A stretch of 62,459 nucleotides of DNA, taken from a virus (Duplodnaviria > Caudoviricetes). The translations under genes were made by a program, and so were the position numbers. Where the stretch lies: IMG/VR virus record IMGVR_UViG_3300030099_001770, positions 1 through 62,459 of that record. The stretch is one strand, 5' to 3'. This document shows positions 1 through 62,459 of this stretch, piece by piece; the stretch's first letter is position 1; each line of letters starts with the position of its first letter. Under the pieces are notes generated by a model. The model did not search any database. It was given only the letters and a program-made list of their open reading frames with translations, and was not told the DNA's origin.

Positions 1-521
1 ACAAACAGAACACCAACTCCACCAGCACCTCTAAGTGTTTTAAGAATAATTGGAAACTTACTATCAAGTTCCTCTAATGCAGAATCTATATCATCTACTG
101 TAGGAACAAGAACACTTTTTGGTTGGTCTAATCTGAAATCTTTTAGTCTAACATAACTACGATACTTATCAGCACAAATTTGAATAGTAGTTCTACTATT
201 AACACAAGTTATACCAATTCTTTCTAATTCAGAAATCAAGTCTAGGTGACTATCTCTAGTCGGTGTTCCTCTTATAAAAACAACAGTATCTTTAGAATTA
301 ATTTCCATATTATCTTCTTTATTAGAGATAATGTATTTACCATCATCAAAGGTTAAGGATGTTTTCTTAAATTCACATAGAATAACTTCCATACCCATTT
401 TCTTGGCTTGTTCTTCAAACTTGGTTGCAGTCTTAGACTTGTCGCCTACTTCAACTGTAAGAATAACTACTTTGTAGTCTTCAGTTGTTTCCTCTGACAA
501 GAATTGACTAAAAGTTTCCAT
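1..521 (-). CDS. rimK: RimK-family ATP-grasp ligase (3' end outside window; not in ORF track)
   Basis: Manual translation from ATG at 521: METFSQFLSEETTEDYKVVILT...CVNSRTTIQICADKYRSYVRL...FPIILKTLRGAGGVGVLF. The N...DK and P.I.K...G..G.GV motifs are typical of RimK/LysX. Open to the window edge. Confidence 0.8.
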   Translation of the reverse strand, partial: METFSQFLSEETTEDYKVVILTVEVGDKSKTATKFEEQAKKMGMEVILCEFKKTSLTFDDGKYIISNKEDNMEINSKDTVVFIRGTPTRDSHLDLISELERIGITCVNSRTTIQICADKYRSYVRLKDFRLDQPKSVLVPTVDDIDSALEELDSKFPIILKTLRGAGGVGVLF

Positions 522-523
522 CT

Positions 524-937
524 TTATTCTTTCTTTTTACCAATATTATATTTGGTTTCAAGTAACCATTCATTTTTTTCTTTAAAACTAATTACTTTTA
601 TTTGTGATAATGGTGCAGCCTCAACTACACTTTTACCTACAACATTTATTAATCCCCAATCTGATAAAAGATTAGCGATTGTATTTCTTCTTGCAATATC
701 GTTTTCTGAAATGTTTGTGTCCTTACCATCTAGAGCAAATAACTCTTTGAAATGAACAATGTAATATTTACCTTGTTTATGTAAAATATGGCAGGACTGA
801 AATAGAGTTTTGTTTTTTCTTGACGCAACACCAATACGAGAAAGTGTCTCACGAACTTTTAGAAAGTCATCTGGTTCTTTCAAACCCACCTCAAGCATTT
901 GGTCTGGTTTCCATAAACTATCATTCATTTTTTCCAC
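524..937 (-). CDS. regA: translational repressor RegA
   Basis: DDFLKVRETLSRIGVASRK..LFQSCHILHKQGKYYIVHFKELFALDG signature; T4 order 45-44-62-regA. Confidence 0.97.
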   Translation of the reverse strand: MEKMNDSLWKPDQMLEVGLKEPDDFLKVRETLSRIGVASRKNKTLFQSCHILHKQGKYYIVHFKELFALDGKDTNISENDIARRNTIANLLSDWGLINVVGKSVVEAAPLSQIKVISFKEKNEWLLETKYNIGKKKE

Positions 938-1313
938 CTTTTTTCAATTTTGTTTTTATATAGGCGATTTGTTCATCATTTAGTATGTTCAATACAGACC
1001 TTGCTTTTTCATTATTATAACCAAAGTATTCTTTGACATACTCTAAGTTTTTAGTTTTACTCGCCTTCATCCAAGGAGCATATCTATTCTGCTTCCTTAG
1101 ACTATTTAGTAAAAAATCATACTGTAGTTTGTTATCAAGATGATGGTGGAAGTTCATCTCATTTACCAACATGATTGTATCATTGAATGGTGCTAGACAC
1201 TTGTTCATGATAAATGGTGAATACTTCTTTTCATAAAGAGGGTCATCACCATCCATCAAGTTTTCCTTAGATGTATTGATTGATTTTAAGTATTCCTTGA
1301 GTTCGTAAGCCAT
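921..1313 (-). CDS. gp62: clamp loader small subunit
   Basis: YSPFIMNKCL...NEMN...QYDFLLNSLRK..R...W; synteny. Confidence 0.93.
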   Translation of the reverse strand: MAYELKEYLKSINTSKENLMDGDDPLYEKKYSPFIMNKCLAPFNDTIMLVNEMNFHHHLDNKLQYDFLLNSLRKQNRYAPWMKASKTKNLEYVKEYFGYNNEKARSVLNILNDEQIAYIKTKLKKGGKNE

Positions 1314-2249
1314 CTACTTAAACTTTACTTGAGACATCAACTCTGTCATACACGCAAGAAGATTTATTTCTTGGTCTGCAACAAAGGCGGACTTGTAAGA
1401 ATAGTCAGCAAGTATAACAACAGCATGGGGGATAGTAGAAGGCACCAAACTATCATAAAGGGAATCGTAAATCCTACGATAAATACGGCTTGGGTCATTA
1501 TCAAGATTGTTGACAATCCATCTACGAACATTGGTAAACTCTTTACCTTTAAGAAAGACCAAAAGTTCTTTGATTGAGTCTTCAGATAAGTTAACCAGTA
1601 TACCAGCATCAATTACTCCACTTGCACTATATCGTTGCAGTTCATTTAGTACTCTTCTCCAATCTGGGAAGAACTTCTGAATGAGTGATGCAACTACTTT
1701 TTTGTCGTATTGTATATTCTCTATATTTAGAATGTTCTGACAACTTTCCATAAAATCCATTGCAAGTTGTGGTTTCTCTTCATTAGGAATACGAAACTCA
1801 ATACTTGAACAACGACTATGAAGTGGTTCAATGATACGATTCTTGAAGTTACAAGTCAGAATAAATCCACAGTTTTTACTAAACTCTTCAATAAATCCAC
1901 GCAACGCAGGCTGTGTAGATTGTGGATTAAGATAATCTGCTTCATCTAGAATAACGTATTTACGTTTACCATCCATAGAGACAGTACTCGCAAAGTTCTT
2001 GATTTTGTTTCTAAGAACATCAATACCAGATTCCTCAGAACCGTTAATCATCATGTAGGTACAACCAAGTTCCTCTAACATTGCCTTTGCAACAGTTGTT
2101 TTACCACAACCAGCTGAACCAGACAATAATAAATTAGGACAATTTTGATTATCTACAAATTGTTGAAATGTTTGTTTCAACTCAAATGGAAGTATCGCAT
2201 CTGATATGGTAGATGGACGATACTTCTCTACCCATAATATTTCATTCAT
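1314..2249 (-). CDS. gp44: clamp loader large subunit (RFC-like AAA+ ATPase)
   Basis: WVEKYRP, Walker A GSAGCGKTT, Walker B ILDEAD, SRC motif. Confidence 0.97.
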   Translation of the reverse strand: MNEILWVEKYRPSTISDAILPFELKQTFQQFVDNQNCPNLLLSGSAGCGKTTVAKAMLEELGCTYMMINGSEESGIDVLRNKIKNFASTVSMDGKRKYVILDEADYLNPQSTQPALRGFIEEFSKNCGFILTCNFKNRIIEPLHSRCSSIEFRIPNEEKPQLAMDFMESCQNILNIENIQYDKKVVASLIQKFFPDWRRVLNELQRYSASGVIDAGILVNLSEDSIKELLVFLKGKEFTNVRRWIVNNLDNDPSRIYRRIYDSLYDSLVPSTIPHAVVILADYSYKSAFVADQEINLLACMTELMSQVKFK

Positions 2250-2259
2250 AAACTAATCC

Positions 2260-2919
2260 TCAAGCAGTTTCTAGTGCAATAAAGTATTCAATATCTTTAT
2301 TAATATTCTTGAAATTAGAAATACCTTTTGATGATACCTTAACCTCATAGTCACCAGAAAGTAACTTTAGGTTTTCTACTTTAAAATAGAATTTTTGATT
2401 AGGTGTGCCAGGCAAATCATCTCCAACTTCAACACTAAAACTGTTTGATGTATCATTCTTTCTATCTGAAACTCTAAGATTCATCTTACCACCTTCATCT
2501 ACATCCAGAACCATATCTGGAACACCAAGAACAGATGAAGCCTTCAACACTTGATTAAATACACTTTGTTTAAGTGTAAATGTTGCATCTGGGTCAGGCA
2601 TTGTGATATCAGATTTTGGTGTAGTCACAACAGTTGGGTCACTATAAAAGTAATTTAGTGATTGACCACCTTGTGATATTTTTACACTACTATCACCAAA
2701 GTCTAACTCTGGGTCATCAAACAATGACATTGCAGATAGGAACTCGTTCAAATCATAGATTGCGAATTCACTTTCAAATGTATCTGGTAAAGATGCTTTT
2801 GATACAATGTTTTTCATTTGAGACATTGTTGCAATCTGATTACCAGAAGTCACCAATAGATTAGCGTTGATTGTAGAATAGTTCTTCAACACTTCTCTAG
2901 TATCATTACTAAGTTTCAT
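2260..2919 (-). CDS. gp45: sliding clamp (probable start MKLSNDT at 2919)
   Basis: MKLS..T..VLKNYSTIN, FAIYDLNEFL, ENLKLLSGDY; AGGAG lies upstream of 2919. Confidence 0.95.
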   Translation of the reverse strand: MKLSNDTREVLKNYSTINANLLVTSGNQIATMSQMKNIVSKASLPDTFESEFAIYDLNEFLSAMSLFDDPELDFGDSSVKISQGGQSLNYFYSDPTVVTTPKSDITMPDPDATFTLKQSVFNQVLKASSVLGVPDMVLDVDEGGKMNLRVSDRKNDTSNSFSVEVGDDLPGTPNQKFYFKVENLKLLSGDYEVKVSSKGISNFKNINKDIEYFIALETA

Positions 2920-2920
2920 A

Positions 2921-3238
2921 TCAATTTTTCTCCTTGTCATGATTATGTAATGCGATTATACCATAGTGGATTACTTTAAGCAAGTCTTTTCTTGCATCTT
3001 CTCTAGTACCTTTTTTCCCATAGCGTTGGGCGTACTTTAGAATATTACCAATACAGAATCCAGTACCATGTCCACTATCTAGAATGAACTCAGTTGCTTG
3101 AAATTTGTTTTGGGAATAATGTTGGTCGTAGGTATTATCTACATATTCTTTTAGTTCATGAAATATTCTATCTTCAGAATATTTGTAATGTATAGATTGT
3201 TCTACGACAGGCTCTTCTTTTTTACCAAAGATTTTCAA
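2921..3238 (-). CDS. DUF3310/SaV-like protein (T7 gp1.7-related nucleotide kinase family)
   Basis: HY...GFCIGNILKYAQRYGKKG...DLLKVIHY motif; TTG start. Confidence 0.7.
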   Translation of the reverse strand: MKIFGKKEEPVVEQSIHYKYSEDRIFHELKEYVDNTYDQHYSQNKFQATEFILDSGHGTGFCIGNILKYAQRYGKKGTREDARKDLLKVIHYGIIALHNHDKEKN

Positions 3239-3262
3239 ATATAAACTCCATAATATAATATT

Positions 3263-3288
3263 GGGAAGAGGGGGAAACCCCCCTCTCC
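3263..3288 (-). terminator. GC-rich hairpin downstream of the wHTH gene (terminator or processing site)
   Basis: Minus strand GGAGAGGGGG-TTT-CCCCCTCTTCC; no strong U tract. Confidence 0.45.
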
Positions 3289-3297
3289 GATTTCAGT

Positions 3298-3555
3298 TTA
3301 GTATGCGTACTTTGTACCAAGTACAGATGCAATACCAGCAGAGATGATTTCCCTAGAGGGAGCTCCTAATCTATATGCAACACCTTTTGCAGTGTCGTTT
3401 GTATAGATACAATGACCTTCACTTTTTAGAGTATCAATCATTTTAGTTGGTGATACAAGGTCAAATCTTTTTCTCAAAGTTTTCCATGTTACATTTTCAC
3501 CTTTAGACAGAAGGTTTAGTACCTTCTGTTTTTTAGACATTTTAGGTCTACTCAT
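3298..3555 (-). CDS. small basic winged-helix/HTH DNA-binding protein
   Basis: 85 aa, KKQKVLNLL..GENVTW..LR.RF.....IDTLKSEGH.IY; strong AAGGAG RBS and its own promoter. Confidence 0.6.
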   Translation of the reverse strand: MSRPKMSKKQKVLNLLSKGENVTWKTLRKRFDLVSPTKMIDTLKSEGHCIYTNDTAKGVAYRLGAPSREIISAGIASVLGTKYAY

Positions 3556-3588
3556 AATATATTCTCCTTATCATGATTTACTGTTCAG

Positions 3589-3617
3589 ACTATAACATAA
3601 AAAAGGGGTGATGTCAA
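3589..3617 (-). promoter_or_regulatory. sigma70-type early promoter for the wHTH gene
   Basis: TTGACA (3617-3612), 17 nt spacer, TG-n-TATAGT (3594-3589). Confidence 0.8.
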
Positions 3618-3626
3618 GTCACCCCT
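3599..3626 (-). terminator. Rho-independent terminator after hsp20
   Basis: AGGGGTGA-CTTGACA-TCACCCCT followed by a T run on the minus strand. Confidence 0.85.
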
Positions 3627-3641
3627 TAGTATTTCTATCAA

Positions 3642-4097
3642 TTACTTGATAGTAATTAGTTGAGGTTTTTTCGCCTCTGGTACAATTCTCTCCAATGAGA
3701 TTGTTAACATCCCATCTTTAAGTTCTGCACCGTTTACTACGATATCATCTGCGAGTGTAAACTTTCTTGTAAAGTTTCTTGCAGAAATACCTTTGTAAAG
3801 AGTATACTCATCAGTTGTATCAGTATCTTTATCTTTGATTGATTTAACTGTGAGAACACCTTCTGCAACTTCCACTTCAATATCTTTTTTACCGAAGCCT
3901 GCGACAGCCATTTCAATTACAAATTTGTAATCTTCTGTCTTTTGGATGTTGTAAGGTGGAAAACCAGTTGACTCTGCTTGATGAGTTACATAGTCGAACA
4001 ATCTATCGAATGTTCTATCAAACCCCACAGCATAGGGAGTCATATGGTTGTAATCAAACGCCTGAAGGGCGTTTCTAAGTGTGCTTAAATTTGTCAT
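3642..4097 (-). CDS. hsp20: small heat shock protein (Hsp20/IbpA-like)
   Basis: FPPYNI...IEMAVAGF...GIS.RNF.R.F.LA....V..A.LKDGML.I.L alpha-crystallin signature. Confidence 0.97.
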   Translation of the reverse strand: MTNLSTLRNALQAFDYNHMTPYAVGFDRTFDRLFDYVTHQAESTGFPPYNIQKTEDYKFVIEMAVAGFGKKDIEVEVAEGVLTVKSIKDKDTDTTDEYTLYKGISARNFTRKFTLADDIVVNGAELKDGMLTISLERIVPEAKKPQLITIK

Positions 4098-4102
4098 TTT
4101 AT

Positions 4103-4122
4103 ATCTCCTTATTAAGCAAGAT
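4103..4122 (-). promoter_or_regulatory. ROSE-like RNA thermometer hairpin occluding the hsp20 Shine-Dalgarno
   Basis: Minus strand AUCUUGCU-UAAUA-AGGAGAU: the U(U/C)GCU motif pairs with AGGAG, leaving a bulged G, just upstream of the AUG. Confidence 0.75.
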
Positions 4123-4156
4123 TAATATTTGCATACCCACAATGGCATATGCATAA

Positions 4157-4251
4157 TGATAATGTCGGTGGGCCGCACCGATAAATCCTAAGATGTCTTA
4201 CCATCTCTGTACCAATAAAGGTCTACGAAGGCCTTGTACTGGACATTATCA
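4157..4251 (-). ncRNA. multistem structured RNA in the hsp20 leader (unidentified)
   Basis: Closing stem UGAUAAUGUC/GACAUUAUCA, with internal stems GUAC..AGG..CCU..GUAC, AGAUG/CAUCU and UCGGUG/CACCGA. Confidence 0.55.
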
Positions 4252-4255
4252 CTAC

Positions 4256-4263
4256 TATTTATA
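4256..4263 (-). promoter_or_regulatory. T4-type late (gp55) promoter for the hsp20 leader
   Basis: Perfect TATAAATA directly upstream of the structured RNA. Confidence 0.75.
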
Positions 4264-4306
4264 TGGGGATTAATTTTCAAAAATCAACCCCCACACAAAA
4301 CTTTTT

Positions 4307-5248
4307 TTAGGCAGCCTCTGCATATTCTAGAGCCTTGTCAAGTGCAGTTAACTTGACCCTACGATTTCGTCCATACCATGACGATTCTATTCTACTTGAA
4401 GTTTCACGACCTTGAACATGGTCTGCCATGTAAGTAACAGTGTTAAATGCGTTCCAGAATGAACCTTGAGCAAAGTTTGCGCCAGGTTGAGTATCTAAGT
4501 TTTCCATAGCGATTTTCGCATTGTTGGAAGTAAATGGAAAAACACCGTCTACTTTTTCCTTTGCAGGCGAACCATAAACTTCATTGAAGTATTGAACAAT
4601 ATTTTCTGAAGTATATCGTTTTGAACCAAGGAACTCAGCCATTGACTTATATTGTTCCATTTTTTCTTTTGCAATACCCATTTGTTCTTTCACTTCAGAA
4701 GAATCAAACTCCTTACGGTGATTGACTTTTAACATTGCATTACTATCTTGTGATAGTGAAAGTGTCAATGTGTTATTGCAAACAACACGAATTGGTGTCA
4801 TACGAATATCAATCGCCTTACCAAACTCATGTGGATTAGAGAACAAGAAATAATTCTCTGTTACATCACCATTGAAAAGTTCAAATGATTCGTTGGTCTT
4901 TGCGAGAGCCCAAACCATCTTACCACCATTCAACGAACCAGCAGTATGCATCTGCATATCACCAGCACGAACATACTCTTCAAAGAAGTTAAACGCTTCT
5001 GCGTTCTGAACTGGATTCCAACCTTTACCTACAATGTCAAGAACTTCACCGTCAGATAAACGGACAAGTGCCTGTTTAGATTTAACAGTTGACCCACCAG
5101 CAGTTACCAAATCTTGTTTTTCAACAGACCAATCAACTCCTGCTTTTTGCATCATCTGTTCTGGTGTTAAATCATCAATGACCTTCACTCCAAGACCATG
5201 CCATGGCAACTCACCAGCGTAAGCCATTGTTTCTACCATATGTGCCAT
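4307..5248 (-). CDS. DUF932/DUF945 phage-plasmid family protein
   Basis: MAH.VETMAY....PWHGLG, PVQN..AF.FF, TAGSL.GG..VW.LA, TPIRVVCNNTL. Confidence 0.9.
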   Translation of the reverse strand: MAHMVETMAYAGELPWHGLGVKVIDDLTPEQMMQKAGVDWSVEKQDLVTAGGSTVKSKQALVRLSDGEVLDIVGKGWNPVQNAEAFNFFEEYVRAGDMQMHTAGSLNGGKMVWALAKTNESFELFNGDVTENYFLFSNPHEFGKAIDIRMTPIRVVCNNTLTLSLSQDSNAMLKVNHRKEFDSSEVKEQMGIAKEKMEQYKSMAEFLGSKRYTSENIVQYFNEVYGSPAKEKVDGVFPFTSNNAKIAMENLDTQPGANFAQGSFWNAFNTVTYMADHVQGRETSSRIESSWYGRNRRVKLTALDKALEYAEAA

Positions 5249-5286
5249 ATTTTCTCTCCTTTATGACTGATTCTTAATTCTCTTAT

Positions 5287-5315
5287 AATGTACCATGTTA
5301 TCATAACAAAGTCAA
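5287..5315 (-). promoter_or_regulatory. early sigma70 promoter for DUF932
   Basis: TTGACT-17-TACATT with extended TG; spacer contains the palindrome TGTTAT-N-ATAACA. Confidence 0.75.
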
Positions 5316-5324
5316 GTCTTTTTT

Positions 5325-5512
5325 AAAAAATGCCTGGCTTTTAGTCTGGTCGCATCAGTGACAGTCACACTAGTCAGGACTTTTAGCTAGTGTGCCCCCA
5401 TATCACCTTGTGTGGACATAGCTTTCAATTCATATGGGGAGAACCTACTCGCACTGTTTCCGTCCTTAGAATATCGTCACAACATTTCCGAATCACTTTC
5501 TCTCTTGATTAT
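5325..5512 (-). ncRNA. candidate early structured ncRNA (about 190 nt)
   Basis: GC-enriched segment with no credible ORF, between two promoter copies; stems CCCCAUAU/AUAUGGGG and CACACUAG/CUAGUGUG; ends in a U run. Confidence 0.5.
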
Positions 5513-5518
5513 GTATAT

Positions 5519-5547
5519 ACTATACCATGTTATGAGAACAAAGTCAA
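5519..5547 (-). promoter_or_regulatory. early sigma70 promoter (near-duplicate of 5287-5315)
   Basis: TTGACT-17-TATAGT; 5523-5556 is a near-identical direct repeat of 5291-5324. Confidence 0.8.
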
Positions 5548-5560
5548 GTCTTTTTTTGAA

Positions 5561-6088
5561 TTAATTTCTACCCCAAAATTCAATAGGTTTGACCATTTGG
5601 GTATTATGAAAGAGATACCAACAACAGTTGTCTTTACCAACACTCTTAGTTCCTTCAATCCATTTAACTCGTCCAATACTAACAACCTTTTTCAACATTG
5701 TCAAGTAGGGAATTGATTGTTTTGTGTGTATCCAATCTGCATCAAAAAGAAGCCATGTTGGTTTAAAATCTGCAAAGTGTTCTATCATGGGATGTAGAAT
5801 TTTACGATTCCAAGGTGGGTTTGTGATAATATATTCACACTGTGTGTAACCTTGAGTAAGTGCATCAGCCTCTTTGACCCATTCACTTTTAGGTTCTAAA
5901 TCATATGCATATCTAACATCACCACCATGTTTTGCAAGATGACTAATTAGTCTACCATCACCAGCACATGGTTCTGCATATGAGAACGGTTTCTGTGGTA
6001 AGTGTGGTATTAGTGGTAGAACTGCTTCATACGGTGTTGGATAATAGTCTCTGGGTATTCTTTCAAAGTCACTTCTCTTTCCCATCAT
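5561..6088 (-). CDS. small amino-type (m6A/m4C) DNA methyltransferase
   Basis: D.YPTP, motif I AEPCAGDG, motif IV ITNPPW; no cognate restriction enzyme nearby. Confidence 0.85.
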   Translation of the reverse strand: MMGKRSDFERIPRDYYPTPYEAVLPLIPHLPQKPFSYAEPCAGDGRLISHLAKHGGDVRYAYDLEPKSEWVKEADALTQGYTQCEYIITNPPWNRKILHPMIEHFADFKPTWLLFDADWIHTKQSIPYLTMLKKVVSIGRVKWIEGTKSVGKDNCCWYLFHNTQMVKPIEFWGRN

Positions 6089-7791
6089 GCAACCTTACTA
6101 AAGTTTCTAGTTTTCTCAAATTTAATTGTGTGTCTAAACTTATCAAATAACATATCTTGTTTATGTGAAATAACAAATACATTTTCTTTATCAAATGTAC
6201 CTAAAATTTTAAGAAATGCATCTGTACCATCTGTATCTAGTGAACTATCAAATATTTCATCTAATATTAACAGATTAGTATTCGTAGAGTTTTTCATCTT
6301 TGCGATAGCTCTCCAAGTAAAAAGAAGTGCAAGGTCAATACGCATCTTTTCACCCTCTGAAAAATTTGCATAGGTAAAATCATCACGAAATCTTGATTTA
6401 ATTGTTTCATTAAAGTTTTCATCAATATTAAAGTTAACAAAGAAATCCATAGATGATAGATAAGTGTTTATCAACTTATTCATAATAGGCAGATATTGTT
6501 TAACAATCTTTGTTTTGATACCAGTATCTTGCAATAGATTTCTTGCAACATCATAATAAAACAATTCTTCTTTCAACTTTTTTGAGGTTGATTCTAAACT
6601 ATACAACTTTTCTTGTAGTTTGTCAAGCTTTTTTAAATCTTCTTCAACAATATTTTGGTCTTTTATTTGTTTGACCTCAGCCTCTAGAGTTGAATTAAAC
6701 TTTTCAAGTTGAGTAATTGTACTACGATATTTACCAATTTCTATTTGATTTTTTTGGATTGCGATTGATAAATTTCTAAACTCTTTTACCTTTTTGTTTA
6801 CCTTATCCATTTCCTCTGATAATTTATTTAATCCAGTTTCAAGTTCTCTAACTTCTAGAAGTTTTTCATCTATAGTTTTACATTTGAATTCTTCATCAAT
6901 ATGTTGATAACAAGTTGGACAATCATCATTGTCTTCAAAAAATGATATAAGAGTGGAGTGTCTATTGTGTTTATCTTTCAAAGAAAACTGCACATCTTTC
7001 AATTTATCTCTTTTTGTAACAATAACATCTTCACCTTTCATCGCTTCCAAAAAGGTATTGGTGGATTGTTGTAACTCATCTTCTTTCTTTTGGTTTGTAT
7101 GGATTTCTTCTTCATTAGCTGATATAAGATTTGTCTTTTCAGTAAGAATAGTATCCCTATTGTTTTTAGAATCTTCAATATATTTCTCTTGTATTTCTAT
7201 CTTACTTTTTGTAAGGTCAGTAGCATAATTACTATCTGTAATATTTGTATTTACTTCTCTTACTTTTGTTTTAAGAACAAGGTTCATTAAAGAGAATATC
7301 TTTATATCTAGGATATCTTCTACAACCTCTCTACGATTCTTAGAGTTTAACTGCATAAATGGTACGAATGTAGAACTACCAAGAATAACAACTTGTGTAA
7401 ATGAACGATAGTTGAATTTAAGTATTTGTTGTTCTAGATGTTTCTGATAATCCTTTGCATTTGCGTTCTGGTTAATCATCACACCATCAACATAGATTTC
7501 AAACTTATTAGGTTTAATACCACGAACAATTTTGATATGTTTATTTTGTGTAGTAAATTCTACCTCAACAATAGCTTCTCTTTGATTAATAGAGTTGAGT
7601 AATTGAGATTTACTAATTTGTCTAAATGGTTTATTGAACAGAACAAAACATAGTGCATCTAGAATAGTTGATTTACCAGCACCATTTTCACCCACAACTA
7701 ATGTTGATGGATTCTGGTCAAGTTGAATTTCGGTGAAAGTATTTCCAGTTGATAGGAAGTTTTTCCACCTTACAGTATTAAATATAACCAA
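6085..7791 (-). CDS. gp46: recombination endonuclease subunit (Rad50/SbcC-like)
   Basis: GENGAGKST, CPTC zinc hook, FSEGEK signature, ILDEIFD. Confidence 0.97.
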   Translation of the reverse strand: MVIFNTVRWKNFLSTGNTFTEIQLDQNPSTLVVGENGAGKSTILDALCFVLFNKPFRQISKSQLLNSINQREAIVEVEFTTQNKHIKIVRGIKPNKFEIYVDGVMINQNANAKDYQKHLEQQILKFNYRSFTQVVILGSSTFVPFMQLNSKNRREVVEDILDIKIFSLMNLVLKTKVREVNTNITDSNYATDLTKSKIEIQEKYIEDSKNNRDTILTEKTNLISANEEEIHTNQKKEDELQQSTNTFLEAMKGEDVIVTKRDKLKDVQFSLKDKHNRHSTLISFFEDNDDCPTCYQHIDEEFKCKTIDEKLLEVRELETGLNKLSEEMDKVNKKVKEFRNLSIAIQKNQIEIGKYRSTITQLEKFNSTLEAEVKQIKDQNIVEEDLKKLDKLQEKLYSLESTSKKLKEELFYYDVARNLLQDTGIKTKIVKQYLPIMNKLINTYLSSMDFFVNFNIDENFNETIKSRFRDDFTYANFSEGEKMRIDLALLFTWRAIAKMKNSTNTNLLILDEIFDSSLDTDGTDAFLKILGTFDKENVFVISHKQDMLFDKFRHTIKFEKTRNFSKVA

Positions 7792-7793
7792 AA

Positions 7794-8855
7794 TTATAAC
7801 TCCAAGTCACAGGCCTCTAGATAAAGAGCCTTCATAGTATTTTTCAATCGTTTCTTATCTAAGTCTACATCAAGTTCATCAATATACTTTTCTAAAAGTG
7901 TGGTTGTATCTTGAGTATTCTCTGCGATATCATCCGATACATTTTCTGCATCTAGGTCAGAAAAATCTTCTACAATCTTTACTTCATGCGTTTGTTCTTG
8001 TAACAATCTATCAGTAAATCTATCAAACTGATACAAGTCTTTTTTATTGACAACTACAAGTTTTATGAACTTATCTTTATATTGTGATACGTCTACTTTA
8101 TTATAATCCGTAGTTGTGTCATCATAATAAATTTTTTCAAATATCGTGAAGGGATTTATAATCCTTTCTAGACTTTTATCTACCGTATCAAATATATGAA
8201 ATCCTTTTGGACAACCATCATCACTCCATGTCATTTGATATGTAGAACCAAGATAATAAATTTGTCCATCATCTGATTTCTTATGGAAGTGACCAGAGAA
8301 TACAGTATCAAATTTTCTAAATATTTCTTTAGGATGACCAGCTTCAGAGAAGTGTCCTTTATGCATTTCAAAACCATTTATTTCTAAATGACCCATACAA
8401 ATCTCTGCATTTGTATTTTGAATACCTTTTATAGTTGAACCATAATTTTCTGCATTTATCCAAGGACAAAAGAAGATTGGAACATTACCAAAGTTTACTG
8501 TGCAGTTCTCTTCATAAAACTTAATGTTGTCATATTGATTTCCTACAAGCTCTGCAAGAGAGTTTACTTCATTTGTATTCTTGTAATAGGTATCGTGATT
8601 ACCAATAAGAATATGTGTATCAATATTTCTATCTACAAGTGGTTGAATGAATCGTGTGCGAAAATCATTTGCAATTTTATATGAAACAAACTTACGTCTG
8701 TCCATAGTATCACCTAAATGAATGATAGTATCAATACCTTTTTTATCAATTAATGGAAAAAATATCTCTTCCCAAAACTTGTAAAAGTATTCGTTAAACG
8801 GTAGACTATCATTTCTCGCACCAAAGTGAGTATCAGTTATCAGTGCTATCTTCAT
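7794..8855 (-). CDS. gp47: recombination endonuclease subunit (Mre11/SbcD-like)
   Basis: DTHFG, HLGD, GNHD and SGHFH phosphoesterase motifs. Confidence 0.97.
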   Translation of the reverse strand: MKIALITDTHFGARNDSLPFNEYFYKFWEEIFFPLIDKKGIDTIIHLGDTMDRRKFVSYKIANDFRTRFIQPLVDRNIDTHILIGNHDTYYKNTNEVNSLAELVGNQYDNIKFYEENCTVNFGNVPIFFCPWINAENYGSTIKGIQNTNAEICMGHLEINGFEMHKGHFSEAGHPKEIFRKFDTVFSGHFHKKSDDGQIYYLGSTYQMTWSDDGCPKGFHIFDTVDKSLERIINPFTIFEKIYYDDTTTDYNKVDVSQYKDKFIKLVVVNKKDLYQFDRFTDRLLQEQTHEVKIVEDFSDLDAENVSDDIAENTQDTTTLLEKYIDELDVDLDKKRLKNTMKALYLEACDLEL

Positions 8856-9384
8856 TATAAAATAATTCTAATCCTTTTGGTTTATCTTTCTTTTTCTTAG
8901 GTTTATAAACATCTTCCTCTGGAAGATAGTTTTTCTGTAAATAATCTGTGTAAGGGTTTTGTTGGACTTCTCCATTTTCCTCTTGCATTAAGAACATATC
9001 TACATTCATGTTTTCGATAATTTTGTTTTTTACATGGGCTTGTTTCTTTTCTTTTTGAATACGTCTAAGAAATGCATAGTAGATAATCTGTGTAAAATAT
9101 GCAAAAGGATTATCTGATTTATCTGGATTAAAGTTATGTACATATTGTAGACAATTCTCAATACCATCACTAATCATCTCTTCACGATAAGTATAATTAA
9201 TAAAATTTGGACGATAGGATAGATGATTTGCAATCTTTAGAAAACACTCACCAATATAATTAGTAATCGGAGGCTGAGGTTTACCCTCTTTTTTAGCCTG
9301 TTTACAACGGTCATTCCATTCTACCATCGCTTGTAAAAACTCTTTGTTATTTACATAATGTGGTTTTTTCTTTTTTTCAGTCAC
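8833..9384 (-). CDS. gp55: late-transcription sigma factor
   Basis: HYVNNKEF, YIGECFLKIA..LS.RPNF.NY, NPFAYFTQI...AF.RRI.KEKKQ. Confidence 0.97.
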   Translation of the reverse strand: MTEKKKKPHYVNNKEFLQAMVEWNDRCKQAKKEGKPQPPITNYIGECFLKIANHLSYRPNFINYTYREEMISDGIENCLQYVHNFNPDKSDNPFAYFTQIIYYAFLRRIQKEKKQAHVKNKIIENMNVDMFLMQEENGEVQQNPYTDYLQKNYLPEEDVYKPKKKKDKPKGLELFYNEDSTDN

Positions 9385-9413
9385 TTCACCTTTTCCTTGT
9401 TAAAGTTATACAT

Positions 9414-9442
9414 ACAATACCAGAATCCTAAGTTAAAGTCAA
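9414..9442 (-). promoter_or_regulatory. sigma70 promoter for gp55-47-46
   Basis: TTGACT-17-TATTGT with extended TG. Confidence 0.65.
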
Positions 9443-9465
9443 GTCAATATTCTTTGATTTTTGAC

Positions 9466-9494
9466 TTGACTCTGACTTGACAAACTGTTATATT
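9466..9494 (+). promoter_or_regulatory. putative divergent (antisense) sigma70 promoter
   Basis: TTGACT-17-TATATT with TG extension on the plus strand, facing the 3' end of the uvsW operon. Confidence 0.45.
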
Positions 9495-9520
9495 CTCTAT
9501 GCTGGGTTTGAAGAAATACT

Positions 9521-9931
9521 TTAATGTATGGTTTTTTTAGTATTGTAATCATCAAAATATTCATCCATCATCTCTTCATCCATTTCTTCTTCTAGTCTTT
9601 TTAACTGTTCTGGAGTTGGTTCTTGTTCTGCAAGGAGAGCATCTTTTCCTTTTTTCATTCGTAAAACACAGAATTCATAAAATTTAGAAATACCTACTGA
9701 AGCTGAAGTAACTGCAACAATATTGTTTTTTATAATTTCACAACTATCATTTTCACCATAACTTACCCAACGAGATAAAGCCATAGATTCCTCTATTCCA
9801 GTTTTTGATACTCTGGGATAACTATTAATTTTTAATGGATTATGTGCAGTAACAACAGTGGTGTCATTTTTTGCACTCAATGTGGTAATAATTTCATCTC
9901 CATTTGTAAGTTTTAAAATTTTAGTATTCAT
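9521..9931 (-). CDS. conserved hypothetical protein (possibly Sm-like fold) between uvsW and gp55
   Basis: KILKLTNGDEII N-terminus and acidic C-terminus ending KTIH; position typical of marine T4-likes. Confidence 0.6.
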   Translation of the reverse strand: MNTKILKLTNGDEIITTLSAKNDTTVVTAHNPLKINSYPRVSKTGIEESMALSRWVSYGENDSCEIIKNNIVAVTSASVGISKFYEFCVLRMKKGKDALLAEQEPTPEQLKRLEEEMDEEMMDEYFDDYNTKKTIH

Positions 9932-9933
9932 GT

Positions 9934-11385
9934 TTAACTTTCTATCGGTAAGTTTTTGATTTCATAATCAAACTCTTCTTCATTATAGATATTTATTCGT
10001 TCCATGAAGTGACGAAGTGTAAAGTTTTGTCTTGATTTCCAAGATAAATCATCTGCAATATCTAAAAGGGTAGCTCCAGACTTATTTTGATTTGTTCGCA
10101 ATCCCCTTCCAATAGATTGCAAGACTCTAATTCTACTCTTGGATGGTGATGAGAACACGACATTGTGTAAGTTACGAATATTAATACCAGTAGAGAACGT
10201 ACCATATGACGCAACGATAATCGCATCTTTCTCTTTTTCTGTAATTTCACGAACATCTTCTCTTGTCTTTGTGTCTGTTCCACCCCACACATAAAATACT
10301 TTTCTATCTAGGTCTTTCATCATATCATATAAAACAGAGCCATGTTTTTCTACAAATTGAAATAAAACTAATGTATTACCTTTTAGATGAGTTGTCAAGT
10401 CTACAATAAATTTATTTCTTCTTTCGTCACGAACCAATAAATCTACTTCATCTTGATAGTTTTGGTCTTTCATAAATTTTCTATCTGCATCTGGATATTG
10501 TAATACTATACATTTAATTTTTAACTTTGCAAGCGTTTTTTTATCCATTAAGTCTTTTGTTGATGTTACCTTATTGACAGAGCCAAACAAACCCTCTAAT
10601 ACTAATCTATGTGTTTGCATACCATCAAGTGTTCCAGTAAACCCATGACGATACTGGGTCTGGTGCATTTTGTTCATAATATTTGTAAGTGATTTTGCTT
10701 TGAATAAATGTACTTCATCTCCCAGAATACATCCAAACTGTTCAAAGTATTTTCTAGGCATCTTATACAAAGACTGCCATGTGGAGATAGTTACTTCTTT
10801 TGTAATCTCTCTTGAATGGCCTTGATATATCTTTTGCATCTTTGATTCAACATAACCATAATCAAGAAAGTCGGAGTACATCTGTTCCACAAGAGATGTT
10901 GTAGGAACAAGTATAAGGACTCTGTTAGACTCATACCATCTACTCAGTAAGTATATTATTAACGACTTACCAGAAGCAGTAGGACTAAGAGAAAGGCTCC
11001 GATTGTTTCTGATTGCATGAGTAAATGCGGCCATCTGGTAATCACGAATCTGTAAACTTTTTCCCTTGGACTTAGGTGACACTCTTCTAACAAATCCACC
11101 CAAGACGCTAGTTCTATGTTCTCCTTCATCTTTCACTCCTTCTTTATATTCAATACTTATATCATTACGTTTTGCAAACTCTTCTACATATGGTACAAGA
11201 CCAAAATAAATTTCGCCTGTCATTTGATTGTACAAACGAATTTTTCCATCCCATACACGATTTTTGTAGGTTGGCATAAACCTTGCGCCTGGCACTTCAA
11301 AGGTAAAAAAGTCTACCAGTTCTCTTGCAATATTTGGTTCTGTATCAACCTTTACATATACATCATTTTTCTTTGAAATTATCAA
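9934..11385 (-). CDS. uvsW: UvsW SF2 DNA helicase (probable TTG start at 11385, overlapping the uvsY stop)
   Basis: WDGKIRL, RDYQ, SPTASGKS, DEVH, QSIGRGLR. Confidence 0.96.
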   Translation of the reverse strand: MIISKKNDVYVKVDTEPNIARELVDFFTFEVPGARFMPTYKNRVWDGKIRLYNQMTGEIYFGLVPYVEEFAKRNDISIEYKEGVKDEGEHRTSVLGGFVRRVSPKSKGKSLQIRDYQMAAFTHAIRNNRSLSLSPTASGKSLIIYLLSRWYESNRVLILVPTTSLVEQMYSDFLDYGYVESKMQKIYQGHSREITKEVTISTWQSLYKMPRKYFEQFGCILGDEVHLFKAKSLTNIMNKMHQTQYRHGFTGTLDGMQTHRLVLEGLFGSVNKVTSTKDLMDKKTLAKLKIKCIVLQYPDADRKFMKDQNYQDEVDLLVRDERRNKFIVDLTTHLKGNTLVLFQFVEKHGSVLYDMMKDLDRKVFYVWGGTDTKTREDVREITEKEKDAIIVASYGTFSTGINIRNLHNVVFSSPSKSRIRVLQSIGRGLRTNQNKSGATLLDIADDLSWKSRQNFTLRHFMERINIYNEEEFDYEIKNLPIES

Positions 11386-11810
11386 AGTGAACCTTCCATA
11401 AACCTTTTCCAATCAATCGCATTTTTAATTTGAAATCCACGATTGTTCATCATCTTGCAAACACTTTCTGCATAGTCACACATTGCGTTGTGATAATCTA
11501 CTTTGTGTTTAGCTTGTATTAAGTCCTCATCACTTTCAAGGTAGGTAGGAATATCTTGTTTGAGAACTTTTAGGTCAAATGGTTTTTCTTGATAAACCTT
11601 TGGGTCTGATTTACCAGAGTAGTATTCCCATTTATGTCTTAGAAGTTTTTTATATTCTGCTTCTGCTTGTTTTGATAACAAGTTCCAACGAGTAAAGATT
11701 TTTAGATATTTACCATAAAGTTCTGGAGTTTTAAGTGATTCAATATCCAGTTGTTCTTTATCTATCTTGAGGTCTTTTTCTGCCTCTTTTTGTAATTGTT
11801 CCAAATCCAT
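11382..11810 (-). CDS. uvsY: recombination mediator UvsY
   Basis: KWEYYSGK, R.FQIKNAIDW; position next to uvsW. Confidence 0.93.
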   Translation of the reverse strand: MDLEQLQKEAEKDLKIDKEQLDIESLKTPELYGKYLKIFTRWNLLSKQAEAEYKKLLRHKWEYYSGKSDPKVYQEKPFDLKVLKQDIPTYLESDEDLIQAKHKVDYHNAMCDYAESVCKMMNNRGFQIKNAIDWKRFMEGSL

Positions 11811-11834
11811 ATTATATTATCCTCAATTCAAAAC

Positions 11835-11918
11835 GGTGGTGGATTGTCTAGCTTTTTCTATATTTAATGAAAACTCGTTTCAATATAAAAAACTGTTGTT
11901 CAAGATATATCCACCACC
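11835..11918 (-). other. long irregular hairpin between gp3 and uvsY
   Basis: 10-bp inverted repeat GGTGGTGGAT/ATCCACCACC enclosing further nested AU-rich pairings. Confidence 0.55.
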
Positions 11919-11923
11919 TTGTA

Positions 11924-12514
11924 TTATATAGTAAACATTTCATACAACTTATATGTAAAAGTTGCAGTTGCAGTTAAATAAGTTACGTCACCCTCTTGTT
12001 GATTAAATGCAAGTCCACTTAATGCAACTGGATATAAATCAGAAAATCTTACCTCAACCACTGGATTATTTTTACTAGTCATAATCGTAAGTGTTGCATC
12101 ACCAAACATAGCTTGATTACCAGTTGCAGTGCCTGGGTTTGTAGCTTCACCCTTTACTGAACTATCGGTTGGAAATGAAGTTGCCTCATCTTTTCTAAAT
12201 GATTCAAACTGTGTTCTTGCTTTTGGAAAACCTATACCTACTAACCATTGATGAAGTTCTCTATAGTTTTCTAACCTTTCATCTACAAGAAAAGTAATTT
12301 CTAAATTGTCAAATGTAAGGTCATCACCCATGACTGGAATTTGTTTGAAGGGAGTTGGAAGAATAGATTCACCAAGGTTGATGCCAGGCAGATTTGCAGC
12401 TGTAGTAAAATACTCAACTTTGGGTAGTTTATTAATACTGAACTTAAACTTGGTTGGGTCTGCATAATCCAGTTCAGTAGGTTGTCTTGCAAGTGCGTTG
12501 ATAGTAGTAGCCAT
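11924..12514 (-). CDS. gp3: tail completion / sheath stabilizer protein
   Basis: FKF.I.KLP.VEYF....NLPGI.LG, F.VDE.LENY..L..W, F..LYP..LS. Confidence 0.88.
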   Translation of the reverse strand: MATTINALARQPTELDYADPTKFKFSINKLPKVEYFTTAANLPGINLGESILPTPFKQIPVMGDDLTFDNLEITFLVDERLENYRELHQWLVGIGFPKARTQFESFRKDEATSFPTDSSVKGEATNPGTATGNQAMFGDATLTIMTSKNNPVVEVRFSDLYPVALSGLAFNQQEGDVTYLTATATFTYKLYEMFTI

Positions 12515-12530
12515 GTTTATCTCCTACTAT

Positions 12531-12538
12531 TATTTAGT
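12531..12538 (-). promoter_or_regulatory. late promoter for gp3
   Basis: ACTAAATA; the same variant precedes gp22, gp20 and gp18. Confidence 0.65.
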
Positions 12539-12546
12539 ATGCACAT

Positions 12547-12574
12547 AAAAAAAGGGGGAGTAAAAACCCCCCCT
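12547..12574 (-). terminator. Rho-independent terminator after gp23
   Basis: G-run/C-run hairpin followed by a T run on the minus strand. Confidence 0.85.
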
Positions 12575-12602
12575 AAGTTCCGATTTAAGTCGTTTCTTAT
12601 TA

Positions 12603-13934
12603 TTACATAAGGTTTGCGACTTGTACTCGTCTGTAGTATGTGTTGTCATTTGCATTAGCAGTAATGTCTGTTGCATCCCCAGTTGCGAATGGGTTTTGAG
12701 CAACACCGTAACGAGTTTTGAAACCGATTTTCGGTTGGAAAGTATTCTCACCAACTGCACGAACCATCTGTAGTGGTACATATGGGCAGTAGAAGATACC
12801 AGCGTCATATGGTGAAGTTCCCTTATAACCAACAACATAGTACTGTTTAGCAGCGTTGTTAGCAGCATATGGGTCAATATACACTTTGTATCTACCGTTA
12901 AGAACACCAGCGAAAGTGTTTCCAGTATCGTCAACTTGTAAGTTGTTGTTAAGAGCAGGAGCGTAATCTAATACACCAGCCATTTGCAATGCAGAAGCAA
13001 CGTCTGAAGAAGTGATAATCATGTTACCTTTTCCTCTTCTTGTCTCTTGTGCAATTACGTTAGCATCTCTTTCGATTTGGAACATAAGTCCTTTGAACTT
13101 CTCAACTGACCATCTACCGTTTGAGTCTGTATCTAAGTCAAAGATACCAGCAGTAGTTGTATTTACAGAAGCACCTTTCTTAGCAGAGATATAGATTGTT
13201 CTAATCACTTCTCTGTTAATTTCAGCAAGGATTTCTGAAGACAGAATGTTTGACAATTCTGTTTCTGCATCAAGACCGTGAATTGCTTTTAAGTCTTGTG
13301 CGAGTTCCATAGTGTATTCTGCTTTAAGTGCTCTTGACTTTGCAGTCACAGTTGACTTCTCGATTGAGAACGCCATTTCTGCGAATGAGTTTGCAGCTGC
13401 ATCACCTAATGCCTCACCTTCAGCAGTAGTCATACCACCACCAGTAGTTGAACCGTAGTCTGCACCACCAGTTAAGTATGTGCCTGGAGATGCGTCATTT
13501 AAGACAGCAGGGTTAGAACCAGTCATTGCAGTTGAGTTCAAGTCTCCAGCAGCATCATCATTTGAGAAACCAGCATCTGGTTCGTTGAACAATGCCTCTG
13601 TTCCACCTTGAGTTGAGAATCTTGACTTCATTGCGAAGATAAGACCAGTTGGGCCAGTCATTGGTTGCACTGAACATACGTCATACGCAATCAAATTAGG
13701 CATAGCACGTCTTACTAGCGAAATCAAAATTGGGTCGTAGTTATTGATACCACTTCCAGTAGAGTTAGTAGGTGCGGCTTCCGATAGGAAAGCTGCATCT
13801 TCTTTCATAGCTTTTTCTTGGTTTTCCAAGATGATTGAAGTAACGGCTTTTCTGTAGTTATCCTTAATCTCAGGCAAATCTGGATGATTGAGGACTGGCT
13901 GCCACTTCTCTTGTAAGTTTTCTGAATTATACAT
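12603..13934 (-). CDS. gp23: major capsid protein
   Basis: LVRRAMPNLIAYD..VQPMTGPTGLIFAM, SRALKAEYT.ELAQDLKAIHGLDAE, FQPKIGFKTRYG. Confidence 0.99.
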   Translation of the reverse strand: MYNSENLQEKWQPVLNHPDLPEIKDNYRKAVTSIILENQEKAMKEDAAFLSEAAPTNSTGSGINNYDPILISLVRRAMPNLIAYDVCSVQPMTGPTGLIFAMKSRFSTQGGTEALFNEPDAGFSNDDAAGDLNSTAMTGSNPAVLNDASPGTYLTGGADYGSTTGGGMTTAEGEALGDAAANSFAEMAFSIEKSTVTAKSRALKAEYTMELAQDLKAIHGLDAETELSNILSSEILAEINREVIRTIYISAKKGASVNTTTAGIFDLDTDSNGRWSVEKFKGLMFQIERDANVIAQETRRGKGNMIITSSDVASALQMAGVLDYAPALNNNLQVDDTGNTFAGVLNGRYKVYIDPYAANNAAKQYYVVGYKGTSPYDAGIFYCPYVPLQMVRAVGENTFQPKIGFKTRYGVAQNPFATGDATDITANANDNTYYRRVQVANLM

Positions 13935-13976
13935 TTGTTAATCCCCTTTAACTATATTAGTATTATTTATCATAAT

Positions 13977-15287
13977 TTAATTCTTGACATCTTTAAAAGG
14001 TTGTGCATTTACATCATTCATGTAAGGTGCAGTCCTTTTAATTGCACTAGTATACGCAGCCATAGCGTCACTTATGTCAATCTCTTGAGTCTCCACTCCA
14101 CTCTCTTCAGTGAGTTGGGATGGAGTTGACTTAGGGAAGTAATTTTCCTTAAGCGTGTTAAGTTTTTCCTCAAAGGATTCCTTATCGGTGAACTCAACAT
14201 CTTCAACCAAACTAGCAAATTTCTCTGTTTGAGTCTCTGCAAGGTCAGATGAAACTTCTTTGATAACAGCTTCACGCACAAGTGAATCTTCAGACTGTTT
14301 CTTTTCAGTAAGTTTACCCATAGTTTCGTTTAACTTACCTTCAAGTTCTTCAATCTTTTGTGCTTGTGATTCTAGAATATCATATTTTTCGTCTGGAACA
14401 TCAATGTAATGTTCTTCAAACAATGCTTTTAGACCAGTAATAAAGTCTTCTGCAATCTCACCTTTGAGTCCTCTTTCAATTGCAAGTTCATTTTCTTTCA
14501 TCCACTCTTGAACAACATAGTCAAGGTAACCGTCTACCTTTTCTGCGAGTTCAGTTTTGAATGCTTCATGTTCTTCTGCAATCTCTTGAGTTTTCTCAAG
14601 TTCGATTCTTTCGACTTCTGGACGAATTTTTGATTTAACGGCAGCTTCAAAGATAGTAGATGCTTTTTGTTTGAACTCTTCAGAAAGGTCTTCACCTTCT
14701 ACGAGTGCATCAACATCTTCTTTGACTGAAATAGATGCAAGTCTCTTTTCAATCGCCTCTTTGGCTTTTGCAAGACCTTCTAATTCTACTTCCTCGTCTG
14801 TCATTGCCTCTTTATTCATGTAAGAAGCAGCAAGTTGTTTTGCATCTTCAGCTGACATTTTCATCATCTCTTTCTGCATCATTTCCATTGCTTCTTTTTT
14901 AGATTTGGGCATATGAGCCATTTCGTCTTTATGACCCATCTCTTTTAATTTTTTACCTTCAGTGACAACTTCATCTTCTTCAGATTCAATTTCCACCTCT
15001 TCTTTGTGAGCCATAGCCTTTAACGGTTTCTGGTCACCTTTTTCAGCACTTGGAGTAGAAGCATCTTTTTTGACTTTTTTAGCAGCATCGGCTTTCTTTT
15101 CGTCACCCTTAACTACTGGAGCACCTAAATCCTCAGCATCCTCATCCTCTGAATCCATTTTTTTCATTGGTTCAGCGGCCACTGCACCTTTACCAGCAGC
15201 GGAAGAATCCTTTTTCATTTCGGCCTCATTCAAGTCAGCAAGAACTTCTTGTTCAAGTTCTTCTATTGTCTTATCAATTTCTGACAT
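13977..15287 (-). CDS. gp22: prohead core scaffolding protein
   Basis: LSEEFK.KA.TIFEAAV, VDGYLDYVV.EWM.EN.LA.E.G, F.EHYIDVP. Confidence 0.95.
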   Translation of the reverse strand: MSEIDKTIEELEQEVLADLNEAEMKKDSSAAGKGAVAAEPMKKMDSEDEDAEDLGAPVVKGDEKKADAAKKVKKDASTPSAEKGDQKPLKAMAHKEEVEIESEEDEVVTEGKKLKEMGHKDEMAHMPKSKKEAMEMMQKEMMKMSAEDAKQLAASYMNKEAMTDEEVELEGLAKAKEAIEKRLASISVKEDVDALVEGEDLSEEFKQKASTIFEAAVKSKIRPEVERIELEKTQEIAEEHEAFKTELAEKVDGYLDYVVQEWMKENELAIERGLKGEIAEDFITGLKALFEEHYIDVPDEKYDILESQAQKIEELEGKLNETMGKLTEKKQSEDSLVREAVIKEVSSDLAETQTEKFASLVEDVEFTDKESFEEKLNTLKENYFPKSTPSQLTEESGVETQEIDISDAMAAYTSAIKRTAPYMNDVNAQPFKDVKN

Positions 15288-15328
15288 TTGAGTCTCCTTA
15301 TTAATATATTAATAATCCTCTTACACTA

Positions 15329-15336
15329 TATTTAGT
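15329..15336 (-). promoter_or_regulatory. late promoter for gp22
   Basis: ACTAAATA in the intergenic gap. Confidence 0.6.
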
Positions 15337-15338
15337 AA

Positions 15339-15989
15339 TTATAAATTCTTGAGGAATTTTGCGAAAGCGAGTGCTTGGTAATTCGCTTTTCTAGAACGCA
15401 CATTACGTTCCATTTCATCCTTGATTTTTGCAACTTCTTGTTCTTGTAACAATCCATTGTTCCAAACCCACTCTTTTCCTTCCATAATACCTTCTACGAA
15501 AGCATTTGGAGCGGAAGGGTCTGCAACAATATCAGCTGCAGTCGCAAGGTAGAAATCATCATTGACATAGTTTGCACCATTCTTTTTGGTCAAACTACCC
15601 ATGCCCCTTGAGGACACTGCGAGTTTACCACCATCATCCATAATATTTTTTACAATTTCTCCCATTGGTGTTCCCATAACTTTAGCTTCACCAATGAAGT
15701 TCTTCCCATCTGGTTTTAAACTTGTTACCATATGGGATACTTTATCTAAGTTTACTGTCGGGCCGTCTGGGTGTCCTAATTCACCATATGCACGATTTTG
15801 TTCAATAAACTCTTTGTTATATCTTTCTACTTCTTTTTCTAATACTTCCATAGGATAGACACGACCATTACGGTTTTTGATTTCGGCTTGCATGAATACA
15901 CCTTTTAATTTAAAGGCTTTCTTACCGTCCTCTTTTTCCTCCGTAATATATTCTACATCATCACTAAAATGTTCTGATATTAATTTCAT
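15339..15989 (-). CDS. gp21: prohead protease
   Basis: NRNGRVYP, GELGHP, SSRGMGSL, DIVADPSAP.AFV. Confidence 0.98.
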   Translation of the reverse strand: MKLISEHFSDDVEYITEEKEDGKKAFKLKGVFMQAEIKNRNGRVYPMEVLEKEVERYNKEFIEQNRAYGELGHPDGPTVNLDKVSHMVTSLKPDGKNFIGEAKVMGTPMGEIVKNIMDDGGKLAVSSRGMGSLTKKNGANYVNDDFYLATAADIVADPSAPNAFVEGIMEGKEWVWNNGLLQEQEVAKIKDEMERNVRSRKANYQALAFAKFLKNL

Positions 15990-16000
15990 ATTCTCACTCC

Positions 16001-16384
16001 CTATGCAAGATTATTATATCCAGAAACTTTTCTAAGTTTTAACCAGATAGTTCCTACGGATGCACTTCCGTTTGTTAATAATATATCACCAGTTACACCA
16101 GAACTTGCTGGATTTGGAATAGAAGGCATAGACTGAGCGCCAGTGTTATACGCACCATTTCCGTTTAGTGATAATGCAACATCATTAGAACTTGCATCAA
16201 ATAAAATATTTGTTTGTGAACCAGTAGTCCATTGACAAGCAACAATACTTAATCTTGGATTTGAAGCCGCACCCTCAAGGTTAGATGCGTCAACAATACT
16301 GGCATTAGTATTTGTTCCAGTTGTTGTTACCTTAACAACTGTTTCAAAATCTTTATCCGAAAGGATAACTGCATCTACTGCCAT
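16001..16384 (-). CDS. hypothetical virion/head-associated protein
   Basis: 127-aa ORF in the head operon with AGGAG RBS. Confidence 0.6.
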   Translation of the reverse strand: MAVDAVILSDKDFETVVKVTTTGTNTNASIVDASNLEGAASNPRLSIVACQWTTGSQTNILFDASSNDVALSLNGNGAYNTGAQSMPSIPNPASSGVTGDILLTNGSASVGTIWLKLRKVSGYNNLA

Positions 16385-16629
16385 TGATATTCTCCTAACA
16401 TTTCTCGTTCAAAATACTTCATAAGTTCGTTTTCACGCACTTTGAACTTACGAGCGGCATCTTTTATAGTTTTCTCAAAACTATTTAGGAAATCTGAAGG
16501 TTTCGCATCCATAATACCAAATATATAGTCTACCGCTTTACGCATAGCAGGCGATAGTTTTTTATACTCTTTGGTTTTCTTATGCTCATCCTTTTCAGGC
16601 AGAGCTATCTGGTTGAACCTCTTCTTCAT
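16375..16629 (-). CDS. hypothetical protein (possible prohead core component)
   Basis: 84-aa basic ORF between gp20 and gp21, where T4 has gp67/gp68. Confidence 0.55.
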   Translation of the reverse strand: MKKRFNQIALPEKDEHKKTKEYKKLSPAMRKAVDYIFGIMDAKPSDFLNSFEKTIKDAARKFKVRENELMKYFEREMLGEYQWQ

Positions 16630-16789
16630 CTTCCACCTCTGGAATATGTTGCGTTACCATTGTATTTGCAACTTCTTCCCTTCTTTTCTCTAATGCAGCT
16701 CCAACTTTTGATGAAATTGCATTTTTAAAATGTGTTTCTGCACCAAGGTTATCACCAGATGCGATTGCGTCAACTACTTCTTTTGTCAT
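16595..16789 (-). CDS. prohead core protein (gp67-like)
   Basis: VDAIASGD...A...F..A...KV..AL...R..VA with acidic tail, directly after the portal gene. Confidence 0.65.
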   Translation of the reverse strand: MTKEVVDAIASGDNLGAETHFKNAISSKVGAALEKRREEVANTMVTQHIPEVEDEEEVQPDSSA

Positions 16790-18321
16790 TTTTTAACCAC
16801 CTTTATTTCATTGATTTGTGTATCACCTTTTGGTTTTTGTGACATCATCATGTCATCATCTTCTCCACCACCCTCATCTTCAATCTCGTTTGTCATGAGT
16901 GTGATTTCTTCATCTGACATATGAAGAACATTTTTTTGAACCCATCTCTTTGAATAAAAATTACCAATATAAGGTTCTAATGTTCCTAACATATCTATAC
17001 GTTCTCTTAGAATCTCTGCATCACGCAGTTCTGCAAAATGTCCATCCATTAACCAATCGTATGTAATATGTTCTTTCATCATATCCCACTCTTCTTCTGC
17101 AATCACACCAGTAAGAACTAGTTGTGTACGCAACAAGTCGTGGAATAGAATTGTAAACTTCTTTCTTAGTCTTTGTACAAACTTAGTAAATTTAAGTTCA
17201 TCTCTTGTAATTTCTGTAGACCTACCTAATGAGAAGTTCTGTTCAGCTTCCATTCTTGAGATTGGAACATTGAGTGACCTATACAGTTTTCTTTGGAAAT
17301 AGATAATGTCATCAATCTCACCAAGATTAGAACCGCCAGGCAGTGTAGTAATCTCTGTACCTCTACCACCTTCTCTTCTAGGTAACCAGAAGTCTTCCAA
17401 CATTGACATATGATTTCTGTCATCTTTAATCTCACCAGTAGATGCATCATATACCAGTTTGTTACGATAACGATTCATAACATCTTTTAGGTATTGTTCT
17501 GCTTTTATCTTTGGTAGATTACCAACATCAATATAGAATATTCGTCTTTCTGGAGCTCTTGATATTCTGTAAATAACCAGACTATCTTCAATCATTCTTA
17601 GTTGATTGACTGGTTTGATTGCTTTGTGTAGATAAGATAATACTGAACCTCTATTCTGGTCAATTAAACCAGAAGGACAATATGCAATAGAATCTTTTGA
17701 AATTTTTAATCCACTATTAACAGAACCACCAGTAGTAATTCCATGTTCATTGTAGATATAAAAATCAATCGCTTTTTGTTTTTCTTCTACTTGTGTAATT
17801 GGATTAGGTTTACCAGATATTTTTTCTCTAACCTTCTTAATTTTTTGAGGGTCAATATATCTTAATTCAGTAATACCTTTTCTTGGGTCTTTTACATCAA
17901 TAACTTTGTGATAGAATAAACGACCATCAACATACCATCTTCTGAATATGTCATGACCTTTTTCTTGAAAAGATAATAGTTGAAGAACTCTATCAAACTC
18001 TTCTCGTATTCTTCTTTTAACTTTATCAGATTGTTTTAGACCATCAAGGCCTAACGAAATTGGTGCATCATATTCATTTGACGCAACCGCTTCACTAATA
18101 ATATCTTCAATCGCACTATCACACTCTGGTTGTTGTGCAATATTACGATATCTCTTAATCAAATCGTATTGGGTTCTATCCTTTCCCTCTATGTCATAAG
18201 AAGAAGAATAAAAACCACCTTGTGCAATATCTACTGCACCATCATCAGAAGTAGGGAGCGTGAATGACGCTCCCCCTTCATCTTTTTTACGAGTGATTGT
18301 GAAACCAAATAATTCAGCCAT
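16786..18321 (-). CDS. gp20: portal vertex protein
   Basis: LFGF, FRRWYVDGR, IYRISRAPERRIFYIDVGNLP, EDFWLPRREGGRGTEI. Confidence 0.99.
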   Translation of the reverse strand: MAELFGFTITRKKDEGGASFTLPTSDDGAVDIAQGGFYSSSYDIEGKDRTQYDLIKRYRNIAQQPECDSAIEDIISEAVASNEYDAPISLGLDGLKQSDKVKRRIREEFDRVLQLLSFQEKGHDIFRRWYVDGRLFYHKVIDVKDPRKGITELRYIDPQKIKKVREKISGKPNPITQVEEKQKAIDFYIYNEHGITTGGSVNSGLKISKDSIAYCPSGLIDQNRGSVLSYLHKAIKPVNQLRMIEDSLVIYRISRAPERRIFYIDVGNLPKIKAEQYLKDVMNRYRNKLVYDASTGEIKDDRNHMSMLEDFWLPRREGGRGTEITTLPGGSNLGEIDDIIYFQRKLYRSLNVPISRMEAEQNFSLGRSTEITRDELKFTKFVQRLRKKFTILFHDLLRTQLVLTGVIAEEEWDMMKEHITYDWLMDGHFAELRDAEILRERIDMLGTLEPYIGNFYSKRWVQKNVLHMSDEEITLMTNEIEDEGGGEDDDMMMSQKPKGDTQINEIKVVKK

Positions 18322-18342
18322 AATAACTCCTTTTCGTTGTAC

Positions 18343-18350
18343 TATTTAGT
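18343..18350 (-). promoter_or_regulatory. late promoter for gp20
   Basis: ACTAAATA upstream of an AGGAG RBS. Confidence 0.6.
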
Positions 18351-18357
18351 ACGACTA

Positions 18358-18888
18358 TTAGAAGTTAACTGAAGAGGCTTCAAAGTGAGTATATCTCCAA
18401 GTTACACTGAACTCTTCAATAGCATTTGCAGTCTCATAACTTAACTCAATCGCACCAGTAGCAGTAGGTTGACAGTTTCTTAGAATGTAAGATTTAAGAA
18501 CTGTGTCATCCCTATCTAACTGTTCTACAGTCAAATCAGCAGTATAATCTGCAACATTTGATAGACCAGTATTAGTTACTGTATCATTGATTGCGTTCAA
18601 CCATCTTTCAATTGCATTTCTAATGTTGAAGTCAGTGTCATTGATAACTGTGGTTTCCCATGCCTCAAATTCTCTGTCTCCAGCAACATAGAGGTTTCTA
18701 CCTCTAAATGGAATTGCAATCTCTCCGATTGTCTGTCCAGGCAGTGCAGCTGCCTTGATTAGAAAAGATGCTTTTCGTACATCAAGTCCAGTTGCAATTG
18801 CGCCGGGCGTGTTAAAAGTTACTCTGAACTGGTTAGCTCTCGCACCACCACCAATAAGGTTTGCTTTAAATTCATCTAAAGTTGCCAT
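18358..18888 (-). CDS. gp19: tail tube protein
   Basis: GGARAN.F.V, FRGR...AGDR.F..W..T.IND, QLDR. Confidence 0.96.
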   Translation of the reverse strand: MATLDEFKANLIGGGARANQFRVTFNTPGAIATGLDVRKASFLIKAAALPGQTIGEIAIPFRGRNLYVAGDREFEAWETTVINDTDFNIRNAIERWLNAINDTVTNTGLSNVADYTADLTVEQLDRDDTVLKSYILRNCQPTATGAIELSYETANAIEEFSVTWRYTHFEASSVNF

Positions 18889-18892
18889 TTAA

Positions 18893-20905
18893 TTACCCCC
18901 CTATCTCTGAAAATGATACGCCAGTTCTCACTGCAATGAAGTTCAACTGAATGAAGTTGATAGACCTTGCTGGTTTGATAAAGATATCTGCAACAAACTC
19001 GTTTCGGTCAATTACTTCTCCAGTATTATTAGTTCCATCTGCAACAACACTAAAGTCTGTGATACCCCTTCTACCTTGAATATCTCTCAAGAAAGGTTCA
19101 ACCAAGTTTCTAAATTGTGCCCTTGTAAATTCATCATTGAACTCAAAGAGTTGGAACTTAGCAGCGGTTGCAATCGCTTTCTCAAGTAAGATGAATAGTC
19201 TTCTTACATTGATTCGGTCAAATGCACTTGGTTTTGCAAGAGCAGTTTTATCACCGAATAAGATTGTACCATTGCCTGGGAAGGAAACAACTGGATTAAT
19301 TCGTGCTGGATAGAGAATATCTCTCTGTGCTTTGGTTGGGTTAAACGCAAGTTTAACTGCACCACGAATTTGTCCTCTGTTAAAACCGCCAGGCGAGAAG
19401 AATGGGTCTGCAACTGTGTCTGTGTTTGCACAAAGACCAGCGATATCACCATTTAGTGGTACAAATCTGAATACGTCATTAAACTTATCAAATTGAAACT
19501 TGTATCCACTGTCAAAGACTGCGTATGAAGAACTTGCAAGATTATCAAAGAAACTCTTGACATTTGATGCTTGTGTGGTAGAGTTTGCAACATTAACCAC
19601 ATCATCTCTTCTTGGTGAGATGAAGACAACAACGTCTTTTCTTTTTTCTGCAAGGTCAATCAGATTAGTTGCGTGTGTAATACCATCAGTAGATGCTGGT
19701 GATGTACCAGCCATGATGAGGTTGACATCAACTGTTTCTGCATCTTCAAATTCAGTGTATGCACTGTCTAGTTCACCAACTGTTAATGCATAATCATCTG
19801 TTCCACCAGAAAGGTTGAAAGGAATTTCACCAGTAGTACCAGTTCCAACTGGGAAAGCATCTCCAGATGTACCAGCAGTTCCAGCGGCAATCTTACCACC
19901 ACCAGCACCAAGTACTGAATGATGGTCTAACCAGTATACAAATGATGATTGTTTAAAAATCACATCTGGGTAGTAGTTAGTTCCACCTTGTGCAGTTTTA
20001 GCACCAAACGCTTTTGATACAAAAGCAAATGTTTCAAGAACAGAATTTGTTCTTTCACCAGCAGTATCTTTTCTGAAACCAGAAATAAGACCAGTTCTGT
20101 CAAATACAACAATGTGCATCTCGTCATCAGAAATATTCTTACCAGTTGCATATGGTGATGTGCCAGGCGCACTATCGAATAAATCATAGAAAGCCCAACG
20201 TCTGCGAACATTAGTTGCAGCTGAAAGTGCAGTTTTTAGACCACCACCATTTGGGTCATCTAAACGTCTAATTGTTAAAGTGTCTGTGGAAATACCAGTG
20301 ACTTCATACTGTTGTCCATCTGCTTCTTGGAAGAACACAATGTCACCGACATTGTATGCAGCTCCACCAGCACCAGCAGAACCACCACCAGTGTCAACAT
20401 TAACAGTAGTTGCACCAGCAGCAGGCGTACCAGTTGTTACACCAAGTGTACCAGCGTTTCCAGCAAAAGTTTGTTCAAAAGCAAGTGGCCCCAAACACAT
20501 GGACACACCTAAACTATTTCCGTGAATACCAGCAGTTCTGGCACCCCACTCACCACTGGACGCTTGACCAGCAGCGAAATTATCTTGATAATGAGTATCG
20601 GACTTAATCAAAAGACCAGAACCGCCACTCATTGCGTTTGTGACACCACTTTCTGCTCTTACAACTCTCAGTGCGTTACCGTACTGAAGAAAGTTAGATG
20701 CAGTAAAGAATGTCTCAAAGTTACTTCCATTAGGTTTACCAAACAGTCTGACTAATTCTTCCTCTGAAGAAACCGCTGTAATCTCTGAAACTGGGCCTTT
20801 CTCAAAGGCACCAGCAATCGCACCGATAGACGTTGATACGGCAGGAACTACATTAGTTAAGTCAACCTCTCTGACAAGAACCCCAGGCGATACTTGAAAA
20901 GGCAT
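18893..20905 (-). CDS. gp18: tail sheath protein
   Basis: SPGV..REVDLT, FDRINVRRLF, FEFND.FTR, FIKPARSINFI.LNF.A. Confidence 0.98.
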   Translation of the reverse strand: MPFQVSPGVLVREVDLTNVVPAVSTSIGAIAGAFEKGPVSEITAVSSEEELVRLFGKPNGSNFETFFTASNFLQYGNALRVVRAESGVTNAMSGGSGLLIKSDTHYQDNFAAGQASSGEWGARTAGIHGNSLGVSMCLGPLAFEQTFAGNAGTLGVTTGTPAAGATTVNVDTGGGSAGAGGAAYNVGDIVFFQEADGQQYEVTGISTDTLTIRRLDDPNGGGLKTALSAATNVRRRWAFYDLFDSAPGTSPYATGKNISDDEMHIVVFDRTGLISGFRKDTAGERTNSVLETFAFVSKAFGAKTAQGGTNYYPDVIFKQSSFVYWLDHHSVLGAGGGKIAAGTAGTSGDAFPVGTGTTGEIPFNLSGGTDDYALTVGELDSAYTEFEDAETVDVNLIMAGTSPASTDGITHATNLIDLAEKRKDVVVFISPRRDDVVNVANSTTQASNVKSFFDNLASSSYAVFDSGYKFQFDKFNDVFRFVPLNGDIAGLCANTDTVADPFFSPGGFNRGQIRGAVKLAFNPTKAQRDILYPARINPVVSFPGNGTILFGDKTALAKPSAFDRINVRRLFILLEKAIATAAKFQLFEFNDEFTRAQFRNLVEPFLRDIQGRRGITDFSVVADGTNNTGEVIDRNEFVADIFIKPARSINFIQLNFIAVRTGVSFSEIGG

Positions 20906-20948
20906 ATTTTTTCTCCTTATTCTATGTCAAATAAATCATTCTTGTGTA

Positions 20949-21007
20949 TATTTAGTAAAATTAAGTTTCCAAAAACTCATTTTTATATGCACTAGAATCT
21001 ATAAATA
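20949..21007. promoter_or_regulatory. divergent late promoters (gp18 on minus, HNH-like gene on plus)
   Basis: ACTAAATA on minus at 20949-20956; TATAAATA on plus at 21000-21007. Confidence 0.65.
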
Positions 21008-21012
21008 ATATC

Positions 21013-21309
21013 ATGTCATACTATGAAAGATACCAAAAAACAATTAAAGAAGTTTCCAAGAGACATTATAACAAGAGAATAATCTGGTTAAATGAATACC
21101 TTGCATCACACTCTTGTGTTCACTGTGGTGAGCCTGAAACCATGTGTCTTAAATTTTACCCCCATGATAAAGAGATTCGTTTTAAGTCCAAACGATTAGG
21201 TCTAAATGAAGAGTCTAGAAAAGAAGTAGTTAATCTCATAGATAAATCTAAAATTGTTTGTTCTAATTGTTATATCAAATATGAAAATGATATAATTGAT
21301 ATTATGTAG
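21013..21309 (+). CDS. HNH-like zinc-binding protein, probably catalytically degenerate
   Basis: CVHCGE...CSNCY zinc-finger pair of His-Me nucleases; own late promoter. Confidence 0.7.
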   Translation: MSYYERYQKTIKEVSKRHYNKRIIWLNEYLASHSCVHCGEPETMCLKFYPHDKEIRFKSKRLGLNEESRKEVVNLIDKSKIVCSNCYIKYENDIIDIM

Positions 21310-21315
21310 TATTTT

Positions 21316-21471
21316 TTACTTCTTTGAAACTCTTTCCATAATTATTTTTCTTTCTTGGTCTGTAAGTATAGTCCAATCTCTAATTTCATCTTGAGTTCTT
21401 CCACAACCAACACATTCCATATGTGTGATTTTATTTACTAAGCGACATATTTTAACACATGGACTTTCCAT
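21316..21471 (-). CDS. DUF1289 small Cys-rich protein (not in ORF track)
   Basis: Manual translation MESPCVKICRL...ECVGCGRTQDEIRDW...ERKIIMERV; start overlaps the gp17 stop (TAATG). Confidence 0.85.
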   Translation of the reverse strand: MESPCVKICRLVNKITHMECVGCGRTQDEIRDWTILTDQERKIIMERVSKK

Positions 21472-23117
21472 TACCAACTTGTATCATAATCTCTCACAAC
21501 TGGTGACCATCTCTGACCATATTCATCTATTACCGTTTCACCAAGTGGGTCATCAATACCATTGTCCATAAATCCAAATGGAGCCATGTCTTGTTCTAGT
21601 TGGTCTTGTTGTTCTAAGAACATTCTTTCTCTGATATCTACGTTAGTAAGTTCTTTGAAATATGTTTGATTTGTCATCCATCCAAATAATACACAACACA
21701 TTGCAAGGTCATCTGTGTGTCCTTCTTCTGCTTGGAATGACTGTCCATGCTTGACAAATGTAGAAAACTCTGTTATAAGGTCATAATCATTAATAATTAA
21801 TTTATCTGTTTCTATGAGTTGTTTTAAATTAGAACACCCTAACATCTTTACTGCTTTGGTTGTTCTTACACCTAGCTGCACCTTACCCCCAGAAAACCCA
21901 GAACCAAGTATCTGACCAGCACGCCCACGCATGGACGCCATGATGAGATTATCATACTCTAAGTCATACTGCAATGCAGTTGCAACTTGTTCTCCGATAT
22001 CATTTACCTCAATCATTACATATGCGTTGTTAAATGCTTTTGCAACATCATGGATTACGTTTGGAAATAGTAGAGGTTTGATTTCATTGTTACGATATTT
22101 TGCAACAATACGATAAGGAACTTCTGATACATCAAATACTAAAAATGCAGAGTAGTCTTGTTCCGTTCCTCTTGCAACATCAGCTACAAGTGCATACGTT
22201 CTACCTTTTTCTGGTTTTTTGTAAAGTTCTAATCCAGCGTTTCTTTGTATAGGGTCATCAAATACCATTGATTTAATTTTTGTTGGGTGTATCAGTGTAT
22301 TAATAGACCCTAAGAACTCACATTCAAATTCACGATTGAATTGTTCTTGTGATGTATTTGCAATAGTTTCTTGTTTCCATTTTTCATCTCTGCCTGGGAT
22401 TTCACTCCAGTGAACTTCAATAGGATTATAAGAGTTTTTACCACTCTCTGCATCAGACCAGAGCTTGTAAAATAAATTCATACCGTTTGGTGTTGATACT
22501 ATTACAACTTTTGTACTTTGTCCAGAAGAAATTGTAGGATACACAGAACTAAAAAAGTCCTCTGCAACATTGTGAGGTACGAAAGCAAACTCATCCAAGA
22601 ATATCATATTGTATGAACCACCACGAACTGCACTAGATGATGTAGATGATGCAACGATACGAGAACCATTTTCTAAATCCAGAGAACCTTTGTTCCAAGA
22701 CATAACTCCTTGTTGCATCCACTTTGGTAGATTTTCATATGCAAGTTGCAGTCGTGAAAGAATATCTCTTGCAGTCGCAGCTTTGTTTGCAAGTATCGCT
22801 ACTCTCATCTGTTCATTAAATAGAACATAATGCAAGATGTAAGATATGATTGTAGTTGTCTTACCAGATTGTCTAGGAAGTTTGCAAATAGTAAAACGAT
22901 TATTATGAATCGTTCCTAACATTTCTTTTTGAAAAGGGTATACATCAAAAGGCACAAGACCCTCATCAAGACTAACAATCTTAATATAATTTTTGCAGAA
23001 ATGAAGAGGGTCTTGCATACACTTTTGGTATTCAAGAATTTGGTCTTTAGTCCATTCTACTTGGACGTTTGCCTTTTTTAAAAGTGGATTACCAAGGTAA
23101 TGATTTATATCTGTCAT
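21471..23117 (-). CDS. gp17: terminase large subunit
   Basis: YLGNPLLKK, PRQSGKTT, FLDEFAFV, STPNG.N.FY, HTDDLAM. Confidence 0.99.
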   Translation of the reverse strand: MTDINHYLGNPLLKKANVQVEWTKDQILEYQKCMQDPLHFCKNYIKIVSLDEGLVPFDVYPFQKEMLGTIHNNRFTICKLPRQSGKTTTIISYILHYVLFNEQMRVAILANKAATARDILSRLQLAYENLPKWMQQGVMSWNKGSLDLENGSRIVASSTSSSAVRGGSYNMIFLDEFAFVPHNVAEDFFSSVYPTISSGQSTKVVIVSTPNGMNLFYKLWSDAESGKNSYNPIEVHWSEIPGRDEKWKQETIANTSQEQFNREFECEFLGSINTLIHPTKIKSMVFDDPIQRNAGLELYKKPEKGRTYALVADVARGTEQDYSAFLVFDVSEVPYRIVAKYRNNEIKPLLFPNVIHDVAKAFNNAYVMIEVNDIGEQVATALQYDLEYDNLIMASMRGRAGQILGSGFSGGKVQLGVRTTKAVKMLGCSNLKQLIETDKLIINDYDLITEFSTFVKHGQSFQAEEGHTDDLAMCCVLFGWMTNQTYFKELTNVDIRERMFLEQQDQLEQDMAPFGFMDNGIDDPLGETVIDEYGQRWSPVVRDYDTSW

Positions 23118-23131
23118 AACAGATATATTTA

Positions 23132-23386
23132 TTATTCCTTAATAGAGTCTTCTATATGTTTTTTGTATGCAGCTTTGACTGAATCAGTATGAAACTGTGC
23201 AACCATCGCTTTTACATCTGCACTTTCCCCAGATGAATCTGAATCTGGTGCAATCACATGACGGTGAAAACTTCTAGAAAGTTCTACACCATCTTCCTCA
23301 ATAATAGTAGCAGTTCTCACTTGAATGTGTTTGAACTCGCCTACTACCTCAATTTTATCTTGTTCTGTACGTTTTGTAATCGCCAT
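23132..23386 (-). CDS. small fibre-associated protein (probable chaperone of DDYEEG-type tips)
   Basis: DKIEVV...IQVR.AT.I..DG.ELSRSFHRHV; last gene of cassette 1. Confidence 0.6.
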   Translation of the reverse strand: MAITKRTEQDKIEVVGEFKHIQVRTATIIEEDGVELSRSFHRHVIAPDSDSSGESADVKAMVAQFHTDSVKAAYKKHIEDSIKE

Positions 23387-23437
23387 TGTTTTTCTCCTTT
23401 TGTCCGCCCCTAGAATCCACTAGAGGTATAAAGTTAT

Positions 23438-24058
23438 TTATTGGTCAGTAAAGTAAGTAAAATTGCAAAGAAGTTGACTACCAGCTTGGACTTGATTTCC
23501 AGTAACTGGATTCCACCCATTACCAGAAAGATTTCTTACCTCTATTCTATTAGTATTAACCATACATCTTCCTATTGTATAATCTCTAGTTCCAGTATTA
23601 AAACTTGTCAATGGGGCAGTTTGTGTGTATGAATTTGAAGTCTGGTAAAAAGTATATGGTAGTCCAGTTATATTAACTGCATCATCAGAAGCTGTCAAAG
23701 TTCCAGCACTATTGATAGATAATGTTATCGCAACAGAAACCATATTACCAATTTTTGTATACTTTCCAGCTCTATAATAATAAGTTGATACTGCACCACT
23801 ACCATCTGGGTCTTCTATTGTTGGTGTAAAGGTGCCTTCTTCATAATCGTCAATTACGTTTGAACTTCCACCAGAACCTATTGATACACCACCACTTGCA
23901 GTAATTAATCCAGTAACACCAAGAGTACCACCAACTGTAGAATTTCCAGTTAAGTTACCAGTTACGTTACCAGTTAAATTACCAGCAATAGTATTACTTG
24001 CAGTAATATTACCAGAACCAGTTCTTGTTGCGATTGTATCTACTTTAATTGTTGACAT
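23438..24058 (-). CDS. fibre tip / receptor-binding protein (DDYEEG type)
   Basis: N-tag MSTIKVDTI; DDYEEGTFTP...G.YTKIG..V...GLPY head. Confidence 0.7.
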   Translation of the reverse strand: MSTIKVDTIATRTGSGNITASNTIAGNLTGNVTGNLTGNSTVGGTLGVTGLITASGGVSIGSGGSSNVIDDYEEGTFTPTIEDPDGSGAVSTYYYRAGKYTKIGNMVSVAITLSINSAGTLTASDDAVNITGLPYTFYQTSNSYTQTAPLTSFNTGTRDYTIGRCMVNTNRIEVRNLSGNGWNPVTGNQVQAGSQLLCNFTYFTDQ

Positions 24059-24062
24059 ACTT

Positions 24063-24893
24063 TTATCCTAACATATGACCCCAGAATCTATTTCTGGTTG
24101 ATAGACCATCTGCTGTTCCTTCTAAGTTTTTATTTCCACTACTTATTTGTCTAATATCAAAGTAATCATTTGCAGAAGCATTTACAACAACACTTCCGTG
24201 TTTTTCATAATGACCACTAATACCAGACGGAGCACCACCTTCTAGAAAATCATAGTATCTAGAACCATTTTTACAAAGTGCAAATATACCAGCGATACCA
24301 GAATTATTACCATCACCCATTGCAATTCCAAATAAATATCTTCCAGCAACTGGACAAGTAAATCTTCCTACATTAGAACTAGTATCAAAATGATTTCCAA
24401 TATTGTGGTCTGTTGTTTGATATGTTACAACAGCATTTTGAGCAACTGTTTGGTTAGCAGTCATTCCTGCTCTGAATGATGGTTGTTTTCCCATACTAAT
24501 CTGACCAGCAGCCTGAACAACTAATGCATCATTTTGAACAGCAGCACTTGATGGTTGGTTAATGATAAATGCATTATTATCACCAGTTGATGTGTGTGTT
24601 GTTCTCAATGCAATTCTATTACTTACACCAGATTGCATTGCAAGTTGGGCAAGGTCTGTTCCAGAACCAAAGTTTAATCCAACAGTAGTTGATGCTGGAA
24701 TAGTAACGCCACCAGTTGCAGTTGTAGCACCAGTAACACCAAGTGTTCCACCGACTGTTGCGTTTGATGTAATTGCAGCTGTACCTTGTCCAGTAATATT
24801 TCCAGGCACCACAAGATTATGTCCAGAACCTAAACTTACGTTTCCAGAACCAGCTACGTTTTCAATAGTATCTACTTTAATCTTGGATGACAT
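24063..24893 (-). CDS. fibre tip with C1q-like head
   Basis: N-tag MSSKIKVDTI; PSF.A...N.G.HFD....FTCPVAGRYLF C1q/TNF-like signature. Confidence 0.75.
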   Translation of the reverse strand: MSSKIKVDTIENVAGSGNVSLGSGHNLVVPGNITGQGTAAITSNATVGGTLGVTGATTATGGVTIPASTTVGLNFGSGTDLAQLAMQSGVSNRIALRTTHTSTGDNNAFIINQPSSAAVQNDALVVQAAGQISMGKQPSFRAGMTANQTVAQNAVVTYQTTDHNIGNHFDTSSNVGRFTCPVAGRYLFGIAMGDGNNSGIAGIFALCKNGSRYYDFLEGGAPSGISGHYEKHGSVVVNASANDYFDIRQISSGNKNLEGTADGLSTRNRFWGHMLG

Positions 24894-24903
24894 TTAATTT
24901 TTC

Positions 24904-25170
24904 CTATTCACCAGTTTTTATTGAATCAGATACATTCTTTGCAGTATCAACTACTTTAAGTTCAAATGCTTGAGCGACTTGTGCATCAGTTCCCACTGCA
25001 AGTGCAACAGAATTTGCATTACAATGTTCAACTAACTTTGCAATAATTTCATCTTGTGCAATACGAGCACGATTATGAATAGCGTTATCACACCAATCTT
25101 GAACTGAATAAGCAGCATACTCAAGACACTTTACTTGTGTGTCTGATACTGTCACTTTAATCTCTGCCAT
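24904..25170 (-). CDS. small fibre-associated protein (probable chaperone)
   Basis: 88 aa, QDWCDNAIHNRARIA; inside cassette 1. Confidence 0.55.
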   Translation of the reverse strand: MAEIKVTVSDTQVKCLEYAAYSVQDWCDNAIHNRARIAQDEIIAKLVEHCNANSVALAVGTDAQVAQAFELKVVDTAKNVSDSIKTGE

Positions 25171-25192
25171 TATATTCTCCTATTAATTTTAT

Positions 25193-26005
25193 TTATTGTG
25201 CAATGTAACTGAATGAACCAGTAACAAATGTTATTTGTGCTGATTGATTTACCCCACCTTTGTAAAGTTGGAATTGTCCAGCTGCATTAAGAGAAAATAA
25301 ATTTCCTACTTGTGAACTTGGGTTTGCACCCCATATACCAACTGATTGTGTACTATTATGTGCAAAAGTAGAACCAGAAGTTGCTTCAACTTGAATACTA
25401 AAAGGCATACCTTCAAGAATAAGATTTCCAGTACCACTTCCACTATTTGAATTACCGTGGTCACAAACAAACCAACAATGCACTACTTTACCTATTTTAA
25501 TATAATCACCTTTTTTTGTTGTCCAGTTTGAAGTTCTAGCGTTGTTGTAAACATTCGGAGTCCACTGGCCTTCTTCATAATCGTCAAGGGCGTTTGCAGA
25601 AGTATAACCAGTTGCAAAACTAAGTGAACCACCAGTTCCTACGTTTACATGAATACCAGCGTTGTTTGCGTTTTGAATAGTTGCTCTTTGTGTACCAGCA
25701 CCAGACCCAGAACGAAAGTCAATAAACCCACCCAAGTTTCCAGAGTTTGTATCATTTAATTTTAATCCAGTTGTTGATGCAGTAGAATAATTTACTGCGA
25801 CTTGACCACCAGTACCACCATTTACACCTACGGTACTACCAAGAGTTGTTGAACCAGTTAATGTAGATGCACCAGTAACAGCAAGTGTTCCACCTACTGT
25901 TGCATTTGTTTGAACTGCAAGAGTATCACCAGACTCAATCTTGACTGTGTTTGCATCTCCACCAGATGTTTGTCCTGCTATTGTTGTGACTGTAATCTTA
26001 CTCAT
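25193..26005 (-). CDS. fibre tip / receptor-binding protein (DDYEEG type)
   Basis: N-tag MSKITVTTI; LDDYEEGQWTP...G.Y.KIG..V...GMPF. Confidence 0.7.
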   Translation of the reverse strand: MSKITVTTIAGQTSGGDANTVKIESGDTLAVQTNATVGGTLAVTGASTLTGSTTLGSTVGVNGGTGGQVAVNYSTASTTGLKLNDTNSGNLGGFIDFRSGSGAGTQRATIQNANNAGIHVNVGTGGSLSFATGYTSANALDDYEEGQWTPNVYNNARTSNWTTKKGDYIKIGKVVHCWFVCDHGNSNSGSGTGNLILEGMPFSIQVEATSGSTFAHNSTQSVGIWGANPSSQVGNLFSLNAAGQFQLYKGGVNQSAQITFVTGSFSYIAQ

Positions 26006-26007
26006 GT

Positions 26008-26340
26008 CTATACCACCGAAAGTTCACCATTGATTGTAAGTGTAACTCCACTCGCAATTGTCAACGGCCCAGCTGCTAATCCATTATTATTTGCATCAAT
26101 AGCAACACTGGTGTTTAGTTCGTTTTCATGGACACGAATAATATCTCCAGCACCACCAGATGTTTCTCCAAGAAACTTACCACCACCTAAACCAGATGCA
26201 CTTACTCTTTTAAATGCAGTTGCAGAGGCGTCAAAAACAATCAGTGTATCACCAGATGCAGACTTATCCACATCAGCGTTTGCAAGTGTTGTTCCAGAAC
26301 CTTGGATTGCACCATTTTTAATTTGAGTTAGTAATGCCAT
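26008..26340 (-). CDS. fibre adaptor (GPLT type), first gene of cassette 1
   Basis: C-terminus DIIRVHENELNTSV.I.....AGPLTIASGVTLTINGELSVV, paralogous to 28831 and 37293. Confidence 0.65.
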   Translation of the reverse strand: MALLTQIKNGAIQGSGTTLANADVDKSASGDTLIVFDASATAFKRVSASGLGGGKFLGETSGGAGDIIRVHENELNTSVAIDANNNGLAAGPLTIASGVTLTINGELSVV

Positions 26341-26341
26341 T

Positions 26342-26743
26342 TTATTTCCCTTTTAACATCTTTTGTAGTTCAGACGTAGAACCAACAAATAATGCGTTAG
26401 TAACATTCTTAGGTGCGTTATTTGGTACTTCTTTTAACTTTTGCATTTTAAGTTGTAACTCACCCAACTTTTCTGTTACGTCTGCAACATTCTTAATCAA
26501 TTGACCAGCAACCTCATAAGACCTTGGGTGTTCACTTTCTTTTGCAAGTTCAAGAATACCATCTATTGCATCTTGTCCTCTTTCAACCAACTGATAGAAA
26601 TTTCTACGTTGGTACTCATAATCATTGTCTACCTCTTTTGGAACTTTGACCTCTGGTAAAGTTACATTTGAGGTTGATGTTTCCACAACATCAGTAATAC
26701 CTAAAACATTATCAAGTACGTTTACACTGGTTTCTGAGGCCAT
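26342..26743 (-). CDS. gp16: terminase small subunit
   Basis: DYEYQR.N.Y.LVE.G..AI.GIL.LA.ESEHPR.YEVAGQLIK, NALFVGST.ELQKML. Confidence 0.93.
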   Translation of the reverse strand: MASETSVNVLDNVLGITDVVETSTSNVTLPEVKVPKEVDNDYEYQRRNFYQLVERGQDAIDGILELAKESEHPRSYEVAGQLIKNVADVTEKLGELQLKMQKLKEVPNNAPKNVTNALFVGSTSELQKMLKGK

Positions 26744-27135
26744 TTGACATTTTCCAAAACCCCATCCTTCAATGTTGCGTTCTTACCATCATTAGATGCT
26801 GGTAAATCACGAAGTGCTTGACGATAGGTTTTCATATTATCTGCCATGGTTACATCAGAAAGTGCATGAAAATCAGTTTCAACGAGTTTTGCATTTCTCT
26901 GTAAACGAAGTTCTACCATAGGTGCGGCTGCATCAATAGCAGTCATTTTGTCTGATACTTGTTTCCAAGTTACACCCCACTTTGAAGTATCAGCAGATTC
27001 TATTGCAGAACCACTTTCATCTGCACCAGTAACTTTTCTGAACATTTCATGGAACTCTGATTCCTTTGTAGGTTCTCCACGAAGTACCCACTCAGTAATA
27101 CCAAGTTCACTTAATGCGTCTGCGACTGTTGCCAT
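26722..27135 (-). CDS. tail fibre assembly chaperone (Tfa/XkdW-like)
   Basis: LR..RN..L..TD......YRQALRDLP...V.WP.KP. Confidence 0.75.
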   Translation of the reverse strand: MATVADALSELGITEWVLRGEPTKESEFHEMFRKVTGADESGSAIESADTSKWGVTWKQVSDKMTAIDAAAPMVELRLQRNAKLVETDFHALSDVTMADNMKTYRQALRDLPASNDGKNATLKDGVLENVKWPQKPV

Positions 27136-27184
27136 TTTGTTTTCTCCTTAGTTAATTCTTTTCTATATTTATAAGTGTATTTTA

Positions 27185-27706
27185 TCATAGTAAGTAAACT
27201 GCACAAAAAGCGTGTTCTGTTGAGTTAAGTAAATTACTGGCAGATGCATTATTGGAATGAATGTGAATAGTATCATTTGCACTACATTGAACTATAATAG
27301 TTGAACTTGCACCAACGTATGCAGATGGATTACTCGTACCAGCACCAAAACTATTGAGATTAGAGTGAGCACCACCATACCCAATGCCATTGTTATTTTT
27401 ATAAACTCTTGTATTTGGTGCATACTGATTTGCACCAGCTGTTCCAGAGCCGAGAATAGTGTGCGTCACTAGATAAACTCCAGCTACAGGCACAGTAAAT
27501 TTTCCAGTGCTTAAGTTGTACATATTAGTTGTATCAATTTTAATACTATTGTAAATAATAGTTCCACTTGTAGTCAGATTAGAAGCCATACCAGCAACTT
27601 GTGCAGCTGGTCTATTAGGGGTTAATACACGACCAGCACTATCAATTGTTAATCCAGTTGTACCACCAGTATGTTGAATTGTATTTACTTTTAATGTTGA
27701 TGCCAT
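27185..27706 (-). CDS. fibre tip with C1q-like head
   Basis: N-tag MASTLKVNTI; GKFTVPVAGVYLV. Confidence 0.72.
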   Translation of the reverse strand: MASTLKVNTIQHTGGTTGLTIDSAGRVLTPNRPAAQVAGMASNLTTSGTIIYNSIKIDTTNMYNLSTGKFTVPVAGVYLVTHTILGSGTAGANQYAPNTRVYKNNNGIGYGGAHSNLNSFGAGTSNPSAYVGASSTIIVQCSANDTIHIHSNNASASNLLNSTEHAFCAVYLL

Positions 27707-27717
27707 ATCCTATTTCC

Positions 27718-28305
27718 TTACTGTGCAACTTCTTGTGCTGTTAAAATACAAGAACCCTTTTCATTACCATGTCCTCTAGAATTAAAAACAATCGTTGTTT
27801 CACTTGGGTTATCAGTTTTACAATGAAGAGTGTAGGTAATTGCACTGGTTGTTGATGGACTATCTAAAACTTCAAACGAACACTGTTGACATTGCTCACC
27901 ATATCCAGCTGTACCACCAGAAATATTATTGGCTCCATAACTATTTTGGAAACTAAAAAATTTACTATTATGGGGTGCGATATTTGTGCTATCTCTCAAA
28001 AGAGTAAAGTCTTTCAAATTGTCTTGATTAGCAGATGAACTTTTTGTCTGACTAAACATAAAAGAAACCGTTAATAATATTTTTGATGTTGAAGATTTAG
28101 GAGTGATACTGACTGAAAGTCCAGTAGCTACAAATGAACTACTTGCAAAGGTAGCTTTGTTTCCAAAAGTTCCTTGAACAACTTGAAGGATTGTTCCAGG
28201 CACTCTAAAAGCACCTTCATCAGTTCCGACTAAGGTTTTACCAGTAGGAACTGTGATTGTTGAACCACTTGCAGTGTTTAGATTATTTACGAATAGAGTA
28301 CTCAT
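27718..28305 (-). CDS. fibre tip (TP-SKIL beta-sandwich type)
   Basis: N-tag MSTLFVNNL; PG.ILQ...SITPKS..SKIL...DSP.TTS.ITY...QEV. Confidence 0.7.
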   Translation of the reverse strand: MSTLFVNNLNTASGSTITVPTGKTLVGTDEGAFRVPGTILQVVQGTFGNKATFASSSFVATGLSVSITPKSSTSKILLTVSFMFSQTKSSSANQDNLKDFTLLRDSTNIAPHNSKFFSFQNSYGANNISGGTAGYGEQCQQCSFEVLDSPSTTSAITYTLHCKTDNPSETTIVFNSRGHGNEKGSCILTAQEVAQ

Positions 28306-28820
28306 CCTGCTATCTCCATTAAAACAATTCTGCCAGGCGCATTTTCATCAAAAGTAGCTCTGTTACCACCATTACTACCTTGACAACCTTGAGTCTTGTA
28401 TATACAAGCACTTGTTGTACTTGGAGTGTCTATCATTGTATATGAAACTGGAGTATAACAGTTAATACCAGAACCACCATAATCATAATAAAAAATGTTT
28501 CCATTTGTTGAACTTGAATCTTGATAAATTGCTGTAAATGCACCACCACCAATATTTCTCATAATTCTCCAACGAGCAGTTGCATAAGCACCAGTATTCC
28601 ATGCTTGGATATTTTGAGTACAAGTCACAAGAATTTTACTTGTTGCAAATTTAGGTGTAATGGATAATGTCAAGCCTGTATCCGTAAAGGTTGTATTTTG
28701 TACAGTTGTAGTACCAGTATGACTCGCATCTACTGATTGAATTACAACACCAGCAGGAAATTGAACATTTGCGGCTGTAGTTGCACCTTGAATCTCATCT
28801 ACTATTAATGTTGAACCCAT
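28302..28820 (-). CDS. fibre tip (TP-SKIL type)
   Basis: N-tag MGSTLIVDEI; ITPKF.TSKIL...DTP.TTS...Y...MEI. Confidence 0.7.
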   Translation of the reverse strand: MGSTLIVDEIQGATTAANVQFPAGVVIQSVDASHTGTTTVQNTTFTDTGLTLSITPKFATSKILVTCTQNIQAWNTGAYATARWRIMRNIGGGAFTAIYQDSSSTNGNIFYYDYGGSGINCYTPVSYTMIDTPSTTSACIYKTQGCQGSNGGNRATFDENAPGRIVLMEIAG

Positions 28821-28830
28821 TCTTTATCCC

Positions 28831-29139
28831 CTATACAATCGTAAGATTTCCGTTGACTGTAAGATTTACAGTTCCAGAAGTTGATACTGTCAAAGGCCCA
28901 GCGCATGATGCGTTATCACCAGATGCAATAGTTACACTAGTGTTTAGAGTCGCTTCATTTACACGAAAGATGTCACCCTTTTTAGATGTTTCTGAAGTTG
29001 AACCATTCTCACCTTGATAAAATCCCTCACCAGCAGAAAGACCAGTGGTCTTTGCTTGAGTAACAGCTCCACTTGCTATATCGGCAGTTGCGATTGTGCC
29101 GTCTGTAATAGAACGAGAAATTACTTTTCTGATTGCCAT
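28831..29139 (-). CDS. fibre adaptor (GPLT type), first gene of cassette 2
   Basis: N-tag MAIRKV; C-terminus DIFRVNEATLNTSVTI...AGPLTV...LTVNGNLTIV. Confidence 0.65.
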   Translation of the reverse strand: MAIRKVISRSITDGTIATADIASGAVTQAKTTGLSAGEGFYQGENGSTSETSKKGDIFRVNEATLNTSVTIASGDNASCAGPLTVSTSGTVNLTVNGNLTIV

Positions 29140-29160
29140 GTCTTAATCCTTTTCTATTAT

Positions 29161-29973
29161 TTATGCGTCTTCTTTATCCGTACCACTCACTGGGTCAAAA
29201 TTCTTTGCATCTTCAAAGAAAGATGTAGTCTCATTAAATCCAAAGTTATCATCTGCATCAGCAGTGATTGGAGTTGGTGCGACTGTATATCTTTGTTCTC
29301 TCTTTGGTGCATTGACAGGCATATCTGTATATTGGTCAACTTGTACTTGTTTAATAACTTTCTGGTCTGTAACTGGCCCATACAGATAAAATTTTGCAGT
29401 AAATGACATTGTATATGTAAGAACTCTTCTATCCTCAAAAGAACCTTCATACTCATCTGAATACGTTACTCCAGTGAGAATAATTGGAACATCTCTTGTT
29501 GTTCCCATTGAGGTATTATCATTTAATGTAATTGTATAATCTGGTTGAAAGAATGGTAAAATCTGTTCTACAATCTGAAGCGCATCATCAGACTGTTTTG
29601 CCATGACCACTAATTCAAAATCCATATTATATGGAACAGGCATAAACTGTGATGACATAGTTTTACCACTGTCAGAATTATTTGTTTTCTTAAATTTTTG
29701 AATAGAGTTTAGTTTACGAGAGGGGTCATATGCAATACCAGAAATCTCAAAACCAATTCTGGGTAAAGTTAATGCAACCTTTTTATTAAGGTTGGGGTCT
29801 TCTCTAAGTCTTGTTAAGAACTTTTGTTTTGGGCCATACGCAAGTGGTACTTTCATACTTTGTGTTACTGCACCAGAACTATTTGTTCTGACAATGTTAA
29901 TATTATTAAAAATAGTACCAAAGGCCACTACAACCTTTCGCATAGTTTCATGGTAAAATTGTTGTCCTAACAT
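29161..29973 (-). CDS. gp15: tail sheath stabilizer / completion protein
   Basis: FYHET.RK.V..FG..FNNI, VPLAYGPKQKFL, QIVEQILPFFQP. Confidence 0.96.
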   Translation of the reverse strand: MLGQQFYHETMRKVVVAFGTIFNNINIVRTNSSGAVTQSMKVPLAYGPKQKFLTRLREDPNLNKKVALTLPRIGFEISGIAYDPSRKLNSIQKFKKTNNSDSGKTMSSQFMPVPYNMDFELVVMAKQSDDALQIVEQILPFFQPDYTITLNDNTSMGTTRDVPIILTGVTYSDEYEGSFEDRRVLTYTMSFTAKFYLYGPVTDQKVIKQVQVDQYTDMPVNAPKREQRYTVAPTPITADADDNFGFNETTSFFEDAKNFDPVSGTDKEDA

Positions 29974-29974
29974 A

Positions 29975-30811
29975 TTATCTTCCTATATCACCAAATGGAT
30001 TTGACTCTGTGAAATCAATGATATTATCATCTTGAGTTTCAAAGAAATCATTCATTGCGTTTTCATCTATTGTGTCAACTACATAACCTTCTTGTATTAT
30101 ATAGTCACCAGTTTCAAGAACAATCTGGTCACCACCAGTTTCATTCTCACCAATAAGATTATCAGTGCTATCCTCTTGTTCTATATTACCAGTACCGTCT
30201 TCTAGTTCAAGACCCTCATTGTATGTAGTACTACTTGACTGTTCCATAGTAATCTGGTATACTAACTGGTCTAGAGAATTATCTGTTTCAATTGCATCAA
30301 TCTCTGTAATACCAGTATCAAGGTCTTCACTAGAGTATTCAAAAGTTTTACACTTTAATTTAAAAGCTGGAACATTATGTACTTGATAGAATGGGTCATC
30401 ATGGTCTACAAAAGTAATCTCAAATATTTTCTTTACTTTTGGAAAGTAAACTAAGTCACCTTCATTCGGTCTAGTCTTTACAATTAAATTAGAATCATGT
30501 GAAACTAATTGTTCAAATCTTCTTCTTGAAACTACAAAGGTTACGTCCTCATTCATCTGTAAACCAAACTTGGACATGATTTCTTTTTCACCCTCATATC
30601 CCTCTACATTTTCAAAGTACATTTCGATAAGGTAAGCATCACCAAACTTAGAAAGAGTATCCTCTCCAAAAAGATTATCCTCTTTTACTAATGTTCTTGG
30701 AATATAGAAAACATCTTGACCATAAATCTTTAACTGCTCTATCATTAAATCTTCATAGAGAGTTTGCTCTGGTCGTGTTCCAGTATCAAAATATACGTTT
30801 GTCGGCATCAA
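29975..30811 (-). CDS. gp14: neck protein
   Basis: EQ.L.EDL..E..KIYG.DV.Y.PR, RPNEGDL.YFP, DF.ESNPFG. Confidence 0.96.
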   Translation of the reverse strand: MMPTNVYFDTGTRPEQTLYEDLMIEQLKIYGQDVFYIPRTLVKEDNLFGEDTLSKFGDAYLIEMYFENVEGYEGEKEIMSKFGLQMNEDVTFVVSRRRFEQLVSHDSNLIVKTRPNEGDLVYFPKVKKIFEITFVDHDDPFYQVHNVPAFKLKCKTFEYSSEDLDTGITEIDAIETDNSLDQLVYQITMEQSSSTTYNEGLELEDGTGNIEQEDSTDNLIGENETGGDQIVLETGDYIIQEGYVVDTIDENAMNDFFETQDDNIIDFTESNPFGDIGR

Positions 30812-30812
30812 A

Positions 30813-31628
30813 TTATCCTATCATGTAGTTGGGTGGTAGTTCATACGCAAGTTGAATTTGTTCTTCTAACTTTTCTATGTCTGCCTGAGCCTCCTCAAAT
30901 AGTTTTGCACCATTTAGAGTTACACCACCTAACATTTGTACACCTTCAAATTTAGAGAGATTTGAACCCCACTGTCTTTTAATTAGTGCAGTTGCATATC
31001 TCTTTAAATAAATATCGTTAAATATATCTGTGTAAGTTGTTGGGTCTAATTTACGGTAACATTCAATAATTATAAAGTCATCAGCTTTTACATCTTGATT
31101 CCAATCCATGTCTATATATAATCTATTTTGATGTTGATTAAAACGAATAGGTTTTTCACCAACAAGGATATGGTCTAGAAAATCTAAATGTTTCATTGTC
31201 ATTTCATAATGAATAATAGATTCACTACTAAAATCATACAAATCATTTAGACGTAATTGGTATCGTACATCAAACATATTTACAGTATGTTTATCTGTAA
31301 AATCAAAAACTTTTACAACTGATAATACACTTTCTGGAATAGGAATAAAACCATTTCCTTCTAACCAAGTTGCAGTAATACTATTATCTGCTGTATCAGT
31401 CGCAGTTGCAGAAGTGTTTGTTATAGCTCTATCTATTTCTGATTGTGTTATTTTATGTTTTAAATACATTCTCTCAACACCATCATAATGGTATTGTGCA
31501 AAATATTGTAATGCATCATCAATTCTATCATCTACTTGGTCATCATCAACATTAATGTCAATTACAGGCTTACCAAGAGTTCTAAGACAATGTTCTTTGA
31601 GAGCAGCTTTTGTATTTGGACTTGCCAT
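30813..31628 (-). CDS. gp13: neck protein
   Basis: LR.LG.PVI.INVDDDQ..DRID.ALQ, K.QWG.NL.KF.G....GGVT.NG. Confidence 0.97.
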   Translation of the reverse strand: MASPNTKAALKEHCLRTLGKPVIDINVDDDQVDDRIDDALQYFAQYHYDGVERMYLKHKITQSEIDRAITNTSATATDTADNSITATWLEGNGFIPIPESVLSVVKVFDFTDKHTVNMFDVRYQLRLNDLYDFSSESIIHYEMTMKHLDFLDHILVGEKPIRFNQHQNRLYIDMDWNQDVKADDFIIIECYRKLDPTTYTDIFNDIYLKRYATALIKRQWGSNLSKFEGVQMLGGVTLNGAKLFEEAQADIEKLEEQIQLAYELPPNYMIG

Positions 31629-31646
31629 ATTATCTTTCCTTTACTC

Positions 31647-31654
31647 TATTTATA
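31647..31654 (-). promoter_or_regulatory. late promoter for gp13
   Basis: TATAAATA in the intergenic gap. Confidence 0.7.
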
Positions 31655-31655
31655 A

Positions 31656-33326
31656 TTATCCAAGTGCAGTAGCCATTGCAATTGAAAAACCAGTTGTTGC
31701 ACCAGCAGAAGTTTGTGTTGTTCCATCTCCAAATTCTATACCATTTGTTCCCACAACAACCTTACCAGAACCATTTGGTGTAAGATTAATATCTCTATTA
31801 GAAGTAGATATTATACTATGAGTAACTACATCTAGGTTGCCTCCAAGTTGTGGAGAACTATCATCTGAAATATTTTGAATACCAGCACCAGCTAATGAAC
31901 CTACAGATGCAAACGCAAGATTACCAGAACCGTCTGTTTTTAGAACTTGTCCAGCGTTACCATCTGCTTGTGGATGTGATAATCCATCAATAATAACTTT
32001 ACCAGAACCATTTGGTGTAATTGCAATATTACCATTTGATGCAGAAACGATTGCGTTGCCATTTACATCTAAGTCACCTCCAAGTTGTGGCGAAGTATCG
32101 TCTACAACATCAGATGATGTTATATCACTTGTAAGTGCAACAGTACCAGATGAGTTGGGTAATGTGATTGTTCTATCTGCTGTTGGGTCTGCAACTGTCA
32201 AAGTTGTTTCGTGTGCATCAGCAGTTGCACCTTCAAAACGAAGTGTGTTTCCAGTATTAAGAAATAAACCATTGTTTTTTATTCTTGCAACAATCTCATT
32301 TGACCCACCAGATACAACTGCAAATTCTAGTAAACCATCTTCACTACCAGCAGATGCATCATCTATCTTACCACTAATCTTTGCGTATGTATGTGAACTA
32401 CCACCATCATCATCACCTTTAAATGCAAGTTGTCCAAGATAGTCTGCATCAGCAGGACTTGAACTATCACGAACTAAATCAATTGTAGGAGCTGCGCTAG
32501 AACCAGCATCAGTAGAGGTAAGTGTAAGATTACCAGTGGTAGAGATGTTACCAGTACCAGTAATATTGTTTGAGTTTAAATCAAGGTTGCCTCCCAGTTG
32601 AGGCGAAGTATCTTCAACAACATTGTTAATAGATACTGCTTGAACTCTTGCAGTTGTGTGATAAAGATTACTAGAACCTTCAGATAAATCATCAGTAGTT
32701 GCAGCTGCTATTCTTGCATCTGCTCTTGCATTTGTAAAATAAAGATTGGAAGAACCCTCTGATAAATCGTCAGTATCGAAACCAAATAAACTTCTTGTAC
32801 CAGTGGTTGCAGCCCAACCCATATTTCCATGTGCAGAACATTGGTAGAATAAAACTGGTGGAGTAGTATCACCAATAACTAATTGTGTATATGCACCAGA
32901 ACTGCCAGGCGTTCCGTTAGTTGTTACGCCTGAAGTATATGAAGTTGATTTATTTACATCAAGATAGAATCTAAAAGGATGGCCTGAGTTACTTGAATCG
33001 CTCTGGTCAAACCGATATGTATTTTTTGGAATAAGTTTTAGATAAGGTGAAAATATACCATTAAGTTTATAACCATTACTAGACCCAACACCGTGATAAG
33101 GGTGTGAACTATCTTTTGTTGCAACAGTAACTTTAAATGTTACAACATTTACATCAAAGTCTGTCGCATAGTGATTTGCAAGTGTAATAACAGTACTACT
33201 ATCATTACGAACATACAGTTTTTTATCAACTGTATTAAGTGCAACTTCACCCTCAATTAAATCAGAGGTATCTGGTATGACTGATATTGTGTTACTGCGT
33301 TTAAGTTTTATTGGTGTTGTAGCCAT
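31656..33326 (-). CDS. fibre protein with Mtd_N-like N-terminus, cupredoxin-like domain and C-terminal ALG tag
   Basis: IKLKRS...L.EGEVALN..D.KL; GHPF...YQCSAHGNMG; D.SPQLGG.LD x3; TDDLSEGSSNLY x2; ends GFSIAMATALG. Confidence 0.75.
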   Translation of the reverse strand: MATTPIKLKRSNTISVIPDTSDLIEGEVALNTVDKKLYVRNDSSTVITLANHYATDFDVNVVTFKVTVATKDSSHPYHGVGSSNGYKLNGIFSPYLKLIPKNTYRFDQSDSSNSGHPFRFYLDVNKSTSYTSGVTTNGTPGSSGAYTQLVIGDTTPPVLFYQCSAHGNMGWAATTGTRSLFGFDTDDLSEGSSNLYFTNARADARIAAATTDDLSEGSSNLYHTTARVQAVSINNVVEDTSPQLGGNLDLNSNNITGTGNISTTGNLTLTSTDAGSSAAPTIDLVRDSSSPADADYLGQLAFKGDDDGGSSHTYAKISGKIDDASAGSEDGLLEFAVVSGGSNEIVARIKNNGLFLNTGNTLRFEGATADAHETTLTVADPTADRTITLPNSSGTVALTSDITSSDVVDDTSPQLGGDLDVNGNAIVSASNGNIAITPNGSGKVIIDGLSHPQADGNAGQVLKTDGSGNLAFASVGSLAGAGIQNISDDSSPQLGGNLDVVTHSIISTSNRDINLTPNGSGKVVVGTNGIEFGDGTTQTSAGATTGFSIAMATALG

Positions 33327-33346
33327 GAGGCAATCTCCCTAGACTA

Positions 33347-35032
33347 CTAACTAAATGTTCCACCGTCCACCGCTGTTGCAAACGCAATAGTATCAGAACT
33401 TGCAGTATATGTCAAGATACCATCATTAGAACCACCACCGTCTAATGCAGATAATGTATTAGCGGAGTTTGCAACTAGGACTGAACCTTTTGCGATTGAA
33501 GATAAACCAGTACCACCGTTTCCTACTGGTAATGCACCAGTTACTTTTGCAGTAAGGTCAATTGACCCTGCTAACATTGCATTTGTAATACCAGATGCTT
33601 TTACTCTTAATGCATCTGAGTTAACTTCTATAGAAGAATCATCAACTCCAACATTCAATGTATTACCAGATTTAGTAAGGGCTGCACCAGCAATAACTTG
33701 ACCAGCACCAGAAAATTGTGTGAATACAAGTGCAGTAGTTCCAACTGTTACTGACCCATCATTGGTCATAACAAAACCGTTGTCTGCGTTAACAGTACCT
33801 TCCTCTACAAAGAAGAATGTTCCACCAGTTACTTCTGAATCTGCGTCAAAATCTGTTGCACGAGTCGGAGCACCACTTGCATTAACTGTATAGATACCAT
33901 TTTCTGAACCAGTTGATTGGTCTTTGATAAGTATTCTATCGTTAGTTGCAAGAGTAACACCATCAACTGTTTGACCATTTGCAAAGGCAGAAGATAAAGT
34001 TCCGTTTGCAGTTGTAGCAACTCTTACTGAATTCTTAACATCAAGACCTTGTAGTTGTGCGTCAACATAGTTCTTGTTAGCTGCGTCTGTTCCACCAGTT
34101 GGTGTCGCAACACTTGTTATTCTTGCACTTGAAACATCAACTGTTCCAGTTCCATTTGGGTCTAAATTTAAATTACCATTTGTGTTTGTTGTGGAAATAG
34201 TATTACCATCAATAGTAATATTATCAACGTCAAGAGATGTAATACCATTCAAATCTGTTTGTGTTGCACCAAGAGCAACTGCATCTGAACCAATCGTAAT
34301 AGAACTATTAGCAAGTTTTGCATTTGCAATTGAACCAGCTAACATTGCATTTTCTACTGAACCGTTTGCAATAGTTAATGCACCATTATTTGCTACAGTT
34401 ACATCTCCAGATATTGCAGAGTAAATATATTTTTTAACTCTTGTTAATGTAGTTTTTCTATTTGTTCCACCAGCACCATTATCTACAATAAGTAAATCTG
34501 CATCTACAAGGTCTTCACCAATATCAGTTCCACCATCTATTTCCAGAGCTGATAATGCAAGAGTTCCAGTTAAATCTCCTAATCCAAGAGTACCAAATGA
34601 TAATGTTCCAGAACCATTTGTTTTGAGAACTTCTCCACTATTACCATCAGACCCAGGCAGTGTTAATGCAAGATTACCACCTAAAGAGTTTGGTGCTTTT
34701 AATTGTACATGATGAGTACCATTATTAGTACCTTCTTTTAATTCTATTGAACCACCAGTTGTTGCGTTGTTACCTACGATTAAATCATCAACTGCTTTGT
34801 TTCCGTCAACTGTAATTGCACTACCAGCAGTTAGAGTACCTTGAACATGGTCTAACATATCGGAGAAAAACTTACCACCGATTACATCTACAGTTGAACC
34901 ATCACCAATAAAAAGTCTATCACCTAAATTCGACTGAGTACCAGTTCCAAAAGTTACTGCAAGTTCACCAGCAGATAATGATGATGGAGCTGAAGTACCA
35001 GTAGACCTCTTAATTTGAATTGTTGTTGCCAT
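33347..35032 (-). CDS. long fibre protein
   Basis: IQIKRS...L.AGELA N-terminus; DAANKNYVD; DRIL.KDQ....ENGIY; ends VDGGTFS. Confidence 0.75.
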   Translation of the reverse strand: MATTIQIKRSTGTSAPSSLSAGELAVTFGTGTQSNLGDRLFIGDGSTVDVIGGKFFSDMLDHVQGTLTAGSAITVDGNKAVDDLIVGNNATTGGSIELKEGTNNGTHHVQLKAPNSLGGNLALTLPGSDGNSGEVLKTNGSGTLSFGTLGLGDLTGTLALSALEIDGGTDIGEDLVDADLLIVDNGAGGTNRKTTLTRVKKYIYSAISGDVTVANNGALTIANGSVENAMLAGSIANAKLANSSITIGSDAVALGATQTDLNGITSLDVDNITIDGNTISTTNTNGNLNLDPNGTGTVDVSSARITSVATPTGGTDAANKNYVDAQLQGLDVKNSVRVATTANGTLSSAFANGQTVDGVTLATNDRILIKDQSTGSENGIYTVNASGAPTRATDFDADSEVTGGTFFFVEEGTVNADNGFVMTNDGSVTVGTTALVFTQFSGAGQVIAGAALTKSGNTLNVGVDDSSIEVNSDALRVKASGITNAMLAGSIDLTAKVTGALPVGNGGTGLSSIAKGSVLVANSANTLSALDGGGSNDGILTYTASSDTIAFATAVDGGTFS

Positions 35033-35043
35033 TTATCTATTCC

Positions 35044-35355
35044 TTAAAAACTACCACCATTAAAAACAAGTGTACCAGTAGATGTATCTAGGTTGTTTCT
35101 TGCAACAAATTTTTGGTCACTTGAACGAAACTGTAATAGAGCTCCATCTGCAATACTAGTTGCATCTACATCTGCAGCTATTAAGATTCTGTTTTCTGAA
35201 GAACCAGCCACACCTTGTGGGCCTTGTGGCCCAGGCACTGCAACTCTTGTTACAACTAATTCATTACCTTGTGATACTGAACCAGAAACTTGAGAGACAC
35301 TTCCTATTCTTGCGTTTAGTCCAGCATTATCATTTATTGTACCAGATACAGACAT
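35044..35355 (-). CDS. short fibre linker with collagen-like segment
   Basis: PGPQGPQG; DVD....DGALLQF....KFVA; ends FNGGSF. Confidence 0.6.
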   Translation of the reverse strand: MSVSGTINDNAGLNARIGSVSQVSGSVSQGNELVVTRVAVPGPQGPQGVAGSSENRILIAADVDATSIADGALLQFRSSDQKFVARNNLDTSTGTLVFNGGSF

Positions 35356-35361
35356 ATTTGT

Positions 35362-35694
35362 TTACCTTGTTACACTTGGATTGACTGTGACTTGACCTTC
35401 AACTACTCTGGTCTTTGTTCCACCAGATGCTGTTATGAGAACATCATAAACGAACCGTCCTGCTTCTAGAGCAGTCGTTTGAGTTGGTGATAAAGATATT
35501 GTGATTTCACCAGATGATGCGTTTGAAATTGTTGCTGTAAAAGCAGTTGCAGTAGATGATAAAAAGGTTTTTCTTATTTGTGCAGCTACTGAATAACCAG
35601 ATAAATTTACTGCATCACCATTTGCATCCGTTACTGTTACTGTGGTTGTAAAAGTCGCACCTTGGTCTATAAATATATTTGAAATACTTGCCAT
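35362..35694 (-). CDS. BppU-like Ig-fold structural protein (fibre root)
   Basis: N..IDQGATF......D..G...NL.GY...AQIRK...GRFVYDV...RVVEG...V.P.VT. Confidence 0.7.
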   Translation of the reverse strand: MASISNIFIDQGATFTTTVTVTDANGDAVNLSGYSVAAQIRKTFLSSTATAFTATISNASSGEITISLSPTQTTALEAGRFVYDVLITASGGTKTRVVEGQVTVNPSVTR

Positions 35695-35714
35695 TCACAC
35701 AGTCTCCTTTTTAG

Positions 35715-35722
35715 TATTTATA
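35715..35722 (-). promoter_or_regulatory. late promoter
   Basis: TATAAATA upstream of an AAGGAG RBS. Confidence 0.7.
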
Positions 35723-35739
35723 AGGAAAATGTGTTAGAG

Positions 35740-36240
35740 TTATCCGATTAAATATGCAACCCAGTTACTACCACCATATGAAACACTACCATCAACATAA
35801 TTATGTTTAACCTCCACATAATCATTTTGTGCAAGTCTTATAAGAGCTACGTTAGTTGCTGTAGTGTGGTCATTTCCAAACACCGTATTTGCAAGTTGAT
35901 TACTTATCCCAGCACCATAAACAGAACCATTTTTATAAAATGCGTGTTGCACATCTCTTGCAGTAGTGTTTGCACCAGCGAAAATACCAATTGAACAAGT
36001 AAGATGGTATAAACCAGCTACTGGTGCTTCAAGGCGTTGATTTGATACTGACCATAAATTTTGTTCATTGAGAGGTACAGTACCCCATGTTGGTTTATTG
36101 TTTGTTGCAATTGTTCCACTTGGTGCAGTAAGATGAAAACAAGGAATTACTGGTTGTGTTACAATACCACTACTATTAATACTGATTGCAGTGTTTGAAT
36201 TTGCGTGGTCTTGAATTGTTCCGACTTTTAATGTACTCAT
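35740..36240 (-). CDS. fibre tip with C1q-like head
   Basis: N-tag MSTLKVGTI; APVAGLY...L.QNDYVEV...YLIG. Confidence 0.72.
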   Translation of the reverse strand: MSTLKVGTIQDHANSNTAISINSSGIVTQPVIPCFHLTAPSGTIATNNKPTWGTVPLNEQNLWSVSNQRLEAPVAGLYHLTCSIGIFAGANTTARDVQHAFYKNGSVYGAGISNQLANTVFGNDHTTATNVALIRLAQNDYVEVKHNYVDGSVSYGGSNWVAYLIG

Positions 36241-36244
36241 AACT

Positions 36245-36766
36245 TTATCCTAAGAAACTCATTTGCCACCAACTATGATAAGCATTTGGTTGTGGTGTAA
36301 ATGTACTACTTTGACAAAAACCATGCATTGTAATTACATCACCTACGGAAAGTCTTTTTATAATTGAACCTTGACAAAATGCGCTTGCACCACCTTGGTT
36401 ACCAAGTGCGTCTTTTCTGACCCCCCCTATAAAAACAGCAAGTTGATTAACATTACTTGTAGTAGAATATAAAGAGCCACTAATATGCCAAAGACCACCA
36501 CAATCTGCTGGAATAGTATAGTTGTTATTTGAAGTATTAAAGGCACTCATATTATCTTCACCATCAAATACATGACTTGAACTAAAAGTATTGAATAATA
36601 TTCTATCACCAGTATTAATAGTTGTAGCAGTGCTTATTCCAACTTTTAACATAGGAATTTTTCCACGAACCATAACACCGTCACTATTGATAGTAGCAGC
36701 TGTTACAGATGAAGACCTTTTAATAGTACTTACATCTTGAATAGTATTTGTGATTAAAGTACTCAT
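36245..36766 (-). CDS. fibre tip with divergent C1q-like head
   Basis: N-tag MSTLITNTI; YTIP...GGLW...L.VGD.I...FLG. Confidence 0.65.
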   Translation of the reverse strand: MSTLITNTIQDVSTIKRSSSVTAATINSDGVMVRGKIPMLKVGISTATTINTGDRILFNTFSSSHVFDGEDNMSAFNTSNNNYTIPADCGGLWHISGSLYSTTSNVNQLAVFIGGVRKDALGNQGGASAFCQGSIIKRLSVGDVITMHGFCQSSTFTPQPNAYHSWWQMSFLG

Positions 36767-37296
36767 TGTGAAATCTCCATAGCAGTAATGCTAAAACTAT
36801 CATCTGCGTTTGCCAGTATTCTTCCATATCCACTACCAGCTAACCTTGCAAGATATATTTTATAAATTAATGCACTTGTAGTTGCAGGCGAATCTAAATG
36901 TTGAAAAGAAGCCTGATGCAGTGTTGTAGCATTTGCATGATTCATATATCCAATATGTCTACTGACTTGACCAGAATTTAATCCAGAAACACCAGAGAAA
37001 GAACCACCAGCGACACTTTTATATAACGCAAGTTTAACTGCGTTAGCAAAAACTCCTTGTTGATAAAAACCTTGTGCATGAAAAGTAACAAGAATTTTAC
37101 TAGATGAAAATTTAGGCGTTATTGATACAGCAGCTGCTGTTGCACCATAAGTTGTTGAGGATATTGAAAAGTTAGTGTGAGTGCCATCTCCATTGTAACC
37201 TTGAAAGGTTTGTGTTTGTAAAACTGAACCAGCAGGCAATTTAACACTTGCAGCTGTGGTTTGTCCTTGAATTGTATCTACTGATAAAGTACTCAT
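36763..37296 (-). CDS. fibre tip (TP-SKIL type)
   Basis: N-tag MSTLSVDTI; ITPKFSSSKIL...DSPATTS...Y...AMEI. Confidence 0.7.
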   Translation of the reverse strand: MSTLSVDTIQGQTTAASVKLPAGSVLQTQTFQGYNGDGTHTNFSISSTTYGATAAAVSITPKFSSSKILVTFHAQGFYQQGVFANAVKLALYKSVAGGSFSGVSGLNSGQVSRHIGYMNHANATTLHQASFQHLDSPATTSALIYKIYLARLAGSGYGRILANADDSFSITAMEISQ

Positions 37297-37697
37297 ATGA
37301 TTGCTAACCTTCCAGTGGATGTGATAGTAAGAGTTGTTCCGTTTGCAATTGTCAATGGGCCTGTAGTAGACGCATTGTTATTAGCTGCAATTGTTACATT
37401 ACCAGTAGTTGCATTTAGATTTACACGAAAAAGATTATCTCTACCAGATGCGTTTCCATTTACAGAACCATCTTTTGCAATATAGTATCCAGCACCCAAC
37501 GCAACTGCATCAGCAATCTTATCTGCTGTTACAGCGTCATCAGCGATTTGTGCAGTTGTAATAGCGTTATTTGCAACATCATCTGCAACAATTACATCAG
37601 CACCAATCTTTGCAGAATTAACTGCATTATCAGCAAGGTCTGCTGTTGCAATCGTTCCGTCTAGGATACCTTTTGTTGTAATCTTTGAAAGTGCCAT
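37293..37697 (-). CDS. fibre adaptor (GPLT type), first gene of cassette 3
   Basis: N-tag MALSKI; AVT.AKI.D repeats; C-terminus LFRVN......VTI.....GPLTIANGTTLTI...GRLAII. Confidence 0.65.
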   Translation of the reverse strand: MALSKITTKGILDGTIATADLADNAVNSAKIGADVIVADDVANNAITTAQIADDAVTADKIADAVALGAGYYIAKDGSVNGNASGRDNLFRVNLNATTGNVTIAANNNASTTGPLTIANGTTLTITSTGRLAII

Positions 37698-37717
37698 CTA
37701 TTGTTCTCCAAAACTAT

Positions 37718-37891
37718 TTAGTCTGCATCTTTGATTGTTAAAGTACCTTTTTCAACTTGTTCCACCATCTCTACATAATGTCTATTTGTTGAGTCAATTG
37801 GAACACTTGTTTGTTTCCCATCAATGGTTGCACTTATACTTGTTCTAACACCATCTTCATTTTTAAAATATTTTGCATTTTCAATTAACAT
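37718..37891 (-). CDS. 57-aa fibre-associated chaperone (LTI.DAD type; not in ORF track)
   Basis: Manual translation MLIENAKYF...SVPIDSTNRHYVEMVEQVEKGTLTIKDAD; paralog of 40281 and 43765. Confidence 0.75.
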   Translation of the reverse strand: MLIENAKYFKNEDGVRTSISATIDGKQTSVPIDSTNRHYVEMVEQVEKGTLTIKDAD

Positions 37892-37894
37892 ATT

Positions 37895-38998
37895 TTATAA
37901 CTCCCCATCTGCTTCTATACCAGCATTTGTATTATTATTTCTATCAAGTCTACAACCATCACCAGTAGACCCACCTATACTATTATGGTCTAATCTAAAG
38001 TAACCACAAACTGTACCCATTTCTCTATTTCCAAAAGCAAGTGATGAGGTTGCACTAGCGTCAGAAACCATATTAGCAACTCTCATACCAGTTGTACCAG
38101 AAAGTGTTAATGTTGGTGGAGTTCTCATTTCAACTGATAATTGTTTGAAGAAAAATGTTCTTGTGCCACTTGACCTATGTCCTACTGCGATACCAGTATA
38201 AGCAGAACCAACGCCAGTTTCTCCAGCAAATTGTTGGAAATAGCGTTGACAAAGCGAAAGCTCTTCTGCAAAGGAGCGGTGTTCAAAATCTGAAGCAGTA
38301 TCGCCGACTTCAAGTTGGACGCCTGTAAGATAAAAATTGTTGGCTGTGTCATCAAACACATTCACTTGTCCAACTGCACGTTTGGTTGCATCATTATGCC
38401 AAGTGTTATCTGAATGTGTACCACTATTATAAGTAGCACTAGCAGCTAACCACCATGCAAGTTGTATACCTATACCATTATCATTGTTTAAAGCAGTTGT
38501 TTGATAACCATCAAAAGTCAATGTAACCTTTTGCCAAGTATTAGCAGATGCGATTGTATACTGTCGAGAATTAAAGTAATTAACATCACCATGATATAAT
38601 TCAACAATATGGGTGCCCGTTTTGGGTGACTTTACCCAAAACTGAAGTGTAAGTTTTTTTGCACTAGATGTTCCATAAAGAAGATGTTGTAAATTTTGTC
38701 CTTCTATTTTCTGTCTAATCATAGCATAATGACCAGAACCAGACATATTGCCTGCTGTTGTGACATCAACTTTTTGAGATGATGAAAATCCATTACCAGT
38801 TGGAACATCAGTATCTTGTGAGAGAGTAGAATTTGCTCCCCCTGCGGCTGCAAACTGATACCTATCTGCACCACCATATTTACCAGCGGCGCTCGTCACT
38901 GTGCCTCTCTGAGCCACTTGCATAGCACCATTAATAATAAGATTCCTACGACCACTTACGTTTTCCGTACCTCTTGATTTTACTTTAATTAACGTCAT
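37895..38998 (-). CDS. fibre tip with carbohydrate-binding-like domain (probable start MTLIKV at 38998)
   Basis: RRNLIINGAMQVAQRG...TGVQLEVG..AS.FEHRSF.EEL.LCQRYF. Confidence 0.72.
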   Translation of the reverse strand: MTLIKVKSRGTENVSGRRNLIINGAMQVAQRGTVTSAAGKYGGADRYQFAAAGGANSTLSQDTDVPTGNGFSSSQKVDVTTAGNMSGSGHYAMIRQKIEGQNLQHLLYGTSSAKKLTLQFWVKSPKTGTHIVELYHGDVNYFNSRQYTIASANTWQKVTLTFDGYQTTALNNDNGIGIQLAWWLAASATYNSGTHSDNTWHNDATKRAVGQVNVFDDTANNFYLTGVQLEVGDTASDFEHRSFAEELSLCQRYFQQFAGETGVGSAYTGIAVGHRSSGTRTFFFKQLSVEMRTPPTLTLSGTTGMRVANMVSDASATSSLAFGNREMGTVCGYFRLDHNSIGGSTGDGCRLDRNNNTNAGIEADGEL

Positions 38999-39387
38999 TC
39001 TGGTTTCTCCGGCCACTTAACATCTTCAAGTGACTTATAGTCTTTTGTAATATCACGAAGTGCTTGTCTGTATGTTTTCCAATCTACATCATTTGATAGA
39101 GTTACATCTCTATTCTGTGTCCAATCTGATTCTGCAAGAATACTATTACGAACTTCTCTTAATTGTTTTAGAGGTTCAGCAGCAACTAACTCATCATACT
39201 TTGCTTTTACTTTTGTCCAAGTAACACCAAAATCATCTGGATTTGTTGACCTAATAATACTTCCACTTTTATCATGACCAGTAATTTTTACAAAACTTTT
39301 TTCAAATTCTGTTTTTGATGTTGGTGTACCTTCTAATTCAAAATTAGAAATTCCTAACTCTATTAATGCTTGACTCATTGTTGCCAT
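38995..39387 (-). CDS. tail fibre assembly chaperone (probable start MATMSQ at 39387)
   Basis: LR..RN..LAESDW...W..YRQALRDIT...VKWP.KP; paralog of 26722. Confidence 0.75.
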   Translation of the reverse strand: MATMSQALIELGISNFELEGTPTSKTEFEKSFVKITGHDKSGSIIRSTNPDDFGVTWTKVKAKYDELVAAEPLKQLREVRNSILAESDWTQNRDVTLSNDVDWKTYRQALRDITKDYKSLEDVKWPEKPE

Positions 39388-39391
39388 GTCT

Positions 39392-40258
39392 TTACCCCAC
39401 AATTTCCATTGCAATTGCTGTTGATGTAGCAGAAGTATCATTATACATAACACCACTAGAACCAGTTGCAGTTCTATATTCAGCTCTATAAGTTATTTCA
39501 CTAGTTGTTGATGGCTCATCTAAGATTGTCATAACAATATTTCTGTGGTCACCTTGACTATTATTTCTACCTATTTCAGTATCAATATTGGTATTTGTAC
39601 CAGTACAAGCAGATGCACTACCACCTATGACTCTTGCAATTCTAGTATGAATATAACCAGCAACATTACCAAGTTTTCCATAGTAACCATTTATTGATAA
39701 AGTAACTAATATTTTACTTGAAGTTGATGTTGGTGTAATTACTACTCCTAAACCCATATCTGTATAATTACTGTTAGCAGCAACATTAAAAGTTGCTGTT
39801 CTTGTATTTTCTTGCACTTGTATAATTGAACCAGTAGGAAATCTTGCATTTGAAACTGTTCCAGTAAGTTTTGTTGCAGCCATACCAGCAATCTTTGCAT
39901 CTGTTACTGCACTTGAAGCAATTTTTGCAGAAGAAACAGCGTTTGTTGCAAGTTGTGTTGTGTTAACTGCACCATCACTTGGTGTTCCAACTAAAAGAGG
40001 TTCACCCATTGCAAGAATAAAATCAATACTATCTGAAGAAGTTAATGCACTTGAAAAAGTTAAAGTACTACCAGATACAGTAAATGAACTGCCCGGCTTC
40101 TGAATAACACCATTTAGTGAAACAAGAAGTTGGTTTGCAGAACTTGGTGTAAAGTTTGCACTATCTTTCTGTAATGTGTAACTTGCAGTCGCAGATGCTG
40201 TCAGAGCATCTAGAACTGAATATCCACCTACCTCTGGTTGTGTTCCTATAAACGGCAT
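39392..40258 (-). CDS. fibre branch protein (FIG tag) with TP-SKIL head
   Basis: MPFIGTQP; LLVSLNGVIQKP domain; AV..AKI repeats; ITPTS..SKIL head. Confidence 0.7.
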   Translation of the reverse strand: MPFIGTQPEVGGYSVLDALTASATASYTLQKDSANFTPSSANQLLVSLNGVIQKPGSSFTVSGSTLTFSSALTSSDSIDFILAMGEPLLVGTPSDGAVNTTQLATNAVSSAKIASSAVTDAKIAGMAATKLTGTVSNARFPTGSIIQVQENTRTATFNVAANSNYTDMGLGVVITPTSTSSKILVTLSINGYYGKLGNVAGYIHTRIARVIGGSASACTGTNTNIDTEIGRNNSQGDHRNIVMTILDEPSTTSEITYRAEYRTATGSSGVMYNDTSATSTAIAMEIVG

Positions 40259-40280
40259 TATCTAATTTCCTTTATCATAT

Positions 40281-40463
40281 TTATTCTGCATCTTTGATGG
40301 TTAATGTGCCTTCATCTTTTCTTTTCATAATTTCTGCATAGTCTGTGTTATCAAGAACTAATGGAACACAACAATTTGAATCATCATTGAATGTTACTAA
40401 TAAACTTACATTTTCTCCATTTTCTGCCTGATATTGTACTGTTTTAATATTTGAAATATTCAT
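40281..40463 (-). CDS. 60-aa fibre-associated chaperone (LTI.DAD type)
   Basis: VPL...N.DY.EI.....EGTLTIKDAE. Confidence 0.7.
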   Translation of the reverse strand: MNISNIKTVQYQAENGENVSLLVTFNDDSNCCVPLVLDNTDYAEIMKRKDEGTLTIKDAE

Positions 40464-40464
40464 C

Positions 40465-41511
40465 TTATAACTCCGCTATGAACTCAAGTGTACCAGTACC
40501 ACTAGCCCCATAAACTTGATATTGGTTGTTGGTTGCTATACTTCCACCATGATTAAAAACAAATGACATCGCTTGTGTTCCACCAACATTTGCAACAGAT
40601 GTAACGGCTTGTCCATTTAGTGTAAGACTACTTTGTGCCATAGTCGGTGTCGTTCTCAGTTCTACTGGTAATTGCATAGTGACATAAAATCTGCTTGTCG
40701 TATCTGAATAAGTAGAAACAACAAGTCTTGAATAGGCAGTATCAGAACCAATATTATATCTTTTATAATACCTCTGACAAGCTGCAAGCTCTTCTTCAAA
40801 AGAGCGGTGCTCAAATTCTGTAGATGCACTGCCTACTTCTAGTTGAACACCAGTAACATACCACTCGTTACTTGTATTATCAAAAAGGTTGACTTGATTA
40901 TCTGTAGCAAAAGCTGTGTTTGCTTCCCATGTGTCTGCTGTCTTACCATCATGATTAGTACCAGCAAGTAAAACAAAATTTAAATTAATTCCTTCAGAGT
41001 TGTTTGTGCTATATGTGCCAGTTGTGTCTCCAGAAAAAGTTATTACTTTATGCTCCCAAGTGTCTGCACTACTAATGCTGTACTCTGATGTAATGCTACG
41101 ACCACCTGACGCATTTCTGATAGCTACACAATAAGTTCCAGTTTTATTTGAACGAACCCAAAATGATACAGTAAATGATTTTGCAGAAGATGTTCCAAGA
41201 CCTAACTGATACATTGCATTTCCTTCTATACGTTGTGTGAATGACTGCAAATCAGTTGCTCCAAGACTTGTATCAGCAGTTGTTACATCAACTTTCATTG
41301 AATACAAAAAATTATTGTTAGGAACTGTTGTGCTTTGTGTAATTGTAGACCTTCCATCACCAGCAGCTTGTAGTTGCCATCTGTCTGAAGTGTAGGTGTT
41401 TGATGATATTGAAGTAAAAGACGTACCTCTTTGTGCTACATTCATAGCACCGTTGATTACAAGATTCCTACGACCAGTTGATGAAGACAATTGTATTTTA
41501 CTTAATGGCAT
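40465..41511 (-). CDS. fibre tip with carbohydrate-binding-like domain
   Basis: N-tag MPLSKI; RRNLVINGAMNVAQRG...TGVQLEVG...FEHRSF.EEL..CQRYY. Confidence 0.72.
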   Translation of the reverse strand: MPLSKIQLSSSTGRRNLVINGAMNVAQRGTSFTSISSNTYTSDRWQLQAAGDGRSTITQSTTVPNNNFLYSMKVDVTTADTSLGATDLQSFTQRIEGNAMYQLGLGTSSAKSFTVSFWVRSNKTGTYCVAIRNASGGRSITSEYSISSADTWEHKVITFSGDTTGTYSTNNSEGINLNFVLLAGTNHDGKTADTWEANTAFATDNQVNLFDNTSNEWYVTGVQLEVGSASTEFEHRSFEEELAACQRYYKRYNIGSDTAYSRLVVSTYSDTTSRFYVTMQLPVELRTTPTMAQSSLTLNGQAVTSVANVGGTQAMSFVFNHGGSIATNNQYQVYGASGTGTLEFIAEL

Positions 41512-41515
41512 CTGT

Positions 41516-41827
41516 TTACTCCGAAGGTGCAGTAGGCCACTTTACATCTTTTAGTGACTTATATGTGTTAGTTATATCACGAAGTTCTTGACGATACTTC
41601 TTCCAATCTGCAAAGTTAGAAACCGAACCACCTTCTTCTCTTTCTTTAATTACAACCCAATCTGAATGTGCAAGTCTTCTATCACGAGCTTCACGAAGAG
41701 ACTGTAAATCTAATGCTGGTTTAGTATTTTTTTCATAATCATTCCACTCAGCCGCAATCTTTTCTTTTTCTGATTGTGATAGAACTTTATCTGGTCTATC
41801 CCCTACATCTTTCCATGTATATGTCAT
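41516..41827 (-). CDS. tail fibre assembly chaperone
   Basis: LR..RD..L..SDW...WKKYRQELRDIT...VKWPT.P. Confidence 0.75.
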   Translation of the reverse strand: MTYTWKDVGDRPDKVLSQSEKEKIAAEWNDYEKNTKPALDLQSLREARDRRLAHSDWVVIKEREEGGSVSNFADWKKYRQELRDITNTYKSLKDVKWPTAPSE

Positions 41828-41842
41828 ATTCTTATCCTATCC

Positions 41843-42784
41843 TTAAGCGGTCTTTATTCCATAAAGACTAACTTTTGCATAAGTGTTACCACTTTCTGCT
41901 CTAAATCGTGCTCCATAGGTTCTTCCAGCAGATGTTGGATTACCAGATGCAATTTCTCTATAATAATTAGATGGGTCACGACCACCAGCGTCAGTCATAA
42001 AAATTGTTCTTTTGTCAGAGTCATATGGATGTGCAACTTGAATCCTTGCAGTGATTGGGTCATCTGCCGCTGTACCAAGATTTAAAAGACTTCTCCAAAC
42101 ACCTAAGTTAGTTTCTTTTAAAGCAGTAGTTCCATTACTACCAGATTCATAGATACATCTAAAACGCATGACCTCTGTATTTGATGCAGAAAATGTAGAA
42201 CCATTTTGTGAAGGGTCAACATGGAAAGAAGTTCCACCACCAGCATTATAGGCATAATGAACAATAAACTCATACATATCAAATGTATTGTCAAATGTTA
42301 CACCATTACTTCCATGTAGAAAATCAAGAGAAGAAGCATTTGAACCCTCTAGAGTTTTGATATGTTGATATGCAGAAGTTGCCGCTGGAAGTGTGGTTGT
42401 TCCAGAAAATGTATTTGCACCAGAAAATGTGTGGTTAGTTGAAATTGTTGAAGCAAGTTTTGCACCAGTAACAGCGTTAGCAATAATCTTATCCGTTGAA
42501 ACAGAGTTTGCACCTATACTTGTAGTAACTTGTGCGAAACTTTTATTAATGACATAGAAGTTTAAACCAGCGTCAGGCGCTTCAGACATAGTAAGAGTTG
42601 TACCAGCAGCTGTATACGCTGTGGTAGGTTCTTGTCTTACGTTACCTACAAAGACCTCAAGGTCATTTGCAGTCGCAACTGGATTTGTTAATGTGAAAAC
42701 AGTCGTTGAACCATTTGGGGTAAAAGACTGTTTTGGGAACGAACTTACAAATCCTTGCGTTGGTGTAGTTCCTATGAACGGCAT
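41843..42784 (-). CDS. fibre branch protein (FIG tag) with C-terminal head
   Basis: MPFIGTTP; F..NGSTT.FTL...VFVGNVRQEP domain; C-terminus ..SLYGIK. Confidence 0.7.
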   Translation of the reverse strand: MPFIGTTPTQGFVSSFPKQSFTPNGSTTVFTLTNPVATANDLEVFVGNVRQEPTTAYTAAGTTLTMSEAPDAGLNFYVINKSFAQVTTSIGANSVSTDKIIANAVTGAKLASTISTNHTFSGANTFSGTTTLPAATSAYQHIKTLEGSNASSLDFLHGSNGVTFDNTFDMYEFIVHYAYNAGGGTSFHVDPSQNGSTFSASNTEVMRFRCIYESGSNGTTALKETNLGVWRSLLNLGTAADDPITARIQVAHPYDSDKRTIFMTDAGGRDPSNYYREIASGNPTSAGRTYGARFRAESGNTYAKVSLYGIKTA

Positions 42785-42793
42785 CCTTTACTC

Positions 42794-43129
42794 CTATGTA
42801 ATCTGCATTAAACCAAGAACTGCGTCAAGTGATGAAGCTGCACTTGCTTGAACTTTTAATATATCACTTGCCTCTAAGACATATTTCTGACCAGCGAGAA
42901 CTTCAAGTGTTGTGTTCGCTGGGATTGTTACTTCATTTAGTAACAGTCTTGTTGCGTTACTGTCAGATGCATCAGTGAACTGAACACTTGCAGTTACAGA
43001 GTTATCTGTCTTATTTGTAATTGCAAGTCCTAAAATAATTGCAGTTGTAGATGCTGGACAAGTATACAAAGTTGCAAATGCAGAATGGTTGACTGAAGCG
43101 AGTGATGCGTTTTTAAATGTATTAGCCAT
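42794..43129 (-). CDS. fibre hub protein (MAN-F type)
   Basis: MANTFKN...LYT.P...V.IP...TL....QK.VL...D.L.V.AS....LD; follows an ALG-ending gene. Confidence 0.65.
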   Translation of the reverse strand: MANTFKNASLASVNHSAFATLYTCPASTTAIILGLAITNKTDNSVTASVQFTDASDSNATRLLLNEVTIPANTTLEVLAGQKYVLEASDILKVQASAASSLDAVLGLMQIT

Positions 43130-43136
43130 ATTCCTT

Positions 43137-43742
43137 TTATCCTAAAGCGATTGCGAGTGCAGTAGCATCATCAGCAGGGTCAAATGTTAATTTTGCTTTT
43201 GTTATTGTACTATCTGCAACAGTATTTATAGTGTTTGCTTGTGATAACTGTATCACTTGTATATTATTAGTACCACTTGGTGGTGCAGAAGTAAATGTCA
43301 AAGTTGCACCATCAACTGTGTATGCAAAACTAGAACCAAACCTCTGGTATACATTATCTACAAATACAATAAAATTGTTTGCACTACTTCCAGAAGGTAC
43401 TTGTGTTAATGTAAATGCAGTCGTTGAACCATCACCATTAAACTCATCAATATGTGGTGATGCAAGTGCAGACACCATTGATACAGTAGAACGACCAAGG
43501 AACACAATAAAAATTCTAGAACCATTACTTGGTGCAGACGCAAAAGTAATCTTTGGTGAACCAGTTGACAAAGAAATATTGTATGAAAACGAGGGTTCTT
43601 GAATAATACCATCCAATGACACAAGAAGTTGTCCTGCTTGTGCAACTGGAAATTCAAGAGTAAATGTCGCAGTTGAACCGTCACCAGTTATTAACTGTTT
43701 GTCAAAACTACCGTGTGATGGCTCTAATCCAATGTAACTCAT
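43137..43742 (-). CDS. fibre branch protein (YIG tag, two GDG domains, C-terminal ALG tag)
   Basis: MSYIGLEP; two GDGST..FTL...V..D...Q domains; ends DDATALAIALG. Confidence 0.7.
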   Translation of the reverse strand: MSYIGLEPSHGSFDKQLITGDGSTATFTLEFPVAQAGQLLVSLDGIIQEPSFSYNISLSTGSPKITFASAPSNGSRIFIVFLGRSTVSMVSALASPHIDEFNGDGSTTAFTLTQVPSGSSANNFIVFVDNVYQRFGSSFAYTVDGATLTFTSAPPSGTNNIQVIQLSQANTINTVADSTITKAKLTFDPADDATALAIALG

Positions 43743-43764
43743 TATTGTTTTCCTTTAAACATAT

Positions 43765-43965
43765 TTAGTCTGCATCTGCGATTGTTAAGTCACCATCAGC
43801 AACCATTTGCATTAGAGTAACGTAATTCATATTTGCTTCATCTGTTGGAACAAATAAATCGTCACCCTCTTTCATAACAACTCTTACATACTCTTTTAAT
43901 TTTTTTGTACCATCCATTTGAACAGTATCACTATATTTTGCTGATTTAATATTACTAGTATCCAT
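43765..43965 (-). CDS. 66-aa fibre-associated chaperone (LTI.DAD type)
   Basis: FVP.D..N..Y.....V..G.LTIADAD. Confidence 0.7.
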   Translation of the reverse strand: MDTSNIKSAKYSDTVQMDGTKKLKEYVRVVMKEGDDLFVPTDEANMNYVTLMQMVADGDLTIADAD

Positions 43966-43973
43966 AATAACTC

Positions 43974-45182
43974 CTATAATTCTGCATCAGCGACATAGAA
44001 AGGTGCTGTTGCATCAAAGTGTCCAGCGTTTCCAGCAACTCCACTTACAACTAAATTATACTGAAACCCAACTCTATCTCCATTTTGAGGAACACGATTA
44101 GATATTGACCTAGAAGCACCAGCGACATATAATGCCTGACCAGTACTAGTTAAAGAAACACTTGGTGAAGCTCTCATTTGTACTGGATATCTAACCCAAG
44201 AATACGCATTAGAATTAGTATTACAACTAAAAACTGCACCATATGTATAACTATCACCGCCTTTATTGTAATATCTTTGACAAAGCAATAATGTCTCAGA
44301 TTGACTTAAATTTTCAAATGGAGTAGCAGTAGGGCCATTTTCCAATTGTACATGAGATATTTCAAATGTTCCTGCTTGATTTCCAATACTACCAGTTCTT
44401 GCATTAAAGTCAGAACCAGCACTTAACCAAAATCCAATTTCAAAACTAGAAGAATCTGCTGCTGTACCAATTGTTTTTCCAGAAACACTTCCGAATGTAA
44501 ATGTGTGAGTATATCTTGCCCATGAGGTTGTTAAGGTTTTTGTTGATAATTGAGAACCAGTACCTAAAACTCTACTACTTGGACTACCACCAGTTCCAAA
44601 ATTTTGAATTGGTTCAATAGCAATTTTTAAACCAGCAGATGATGCTTTAGCATAAAATGAAAGTGTCATTTGTTGTGAATTTGAAAGAAGAACATTTTCA
44701 ATATGATGATTAATAGTGGAATATGCACCAGAGGCACTATTTGCAGAGACTACTGCTCTTGCATAAAAAGATGCTTGTGGAACATCAGTCTGACCTACAG
44801 TATGGTCTTGTTTTGAAAACACTGTAGCTGCACTTCCAGCCCATGTTTTCCATCTATCAAGTGACACATATTGACCAGCAACACTAGATGCAGAAGTGGC
44901 CCTTTGTGCTATAGAAAAATCACCATTAATAATATAATTTCTTCTACCATTAAACGCACCACCACCCTTTGCAGTTGTGACAGCACCGTCAACAATATTT
45001 GCAGTTACAACAGAATCGTCAGCAAGTTTTGCAGATGTAACTGCGTCAGCAGCAAGTTTTGCAGTTGTAACTGCGTCAGCAGCAAGTTTTGCAGTTGTAA
45101 TAGAACCATCAGCGACATCTGCGACTGCAATAGTAGATTCGTTATTTAAAAGTTCTGCTAAATTTTTTGCGTTACTAGCCAT
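43974..45182 (-). CDS. fibre tip with stalk repeats and carbohydrate-binding-like domain
   Basis: MASNAKNLA; AVTTAKLAAD repeats; RRNYIINGDF.IAQR...VQLE.G..ATPFE...CQRYY. Confidence 0.72.
   Translation of the reverse strand: MASNAKNLAELLNNESTIAVADVADGSITTAKLAADAVTTAKLAADAVTSAKLADDSVVTANIVDGAVTTAKGGGAFNGRRNYIINGDFSIAQRATSASSVAGQYVSLDRWKTWAGSAATVFSKQDHTVGQTDVPQASFYARAVVSANSASGAYSTINHHIENVLLSNSQQMTLSFYAKASSAGLKIAIEPIQNFGTGGSPSSRVLGTGSQLSTKTLTTSWARYTHTFTFGSVSGKTIGTAADSSSFEIGFWLSAGSDFNARTGSIGNQAGTFEISHVQLENGPTATPFENLSQSETLLLCQRYYNKGGDSYTYGAVFSCNTNSNAYSWVRYPVQMRASPSVSLTSTGQALYVAGASRSISNRVPQNGDRVGFQYNLVVSGVAGNAGHFDATAPFYVADAEL
45001..45100. repeat. 30-bp coding tandem repeat (AVT.AKLA.D decapeptide)
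   Basis: GCAGTTGTAACTGCGTCAGCAGCAAGTTTT-like unit, about 3 copies. Confidence 0.85.
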
Positions 45183-45961
45183 TATACGAAATACCTCGCC
45201 ATTATTTGCGAATTATTTACTGGTGTAAATGTGAACGTAAGAGTTGCACCAGAAATACCATAATCCGTTGTTGGTTTCATTGCAACACCATTGTAAAAAA
45301 CAAACACATCATTGACAGATGCATTATTACTTAAAGTAAATGCAGTAGTAGAACCGTTACCAGTAAAGTTATCTAGGAACATTGATAATGCTCTTCTTGC
45401 AGTTGTTCTAATACCAAGATGTTTCACTTCAATCTCTGCACCATTGTCTGGTGCAGCTGTAAATGTAATCACTCCAGTTGTCGTATTGAGTGAATAGTTT
45501 GTTGATGACTTCTGTAAAATACCGTCAACAAACACCATAATTTGTGATGCGTTTGCTGGAATTTCTGATAAGGTCACTGTAGTTGCAGAACCATTACCAG
45601 TAAATGCATCCGTGGTAAATGTTTTTAATGCGTCAGATAATTCATTCGCACCAACAGAACCAGCTGGTGGTGAATGAAGAATAGTTGTTAGACCGTGATG
45701 AATAACATAGATACTATCACCATTTGCAGGCGTTCCAGTAAATGTAAGAATTTTTGGTTTATCATTTGAGTCATCACCAATTGTATAGGCAACGTCTGGT
45801 TCTTGAACAACATTGTTTACCACAACCATAATGTTCTGAGAAGAACCCCCAGGCACTTCATTTGTTAGAGTAAAAGTTGTAGCACTTCCATCTCCAGTAA
45901 AGTCCTCTTTCAAGAACTTTGGACTAACTCTGTTTTCAATTGACGCACCTATGTATGCCAT
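45182..45961 (-). CDS. fibre branch protein (YIG tag, three GDG/GNG domains)
   Basis: MAYIGASI; three copies of D.FTG[DN]GS.T..TL...V......Q/M...DY......L/ITFT..P.N. Confidence 0.7.
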   Translation of the reverse strand: MAYIGASIENRVSPKFLKEDFTGDGSATTFTLTNEVPGGSSQNIMVVVNNVVQEPDVAYTIGDDSNDKPKILTFTGTPANGDSIYVIHHGLTTILHSPPAGSVGANELSDALKTFTTDAFTGNGSATTVTLSEIPANASQIMVFVDGILQKSSTNYSLNTTTGVITFTAAPDNGAEIEVKHLGIRTTARRALSMFLDNFTGNGSTTAFTLSNNASVNDVFVFYNGVAMKPTTDYGISGATLTFTFTPVNNSQIMARYFV

Positions 45962-45962
45962 A

Positions 45963-46571
45963 TTACGATACCTCTTGTAGAATACCAGCGATTAAATCAA
46001 CATTAGCCGCACTTGCGTATGCATATACCTTATCGTTTGAATTTAAAACAATCTTTTGTCCAGATACAATCTTTAGTGTTGATGATGCTGGGATTGTAAC
46101 ATCTTTTACAATGTGATATGCTTTGAAGATTACTTTTGTTCCAGCTGCAGTTCCATTTGATGCACCAGAATTTTGTGCATATGTAAATGTTGTTGCACTT
46201 GGAACAGATGCAACTTTGTATATTCCGTTTACAAATGCAGTTGTTGACCCAGTTACATGAACATAGTGTCCTACACTTAATCCGTGTGCAGAACCAGTTG
46301 TTACAGTTGCAACGTCACTTGAAGATACAATACTTGTAATTGACCCTAGAGTTGCAGAGGTGTCTTGAATAAAACAAGTAAGTGCGACACCAGCAGTTCC
46401 AGTATTGGAAGCATCAAGTTCCACCAGAATTGAGTTAACACCACTTGAACCATTGTTTGCATTGTAAACTAACTGTGGGCCTGTAGCATTATCAGTCGCA
46501 CTTCCAGTGGATTGATAAAACTCACCAGCAGTCGGAATACTTGCAAAACTGTTTACAAAGTTATTAGCCAT
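45963..46571 (-). CDS. fibre hub protein (MAN-F type) with inserted beta-domain
   Basis: MANNFVNS...VTIPASSTL....QKIVL...D......S....VD; insertion TVTTGSAHGL..G..V...G....NG.Y.V. Confidence 0.65.
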   Translation of the reverse strand: MANNFVNSFASIPTAGEFYQSTGSATDNATGPQLVYNANNGSSGVNSILVELDASNTGTAGVALTCFIQDTSATLGSITSIVSSSDVATVTTGSAHGLSVGHYVHVTGSTTAFVNGIYKVASVPSATTFTYAQNSGASNGTAAGTKVIFKAYHIVKDVTIPASSTLKIVSGQKIVLNSNDKVYAYASAANVDLIAGILQEVS

Positions 46572-46581
46572 ATTTCTTTCC

Positions 46582-47040
46582 TTATCCTAACGCAGTTGCT
46601 AGTGCGATTGAGAATCCTTCAGTAGAGATTGTACCTCCAACTGTAGGAAATGTCAAGTTCACAGAACCATTAGTTATGTTTCCACCAGTTTGTAAATTAC
46701 CAGCAGTTAATGTTCCAGAGATTGTAACTGCATTTGGTAAACCAATTGTAAGTGTTTGTCCACTTGCAACAGTCTCAATCTCATTTGTAGTACCAGCGAT
46801 GGTTAGCGATTGCGTATCTAAGTCTACTGCAAAAGTTCCACTATCACCAGCACCATCTAAGTCAGATATATTGACAGCAGTGTTCAGTAATGTAACTGCT
46901 TCTACAACATCAGTTGCAGACGCAATAATACCAGTTGCACCAGTAATACCAGCGATATCTCCAACATCAGTTGCGAGTTCATTAAACTCTACACGAAACT
47001 GTTCAAAGGTATTACTTCCTGCTACGTTTCTATCTGCCAT
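46582..47040 (-). CDS. fibre root/stalk protein with C-terminal ALG tag
   Basis: TFEQFR..FNELA..VGD N-terminus; ends GFSIALATALG. Confidence 0.65.
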   Translation of the reverse strand: MADRNVAGSNTFEQFRVEFNELATDVGDIAGITGATGIIASATDVVEAVTLLNTAVNISDLDGAGDSGTFAVDLDTQSLTIAGTTNEIETVASGQTLTIGLPNAVTISGTLTAGNLQTGGNITNGSVNLTFPTVGGTISTEGFSIALATALG

Positions 47041-47263
47041 CTTTTTCTACCAATTTTATTAAGAGAGATTTAATTTCATGCATCTCACACTTTAATATAT
47101 TTATTTCTCTTGTTGCATCTCTTAGTTCATCTTTCTGTTGTTGCAAAGTTCTTTTTCTTTGAACAGCAGCAAGATACGCACTTCTATTAGTATTTATCAC
47201 TGCCTTTGAGTGCATATCCTTTATTAAATCTGAATGACCTTCTACTGGTTTATAATCCGACAT
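47030..47263 (-). CDS. small coiled-coil virion protein downstream of the VrlC-like gene
   Basis: VEGH..L.KD..S.AVINT...Y...EIN.LK.E..EIK.LL. Confidence 0.65.
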   Translation of the reverse strand: MSDYKPVEGHSDLIKDMHSKAVINTNRSAYLAAVQRKRTLQQQKDELRDATREINILKCEMHEIKSLLIKLVEKDGR

Positions 47264-50200
47264 TATGTTGCCAATGCGATTGCTCGCAAGTCCTTAATTC
47301 TTGGTGGTTCTGAACTGTTAGTTCCTTGCATTACAATTTTAATTGATAATGCAATAAATTCATCTAGATTATTTGCAGTATATTCATACTCTTTAAAATC
47401 TGAGTCAGATAGTGATGCGTTGACAACATTATCTGGGCCACCATTTGTATTGAAGAAGTTATATCCAATCTCATCAAAGTCAGATGCGTCATCAGAACGA
47501 AGTATTTTAAACATAAGTTTAATGTCTGCACTTGCAAATCTATTTGCATCTAGAATAACTTTAATACCAGTAGCAGGAGTATCAAGTGCAACTTTTCTTG
47601 TCATATAAATTGCTTCATTACTATCACCACTTGGAAGAGTTGATGCAACAAAATCACCTTGTAGTGCAGATACACCCATATCAGCTGGAGTATTAATATT
47701 ATCAAGTCTGTTACTAAACGCAACAACTGACTTTCTATCTAAATCTACCATAGGAGATAGATTTTCCAATGACGTTTGTAAATCAATATCTAGATAAAAA
47801 GATTTCTGTCCAGCAAGTTCATTAGTTTCATTAATCTGACTTGCAATCATCCTTGGTGTATCAAAATAACAGTTTTCTCCAAGAACAATTGATTTTGCAA
47901 AAGTAGTTCCTTGAAGATTAAATGATGTTTCTGTACCAGATGGTGATGTAGCACTTGTAGTTCTTATAGCAGCAGTTATATCTGTATCTGGGAACGATAT
48001 AGTCGGAACTAAAGTTTGTGTTCCATCAATCATTGCGTTCTCAGTTGCAACTACAGAATTACCACCTTGATTTGAACTTGAAGTAGCAGCTGTTGATGTT
48101 GCAACAGTATAACTATCAATTCTAATATTTGCAAGAGCAGTATGAGTTTTATTTACTTGTGTTAGTGGTATACCATTCAATTGATATAATTCTACAGTCG
48201 CACCATTAGAGTGAGTTGCGGCTGTTCCCTCAAGTCCTCTTGTAGATGCAGTAATTGTTGTTCCAGAGATAGTACCTACAATTACCTCACTACCTATTTT
48301 AATATAGATATTTGAACCATCATTACTTGCAACAAAGTCAGAGTTTGCATTTATTGAAATACTTGTTTGTGATGTAGAACTAATTGCACCAGCAAGTGTT
48401 GTGGTAATACCAGATGATACTCCACTAATAATCACATTATTAGATGTAGAATACATATGGTGATTTGGATGATTTACTTGTACAAATGTTTGACCAGTAA
48501 TAGTTCTAATTGGGTCAACTGGAAGTGTTTGACTTGGAACAACATCATTATTTAATGTAAGTTTACCACTAGAACCAGCAACAAAACTTGCTCTATGAAT
48601 TGTAAACTTCATATCTTCATATTGATATGAATTCCAAGTTGTATTGTTTTGTGATTTAAACAACACACCCAAGTGTGGTTGTTTTGAAATCATTCTTGTA
48701 CCACCAATATCAAGTTCACCCATTCTTGAAATCCATGCAAAATAACTTTCACAAGGAGTGAAAAGAACGATACAATATTCAACTTCATCTTTGACATAAA
48801 CTGGTGCATCAAATCTAAATGTTGTAGTTGCAGTTGCATCAGCAGATAAGTTAACATTACTAATCTTTTTACTAGATACAGCTCTTGCAGCTGCCGTATC
48901 AATTGTCATTGACGTATCCGAATTGATACCAGTAACCTTACCTACAAGTGCCTGTGTATCATAGTTTTTTGTATCAGTGGATACACCAGAAGTTGTATTT
49001 CCAGCACCAGTAATAGTAATTGTGTCACCAATTTTAAGATTGTGTGTGCCAGTTAAGAAGTCAGTATTTGTACCAGTAATAGTTGTACCACCAGCACTCA
49101 TTGATACTGTACCCTTCATGTAAGGACTTAGGTACTTTCCAGCAAAAGGTAACTGTTTAATTGTTGGAAAACCATTTACAACTTCACGAATTTGACAAAG
49201 AACTGGAATATTTGCATCTTTTCTCTGGAAGAAAACATCAATCTTAGTAATCATTTCTCCACCAGATTCAGTAGCCTTAAATGTTTGTGCAAGTGGGTCA
49301 GACCCTTCTTCACCATCTTCTTCTTCTCTTTGATTTGCAAAAGTTTGTGAACGAATTAAATCTCTTCTACTTTCATTTCTAGAAGTTGCACTTGAAATAG
49401 TTCTTGTATCAGAAACATTTTGAGTTTCAATTCTACCATTTCTAGTTGCAATAATTTCTTCTTGAATATTTCTAAGAATACCAGTAGATGAGAAAATAGC
49501 TTGAGCGAATGTCTCTGGTTCTGGATTTGTAAGATTAGTTTCAGAAGAAGTTAATCTGAAAACTCTTTGTCCAGTTTTAAACTTTGGATTACCAGCAACA
49601 TTTGGGTCTGGAATAGTGAATACACCACTGACCTCTCCGTTACCGTCTGCAATAATAGAACCACCCAAAGATGCAGTAGAATAACCATTTGCATTAGGTG
49701 TTACAAAAGAACTAACATTAACTTTATCGAAGAAAGGATACATTCTGGTGACTGGTTTTAAACCTTGTGCAGTAAATGTAATATTAACACTTCTCATGAA
49801 AGGAATTAGTGCAGTAGAACGTAATCTGTCACCATCACTTTCATAATCAATTTGTGCAACCACTTGAGTATTTAAACCAGTTCTTCTTTGTCTTTGAGTA
49901 GTGGTTGTTGTAACTCTAGTAGTTGTATCTCTAAATGTATTGACTTGTGTACTCCACCAATTAAAATTTGTAGTATTAAATGTACTAGAAGAAATTTGTT
50001 GTCTTGTAGTTGAAGTACCAGACCATTGTGTCTGCCATGAGTTCCATACAGTACCCATTGCATTTCCAACTTGTGCAACCAACTGGTCAAAGTTACCCTC
50101 TTTGTTTATAATAAGAGCTGGAAGTCTGTTAACTTCAAACCACTCATCACCAGATGGATTTAGTTGACATACACCAGTCCATGTAAATGTGAGAACTGGG

Positions 50201-53200
50201 TTTAAGTTTTCAACTCTTGATGCGTAAGGTTGTTGCACTGAAACAACTTCTGTATATGGTAGAGTAATCATATCACCAGTTTTTTGATAACCATCTCCAG
50301 TTCTTTGTGCATCAGTAGTATTTTCTTCAATAAGTTTAATACCTTTCATAAAGAATTTTGGACGAAGTTCATTTCCTTGATAGTCAATTGAGTTTCTATA
50401 ATCATCATTCTGAACATCACCCACAGAGTGACCAGAGAAATTATCTACAATAAATCCAGATTTAAATCTATCAAGTCCATTCTCATCTTGAACTTGGAAT
50501 GACTGTGCATCTTTTTCTAAAAGATTTAGTGCAGTATAATATTGAAGTTGATTAATTCTTTTTTCAAGGTCACCTATATCTGCCATTGTATATCGTTTAT
50601 TTTGAGTTTTACTAAAAGTAATATCATCAATATCTAACACATATGGCGGCAGAGAAATTTCTGCAAGTAACATAGCCTTTTCTAATTTTTTAGGAAATTC
50701 TGGAGTCTCTGAAGGAACACCATTAAGAACTTTAAATAAACCAGCTTCAGTTAAAAATAATAAATCTCTTCTTCCAAGGAAAAAGTCAAAATCATATTGA
50801 AATTGTGAATTGTCTTTTGGTATTTTAATATCAGATGCACCAGTTCCAGCAAAAGACCTTGATGCAAAATCAAAAGAGGTAGATGTAACTTTATGTGTAG
50901 TCTGACTTTGAATACTAGTTGTAGTATCAATAGTTGCATCACCAACCCTTGGTCTAAAATCAACTGTGTCTCTTAGGTCAAACTCACCAGAAGGAGCTTT
51001 AACCTCTGGGTCAACTCTTGTTGAGGTATAAGTTGGAATTTCAGTATAATCTACACCAGAGTATGAGTCAACTGTAAAGAAATCACCAGTACCATGTGCA
51101 AAGTAATTACATACAATTAATAATTTTCCAACTGGAGTTGGTTTACCACCTTTTCTTACAAGTCTTGAAATATCATAAAAGTTATCTCTTTGTCCAGTGT
51201 CAAGAGTAAATCTATCTGTGATATTTTTAGACCCAGCAGTAAACGTACCTAGTGTTGCAGTTGCAGTAGAAGTTTGACCAGTGATTGTTTCATTTGAAGT
51301 AAATGATTTACCATTTGTTACAATAAATGTAATTGGATTAGTTGTATTAATGATTACTGCATTACATCCACTAATTGCACCATTAATAGTTTCACCTTTT
51401 GTAAATGTGCCTGATACACCAGTAACCGTAAACTGTGGAAGAGTTGGATTTGCACTTGCATCTTCTGAGTCAAGAACTGCAAATAGTTTATAAACATCTG
51501 CACGACCAAGTGATATTTCTTTATGTTGAGATGCAGTACCATAGGCAGGCCCTGAACCAAAGTCTGCATCAACAAGAACTAGATGACCAGATTGATTAGT
51601 TTTAGTTTTTTCAGATGCAATTGTTCTTGTTATTGTTGCAACAACTTTTACCTTTGCACCGTTTCCTAAAATTTCTGGATTAGTAATAGTAAGTGTATTT
51701 GCATTTACCACATAAGTTTGTGCAGGCGTTGTACTTGCCTCAAGGTTAATTACATCACCAGCAGCTGCTGTATTTGAACTACCACCAATTGCAGAACCAG
51801 CAGTAATAATTGTGATTACACAGTCTGTATTTGACTTTGCAGAGAAGGTTTCATTAGAACCAGCAGTTAAGTTAATTTCACCAGATGATGTTGTTGTCAC
51901 AACAAACTGTTGTCTAAATGTAACTGTAGTTTGTGGAGTTCCAGTATTTGCATCAGTTTTTAAAGTTTTAATAGTATTTTTTCTTAGTTTTCTAAGAAGA
52001 AGATTCTTTTGTTGGTCACGAAGAGTATTTCTTAATCTGATAATTTGCACAGAAGTAACAGCAGTTGCAGAGTTACTTGCAAGTGTAAGTGAAGTATTAG
52101 ATGCAATTGCATTTACTCTTGCAGTTAAATCATTACCAGAACCAGCTGCGCCAGGCACAGTGACAAAATCTCCTACTTTTAAATCAGAGGTAAATGTAGT
52201 ATTAAAACCAGTAACAGTTGCATTAGAACCATTCATAGAAACATTACCACCAAGTGTTAGAGATGTATCTAATACTAAGTCAGCGGTAAAGTCTGCACCA
52301 GTATTAGGTGAATTCATAAACAATGATTTGACATCATCAAAGTTTCTTGTTGTAATAGATGAAACTGTAACAGCTGCACCACCAGAGTTTTCTATAAACT
52401 GACTTGCATTATTAGAAACTGTTTGTGAAGATGAAATAAGGTTTTCACCAACATTAAAGTTACCAGAGACAGTAATTAATTGAATTAAATTATTAACAGC
52501 ACTATGAACAAATCCAGTTGCACCAGAAGATGCACCAGTAATTTTTGAACCTTGTGCTACTCCATTTGGACTTCCAGCAAAGTTTGCACTAATTTGGATT
52601 TGTGTAAACATACGAATATCAAAAAGATATGCGTTGAATATTGCATCAGAGTCGGATGCATTAGATAACGTATCATTCGTTGTATTACCAGATGCGTGTT
52701 CAAATGCACGAGCTCTTGCGACTCCCACTGGTGAGTTTGGAGTGCTTCCTCTAGAACTATTTTTTATACTATGAAGTTCTACTGCACGATATGGTTCTGC
52801 GACTTCACCAGAAATAAATGGTGAGAGGTCTGGAGTACCAAACACATTAGTTACTTTTGTAAAATTACCAACCTCTACATTTGTAATAGCAGAGTCAAAA
52901 TTCTGTGTAGTTCTAGGTTTAATTAAATCTAGGTAAGTTGGAACAATTGTTTCAATTTCATAACCACGAACATAGGCCTTGCCTGGGTCAACTTGAACAG
53001 TTGCAAGGTCACTAGATGGGGTATTACCACCATCAGTGGTTTGACCAGTTGCATATACACCTTCATTAGTTCCGTCATCTAAAGCTTCTTTAATGTCAAT
53101 ACCAAAAGAACGAACTGTATAGTTTCCAGATTCATCAAAAGTTCTTCTTGCAATATTTTCATTAAAAATATTATAATCAGTTTTGTCAACTAATCTTTCA

Positions 53201-54063
53201 ACAACACCATTTTTCAATCTCATCAGTTCAATGAAATTTTCATCATCTGTAGAACCTAACTCTAATTTATCTAAAGTTAGTGTAATTTGTAATCTGTGAG
53301 CACCCTTTGCATTAACATTTGAAGAACCAGCTGCATTATCTAAAAGAGTTGTATCTGCTTCTGGTGTTACTAATGTTTCTGCAACAGTAAGACCAACACG
53401 ATAAGATGGAATATTACTATATTTGTCAAGAATAATTCTTTGTGCTGGTACACGAACAAATTGTCCACGAACAAAATACACACCCTCTTCAATACTTGCA
53501 GAAGACCCTACATCTGTGCCACCAGTGGTTAAAAGAGTTGAAGAGTTGTTCCCAGAACTAAATGAACTAATTGCAACATCAGCTGAAATACTTTCTCCAT
53601 TAACAAATTCTACAGTTTGGTTTGCAACCGAAGCACCAGTTGTACCAGTTGCATTTGCAGTAGTTGTTGCAGTTGTTAAATATTTTACATAAAGAGTTGG
53701 TGCATCAGTTGTGGTTGCAGCTGATACTTGAATAACTCTTGCAGTAATACCAGAGATATTACCAGTAATTATCGAACCAACGTATGAGTCAAGATATCCA
53801 GAAATAGATGCAGAATTAAATGTAGATTGTAATTTTACAGCATAATAATTATTTGTAAAACCAATCTGGCCTGGGATGACCATAGACCCTTCTTTAAAAA
53901 AGTGTCTACCATGTCTTTCAATTTGATTCTGCATAATTGATTGCAGAGTCGTAAGTTCTCTTGCCTGAACTGCAAAGCCCGGCCTAAAAAGAACTCTATG
54001 AAACTGGTCTGCTGGGTCAAAATCATCATAATATGGTGATACGTTTAAATCGGTTTTTTGCAT
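47263..54063 (-). CDS. large baseplate-associated structural protein (VrlC/DUF4815-like)
   Basis: DLNVSPYYDDFD...LFRPG.AVQARELT.LQS, ARRTFDESGNY, KAYVRGYE, DPLAQTF, PRIKDLRAIALA. Confidence 0.88.
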   Translation of the reverse strand: MQKTDLNVSPYYDDFDPADQFHRVLFRPGFAVQARELTTLQSIMQNQIERHGRHFFKEGSMVIPGQIGFTNNYYAVKLQSTFNSASISGYLDSYVGSIITGNISGITARVIQVSAATTTDAPTLYVKYLTTATTTANATGTTGASVANQTVEFVNGESISADVAISSFSSGNNSSTLLTTGGTDVGSSASIEEGVYFVRGQFVRVPAQRIILDKYSNIPSYRVGLTVAETLVTPEADTTLLDNAAGSSNVNAKGAHRLQITLTLDKLELGSTDDENFIELMRLKNGVVERLVDKTDYNIFNENIARRTFDESGNYTVRSFGIDIKEALDDGTNEGVYATGQTTDGGNTPSSDLATVQVDPGKAYVRGYEIETIVPTYLDLIKPRTTQNFDSAITNVEVGNFTKVTNVFGTPDLSPFISGEVAEPYRAVELHSIKNSSRGSTPNSPVGVARARAFEHASGNTTNDTLSNASDSDAIFNAYLFDIRMFTQIQISANFAGSPNGVAQGSKITGASSGATGFVHSAVNNLIQLITVSGNFNVGENLISSSQTVSNNASQFIENSGGAAVTVSSITTRNFDDVKSLFMNSPNTGADFTADLVLDTSLTLGGNVSMNGSNATVTGFNTTFTSDLKVGDFVTVPGAAGSGNDLTARVNAIASNTSLTLASNSATAVTSVQIIRLRNTLRDQQKNLLLRKLRKNTIKTLKTDANTGTPQTTVTFRQQFVVTTTSSGEINLTAGSNETFSAKSNTDCVITIITAGSAIGGSSNTAAAGDVINLEASTTPAQTYVVNANTLTITNPEILGNGAKVKVVATITRTIASEKTKTNQSGHLVLVDADFGSGPAYGTASQHKEISLGRADVYKLFAVLDSEDASANPTLPQFTVTGVSGTFTKGETINGAISGCNAVIINTTNPITFIVTNGKSFTSNETITGQTSTATATLGTFTAGSKNITDRFTLDTGQRDNFYDISRLVRKGGKPTPVGKLLIVCNYFAHGTGDFFTVDSYSGVDYTEIPTYTSTRVDPEVKAPSGEFDLRDTVDFRPRVGDATIDTTTSIQSQTTHKVTSTSFDFASRSFAGTGASDIKIPKDNSQFQYDFDFFLGRRDLLFLTEAGLFKVLNGVPSETPEFPKKLEKAMLLAEISLPPYVLDIDDITFSKTQNKRYTMADIGDLEKRINQLQYYTALNLLEKDAQSFQVQDENGLDRFKSGFIVDNFSGHSVGDVQNDDYRNSIDYQGNELRPKFFMKGIKLIEENTTDAQRTGDGYQKTGDMITLPYTEVVSVQQPYASRVENLNPVLTFTWTGVCQLNPSGDEWFEVNRLPALIINKEGNFDQLVAQVGNAMGTVWNSWQTQWSGTSTTRQQISSSTFNTTNFNWWSTQVNTFRDTTTRVTTTTTQRQRRTGLNTQVVAQIDYESDGDRLRSTALIPFMRSVNITFTAQGLKPVTRMYPFFDKVNVSSFVTPNANGYSTASLGGSIIADGNGEVSGVFTIPDPNVAGNPKFKTGQRVFRLTSSETNLTNPEPETFAQAIFSSTGILRNIQEEIIATRNGRIETQNVSDTRTISSATSRNESRRDLIRSQTFANQREEEDGEEGSDPLAQTFKATESGGEMITKIDVFFQRKDANIPVLCQIREVVNGFPTIKQLPFAGKYLSPYMKGTVSMSAGGTTITGTNTDFLTGTHNLKIGDTITITGAGNTTSGVSTDTKNYDTQALVGKVTGINSDTSMTIDTAAARAVSSKKISNVNLSADATATTTFRFDAPVYVKDEVEYCIVLFTPCESYFAWISRMGELDIGGTRMISKQPHLGVLFKSQNNTTWNSYQYEDMKFTIHRASFVAGSSGKLTLNNDVVPSQTLPVDPIRTITGQTFVQVNHPNHHMYSTSNNVIISGVSSGITTTLAGAISSTSQTSISINANSDFVASNDGSNIYIKIGSEVIVGTISGTTITASTRGLEGTAATHSNGATVELYQLNGIPLTQVNKTHTALANIRIDSYTVATSTAATSSSNQGGNSVVATENAMIDGTQTLVPTISFPDTDITAAIRTTSATSPSGTETSFNLQGTTFAKSIVLGENCYFDTPRMIASQINETNELAGQKSFYLDIDLQTSLENLSPMVDLDRKSVVAFSNRLDNINTPADMGVSALQGDFVASTLPSGDSNEAIYMTRKVALDTPATGIKVILDANRFASADIKLMFKILRSDDASDFDEIGYNFFNTNGGPDNVVNASLSDSDFKEYEYTANNLDEFIALSIKIVMQGTNSSEPPRIKDLRAIALAT

Positions 54064-54066
54064 TGT

Positions 54067-55575
54067 TTAGAATTCCACTACGACTTTAATATCCTCTGTT
54101 TGGTCTGAGGCTCTTGAGATTGCTCTTCTGTTTTCCACATAGATTATCTCACCAGTATCCCTTGAAAGTTCTGGCACTGCATACCCACTTGCAAACACAA
54201 CACCGTTTGTAGTTCCAGATGTTGCAACTGAAGGAGTAAACACTGCACTAGAAGAACCACCAGTTACAGCATTCGCACCAGAAAATGCAGTCAGATTACC
54301 AGATGAATCTAATCCATATGAAGAATATTTTTCTTGAACATAATATAATATTCTGTTTGTACTATCCCACTCAATTACACGACCTTGAGCACCAGTTGAT
54401 GCCTGTGTAATTAATTCATCTACTTGATATGTTCCACTTCCACCAGATGCCATAATAATTGCATTGGTAGTTCTTGCAGTTGCTAAATTAGCAACATTAC
54501 CAGTTGCAGAGTCTTTTGGGTCTTTTACAATACCAACTCTTCTAAAATCATTTACTTGCACCACATCAGCATCTGCTGGTTCAAACTTAGATTGTAACAT
54601 CACAAAATGACCACCAAGTTCTTCAATATCATCAGTTCCATGTCCAGAAGGTGGGTCAATAATTGCTTTGATAGAACCAGCTGTCGCATTATTCCATGCA
54701 GTTAAAGTTGCACCAGAGATTAAAGTTGTACAGTTTGCATCAGTATAAATGTTAGTTCCAGCAATATCAAAGGTTGCAAAGGAATATCCAGTTCCATTTG
54801 CTTGCATATATGAAGTTGTTGATAATGCATTATTACCAAACTCTTGAATAGCACCACCAGATACTACTAGTTTTGCTTTTGCATTACCGTCACCATCTCC
54901 TCTAAGTTTTGTATAAAAAGTTCCGTTTGGATATGATGAACCACCAGATGTTACCATGAATACATACACACCTCTATTTGCATCTGCATTTGCGTTTACC
55001 TTAACAGGCATAAAGTCAGTTGTCAAGTAGTTTTGCACTTCAGTAGTATTCATTGTATACAAGTATTTTATATAATAATTGTTGTCTTGCCAGAATGGTG
55101 CGTTATTTGTTGAAGTTGGTTCTGAACCAGAAATGTTACCAGCTCCAGTTTGTAACTGGTCACCATTATAAAGAACTTTGTAAACCTTGTGGTCACTAGT
55201 CTTAAAATAGAATGTTGAGTCAAATAGATTTGTCGCACCACTTGAACTTGTAGTTTTTGTAGTTCCATAATTACCAGTAGACACTCCCCCAATATCATGT
55301 CTATACATATCAAATGCTGTTGTAGTTGCAAAGTCTCTACGAGGGATTACAAAAGATTTTGAAGAAATTAGTTTTGCAGCCAACATATCATCCCAATAAT
55401 ATGATTCTGGTGCAACACTATCTACTGGTGTTGGTGGGTTATTATCTGTAGTCGCACCCTCAGAAGTCCAAGGTTGTGATTTTCCCACAAACATATAATA
55501 TTTACTAGAAGTCACATCAGCAGAAAATGCATCTGCGTTGGACTGTCTAAATTTTTCTGTAATAATTGCCGCCAT
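54067..55575 (-). CDS. gp8: baseplate wedge subunit
   Basis: AIIT..FR..NA..F, PP.P.DS, VYK.LYN, GEIIYVENR..I.RA.DQTEDIK.V.EF. Confidence 0.9.
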   Translation of the reverse strand: MAAIITEKFRQSNADAFSADVTSSKYYMFVGKSQPWTSEGATTDNNPPTPVDSVAPESYYWDDMLAAKLISSKSFVIPRRDFATTTAFDMYRHDIGGVSTGNYGTTKTTSSSGATNLFDSTFYFKTSDHKVYKVLYNGDQLQTGAGNISGSEPTSTNNAPFWQDNNYYIKYLYTMNTTEVQNYLTTDFMPVKVNANADANRGVYVFMVTSGGSSYPNGTFYTKLRGDGDGNAKAKLVVSGGAIQEFGNNALSTTSYMQANGTGYSFATFDIAGTNIYTDANCTTLISGATLTAWNNATAGSIKAIIDPPSGHGTDDIEELGGHFVMLQSKFEPADADVVQVNDFRRVGIVKDPKDSATGNVANLATARTTNAIIMASGGSGTYQVDELITQASTGAQGRVIEWDSTNRILYYVQEKYSSYGLDSSGNLTAFSGANAVTGGSSSAVFTPSVATSGTTNGVVFASGYAVPELSRDTGEIIYVENRRAISRASDQTEDIKVVVEF

Positions 55576-55608
55576 TGTTTTTCCCTATAAAGTTATTTAT
55601 TCATACTG

Positions 55609-56028
55609 TTAAGATGGTTTAGTTGGCCATTTAACATCATCAAGAGTTTTATATGTCTTTGTAATATCACGAAGCTCTTGACGATATTTTTTCATCTCAT
55701 CAGACATCACTACGTCTGAATTTGAAGTCCAATCTGTTTCTGCGAGTTTTCTAGTTCTTTCTTTTCGTAAATCATGTAATTTATTTCTTGCAGATGCTTC
55801 TGCAACAACATCTTGAACTTGTTTCCATGTTAATTTTTGGTCTGCATGATATAACTGATTACCGTCTTTATCTTCACCATTTAACCAACGAATATTTTTA
55901 TTGTACTCTTCTTCATTAGTAGGAAGACCATTAATAAAAGAAAAATCTTCTTCTATTTTATGCTTCTCTTTTGCAACTGCAATTGCGTGTAAGATATTGT
56001 TTTCCATTTCATCAACATTAAAATTCAT
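55609..56028 (-). CDS. tail fibre assembly chaperone
   Basis: LR.ER...LAETDW...YRQELRDIT...VKWPTKP. Confidence 0.75.
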   Translation of the reverse strand: MNFNVDEMENNILHAIAVAKEKHKIEEDFSFINGLPTNEEEYNKNIRWLNGEDKDGNQLYHADQKLTWKQVQDVVAEASARNKLHDLRKERTRKLAETDWTSNSDVVMSDEMKKYRQELRDITKTYKTLDDVKWPTKPS

Positions 56029-56038
56029 AATTCATCTC

Positions 56039-56824
56039 CTAGAAAAACATAAACGACATAAATGCTGGGTAATATGTTACGTTAGAAGTAACATCACCAA
56101 AAATAAATAAATTTGAACCATTTGCATATGCATCTCTAACTTGTACAGTTACTGCATATGTGTTTCCAGCTACAAGGCTTGCTTGGTTATTATCGGAATC
56201 ATAATCAAATAAGTTTGCATAAAGAGTCCAATGAGAATGATTTTGCTGAGGAGCATCATTTCCCACTTGCATATGTATTCCAAATCCCCAACTGCCGCCA
56301 CCAATATATGTAGTTGAGCCAGACCTAACAAATTTTAACCTAACGGAACTGTGATTTCTACCTAATCCATTTTGTCTATATCCACCACGCATAAACCACA
56401 TTATTTTAGTACAACCAGCAGGGATAGTAATATTACCAGTAAGGTTTGTATCTGCAAAAGAAGTGGTAATTCCTTGTGCCTTAGTTGAACCAGCATCAAT
56501 ATGAGTAATCAATGATGCGTTCATTTTTGCAGTTGTAATAGCGTCATCTACAATTTTTGCAGTAGTAACATTTCCATCTACGATATTTGCAGTCACAACA
56601 GCATCATCAGCGAGTTTTGCAGCCGTTACAGCATCAGCACCTAATTTTGCAGTGGTAACTTGAGAAGAAGCAATCTTTGCAGTTGTTACTGCATCAGTTC
56701 CCAATGCAGTTGTGTCAACAGCACCAGCTCCAAGTTTTGCAGCCGTTACAGCATCATCTGCAATGTCGGCCGTGGCAATTGCACCGTCAAGTACTGCCGT
56801 AGATTTGATTGTATCAATAGCCAT
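56039..56824 (-). CDS. short fibre/tip protein with decapeptide stalk repeats
   Basis: N-tag MAIDTIK...LDG; about 8 AVT.AK[LI]..D repeats; unique C-terminal head. Confidence 0.7.
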   Translation of the reverse strand: MAIDTIKSTAVLDGAIATADIADDAVTAAKLGAGAVDTTALGTDAVTTAKIASSQVTTAKLGADAVTAAKLADDAVVTANIVDGNVTTAKIVDDAITTAKMNASLITHIDAGSTKAQGITTSFADTNLTGNITIPAGCTKIMWFMRGGYRQNGLGRNHSSVRLKFVRSGSTTYIGGGSWGFGIHMQVGNDAPQQNHSHWTLYANLFDYDSDNNQASLVAGNTYAVTVQVRDAYANGSNLFIFGDVTSNVTYYPAFMSFMFF

Positions 56825-56834
56825 TGACTACTCC

Positions 56835-57812
56835 TTATGCAATAGTTACTCCAGTTGAACCTACAACAGCCCAACCACCAGTTGTATTGTACACTAAGAT
56901 TGCACTATCACCAACATCATTGAATGTAATTGTTGAACCGTTTGCAAAAGTAGTTGGAGTAAGAGTTCCATCACCACCATCTGCAACCATAGTAATAATT
57001 TTTAATTGACCGTTTGCACCATTAGCAAGTGTCAATGCGTCTGCACCAGTTGTGGTAACTTGTGTAATTAGTGAAGTGACATCTACTGCACCAGCACCAG
57101 AAAGTGCTTGCACTGTACCAAACATTGCACCCATAGTTTTGTTAGTCATTGTAACTGCGTGGTCTTTGAAGACAAACTCATCATTACCAGTAAGTAATGG
57201 AAGAGTTACAGTTCTATCAGCTGCAAGTTCTGAAGCTGCAAACACATATTGATGGTCAGAAGACGTATCGTTAATCTGTGGTGTTGTCAGAACAGGCGAA
57301 GTTAAAGTCTTGTTAGTAAGAGTATCAGCAGATACTAAACTTACTAATGTAGAGTTTGCACCTTTTGGTAGTAACATTTCATTTGTAACACCCTCACTAT
57401 GTGGTTGTGCTTTGATTTTTTGACCATGAGAGTTGTTACTACAATTTAATTGTATCTGACCAACAGCTCCGTTAGTTGAACCATCACCTCTAAATTCTAC
57501 AATATAGTTATCAGCTGTAATTTCTAATGCACCACCAGTTCCAGTGATTCCAGCAGTTGTAAGTGTAGTGATTGTTTGTGAAGTTGTAGTTCCACCAACG
57601 ACACCGTTAATTGTGGGTGCAGTTAATGTTTTATTTGTTAACGTCTGAGTTCCAGTATTAAGTGTTACTGTATCAGATGTAAGAGTAGAACCATTACCTA
57701 GTTTGGTGTAGATTTCTACAAAGTTATCGTTAATCTTGTCTCCACCAGTTCTGAGGTCATCACCAGTACCGTCATTAGCTGAAGAACCAAGACCAAGTGC
57801 TTGATATGCCAT
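56835..57812 (-). CDS. baseplate-attached fibre with gp9/gp10-like N-terminus
   Basis: G..ANDGTGD.LR.GG.KIN.NF.EIY; TLTNKTLT repeats. Confidence 0.75.
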   Translation of the reverse strand: MAYQALGLGSSANDGTGDDLRTGGDKINDNFVEIYTKLGNGSTLTSDTVTLNTGTQTLTNKTLTAPTINGVVGGTTTSQTITTLTTAGITGTGGALEITADNYIVEFRGDGSTNGAVGQIQLNCSNNSHGQKIKAQPHSEGVTNEMLLPKGANSTLVSLVSADTLTNKTLTSPVLTTPQINDTSSDHQYVFAASELAADRTVTLPLLTGNDEFVFKDHAVTMTNKTMGAMFGTVQALSGAGAVDVTSLITQVTTTGADALTLANGANGQLKIITMVADGGDGTLTPTTFANGSTITFNDVGDSAILVYNTTGGWAVVGSTGVTIA

Positions 57813-57855
57813 GTTAGTTTTCTCCTAATTAGATTCTTTCATTTATTTATGTAGG

Positions 57856-60657
57856 TTACAAACCTATATCAAATTTTTTGTTTGTATTATCAAATCTGAA
57901 ACTGGTAGAGTCAAATCTTTCAAATACTGGCAAGTTGAATGAATTATCAAACTTATTTATACCACTGTCAAATGTCACATTGTTATCACTAAAGTCTACA
58001 TTATATTGTCCACCAGTATCCCTTGGTACTGCATCACCGCCAGTACCATCAAACTTAACAGATGTACTATCAAATGTAAATCCAGTATCACTCATTAATG
58101 TCGTTAATGTAGTTTCATCAAATGTTTCTGTACTACTATCAAATGTGATAAAGTTATTATCAAATGCGTTTGTTCTTGCACCACCAGATATTTGTATCTC
58201 GCCTGGGGGTGGAACATTAATTCTTGTATTAAAAGCATCTAGTGGTATGTTACCATTACTATCTGAAACTTGGTCAATCTGAATATTTCTAAACTGGTCT
58301 ATAGTAAATGATTGGTCATTGATACCATCTAAGTTTGTAATTCTTTTGATGCCTGGATAGTGTGGAATATTTTCTGTAGTGTTTGCACCAATACTAAATG
58401 CATACCTTGGAAGTAAGTCTAATGTTGGGCCCATCGCTCTTGGACTTCTTGCAACACCGACCACAACATTATTAATTCTTGTAAGTGTTAAATCTCTATT
58501 CGTATTTGGAAAACTTGTTAAATCGTCAGAACCAACTTTTGGTGTAGCCTTCAATGCAGTTCCATCATCAACAGTTCCAAGTCTACGACCAAACACTGTA
58601 ATAAAGATATTTCGTAATGTGGATGCAAGTTCTGGTGTAAAGGAGTCTACAGTCTGTGGAGTTATCTTTGCGTTTGCACGACCAACAACTTCAACCTCAC
58701 CAAATACATTCCAACCAGCAGGATGAACAGTTGATTTAATTGCATCTCTCCACTCATTGATAGATTGACCTACTTTAATAACATATGAATAATCTTGATA
58801 ATAGAAACTATCTTGTATTCTAATAATAACTTCTGAAATTTGTCCTTCTGAATTCAAGAAGTTTCCAGCTGTAGATGCAATCTGACCAACTTGTGCAGTA
58901 CCACTTGCAATACTAATATTTGCAATTGTTCCAGACGCACCAGCAGTTGCAACAGTATTACCTACCACAAGATTTGCAGTTGTATTTAAAGATATTAATT
59001 GTCTCGCACTATCAAATGCAGTAACAGTTCCAGAGTGTGATGTTAGATTATCACCAGAGGTAAATGTTCCAGATATATCTTTTAGAATTGCATGACGAAA
59101 TGGATTTAGTGCTGGTGCAGTAGAATAAGTTAATCCTTGGTTTATGATTTCAAAAGATGCAACAGCACCAATACCAGAGTTAGATGCAGCTACAAGTTTT
59201 GCACCACTACCATTTGCAGTTGTAATGCTTGTGATAACTGGTAGTTTAGAATAACCAGCACCACGACCAACCATCCTTACATCTGTAATCTCACCAGCTT
59301 CAGATGCAACACTAAGGTCTGCAAAAGTGCCTGTTTCCAGAACAATCTTTGTTCCTTCATATGAGTCATTATAAAAAGATTGACTTGTTGATTCTAATGT
59401 GATATGGTCATTTGCACCCATTCCATATTCAGATAAACTTCCACTCTCTGGTGCGATACCACCACCAACAACAGACACTTGTGCAGCTGCACCTACACCA
59501 TCAGTTCCAGCATTATTTAAAACTAAGTTATCACCTACAGCATATCCTTGTCCAGCATCATCAACAATAATCTCATCAACAACACCCCTTGTAACATTTT
59601 GCACTTTTGCAGTTGCAGTATTACTACCACCAGCTGCAATATTAATTGTTTGGTCTGCTGTGTAATATGCACCACCATTTGAGACAGTAGTATCAATTAT
59701 AATACTATAAGGTCTAAAAGATACAATAGAGTCTGTTACAATAGATGTTCCAAAAACAAGTTCATTTTCTTCAAATGTTCCTACGATAGTTTCTGGGTCT
59801 AATTCTAACTCAATTACGTTATTACCAGCTTCTCTAAAAGAAACAGATGCAGTTACAATTGCAGTTGCAAAAGATGTTTGTCCAGTAATTGTTTGACCTA
59901 TAAGTTCAGTTGCACTACCATTAACTGGATTTACCCTCATAATATTTCTTACACTCCAGACACCATCAGAGACACGCAACATTTGTTCATTAGGAAATTG
60001 GACTTGTGGAGTTTCATTTAATAGAAGTCTAAAAAATAATTCATGTCCTTTCTTTGTGCCTTTTGCAAGGTAAAGGTCACGAATATTTTTTACAAGTTTT
60101 CTTTTATCAACTCCAGAGTTAACATTATCAACGATACCCTCAAGAAATGAATCTCTAAAGTTATCTAAGAATGTATAAAGAGTTGAATCTACATTTGAAT
60201 AATTAAGAAGTTGTTGAATACTAGAAACTGGATTAGGACGATATGTTTCGATAGTACCAGATGCATTTGAAGTTGCACCACTTACTATCTCTCCAATTAT
60301 AAAACGAGTTTGAGATGATATGAATAATCTTTTATTATCGTCTACATCATCAACCAGAACTTTTGCAGTAGCTCCAGATGTTTGACCAGTAACCGTTTCT
60401 CCTACTTCAAATTTTATTTCAGAGTCTTCCAGAACAATTTGGTCACCATTTTCATCTAGAATAAAATTTACTGACTCTGTTTCTTCTCTAACATAATTAT
60501 TAATCTCACTAAAAGTAACCTCTGCACTTTCTAAGAACTGATAATATAATTTGACAAACTGTGAAAATACTGGATGGTCTGCTTGAATAAATTCAGGCAG
60601 TTGATGTTGTATATGATTTGATACTTTATTTTTTACAGTATTGTCATTATTAGCCAT
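57856..60657 (-). CDS. gp7: baseplate wedge initiator (gp7-like)
   Basis: Q.PEFI..D.P.F.QF...YY, KNI.D.Y..KGT......FFR.L, IQDS.YYQ.YSY.I, HPAG...FG; lies between gp6 and gp8. Confidence 0.8.
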   Translation of the reverse strand: MANNDNTVKNKVSNHIQHQLPEFIQADHPVFSQFVKLYYQFLESAEVTFSEINNYVREETESVNFILDENGDQIVLEDSEIKFEVGETVTGQTSGATAKVLVDDVDDNKRLFISSQTRFIIGEIVSGATSNASGTIETYRPNPVSSIQQLLNYSNVDSTLYTFLDNFRDSFLEGIVDNVNSGVDKRKLVKNIRDLYLAKGTKKGHELFFRLLLNETPQVQFPNEQMLRVSDGVWSVRNIMRVNPVNGSATELIGQTITGQTSFATAIVTASVSFREAGNNVIELELDPETIVGTFEENELVFGTSIVTDSIVSFRPYSIIIDTTVSNGGAYYTADQTINIAAGGSNTATAKVQNVTRGVVDEIIVDDAGQGYAVGDNLVLNNAGTDGVGAAAQVSVVGGGIAPESGSLSEYGMGANDHITLESTSQSFYNDSYEGTKIVLETGTFADLSVASEAGEITDVRMVGRGAGYSKLPVITSITTANGSGAKLVAASNSGIGAVASFEIINQGLTYSTAPALNPFRHAILKDISGTFTSGDNLTSHSGTVTAFDSARQLISLNTTANLVVGNTVATAGASGTIANISIASGTAQVGQIASTAGNFLNSEGQISEVIIRIQDSFYYQDYSYVIKVGQSINEWRDAIKSTVHPAGWNVFGEVEVVGRANAKITPQTVDSFTPELASTLRNIFITVFGRRLGTVDDGTALKATPKVGSDDLTSFPNTNRDLTLTRINNVVVGVARSPRAMGPTLDLLPRYAFSIGANTTENIPHYPGIKRITNLDGINDQSFTIDQFRNIQIDQVSDSNGNIPLDAFNTRINVPPPGEIQISGGARTNAFDNNFITFDSSTETFDETTLTTLMSDTGFTFDSTSVKFDGTGGDAVPRDTGGQYNVDFSDNNVTFDSGINKFDNSFNLPVFERFDSTSFRFDNTNKKFDIGL

Positions 60658-60659
60658 AA

Positions 60660-62459
60660 CTAGTATCCACTAGAACTACTTGATGAACTTGAACTTGAAC
60701 TTGAAGAAGAACTACTTGTAGAGCTGGTTGATGCAGAGGCATTTGCTGAACTTGCACCAGTGTAAGAACTTGAAGTTAATACACCAACACCAGCACTCGC
60801 AGAACCAGTTGCAATAGTATCTACATTTGCAACAACAATTAAATTTGCAATGTCAATTTCTAACACTTGATTTCTAACTGCAATAACATCATTTGATTCT
60901 GGGGTAACAATCATTCTAATTTTAGTGGATGATACACCGTCAACATTTGATATCTCTGTAATGTTAAGTGAAGTTAATACTATCTCACCAGTTTTATAAT
61001 TAATAGTACCAGCATTATTATCTTGATAAGTTTTTGTAGTACCATCTACAACATAATACATTCTTGCATTTCCATCCCCATCATCATCTAAAAACATTTC
61101 ATTTATATTACCTTGAATTTTAAATCCACTGGATTGTAAAATACCACCAAGTTCTTTATTATGACCAGCGTGTGGATTATGTAACGCATTGTTAAAAGGT
61201 ATTGTGTACTTAGTTGCAGTATTAAGTGTTGGTATAAAATCTTTACTTAATTTTACAGTTGTAATATTAGATGTTATTGATGGGTCAGTATTATCAATTA
61301 AACTAGAAAATGGAGAAAATCTAAAAGCTGTATCAAACTTACTTAAATTATTTGTATTAAAATCAGTAATTGTTTTTTTAACATTAGATATTAATGTCTC
61401 TTGTGCTTTAACAGTATTTTTAGAGTTGTATGAAAAGTTAACATTCAATCTTATTTTTGTATATTCTGGGTCAACAATCTCTGGTGTTACAGATGCAACT
61501 GTATAATTGTTTTTTAAATTTTTAATAATGTCTAATTTTGCTGATGCAGTAATAGAACCAGTTGTTGGAACAATAGAAATATAAACTTTACCATAGGTAG
61601 GAACATCATTATCCTCTCCACCATAAACTTGAACAGACTTTGCATTTGCATAAACTTTTGGTACAACTGCTTTGAAGTCGTTTACTGTAACTGCACGACC
61701 TTGAGCTGCATAATCAAGTGGTGCATTAAATTTAATAGATTGAATACTTTCTTTCTCTGCACCACCAGATGCATTTGAAACTGTCGCAGTTGTAATATTA
61801 GTAATACCAGAGATAGTTGCAGAAGTTGAAAAAGAACTTGCACCATTTGCTCTTGTTTTATTTGTAACAACATATCTCATACGAACAACATTACCATCAG
61901 ATAAAGCTTTACCAATAATACCATCACCAAAATATATTTCAAATTTACCATCCACACTTTCTTGTAAAAAATAAACATTTGAGTCAGATGCAGTTTGCGT
62001 AGTATCAGTCGCAAGAGTAAATGTTGTAGAAGAGGTAGAACTTGAATTATCAAATACATCAACAATCAAGGTAGTTGTATCACCATTTTCATCATTAACA
62101 TAAAACTTTTGGTCTACATTATCGACATCAACCGTATAACGATTTGTTACATATGTTCCCTCATAAATGGGAAGATTAGTAAATGAGATAACACCATTTT
62201 CAATTTGTGTTGAATGTTCTGCAACCGTAACAAATTGATAATTAACATCATCAATCACCGTTGTAAATACTGTTCCTACTGGAATAGTTGCAGATGTTAA
62301 ATTACCAATATTATTTAAAGTTACATTTACAAATGCAATTGGAGCTCTAACAGAGTTAGGTATATAACCTAATGTCTTTGCGTGAGATACAACCGAAGAA
62401 CGAACTGACGCAGTATCAAGAAATGCTTCATTTGCAACCATATTCATATTCATTGCAAG
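60660..62459 (-). CDS. gp6: baseplate wedge subunit (5' end outside window)
   Basis: NE.FLDTA..RSSVVSHAK.LGY.P.S, FGDGIIGK, ESI.SIKFNAP..Y..Q.RAVT..D. Confidence 0.96.
   Translation of the reverse strand, partial: LAMNMNMVANEAFLDTASVRSSVVSHAKTLGYIPNSVRAPIAFVNVTLNNIGNLTSATIPVGTVFTTVIDDVNYQFVTVAEHSTQIENGVISFTNLPIYEGTYVTNRYTVDVDNVDQKFYVNDENGDTTTLIVDVFDNSSSTSSTTFTLATDTTQTASDSNVYFLQESVDGKFEIYFGDGIIGKALSDGNVVRMRYVVTNKTRANGASSFSTSATISGITNITTATVSNASGGAEKESIQSIKFNAPLDYAAQGRAVTVNDFKAVVPKVYANAKSVQVYGGEDNDVPTYGKVYISIVPTTGSITASAKLDIIKNLKNNYTVASVTPEIVDPEYTKIRLNVNFSYNSKNTVKAQETLISNVKKTITDFNTNNLSKFDTAFRFSPFSSLIDNTDPSITSNITTVKLSKDFIPTLNTATKYTIPFNNALHNPHAGHNKELGGILQSSGFKIQGNINEMFLDDDGDGNARMYYVVDGTTKTYQDNNAGTINYKTGEIVLTSLNITEISNVDGVSSTKIRMIVTPESNDVIAVRNQVLEIDIANLIVVANVDTIATGSASAGVGVLTSSSYTGASSANASASTSSTSSSSSSSSSSSSSSSSGY
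60675..60718. repeat. GAACTT microsatellite encoding the poly-Ser tail of gp6
   Basis: GAACTT hexamer repeats; protein ends ..SSSSSSSSSSSSSGY. Confidence 0.8.

Follow-up and report, generated by a model that had tools for sequence, protein, structure and literature searches.

The window analysed here, a stretch of 62,459 nucleotides (1..62459), represents about 40% of the genome of a marine T4-like phage by the CheckV completeness estimate and belongs to a Melnitz-like member of the Kyanoviridae; the phage is uncultured and its whole genome, of which the window is one part, comes to approximately 140 kb. Along the whole of 1..62459 restriction-type words are purged uniformly, and those that survive are essentially confined to a GCY context. 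The left edge of the window cuts a RimK-like ATP-grasp gene, leaving its N-terminal portion at 1..521 (minus strand), and beyond an intergenic gap at 5249-5560 is the window's sole methyltransferase-like gene (5561..6088, minus strand), which encodes a 175-aa amino-methyltransferase-like protein. In all 27 sequences compared, motif I (EPCAGDG) and motif IV (TNPPW) of this protein are invariant, and it matches PHROG 799, 'DNA methyltransferase', with an E value of 3.1e-37; it has no match in Pfam and none in the PDB by sequence or profile search. Its 4857 homologues come, among isolates, mostly from phages of Alphaproteobacteria, and the protein is a secondary candidate for the enzyme that would modify GCY. 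Profile searches of the window gave no match to PF00145 or PF01555, and none to PF12851, for which the control genomes also gave none.

Bases 1-77 of the window are identical (100%) to the end of a 66,645 bp contig, G009, with the same footprint (GATC 0, GGWCC 0, unmasked CCTG 5 of 81), and the two pieces are provisionally joined by the 77-base identical end overlap and the matching footprint only. A Pfam scan of G009 gives the gene order gp43 (DNA polymerase), SPPY methyltransferase, 2OG oxygenase (PF05118), MazG and UvsX. The earlier note had suggested looking for C5-methyltransferases or cytosine hypermodification genes in the rest of the genome: PF00145 is absent from both the window and G009, together about 129 kb of the roughly 140 kb, and G009 carries instead the SPPY N4-type methyltransferase and the 2OG oxygenase. 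The SPPY motif marks N4-cytosine methyltransferases. The G009 enzyme matches PF01555 at 27.4 bits and is 91% identical to a homologue, P0121, in which the motifs LDTSMGWGD and FTSPPY are found and S272, P273, P274 and Y275 are invariant across 16 of 16 aligned homologues; the SPPY enzymes of this slot (~419 aa) score 26.0-27.4 bits, borderline against the cut-off of 26.7. Their neighbours by language model are named cytosine-N4 methyltransferase, and sequence and profile searches found no relative in the PDB. Tet_JBP was absent beside the G009 enzyme in the Pfam scan, its place being taken by PF05118, an Asp/Asn hydroxylase-type 2OG oxygenase. Among related records, those in which gp43 is at least 86% identical to that of L161, and in which sequence continues past gp43, carry the SPPY methyltransferase in 10 of 10 distinct cases, whereas four records with gp43 81-85% identical to that of L161 have a C5-methyltransferase and TET in the slot instead. 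Adjacent PF00145 and PF12851 follow gp43 in L333, L335, L334, L338, the distant L224 and Melnitz, with Tet_JBP detected in L240 as well as in L224 and Melnitz. Records of both slot types follow the same masking rule.

The purge was measured against 300 within-gene synonymous-codon permutations of the 71 minus-strand ORFs of the window, these being called by a simple longest-ORF rule; the shuffle preserves protein sequence and per-gene codon usage, and codon-pair bias is not preserved. A maximal-order Markov model of the window served as second null, and a panel of extra words was assessed with 200 synonymous-codon shuffles. The earlier note had reported, from reading by eye, that GATC and GGWCC are absent, and the raw counts agree: both are zero in the window. 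The expectation for GATC is 175.1 +/- 9.3 (lowest shuffle 145) and the Markov value of 202 agrees with the shuffle; for GGWCC it is 19.9 +/- 2.7 (lowest shuffle 14). The codon choices to which that note pointed are equally clear. Asp before a codon starting with C is GAC in 118 cases and GAT in none, against 893 GAT to 349 GAC overall, and all 16 Gly-Pro pairs are spelled GGC or GGG followed by CCN; Ile following a codon ending in G is ATC in 0 of 158 cases. CCTG and CAGG, estimated at 80-90 copies, number 45 and 49, giving 94 sites against 347.6 expected, with HCCTGD at 4 against 212.7 and CCGG at 4 against 25.5. Site counts thus lie far below expectation. CCTG is depleted in every frame and in both orientations where words are expected, for example CAG G (0 vs 28), xCA GG (2 vs 141.5) and CCT G (1 vs 30.7), the space marking the codon boundary, and this independence of frame and orientation means that the depletion acts at the level of DNA and not of codons.

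The purge is also wider than first seen, with about a dozen further sites absent or nearly so. Observed and expected counts from the 200 shuffles are AACGTT 0/19.9, TTCGAA 0/12.2, GGAACC 0/11.4, ACATGT 0/9.4, TACGTA 0/9.3, ATCGAT 0/8.7, GTGCAC 0/7.8 and GGTACC 0/7.6, and CTGCAG stands at 3 against 37.8. The panel avoided by the phage would comprise GATC, GGWCC, CCTG/CAGG, CTGCAG, CCGG, CGCG, TCGA (partly), YACGTR, AACGTT, TTCGAA, ACATGT, ATCGAT, GTGCAC, GGTACC, CATCG and GAATGC. A general shortage of CpG (850 vs 1104) contributes to the deficits of CGCG, TCGA and CCGG. The words lost completely neither start with C nor end with G and are unable to straddle a GpC. CCAG/CTGG is in excess (670 vs 412); very-short-patch repair was set aside as its cause, given that the excess probably reflects the synonymous escape xCA GGT to xCT GGT.

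The earlier note had proposed a single rule, by which sites are tolerated wherever one of their cytosines lies in a GpC. Part of this stands, namely that tolerance depends on the flank and that sites which cannot overlap the exempt context are purged. The wording 'any GpC', however, is rejected by three observations: ACCTGC is absent (0 vs 65), CCTGCR is purged (1 vs ~63, the lone copy without a 5' G), and CTGCAG is depleted (3 vs 38) yet contains an internal TGCA. The data are fitted by GCY, read on either strand, which takes in every GpC except YGCR. An RGCY rule, of the kind followed by M.CviJI, was also rejected: 55 of the 70 tolerated GCCTG sites are YGCC, so the footprint requires NGCY. 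The tolerated forms are GCCTG and YCCTGCY. HCCTGC too falls short (20 vs 103 in 300 shuffles), CCTGCA stands at 4 against 55 with all four survivors being GCCTGCA, and YCCTGCT (17 vs 12.4) is kept while YCCTGCA (0 vs 19.4) and ACCTGCA (0 vs 32.6) are lost. A boundary GpC other than YGCR is present in 89 of the 94 surviving CCTG sites, against an expected share of 0.21 (binomial P 1.4e-53); masked CCTG is at a neutral level (89 vs 73.7 expected) and unmasked CCTG is at 5 against ~275. The same masking is found in 19 of 19 survivors of other words, comprising CATCG (7/7, P 5e-6), CCGG (4/4), CTTAAG (3/3), CTGCAG (3/3) and CCATGG (2/2), and there is no enrichment of masking in nine unpurged controls (CTAG, CATG, CAGCTG, CAATTG, CATATG, CTGG/CCAG, CTTG, CCTC and CCAC). 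The escape form is positively selected: all 27 Pro-Gly pairs are spelled g CCT GGN, CCA GGC or g CCS GGC, and xxG CCT G occurs 35 times against 5.8 expected. Two results run beside the rule. ACCTGCY is absent (0 vs 25.6) in the window despite GCY masking, which needs something further to explain it, for instance an ACCTGC-type enzyme that modification of one strand does not block. AAGCTT (3 vs 15.6) and AGCT (128 vs 195) are depleted despite containing RGCY, which counts against GCY masking.

Exactly four CCTG sites have neither a 5' G nor a 3' C, at 4483, 5375, 41105 and 51551, matching within two bases those listed in the earlier note. That at 4483..4486 (minus strand), in the context ACCTGGC, has no 5' G and is counted as masked in the CCWGG sense, given that its opposite strand reads GCCAGG; HCCTGGC is tolerated in relatives too. 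The remaining three are true, unmasked exceptions: TCCTGA at 5375..5378 (minus strand), within the intergenic gap, ACCTGA at 41105..41108 and CCCTGA at 51551..51554 (both plus strand). The only CCTGCR in the window without a 5' G is the CCCTGCG at 38841..38844 (plus strand). All four CCGG sites have a 5' G or a 3' C, as had been noticed, the one at 18803..18806 through its 5' G (gCCGGg) and those at 39009..39012, 40093..40096 and 53979..53982 through a 3' C; the flank test for CCGG is weak, given that 14 of 17 CCGG are likewise flanked in the unpurged phage HTVC008M.

The asymmetry between purine and pyrimidine is repeated among relatives. HCCTGCR and HCCTGCY were compared over loci 8 kb or longer, a few of them from a shared record: their ratio is 608:638 where the locus is unpurged (108 loci), 7:215 where it is partly purged (47) and 8:173 where the purge is full (42). 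These pooled counts are non-independent. The GAATGC survivors of the clade are followed by Y in 10 of 10 cases. Melnitz, a cultured phage of OM43 strain H5P1 (MZ577095), has nearly the same order of genes as the window and shares its purge and GCY rule, with observed and expected counts of 5/95 for HCCTGR, 0/18 for HCCTGCR, 35/17 for HCCTGCY and 0/72 for GGWCC in Melnitz-1. It differs from the window in tolerating CCTGT, in its nucleotide identity of only ~72%, in encoding peptide deformylase at the position of the window's methyltransferase (5561-6088), and in its slot after gp43, which holds a C5-methyltransferase (PF00145), Tet_JBP (PF12851) and a P-loop-kinase-like gene; the Melnitz paper names the methyltransferase gene only as a type II methylase (PMC9004378). 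Profile search of the complete, 147-kb genome of HTVC008M detects no PF00145 and no PF01555, and this phage shows no purge of CCTG (observed and expected HCCTGR 124/62, HCCTGCR 44/12) or GGWCC, no GCY exemption and no excess of TGCA. Purge and exemption co-occur with cytosine-methyltransferase genes among these relatives. The set of avoided words differs by lineage, with GATC at normal levels in L030/L031 and L035-L041, TCGA absent in a clade with 73% TerL identity and the CCTGT purge confined to the clade of the window.

Taken together, these observations suggest, with a probability of about 0.72, that restriction sites have been purged from this phage and that modification of cytosine within GCY shields the sites that survive. 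In this scheme the DNA would be modified after replication at the cytosines of 5'-GCY-3', and host restriction enzymes would select against many different target words. Where a flank places the terminal C of a site, or the C paired with its terminal G, within GCY, the site would be shielded and persist at close to the neutral level; where no overlap with GCY is possible, all copies would be lost through synonymous change. The core of the proposal that the phage modifies C in GpC thus survives and has gained outside support, with the target narrowed from every GpC to GCY; the base modification itself and the enzyme responsible are inferred from sequence. The most likely writer appears to be the ~419-aa SPPY methyltransferase, of N4-cytosine type, encoded just past the left end of the window, although such an enzyme would have to share its GCY target with an unrelated C5-methyltransferase, which counts against it.

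It is possible that GCY is modified by another writer, be it the NPPW methyltransferase at 5561-6088, a C5-methyltransferase in the unseen ~10% of the genome or a host enzyme. NPPW-type enzymes act on exocyclic amino groups, and both slot types are represented among contigs that carry the gene (L082 with C5-methyltransferase and TET; L166 with SPPY, by position only), so that a single shared writer would account for the identical rule in both. However, this is rather unlikely: NPPW is typical of N6-adenine enzymes, Melnitz lacks the gene yet obeys the GCY rule, L136-L140 carry it and show no purge, and the ~129 kb of window and G009 hold no PF00145. An improbable alternative dispenses with modification altogether and has host enzymes that fail to cut G-flanked sites, for example through a recognition word HCCTG; 'not G' at -1 does fit most of the CCTG context table. 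Nevertheless, the same flank rule, with its asymmetry of Y and R, applies to CCTG, CATCG, GAATGC, CTGCAG, CTTAAG, CCATGG and CCGG, words so unrelated that they cannot all belong to one enzyme, and it coincides with a measured methyltransferase specificity.

Given that C5-methyltransferase/TET and SPPY methyltransferase alternate in one slot between phages whose gp43 proteins are only ~15% apart, the exemption could also be a relic, shaped by a C5-methyltransferase/TET ancestor, in a SPPY lineage that no longer masks GCY. This is less probable again, as the sites turn over: from 2 of 14 to 9 of 19 of the window's CCTG sites, or 18-48%, are missing at the aligned place in 11 relatives of 81-91% identity, so that masked sites are gained and lost between relatives and unmasked ones do not appear. 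Fully purged SPPY-type loci, moreover, still hold masked forms, their distinct CCTG sites being 93 masked and 10 unmasked, and a purge strong enough to hold unmasked CCTG so far below expectation would also have cleared the 89 GCCTG/CCTGCY sites of the window had they been unprotected. Sequence alone cannot say which base of GpC is altered, and deazaguanine in a GGC context occurs in some phages; a 7-deazaguanine placed on the G by a DpdA-type transglycosylase is nonetheless very remote, given that cytosine methyltransferases occupy the slot and that the TGT/DpdA family PF01702, in a search whose control gave a match in 14 of 14 genomes, is absent from 5 of 5 relatives' records searched, on which ground it was ruled out; the Pfam scan of G009 found no que genes. 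An origin of the pattern as a side effect of biased codon pairs, dinucleotides or mutation can draw on the depletion of CpG but is scarcely credible: the depletion is free of frame and strand, many words stand at exactly zero, control words are unaffected, and the avoided sets vary by lineage among close relatives with the same proteins.

Avoidance of palindromes and restriction sites is known classically in phage and bacterial genomes, and the window resembles such cases in its depletion or loss of short Type II-like words, in lineage-specific sets; it differs in that avoidance depends on the flank, with neutral frequency under GCY overlap, and in an unusually wide panel of over 15 words. That overlapping methylation can block restriction sites is familiar from Dam and Dcm, and the protection proposed here is alike in that a methylase of short motif would protect only the sites its motif overlaps; the difference is that selection has fixed the overlap across the genome and that the three-base motif is specific to the phage. 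A search of a library of open-access papers found no published account of flank-conditional site avoidance in these phages. A close counterpart is the set of C5-methyltransferase/TET cassettes of Burke et al. 2021 (PMC8256090), which come from a marine source on contigs with T4-type genes: the C5-methyltransferases that adjoin TET mainly recognise GpC[C/T], the GCY inferred here, and the TETs favour C or T at +1 and are indifferent to the base at -1. The sister lineages of the window, and Melnitz, carry the same PF00145 and PF12851 pair, whereas the window and G009 are without a C5-methyltransferase and have the N4-type SPPY enzyme with a 2OG oxygenase of another family. Those enzymes were assayed in E. 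coli (PMC8256090), while the protective role proposed here is deduced from the genome. Among the Myoviridae-like genomes of marine viral MAGs, SMRT sequencing most often showed modification at RGCY, called as m4C, and cytosine modification was detected at CCWGG and GGWCC too; m4C-type genes were the commonest viral methyltransferases, and GATC and CGCG ranked among the most frequent methylated motifs of marine prokaryote MAGs, a pointer to cognate restriction enzymes in hosts (Hiraoka et al. 2022, PMC8919816). A GC-centred m4C motif in marine myoviruses fits a SPPY writer; their motif is nevertheless RGCY where the footprint of the window needs NGCY, and GGWCC is modified there and avoided by this phage.

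It is tentatively suggested that in this lineage the non-homologous SPPY methyltransferase replaced C5-methyltransferase/TET in the gp43-UvsX slot, keeping the GCY target because the genome-wide landscape of sites was locked to it, and brought its own 2OG-Fe(II) oxygenase or PLP-dependent/amidoligase tailoring genes. If this were so, it would point to an undescribed pathway of hypermodification based on N4-cytosine, and would show that abundant ocean phages counter restriction by pairing short-motif modification after replication with site purging. How the enzymes of uncultured marine phages methylate, hydroxylate and glycosylate cytosine in GpC[C/T] is already published, and the question that this genome addresses is that of purpose. 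A follow-up preprint considers a GpC-limited mark unlikely to protect broadly against restriction (10.1101/2023.12.21.572611), but this genome, its relatives and Melnitz suggest that such a mark can serve in anti-restriction, a partial mark being sufficient because the phage deletes all the sites that it cannot cover. The question thereby becomes testable at the bench in the existing pair of Melnitz and OM43 H5P1. More generally, the footprint may act as a predictor, from sequence only, of both the modification motif of a phage and the restriction repertoire that it faces, and it flags an N4-type enzyme family of more than 2000 homologues as a candidate GCY writer.

The purge of restriction-type words in the window is certain. 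The site counts of the earlier note, made by eye, were all correct on recount, and under the codon-shuffled and Markov nulls that it had proposed, GATC, GGWCC and HCCTGD (H, not G; D, not C) lie far below expectation. Against 300 shuffles in which synonymous codons were permuted inside each gene, both GATC (175.1 expected; lowest shuffle, 145) and GGWCC (19.9 expected; lowest shuffle, 14) are absent, as is CGCG (14.5 expected), and there are 94 CCTG/CAGG sites where 347.6 are expected, four HCCTGD (212.7), four CCGG (25.5), 16 TCGA (94.5) and three CTGCAG (37.7); a maximal-order Markov null was concordant with the codon shuffles. The purged words extend beyond those of the earlier note: for 6-bp palindromes, judged against 200 shuffles, there is no AACGTT (19.9 expected), TTCGAA (12.2), ACATGT (9.4), TACGTA (9.3), ATCGAT (8.7), GTGCAC (7.8), GGTACC (7.6), ACCGGT (5.5) or CACGTG (4.7), and the non-palindromic words CATCG (seven observed, 50.4 expected), CACGTA (none, 14.7) and GGAACC (none, 11.4) are affected too. 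Codon choice follows the same pattern: Asp preceding a C-starting codon is written GAC 118 times and GAT never, none of the 158 Ile codons behind a G-ending codon is ATC, and Gly-Pro pairs use GGC or GGG in 16/16 cases. CCTG is depleted in every frame and in both orientations wherever words are expected.

The earlier note held that any GpC overlapping a site exempts it, and it is correct that sites can persist next to a flanking GpC. However, the rule fails in this general form: HCCTGC is itself depleted (20 against 103 expected), ACCTGC is absent (65 expected) and CCTGCA occurs four times against 55, on all four occasions within GCCTGCA. When counts are split by the two bases 3' of CCTG, YCCTGCT stands at 17 against 12.4 expected, YCCTGCA (19.4 expected) and ACCTGCA (32.6 expected) are missing, and GCCTGNN is tolerated whatever the two following bases. 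A site therefore persists if the GpC across its boundary is GCY when read from either strand, which admits every context but YGCR; such sites are referred to here as masked. In the window 89 of the 94 CCTG survivors are masked, where a share of 0.21 would be expected (P = 1.4e-53). Masked sites are about as common as neutrality would predict (73.7 expected), and the five unmasked sites compare with an expectation of about 275. The rule also predicts the survivors of other words, being obeyed by CATCG in 7/7 (P = 5e-6), CCGG in 4/4, CTTAAG in 3/3, CTGCAG in 3/3 and CCATGG in 2/2, and GCY-flank enrichment is absent from nine unpurged control words; the words with no survivors are those unable to straddle a GpC. 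Codon choice actively favours the escape form: all 27 Pro-Gly pairs are written as CCT GGN behind a G, as CCA GGC, or as CCS GGC behind a G, and there are 35 copies of xxG CCT G where 5.8 are expected. A base modification in the GCY context, whichever enzyme writes it, is the likely explanation of the exemption.

Not every count follows from masking. ACCTGCY is absent (25.6 expected) despite its GCY and TCCTGCY is at expectation, which suggests a separate ACCTGC-type pressure in the lineage of the window; ACCTGCY does occur in some close relatives (loci L005, L008, L010 and L027). Words containing AGCT are depleted though RGCY ought always to be masked (AAGCTT, three against 15.6; AGCTTA, none against 16.1; AGCT, 128 against 195); the set comprises AAGCTT, TAGCTA, AGCTTA and AGCTCA, and its survivors have no flank pattern. 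Across the window GCY-type tetranucleotides are under-represented (1005 against 1290 expected, with AGCA/TGCT at z -9.5) and YGCR over-represented (926 against 716), TGCA being in excess (715 against 524, z +14). Speculatively, this skew fits a cost of carrying the mark, perhaps imposed by modification-dependent nucleases.

Loci of relatives were taken around TerL, the small methyltransferase, regA, gp43, a C5-methyltransferase (C5-MT) and the SPPY methyltransferase, a putative N4-type enzyme encoded after gp43 and outside the window. Apart from G009, which overlaps the left end of the window, they are at most 92% identical to it in nucleotides, and the avoided word sets vary from lineage to lineage: GATC and GGWCC are absent from clades down to ~83% TerL identity, GATC is at a normal level in L030/L031 and the 64% clade, TCGA is absent from the 73% clade, and the wider group purges CCTGA, CCTGG and CCTGCR and tolerates CCTGT, which the clade of the window purges too. 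In 197 loci no shorter than 8 kb, of which some share a record, HCCTGCR and HCCTGCY number 608 and 638 in 108 unpurged loci, 7 and 215 in 47 partly purged loci, and 8 and 173 in 42 fully purged loci. In the pooled, de-duplicated relatives, all 22 CTGCAG that survive are flanked, and Y is the next base after all 10 surviving GAATGC; CTTAAG survivors are flanked in 17/17 cases in pooled relatives, as against 12/46 in less related loci. In 11 relatives of 81-91% identity, 18-48% of the CCTG sites of the window (2/14 to 9/19) are missing at the aligned place, and masked sites therefore turn over. The 17.4-kb locus L005 (TerL 96% identical) retains 27 unmasked CCTG sites, 12 HCCTGR and 15 HCCTGT, with no HCCTGCR; these could reflect mosaic ancestry or a weaker purge. 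Hence CCTG has been purged recently, and not evenly, across the clade.

The IMG/VR record is a single contig, the window alone, with an estimated completeness of ~40% of the genome (CheckV). Its 71 called ORFs, all on the minus strand, cover 95% of the sequence and include, by PHROG matches, T4-type replication, recombination, head, tail and baseplate genes: regA, gp62/44/45, gp46/47, gp55, UvsW and UvsY, with the structural genes gp23, gp20, gp18, gp17 and baseplate wedge proteins. Three tail-fibre-like paralogues of PHROG 4492 (37895-38998, 40465-41511 and 43974-45182, minus strand) alternate with small chaperone-like genes as a repeated fibre cassette, and a 2266-aa structural protein is encoded at 47263-54063. 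Neither PF00145 nor PF01555 is found in the window, and the sole methyltransferase-like gene is a small one of 175 aa with an NPPW motif (5561-6088, minus strand), lying between gp46 and a DUF932 gene where Melnitz has a peptide deformylase; among isolates, most of its homologues belong to Alphaproteobacteria phages (Roseobacter, Rhodobacter, Rhizobium, Caulobacter). Downstream of the gene lies a gap of 312 bp (5249-5560), which has no ORF and contains one of the three true unmasked CCTG exceptions.

G009 (66,645 bp; also L478) was recovered with a 44-base probe from the left end of the window, and it begins with 77 bases that match window 1-77 exactly in reverse complement. If this junction is genuine, about 10 kb of the genome would lie between the far end of G009 and the right end of the window. 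G009 has the footprint of the window (GATC 0, GGWCC 0, GCCTG 54, HCCTGCY 22, unmasked CCTG 5/81). The earlier note had proposed to look for C5-MTs in the rest of the genome; none was found in G009, as judged by PF00145. Along the contig, ATP-grasp is followed by gp43, a methyltransferase of 399-419 aa (3723-4919; motifs LDTSMGWGD and FTSPPY; PF01555, 27.4 bits), a 2OG oxygenase, two proteins of 146 and 466 aa with no family, MazG, UvsX and the remaining replication module. At 3723-7450 the SPPY methyltransferase adjoins this PF05118 oxygenase, of Asp/Asn-hydroxylase 2OG-Fe(II) type (E 4.9e-13), an order that parallels C5-MT followed by TET. The SPPY enzyme is present in 10/10 distinct records with sequence beyond gp43 and a gp43 at least 86% identical to that of the relative L161, and four records (gp43 81-85%) have a C5-MT and a TET-like gene (PF00145, PF12851) instead; both types follow the GCY rule, and the two enzymes may share this one motif as their target. 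The genes behind the SPPY methyltransferase differ between close lineages, being a PLP-dependent enzyme in L162 (7080-7919), PLP-like, 2-hydroxyacid dehydrogenase and asparagine synthase genes in L322 (6913-9957), and a GNAT-like and an unknown gene in L329 (3011-4591); their products may act in tailoring or have unrelated metabolic roles. In L224, which represents a distant lineage that is fully purged (GC 30%), a Mom-family protein (PF25680, E 2.7e-45) is encoded, as are a C5-MT and Tet_JBP followed by four genes without a Pfam family, one matching a phosphoheptose isomerase PHROG (features at 926-1651 and 13399-19334).

The isolates closest to the window are Pelagibacter phage HTVC008M and Methylophilales phage Melnitz, which is grown on OM43 strain H5P1; a 7.9-kb probe from the window matched Melnitz at 72% nucleotide identity across 43% of its length. 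Gene order is shared with Melnitz-1 nearly gene by gene. After gp43, Melnitz-1 (L473, MZ577095) carries at 2758-7598 a C5-MT (PF00145, 76% identical to that of the relative L240), a Tet_JBP protein (79% identical to that of L224), an unknown gene, a weak P-loop-kinase match and MazG, followed by RecA. The record annotates these only as modification methylase and hypothetical proteins; the Melnitz paper names the C5-MT gene type II methylase, and neither TET (as a gene name) nor GATC occurs in its examined passages. In observed against expected counts, Melnitz-1 (46 kb) and HTVC008M (44 kb) differ for HCCTGR (5 vs 95 and 124 vs 62), HCCTGCR (0 vs 18 and 44 vs 12), GGWCC (0 vs 72 and 48 vs 41) and TGCA (758 vs 496 and 382 vs 403), the TGCA excess of the window thus being common to Melnitz and not to HTVC008M; HCCTGCY stands at 35 vs 17 and 26 vs 12. 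Sites in Melnitz-1 are G/C-flanked in 8/8 (CCGG) and 4/4 (CTGCAG) cases. Neither PF00145 nor PF01555 is found in the complete HTVC008M genome (L474), a natural control, which has an avoidance set of its own (TCGA, 4 vs 123; CGCG, TACGTA, ATCGAT, GTGCAC and TTCGAA, 0).

Among modified motifs of marine viral MAGs, RGCY was the most frequent in the study of Hiraoka et al. 2022; it was called m4C and was common to Myoviridae-like genomes, and m4C-type genes made up 62% of viral methyltransferases (PMC8919816). According to a preprint that follows up the work of Burke et al. 2021, GpC-limited marks are unlikely to protect broadly against endonucleases (10.1101/2023.12.21.572611). Burke et al. expressed pairs of C5-MT and TET that marine viral contigs encode (PMC8256090): the C5-MTs have GpC[C/T] as their main consensus, with one clade accepting GpC[C/T/G] and not GpCA and another accepting any GpC, and the TETs favour C or T at +1 and are indifferent at -1. 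The GCY rule, derived here from sequence ahead of any comparison with that paper, equals the GpC[C/T] specificity. The best single reading, to which we give a probability of roughly 0.7, is that the phage writes the mark with its own enzyme, encoded in the slot between gp43 and UvsX, the SPPY methyltransferase being the leading candidate writer.

Follow-up and report, generated by a model that had tools for sequence, protein, structure and literature searches.

Marine T4-like phage cassettes of one docking adaptor and three tagged tip genes may encode modular multi-tip receptor-binding fibers

RESULTS

Three cassettes of adaptor and tip genes

The DNA analyzed here, which we call the window, is a stretch of 62,459 nucleotides that, judged by its genes, belongs to a T4-like marine myovirus akin to Melnitz and the pelagimyophages. 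Its large terminase is 80.3% identical to that of Methylophilales phage Melnitz over 99% of the length, and Pfam and PHROG matches place the T4 core structural genes gp13, gp14, gp15, gp16, and gp17 in order. A sequence-only reading had proposed that positions 23438 to 37697 hold three cassettes, each with a small adaptor gene followed by exactly three tip genes. All twelve ORFs (three adaptors and nine tips) are present where it had located them, on the minus strand. They are closely spaced: neighbors overlap by 4 nt or lie 2 to 22 nt apart. The same interval also houses unrelated core genes, namely, gp13, gp14, gp15, the small terminase gene, two long-fiber genes, and a chaperone gene. There is no enrichment of the T4 late-promoter word TATAAATA (8 copies found versus 5.9 expected). 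Three intergenic minus-strand copies of it lie near the cassettes, none of them directly upstream of an adaptor.

In cassette A3, the adaptor (134 amino acids [aa]; positions 37293 to 37697) consists of N-terminal fiber repeats, which have PHROG tail fiber matches, and a C-terminal domain that we call the dock; it has no Pfam match. Its stop codon overlaps by 4 nt the start of tip 1 (177 aa; 36763 to 37296), which carries the N-terminal tag MSTLSVDTI and a TP..SKIL head and matches phrog_6942 (tail fiber C terminus). Tip 2 (173 aa; 36245 to 36766; tag MSTLITNTI) overlaps tip 1 by 4 nt and is followed by tip 3 (166 aa; 35740 to 36240; tag MSTLKVGTI). A 110-aa gene after the cassette (35362 to 35694, minus strand) matches phrog_1084 (E = 3e-31) and phrog_3304 (E = 7.5e-27). 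The matched family is annotated as L-shaped tail fiber assembly, and the product is a possible assembly factor.

Cassette A2 lies directly after gp15. Its adaptor (102 aa; 28831 to 29139), for which 629 small homologs were found, precedes tip 1 (172 aa; 28302 to 28820; tag MGSTLIVDEI), tip 2 (195 aa; 27718 to 28305; tag MSTLFVNNL), which overlaps tip 1 by 4 nt and matches phrog_6942, and tip 3 (173 aa; 27185 to 27706; tag MASTLKVNTI). Tips 1 and 2 have TP..SKIL heads, and tip 3 has a C1q head (Pfam PF00386, 30.9 bits; cutoff, 23.7). The cassette is closed by a tail fiber assembly chaperone gene (26722 to 27135, minus strand; PF16778, Phage_tail_APC, 46.8 bits; cutoff, 26.6), which occupies the same position in relatives. 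A tail assembly chaperone gene matching PF16778 (53.2 bits; cutoff, 26.6) also occurs at 38995 to 39456.

The adaptor of cassette A1 (110 aa; 26008 to 26340), with 79 related loci, is encoded between the small and large terminase genes. Tip 1 (270 aa; 25193 to 26005; tag MSKITVTTI) has its own shaft and a DDYEEG head from about residue 136 to 149, with a C-terminal match to phrog_29288. Tip 2 (276 aa; 24063 to 24893; tag MSSKIKVDTI) has a shaft and a C1q head from about residue 135 (Pfam C1q, 33.7 bits; cutoff, 23.7), and tip 3 (206 aa; 23438 to 24058; tag MSTIKVDTI) has a short shaft and a DDYEEG head from about residue 65. Between tips 1 and 2 lies an 88-aa ORF (24904 to 25170, minus strand) that has no Pfam or PHROG match. 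It is conserved in most A1-type cassettes, is replaced by a chaperone-like gene at loci L029 and L031, and possibly has a role in assembly.

The head types originally assigned to the nine tips hold for the DDYEEG genes (25193 and 23438), the TP..SKIL genes (28302, 27718, and 36763), and two C1q genes (24063 and 27185). The C1q calls for A3 tips 2 and 3 are weak: the former matches only phrog_15750 (E = 6.4e-6), with no Pfam match, and the latter matches phrog_15750 and has a subthreshold Pfam C1q hit (16.7 bits, E = 0.0086; cutoff, 23.7).

A C-terminal dock domain common to the adaptors

The three adaptors are paralogs with a common C terminus, as had been claimed; the domain that they share there is about 60 residues long. 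They align at 38 to 39% identity to the first, with 20 invariant columns that fall mostly in the last 50 residues. The consensus pattern first written for this domain has no literal match, its true spacings being 7, 9, 5 to 7, and 1 to 3 rather than 6, 6, 4, and 2. When all ORFs of at least 40 aa were scanned in six frames, the motif GP[LIV]T[IV] was found in the three adaptors only. The N-terminal tag pattern matched ten ORFs, of which nine are the tips and the tenth is the 134-aa adaptor, where the match is weak and lies at the N terminus.

By its distribution in sequence databases, the dock is a real and widespread domain. It matches no Pfam family, and a profile search recovered 8108 cluster representatives at an E value of ≤1e-3 and 1661 at ≤1e-10. 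It forms the C-terminal end of 101 of 102, 57 of 57, and 148 of 150 (the best 150) proteins, or 306 of 309 overall. These carriers are 59 to 1012 aa long, and some are extended PHROG tail fiber or tail spike proteins without a head of their own. Long podovirus fibers that end in the dock and lack a head are always followed by tagged heads. Among bacterial genomes, the search returned three loci only, one of which (L084) is probably the same contig as L057, the two being of equal length. Against PDB sequences, the dock profile gave only chance-level matches, including Ig, and adaptor A3 gave nothing above chance. The A2 stub, folded alone as a monomer, gave a poor model with a pLDDT of 60.2 and no strands.

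One dock and three tips in relatives

The layout of one dock followed by three tips recurs across many marine phages. The expectation that tagged genes would outnumber GPLT genes by about 3:1 in relatives was borne out: of 62 complete cassettes, 59 have three tagged tips after the dock (52 of 55 nonidentical ones), and with a frozen classifier the same holds for 40 of 42 complete cassettes from a fresh sample of 56 new loci that represents one broad podovirus-type family. The loci come from related phages and were chosen as best matches to the queries, so the events counted are not independent. Automatic counting at first gave 55 of 66, which was too low because of start codon and tag offset misses, and a looser classifier gave too many because it picked up two conserved accessory genes, which were afterwards excluded by profile. 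The tip classifier was adjusted twice after inspection of misses and then frozen. Among the 104 complete cassettes, none credibly has more than three tips; four were counted automatically in just one, and one of those four is probably a false positive.

The claim of exactly three tips describes a strong rule and not an absolute one, because rare relatives with one or two tips exist. Locus L034 has a single tip, an unchanged dock, and no remnants of other tips, and two-tip cassettes occur at L027/L032, L112/L121, and L085. One of the three tips in Melnitz lies upstream of the adaptor. In HMO-2011 and in L042-type contigs, which represent two lineages, position 2 is occupied by a different head and a chaperone. 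The three podovirus-type tips are paralogs of similar size in fixed order.

Position-specific tags and exchangeable heads

All nine window tips open with a tag of the MSTL.V.TI type, and the tags are conserved in relatives; a relaxed form of the tag was found in 40 of 338 other genes. Across 59 cassettes, tags are conserved by position and head families vary at every position. Same-position tag identity was 666, compared with 631.9 ± 12.6 after positions were shuffled, and 59 of 5000 shuffles reached 666 (11 adaptor clusters). In several myovirus-type families, tips at position 3 usually have Lys as the variable tag residue, and those at position 2 usually have a hydrophobic one. The head families (C1q, TNF-like lectin fold, and DDYEEG) swap freely, in almost any combination.

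An AlphaFold2 model of A2 tip 1 has a pLDDT of 85.1, with values of 59 to 65 for the first 20 residues; the tag is thus predicted not to fold on its own. Foldseek matched this model to 9ib7_B (E = 1.2e-5; TM scores, 0.55/0.68) and also to 6tid and 4jdo, the matches being the TNF-like lectins PLTL and BC2L-C-Nt, plus Pgp3. The SKIL head is accordingly modeled as the jelly-roll fold of trimeric TNF-like lectins. PDB sequence searches with a DDYEEG tip and a SKIL tip gave nothing above chance, and the DDYEEG tip matched only unnamed viral clusters in the ESM Atlas. The same heads terminate ordinary long fibers, as at 39392 to 40258 in the window, at L034:31-876, and in S-CAM7 fibers.

Heads begin at residues 136, 135, and 65 in cassette A1, a spread of 71 that rises to as much as 163 in relatives. 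Spreads are 13 to 14 residues in A2 and A3, whose chains are roughly collinear. A single full-length coaxial heterotrimer was considered for cassette A1 and rejected as unlikely, its shaft lengths being unequal.

Co-inheritance of the dock end and the tips

When locus L032 is compared with cassette A2, DNA homology ends 14 nt past the GPLT codons, and the three tips have all been replaced along with the final 17 residues of the dock. At L028 and L013, islands of homology coincide with the tags. Tag divergence has a partial r of 0.50 with the final 17 residues of the dock, higher than that with the 36 residues upstream (0.22). Adjacency by itself could be sufficient for these signals of co-inheritance. 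L035 is a natural fusion, known from a single 2.7-kb metagenomic contig, in which adaptor residue ~85 is joined to tip 1 residue ~21, so that the dock end and the tag are both deleted. Among 11 longer homologs, no stub-tip fusion was found, and all 6 of those inspected were dock terminated.

These comparisons, all of them genomic, support a link between adaptor and tips indirectly. Such a link is suggested by the arrangement itself: the dock always occupies the C terminus and the tag the N terminus, and the two are always adjacent. It is further suggested by the co-inheritance of the dock's last strands with the tips and by the L035 fusion, which removes both elements. The idea that all nine tips combine freely is doubtful because the tags are cassette specific and position specific and covary with the dock end.

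DISCUSSION

We infer that each cassette probably encodes a modular receptor-binding fiber of plug-and-socket design, in which a stub carries up to three tips. The small adaptor would be the fiber stub, its N-terminal part anchoring to the virion, and the last ~60 residues, found only at the extreme C terminus of fiber proteins, would be the docking domain. The three downstream genes would encode receptor-binding tips that are made separately. Each tip would combine an N-terminal plug of 10 to 20 residues with a lectin-like head of the C1q, TNF-like jelly-roll, or DDYEEG type, and some tips also have their own shaft. Plugs would bind the dock noncovalently, probably via its last two or three β-strands, so that one stub could carry up to three different tips. 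Exchange of heads by recombination at the conserved plug sequences would allow host recognition to be retooled while the virion-attached part is left untouched. The geometry that we prefer is a three-way branch in which every tip is an independent trimer. Independent tips are favored over a mixed trimer because head starts are unequal, because the predicted SKIL head fold is that of trimeric TNF-like lectins, and because the same heads end ordinary long fibers.

The simplest physical model is a different one, which we consider unlikely: a single homotrimeric tip would sit end-on on each stub trimer, its three plugs pairing with the three dock chains as in the gp36-gp37 joint of T4, and the tip genes would be alternatives that compete, producing mosaic virions. 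It would use one free edge strand per dock chain, and the GPLTV-turn-VTLTV stretch resembles a β-hairpin (the Ig matches being at chance level). The trimeric TNF-like fold of the heads, the single collinear chain of the L035 fusion, and the existence of one- and two-tip cassettes would suit it as well. However, end-on docking of competing tips gives no reason for a near-constant three with no credible higher count, leaves unexplained why nearly all docks have no fused head behind them, and, with coupled genes that look equimolar, would yield a threefold excess of tip chains over dock chains. The near-constant three would instead follow if the tip were a heterotrimer, with one chain per gene joined on a trimeric dock via three nonequivalent plugs, as proposed for virophage DSLV2 in passages of the published account (PMC12724248). 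Position-conserved tags across adaptor clusters (e.g., Lys at position 3 and a hydrophobic residue at position 2) and the similar-size, fixed-order podovirus-type paralogs fit this arrangement as well. Unequal head starts, however, prevent the chains from running side by side over their full length. Unrelated head families in almost any combination, fewer tips beside an unchanged dock (L034), and a different head with a chaperone at position 2 in HMO-2011 and L042-type contigs also count against a heterotrimer, which we regard as improbable.

The dock might also be a mere trimerization or folding nucleus of the stub, like the fibritin foldon, with the tagged proteins attached to the baseplate or neck and simply neighbors. 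The domain is C-terminal, as in the foldon, and when modeled as a monomer the stub fails to fold. Yet headless long podovirus fibers that end in the dock always precede tagged heads, the dock end is swapped along with the tips, and the L035 fusion puts a peptide bond in place of dock end and tag; we consider a foldon-like role very improbable. As for the plug-and-socket fiber, equivalent sockets on a three-way branch are not in themselves a reason for keeping three different genes with position-distinct tags. A more speculative extension, which we would not expect to hold, is that dock and plug are a standard connector in marine myoviruses and podoviruses and that nonequivalent plugs load one copy of each tip species per stub trimer in a fixed arrangement. 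If true, this would be a programmed trispecific fiber end, with heads of unrelated folds possible, and a new way of breaking threefold symmetry in a phage fiber.

Separately encoded fiber segments are familiar from the T4 long tail fiber (gp34-gp35-gp36-gp37), whose segments join end to end noncovalently with chaperone help. The cassettes resemble it in this separate encoding. The T4 fiber has one gene per segment and does not branch, and no sequence similarity was found between the cassettes and its joints.

[quoted passage not shown] As described there, a virion-anchored protein has a docking module, adjacent RBPs start with a short conserved peptide, and heads are exchangeable, as appears to be the case here. 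In contrast to what those passages describe, the dock is a different, unannotated domain of ~60 residues at the extreme C terminus; the anchor is headless; three secondary proteins are the rule; and the heads are small and lectin-like, not depolymerases. Neither the three adaptors nor nine longer proteins that bear the dock gave a Pfam or PHROG match to the T4gp10-like branching domain.

The DSLV2 tail, as presented in passages of that account, is a heterotrimer of three consecutive genes whose products are said to be collinear and are termed gp37-tip and collar-like (PMC12724248). Its three adjacent small tail genes (~170 to 190 aa), position conserved in relatives and linked to marine phage fibers, recall the cassettes. 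Unlike the tail portrayed there, the cassettes have no Pfam collar domain match, their heads come from different families, A1 shaft lengths are unequal, and a separate dock-bearing stub is present. In marine podophages, Mizuno et al. (2014) noted C1q domain proteins adjoining the tail fiber and proposed them as receptor binders (PMC3909814). As in the cassettes, those proteins are small, lie beside the fiber gene, and combine a conserved N-terminal end with a hypervariable head; the passages concerned make no mention of a dock domain, a common N-terminal plug, or a one-plus-three rule. Nor did a published dock domain or one-plus-three rule turn up in the main-text passages covered by our literature search.

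Little is understood of host recognition in abundant ocean phages, the kin of the OM43, SAR11, and SAR116 phages, and most such genes are annotated as hypothetical. A common dock-and-plug rule would let receptor-binding genes be spotted from sequence in thousands of uncultured phages and would account for hypervariable islands near fiber genes by head swapping at conserved plugs. The near-constant count of three poses a precise structural question, and a 60-residue dock with 10- to 20-residue plugs would be a compact natural scaffold for studying several receptor binders on one fiber.

Three adaptor-tip cassettes within a T4-like genome

The window belongs to a T4-like marine myovirus whose large terminase (21471-23117) is 80.3% identical to its counterpart in Methylophilales phage Melnitz. 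The genes concerned are all encoded on the minus strand, and the cassettes, each composed of one adaptor (the stub) and three tips, occupy three plastic sites within the T4 core gene order. Cassette A3 (37697-35740) is located upstream of two long fibers and gp13 (30813-31628), which is followed by gp14 (29975-30811) and gp15 (29161-29973). Cassette A2 (29139-27185) lies between gp15 and a fiber chaperone plus the small terminase gene, gp16 (26342-26743), and A1 (26340-23438) lies between gp16 and gp17; gp13 through gp16 were assigned with Pfam and PHROGs. Genes overlap by 4 nt at the A3 adaptor-tip 1, A3 tip 1-tip 2, and A2 tip 1-tip 2 junctions, and PF16778-type chaperones close many cassettes.

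The sequence-only reading had described three paralogous adaptors with a shared C terminus. These are genuine paralogs, with 38 to 39% identity and 20 invariant columns, mostly in the final 50 residues; the residues of the C-terminal pattern proposed for them are right, and its spacings are wrong. A six-frame scan of every window ORF of at least 40 amino acids (aa) found the GPLT core that marks the adaptors' C-terminal domain of ~60 residues (the dock) exclusively in the three adaptors. The N-terminal tag, or plug, of the tips was limited to the nine tips, apart from a weakly matching N terminus in adaptor A3. Among the head types assigned to the tip C termini, the DDYEEG and TP..SKIL (SKIL) motifs were recovered, and C1q rests on two heads above the Pfam cutoff and two weak matches. 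Besides its adaptor and three tips, A1 contains an 88-aa ORF (24904-25170, minus strand). This ORF has no family match and is conserved between tips 1 and 2 of A1-type cassettes; in the relatives L029 and L031, a chaperone-like gene occupies its place.

Relatives carry three tips per adaptor

Besides the window and three named phages, we mapped the genes of 79 distinct IMG/VR loci, obtained by collapsing the best 80 of 305 relatives, which made 83 sources in all. Melnitz, a phage of OM43, has a single adaptor, which sits between gp15 and gp16; two SKIL tips lie downstream of it and one C1q tip directly upstream, and a chaperone comes next. Podovirus HMO-2011, a phage of SAR116, has two dock-bearing proteins with tagged small proteins after them, and Nostoc phage Nsp-JY18 has a 422-aa fiber that ends in a dock, followed by three small tagged genes.

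With our first classifier, 55 of 66 complete cassettes had exactly three tips and none exceeded that number; inspection attributed most of the lower counts to classifier misses. With alternative starts allowed, head-family membership used, and two conserved accessory genes left out, the refined classifier put the count at three in 59 of 62 complete cassettes, and in 52 of 55 once identical ones were removed. Three cassettes deviated: Melnitz has two tips downstream and a third upstream of its adaptor, L034 has a single tip, and L048 was scored with four, of which one is probably a false positive. At 70% adaptor identity, 16 clusters were formed, 13 of them with a complete cassette, and three was the majority count in 10 of these 13 (first classifier). 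When the classifier was frozen and run on the 56 loci newly added by a second scan, with ten already sampled contigs left out, 40 of 42 complete cassettes had three tips and two had two. The ratio of about three tagged genes per GPLT gene anticipated from the window was therefore borne out in both samples, as a conserved layout and not as independent events, because the loci are related phages picked as best matches. A scan of bacterial genomes added one locus with three tips (L083) and one with two (L085, on a 494-kb contig of a Rhodospirillales metagenome-assembled genome). The relaxed tag was present in 40 of 338 genes distant from adaptors. The one-adaptor-three-tips layout is real and far beyond chance.

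The dock is a C-terminal domain

A profile of the final 62 adaptor residues (alignment A7), searched among 1.84 billion proteins, matched 8108 cluster representatives at an E value of ≤1e-3 and 1661 at ≤1e-10. In the table of the best 150 matches, 148 end 0 to 1 residue from the C terminus, and of the two exceptions, one is a tandem duplicate and the other is extended at its C terminus. The dock is likewise the exact C-terminal end in 101 of 102 proteins of the IMG/VR loci and in 57 of 57 proteins of the second sample. Dock-bearing proteins are between 59 and 1012 aa in length; long members match PHROG tail fiber, minor-tail, and tail spike families and have no recognizable head. No Pfam family covers the domain, and PDB searches returned no solved structure related to it by sequence. 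Predicted alone, the 102-aa stub gave a poor, strand-free model (pLDDT 60.2), which is consistent with a domain that would fold only inside an assembly. The dock is a widespread, strictly C-terminal domain.

Tags follow position and appear tied to the dock

We compared tags and heads across 59 non-identical three-tip cassettes. The first ~10 tip residues are specific to position 1, 2, or 3 inside each cassette family. In that order, the tags are MSKI[ST]VTT, M[ST]SKIKVDTIE, and MST[IL]KVDTI in A1-type cassettes; M[GA]STL[TI]VD, MSTLFVN, and MAST[LI]K[VI] in A2-type cassettes; and MSELRADTIT, MSEIKVDTLTGK, and MAGKIIAD.LEH in podovirus-type cassettes. Almost any position can bear C1q, SKIL, DDYEEG, or other heads, and, compared with the window, L082 has its position 2 and position 3 heads swapped, with each tag still in its original place. 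Across 11 adaptor clusters, tags at the same position were more alike than position-shuffled ones (666 versus 631.9 ± 12.6; 59 of 5000 shuffles reached the observed value), a likeness that may stem from an ancestral three-tip cassette, from function, or from both.

Several observations suggest that the tag and the dock are partners. The DNA of L032 is homologous to the A2 region of the window up to 14 nt past the GPLT codons; beyond that, a podovirus-type set takes the place of all three tips together with the final 17 dock residues. The swap into this myovirus A2 site also includes two conserved non-tip genes (~155 aa and ~122 aa) that are always downstream in podovirus-type cassettes (L032:380-664 and downstream; L041, L046, L072, L077, and L086-L150). 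In L028 and L013, homology continues through the dock and ~24 codons into tip 1, is lost in the head, and is back over the tip 2 tag. Across 50 cassettes, tag divergence had a partial r of 0.50 with the dock's final ~17 residues versus 0.22 with the 36-residue stretch upstream of GPLT, and neither value was matched in any of 2000 permutations; genomic adjacency could contribute to this signal. A natural single-ORF fusion, L035:1443-2471, joins adaptor residue ~85 to tip 1 residue ~21, without the dock end and without the tag; it is known from one 2.7-kb contig. No other stub-tip fusion was found among 11 longer homologs, and all six of those inspected end in the dock. In the model of a SKIL tip, the tag region is the sole low-confidence part (pLDDT 65 and 59 in the blocks of residues 1 to 20 versus a mean of 85.1).

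Arrangement of tips on the stub

A single coaxial heterotrimer over the full length of cassette A1 is unlikely, given that its three window tips have head starts at tip residues ~136, ~135, and ~65 and that head starts in relatives lie up to 163 residues apart. These unequal starts, the occurrence of any head at any position, and the one- and two-tip cassettes, which keep a normal dock, favor tips that fold and oligomerize on their own. Such tips could be alternatives competing for one coaxial joint (stoichiometry 3:3), which we consider doubtful: the count is nearly always three with no credible case above it, a fused head after the dock is almost never seen, and 4-nt overlaps couple the genes tightly. 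For the same reasons, we prefer a stub trimer that would offer three sites and bear up to three tips (3:3:3:3). Because this three-site branch does not account for the persistence of a different tag at each of the three positions, a heterotrimeric junction at the dock (3:1:1:1) is a possible arrangement as well.

We thus infer from the gene comparisons a plug-and-socket mechanism, with up to three tips per three-site stub. Comparative genomics partly supports the sequence-only reading, which proposed an adaptor trimer with three sockets and exactly three tips: the idea is kept, and "exactly" is softened to "up to," as one- and two-tip cassettes exist.

Heads and neighboring fiber genes

The SKIL head was modeled as a jelly roll of ten strands that, in the PDB, best matches trimeric TNF-like lectins, namely, Photorhabdus PLTL (9ib7; E value, 1.2e-5) and the Burkholderia BC2L-C N-domain (6tid and 2wq4), together with the TNF-like C-domain of Chlamydia Pgp3. 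In a viral structure library, the fold occurs in small proteins and at the ends of 580- to 940-aa cyanophage tail fibers, and SKIL and DDYEEG heads are also fused to ordinary shafts (window 39392-40258; L034:31-876). For marine podophages, the accessible text of one study proposes C1q-domain proteins beside the tail fiber as receptor binders, the N-terminal end being conserved and the head variable (PMC3909814).

Other fiber genes lie nearby. Three fiber-like proteins (46582-47040, 43137-43742, and 31656-33326, all on the minus strand) have a common C-terminal motif, ..IA[LMI]A[TI]ALG, an ending also seen in Melnitz fiber proteins that may represent a second kind of C-terminal connector. Three head proteins (43974-45182, 40465-41511, and 37895-39016) share the head start GRRN.(I/V)ING....AQRG and a terminal AEL or GEL; of these, two have a short M.L.K(I/V) N terminus and adjoin PF16778-type chaperones. 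One gene pair recurs, in which an M[PSA][FY]IG.. fiber protein comes after a small MAN(N/T)F.. protein (45963-46571 with 45182-45961; 42794-43129 with 41843-42784), and 43137-43742 and 39392-40258 are also grouped with these pairs. In the HMO-2011 and L053 pairs, the MPYIG-type protein bears the dock, which is therefore one of several interchangeable fiber ends.

The 2266-aa protein at 47263-54063 is a homolog of a 2127-aa Melnitz protein and has the position given to VrlC, a gp7 substitute, in the pelagimyophage papers. A baseplate wedge-like protein (60660-62453) ends in a run of ~16 serines and then GY. The sole plus-strand ORF near the terminase (21013-21309) encodes a Cys-rich protein of 98 aa, with TATAAATA just upstream (21000-21007).

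Relation to known systems

The fiber-rich stretch from 47263-54063 to gp13 is the counterpart of the published "host recognition cluster." The accessible portions of the pelagimyophage and Melnitz genome papers describe this cluster as hypervariable, and these cassettes were not found described in them (PMC7029224, PMC9004378). A literature search of main-text passages found no account of the dock or the one-plus-three rule. The DSLV2 virophage, judging from the part of its description available, has three consecutive tail genes with a reported heterotrimer and positional conservation; its gene layout is like that of the cassettes, whereas its domains and collinearity are unlike theirs (PMC12724248).

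The closest working analog, as far as the accessible text of the two reports goes, is the branched receptor-binding system of Klebsiella podophages, in which the branching domain of a first protein binds a conserved docking peptide of a second (PMC6872550, PMC13352976). The window cassettes appear to follow the same logic but differ from the Klebsiella system in their dock, which is another, unannotated domain, in an anchor that lacks a head, and in the usual number of secondary proteins, three. At their center lies a widespread, undescribed domain.
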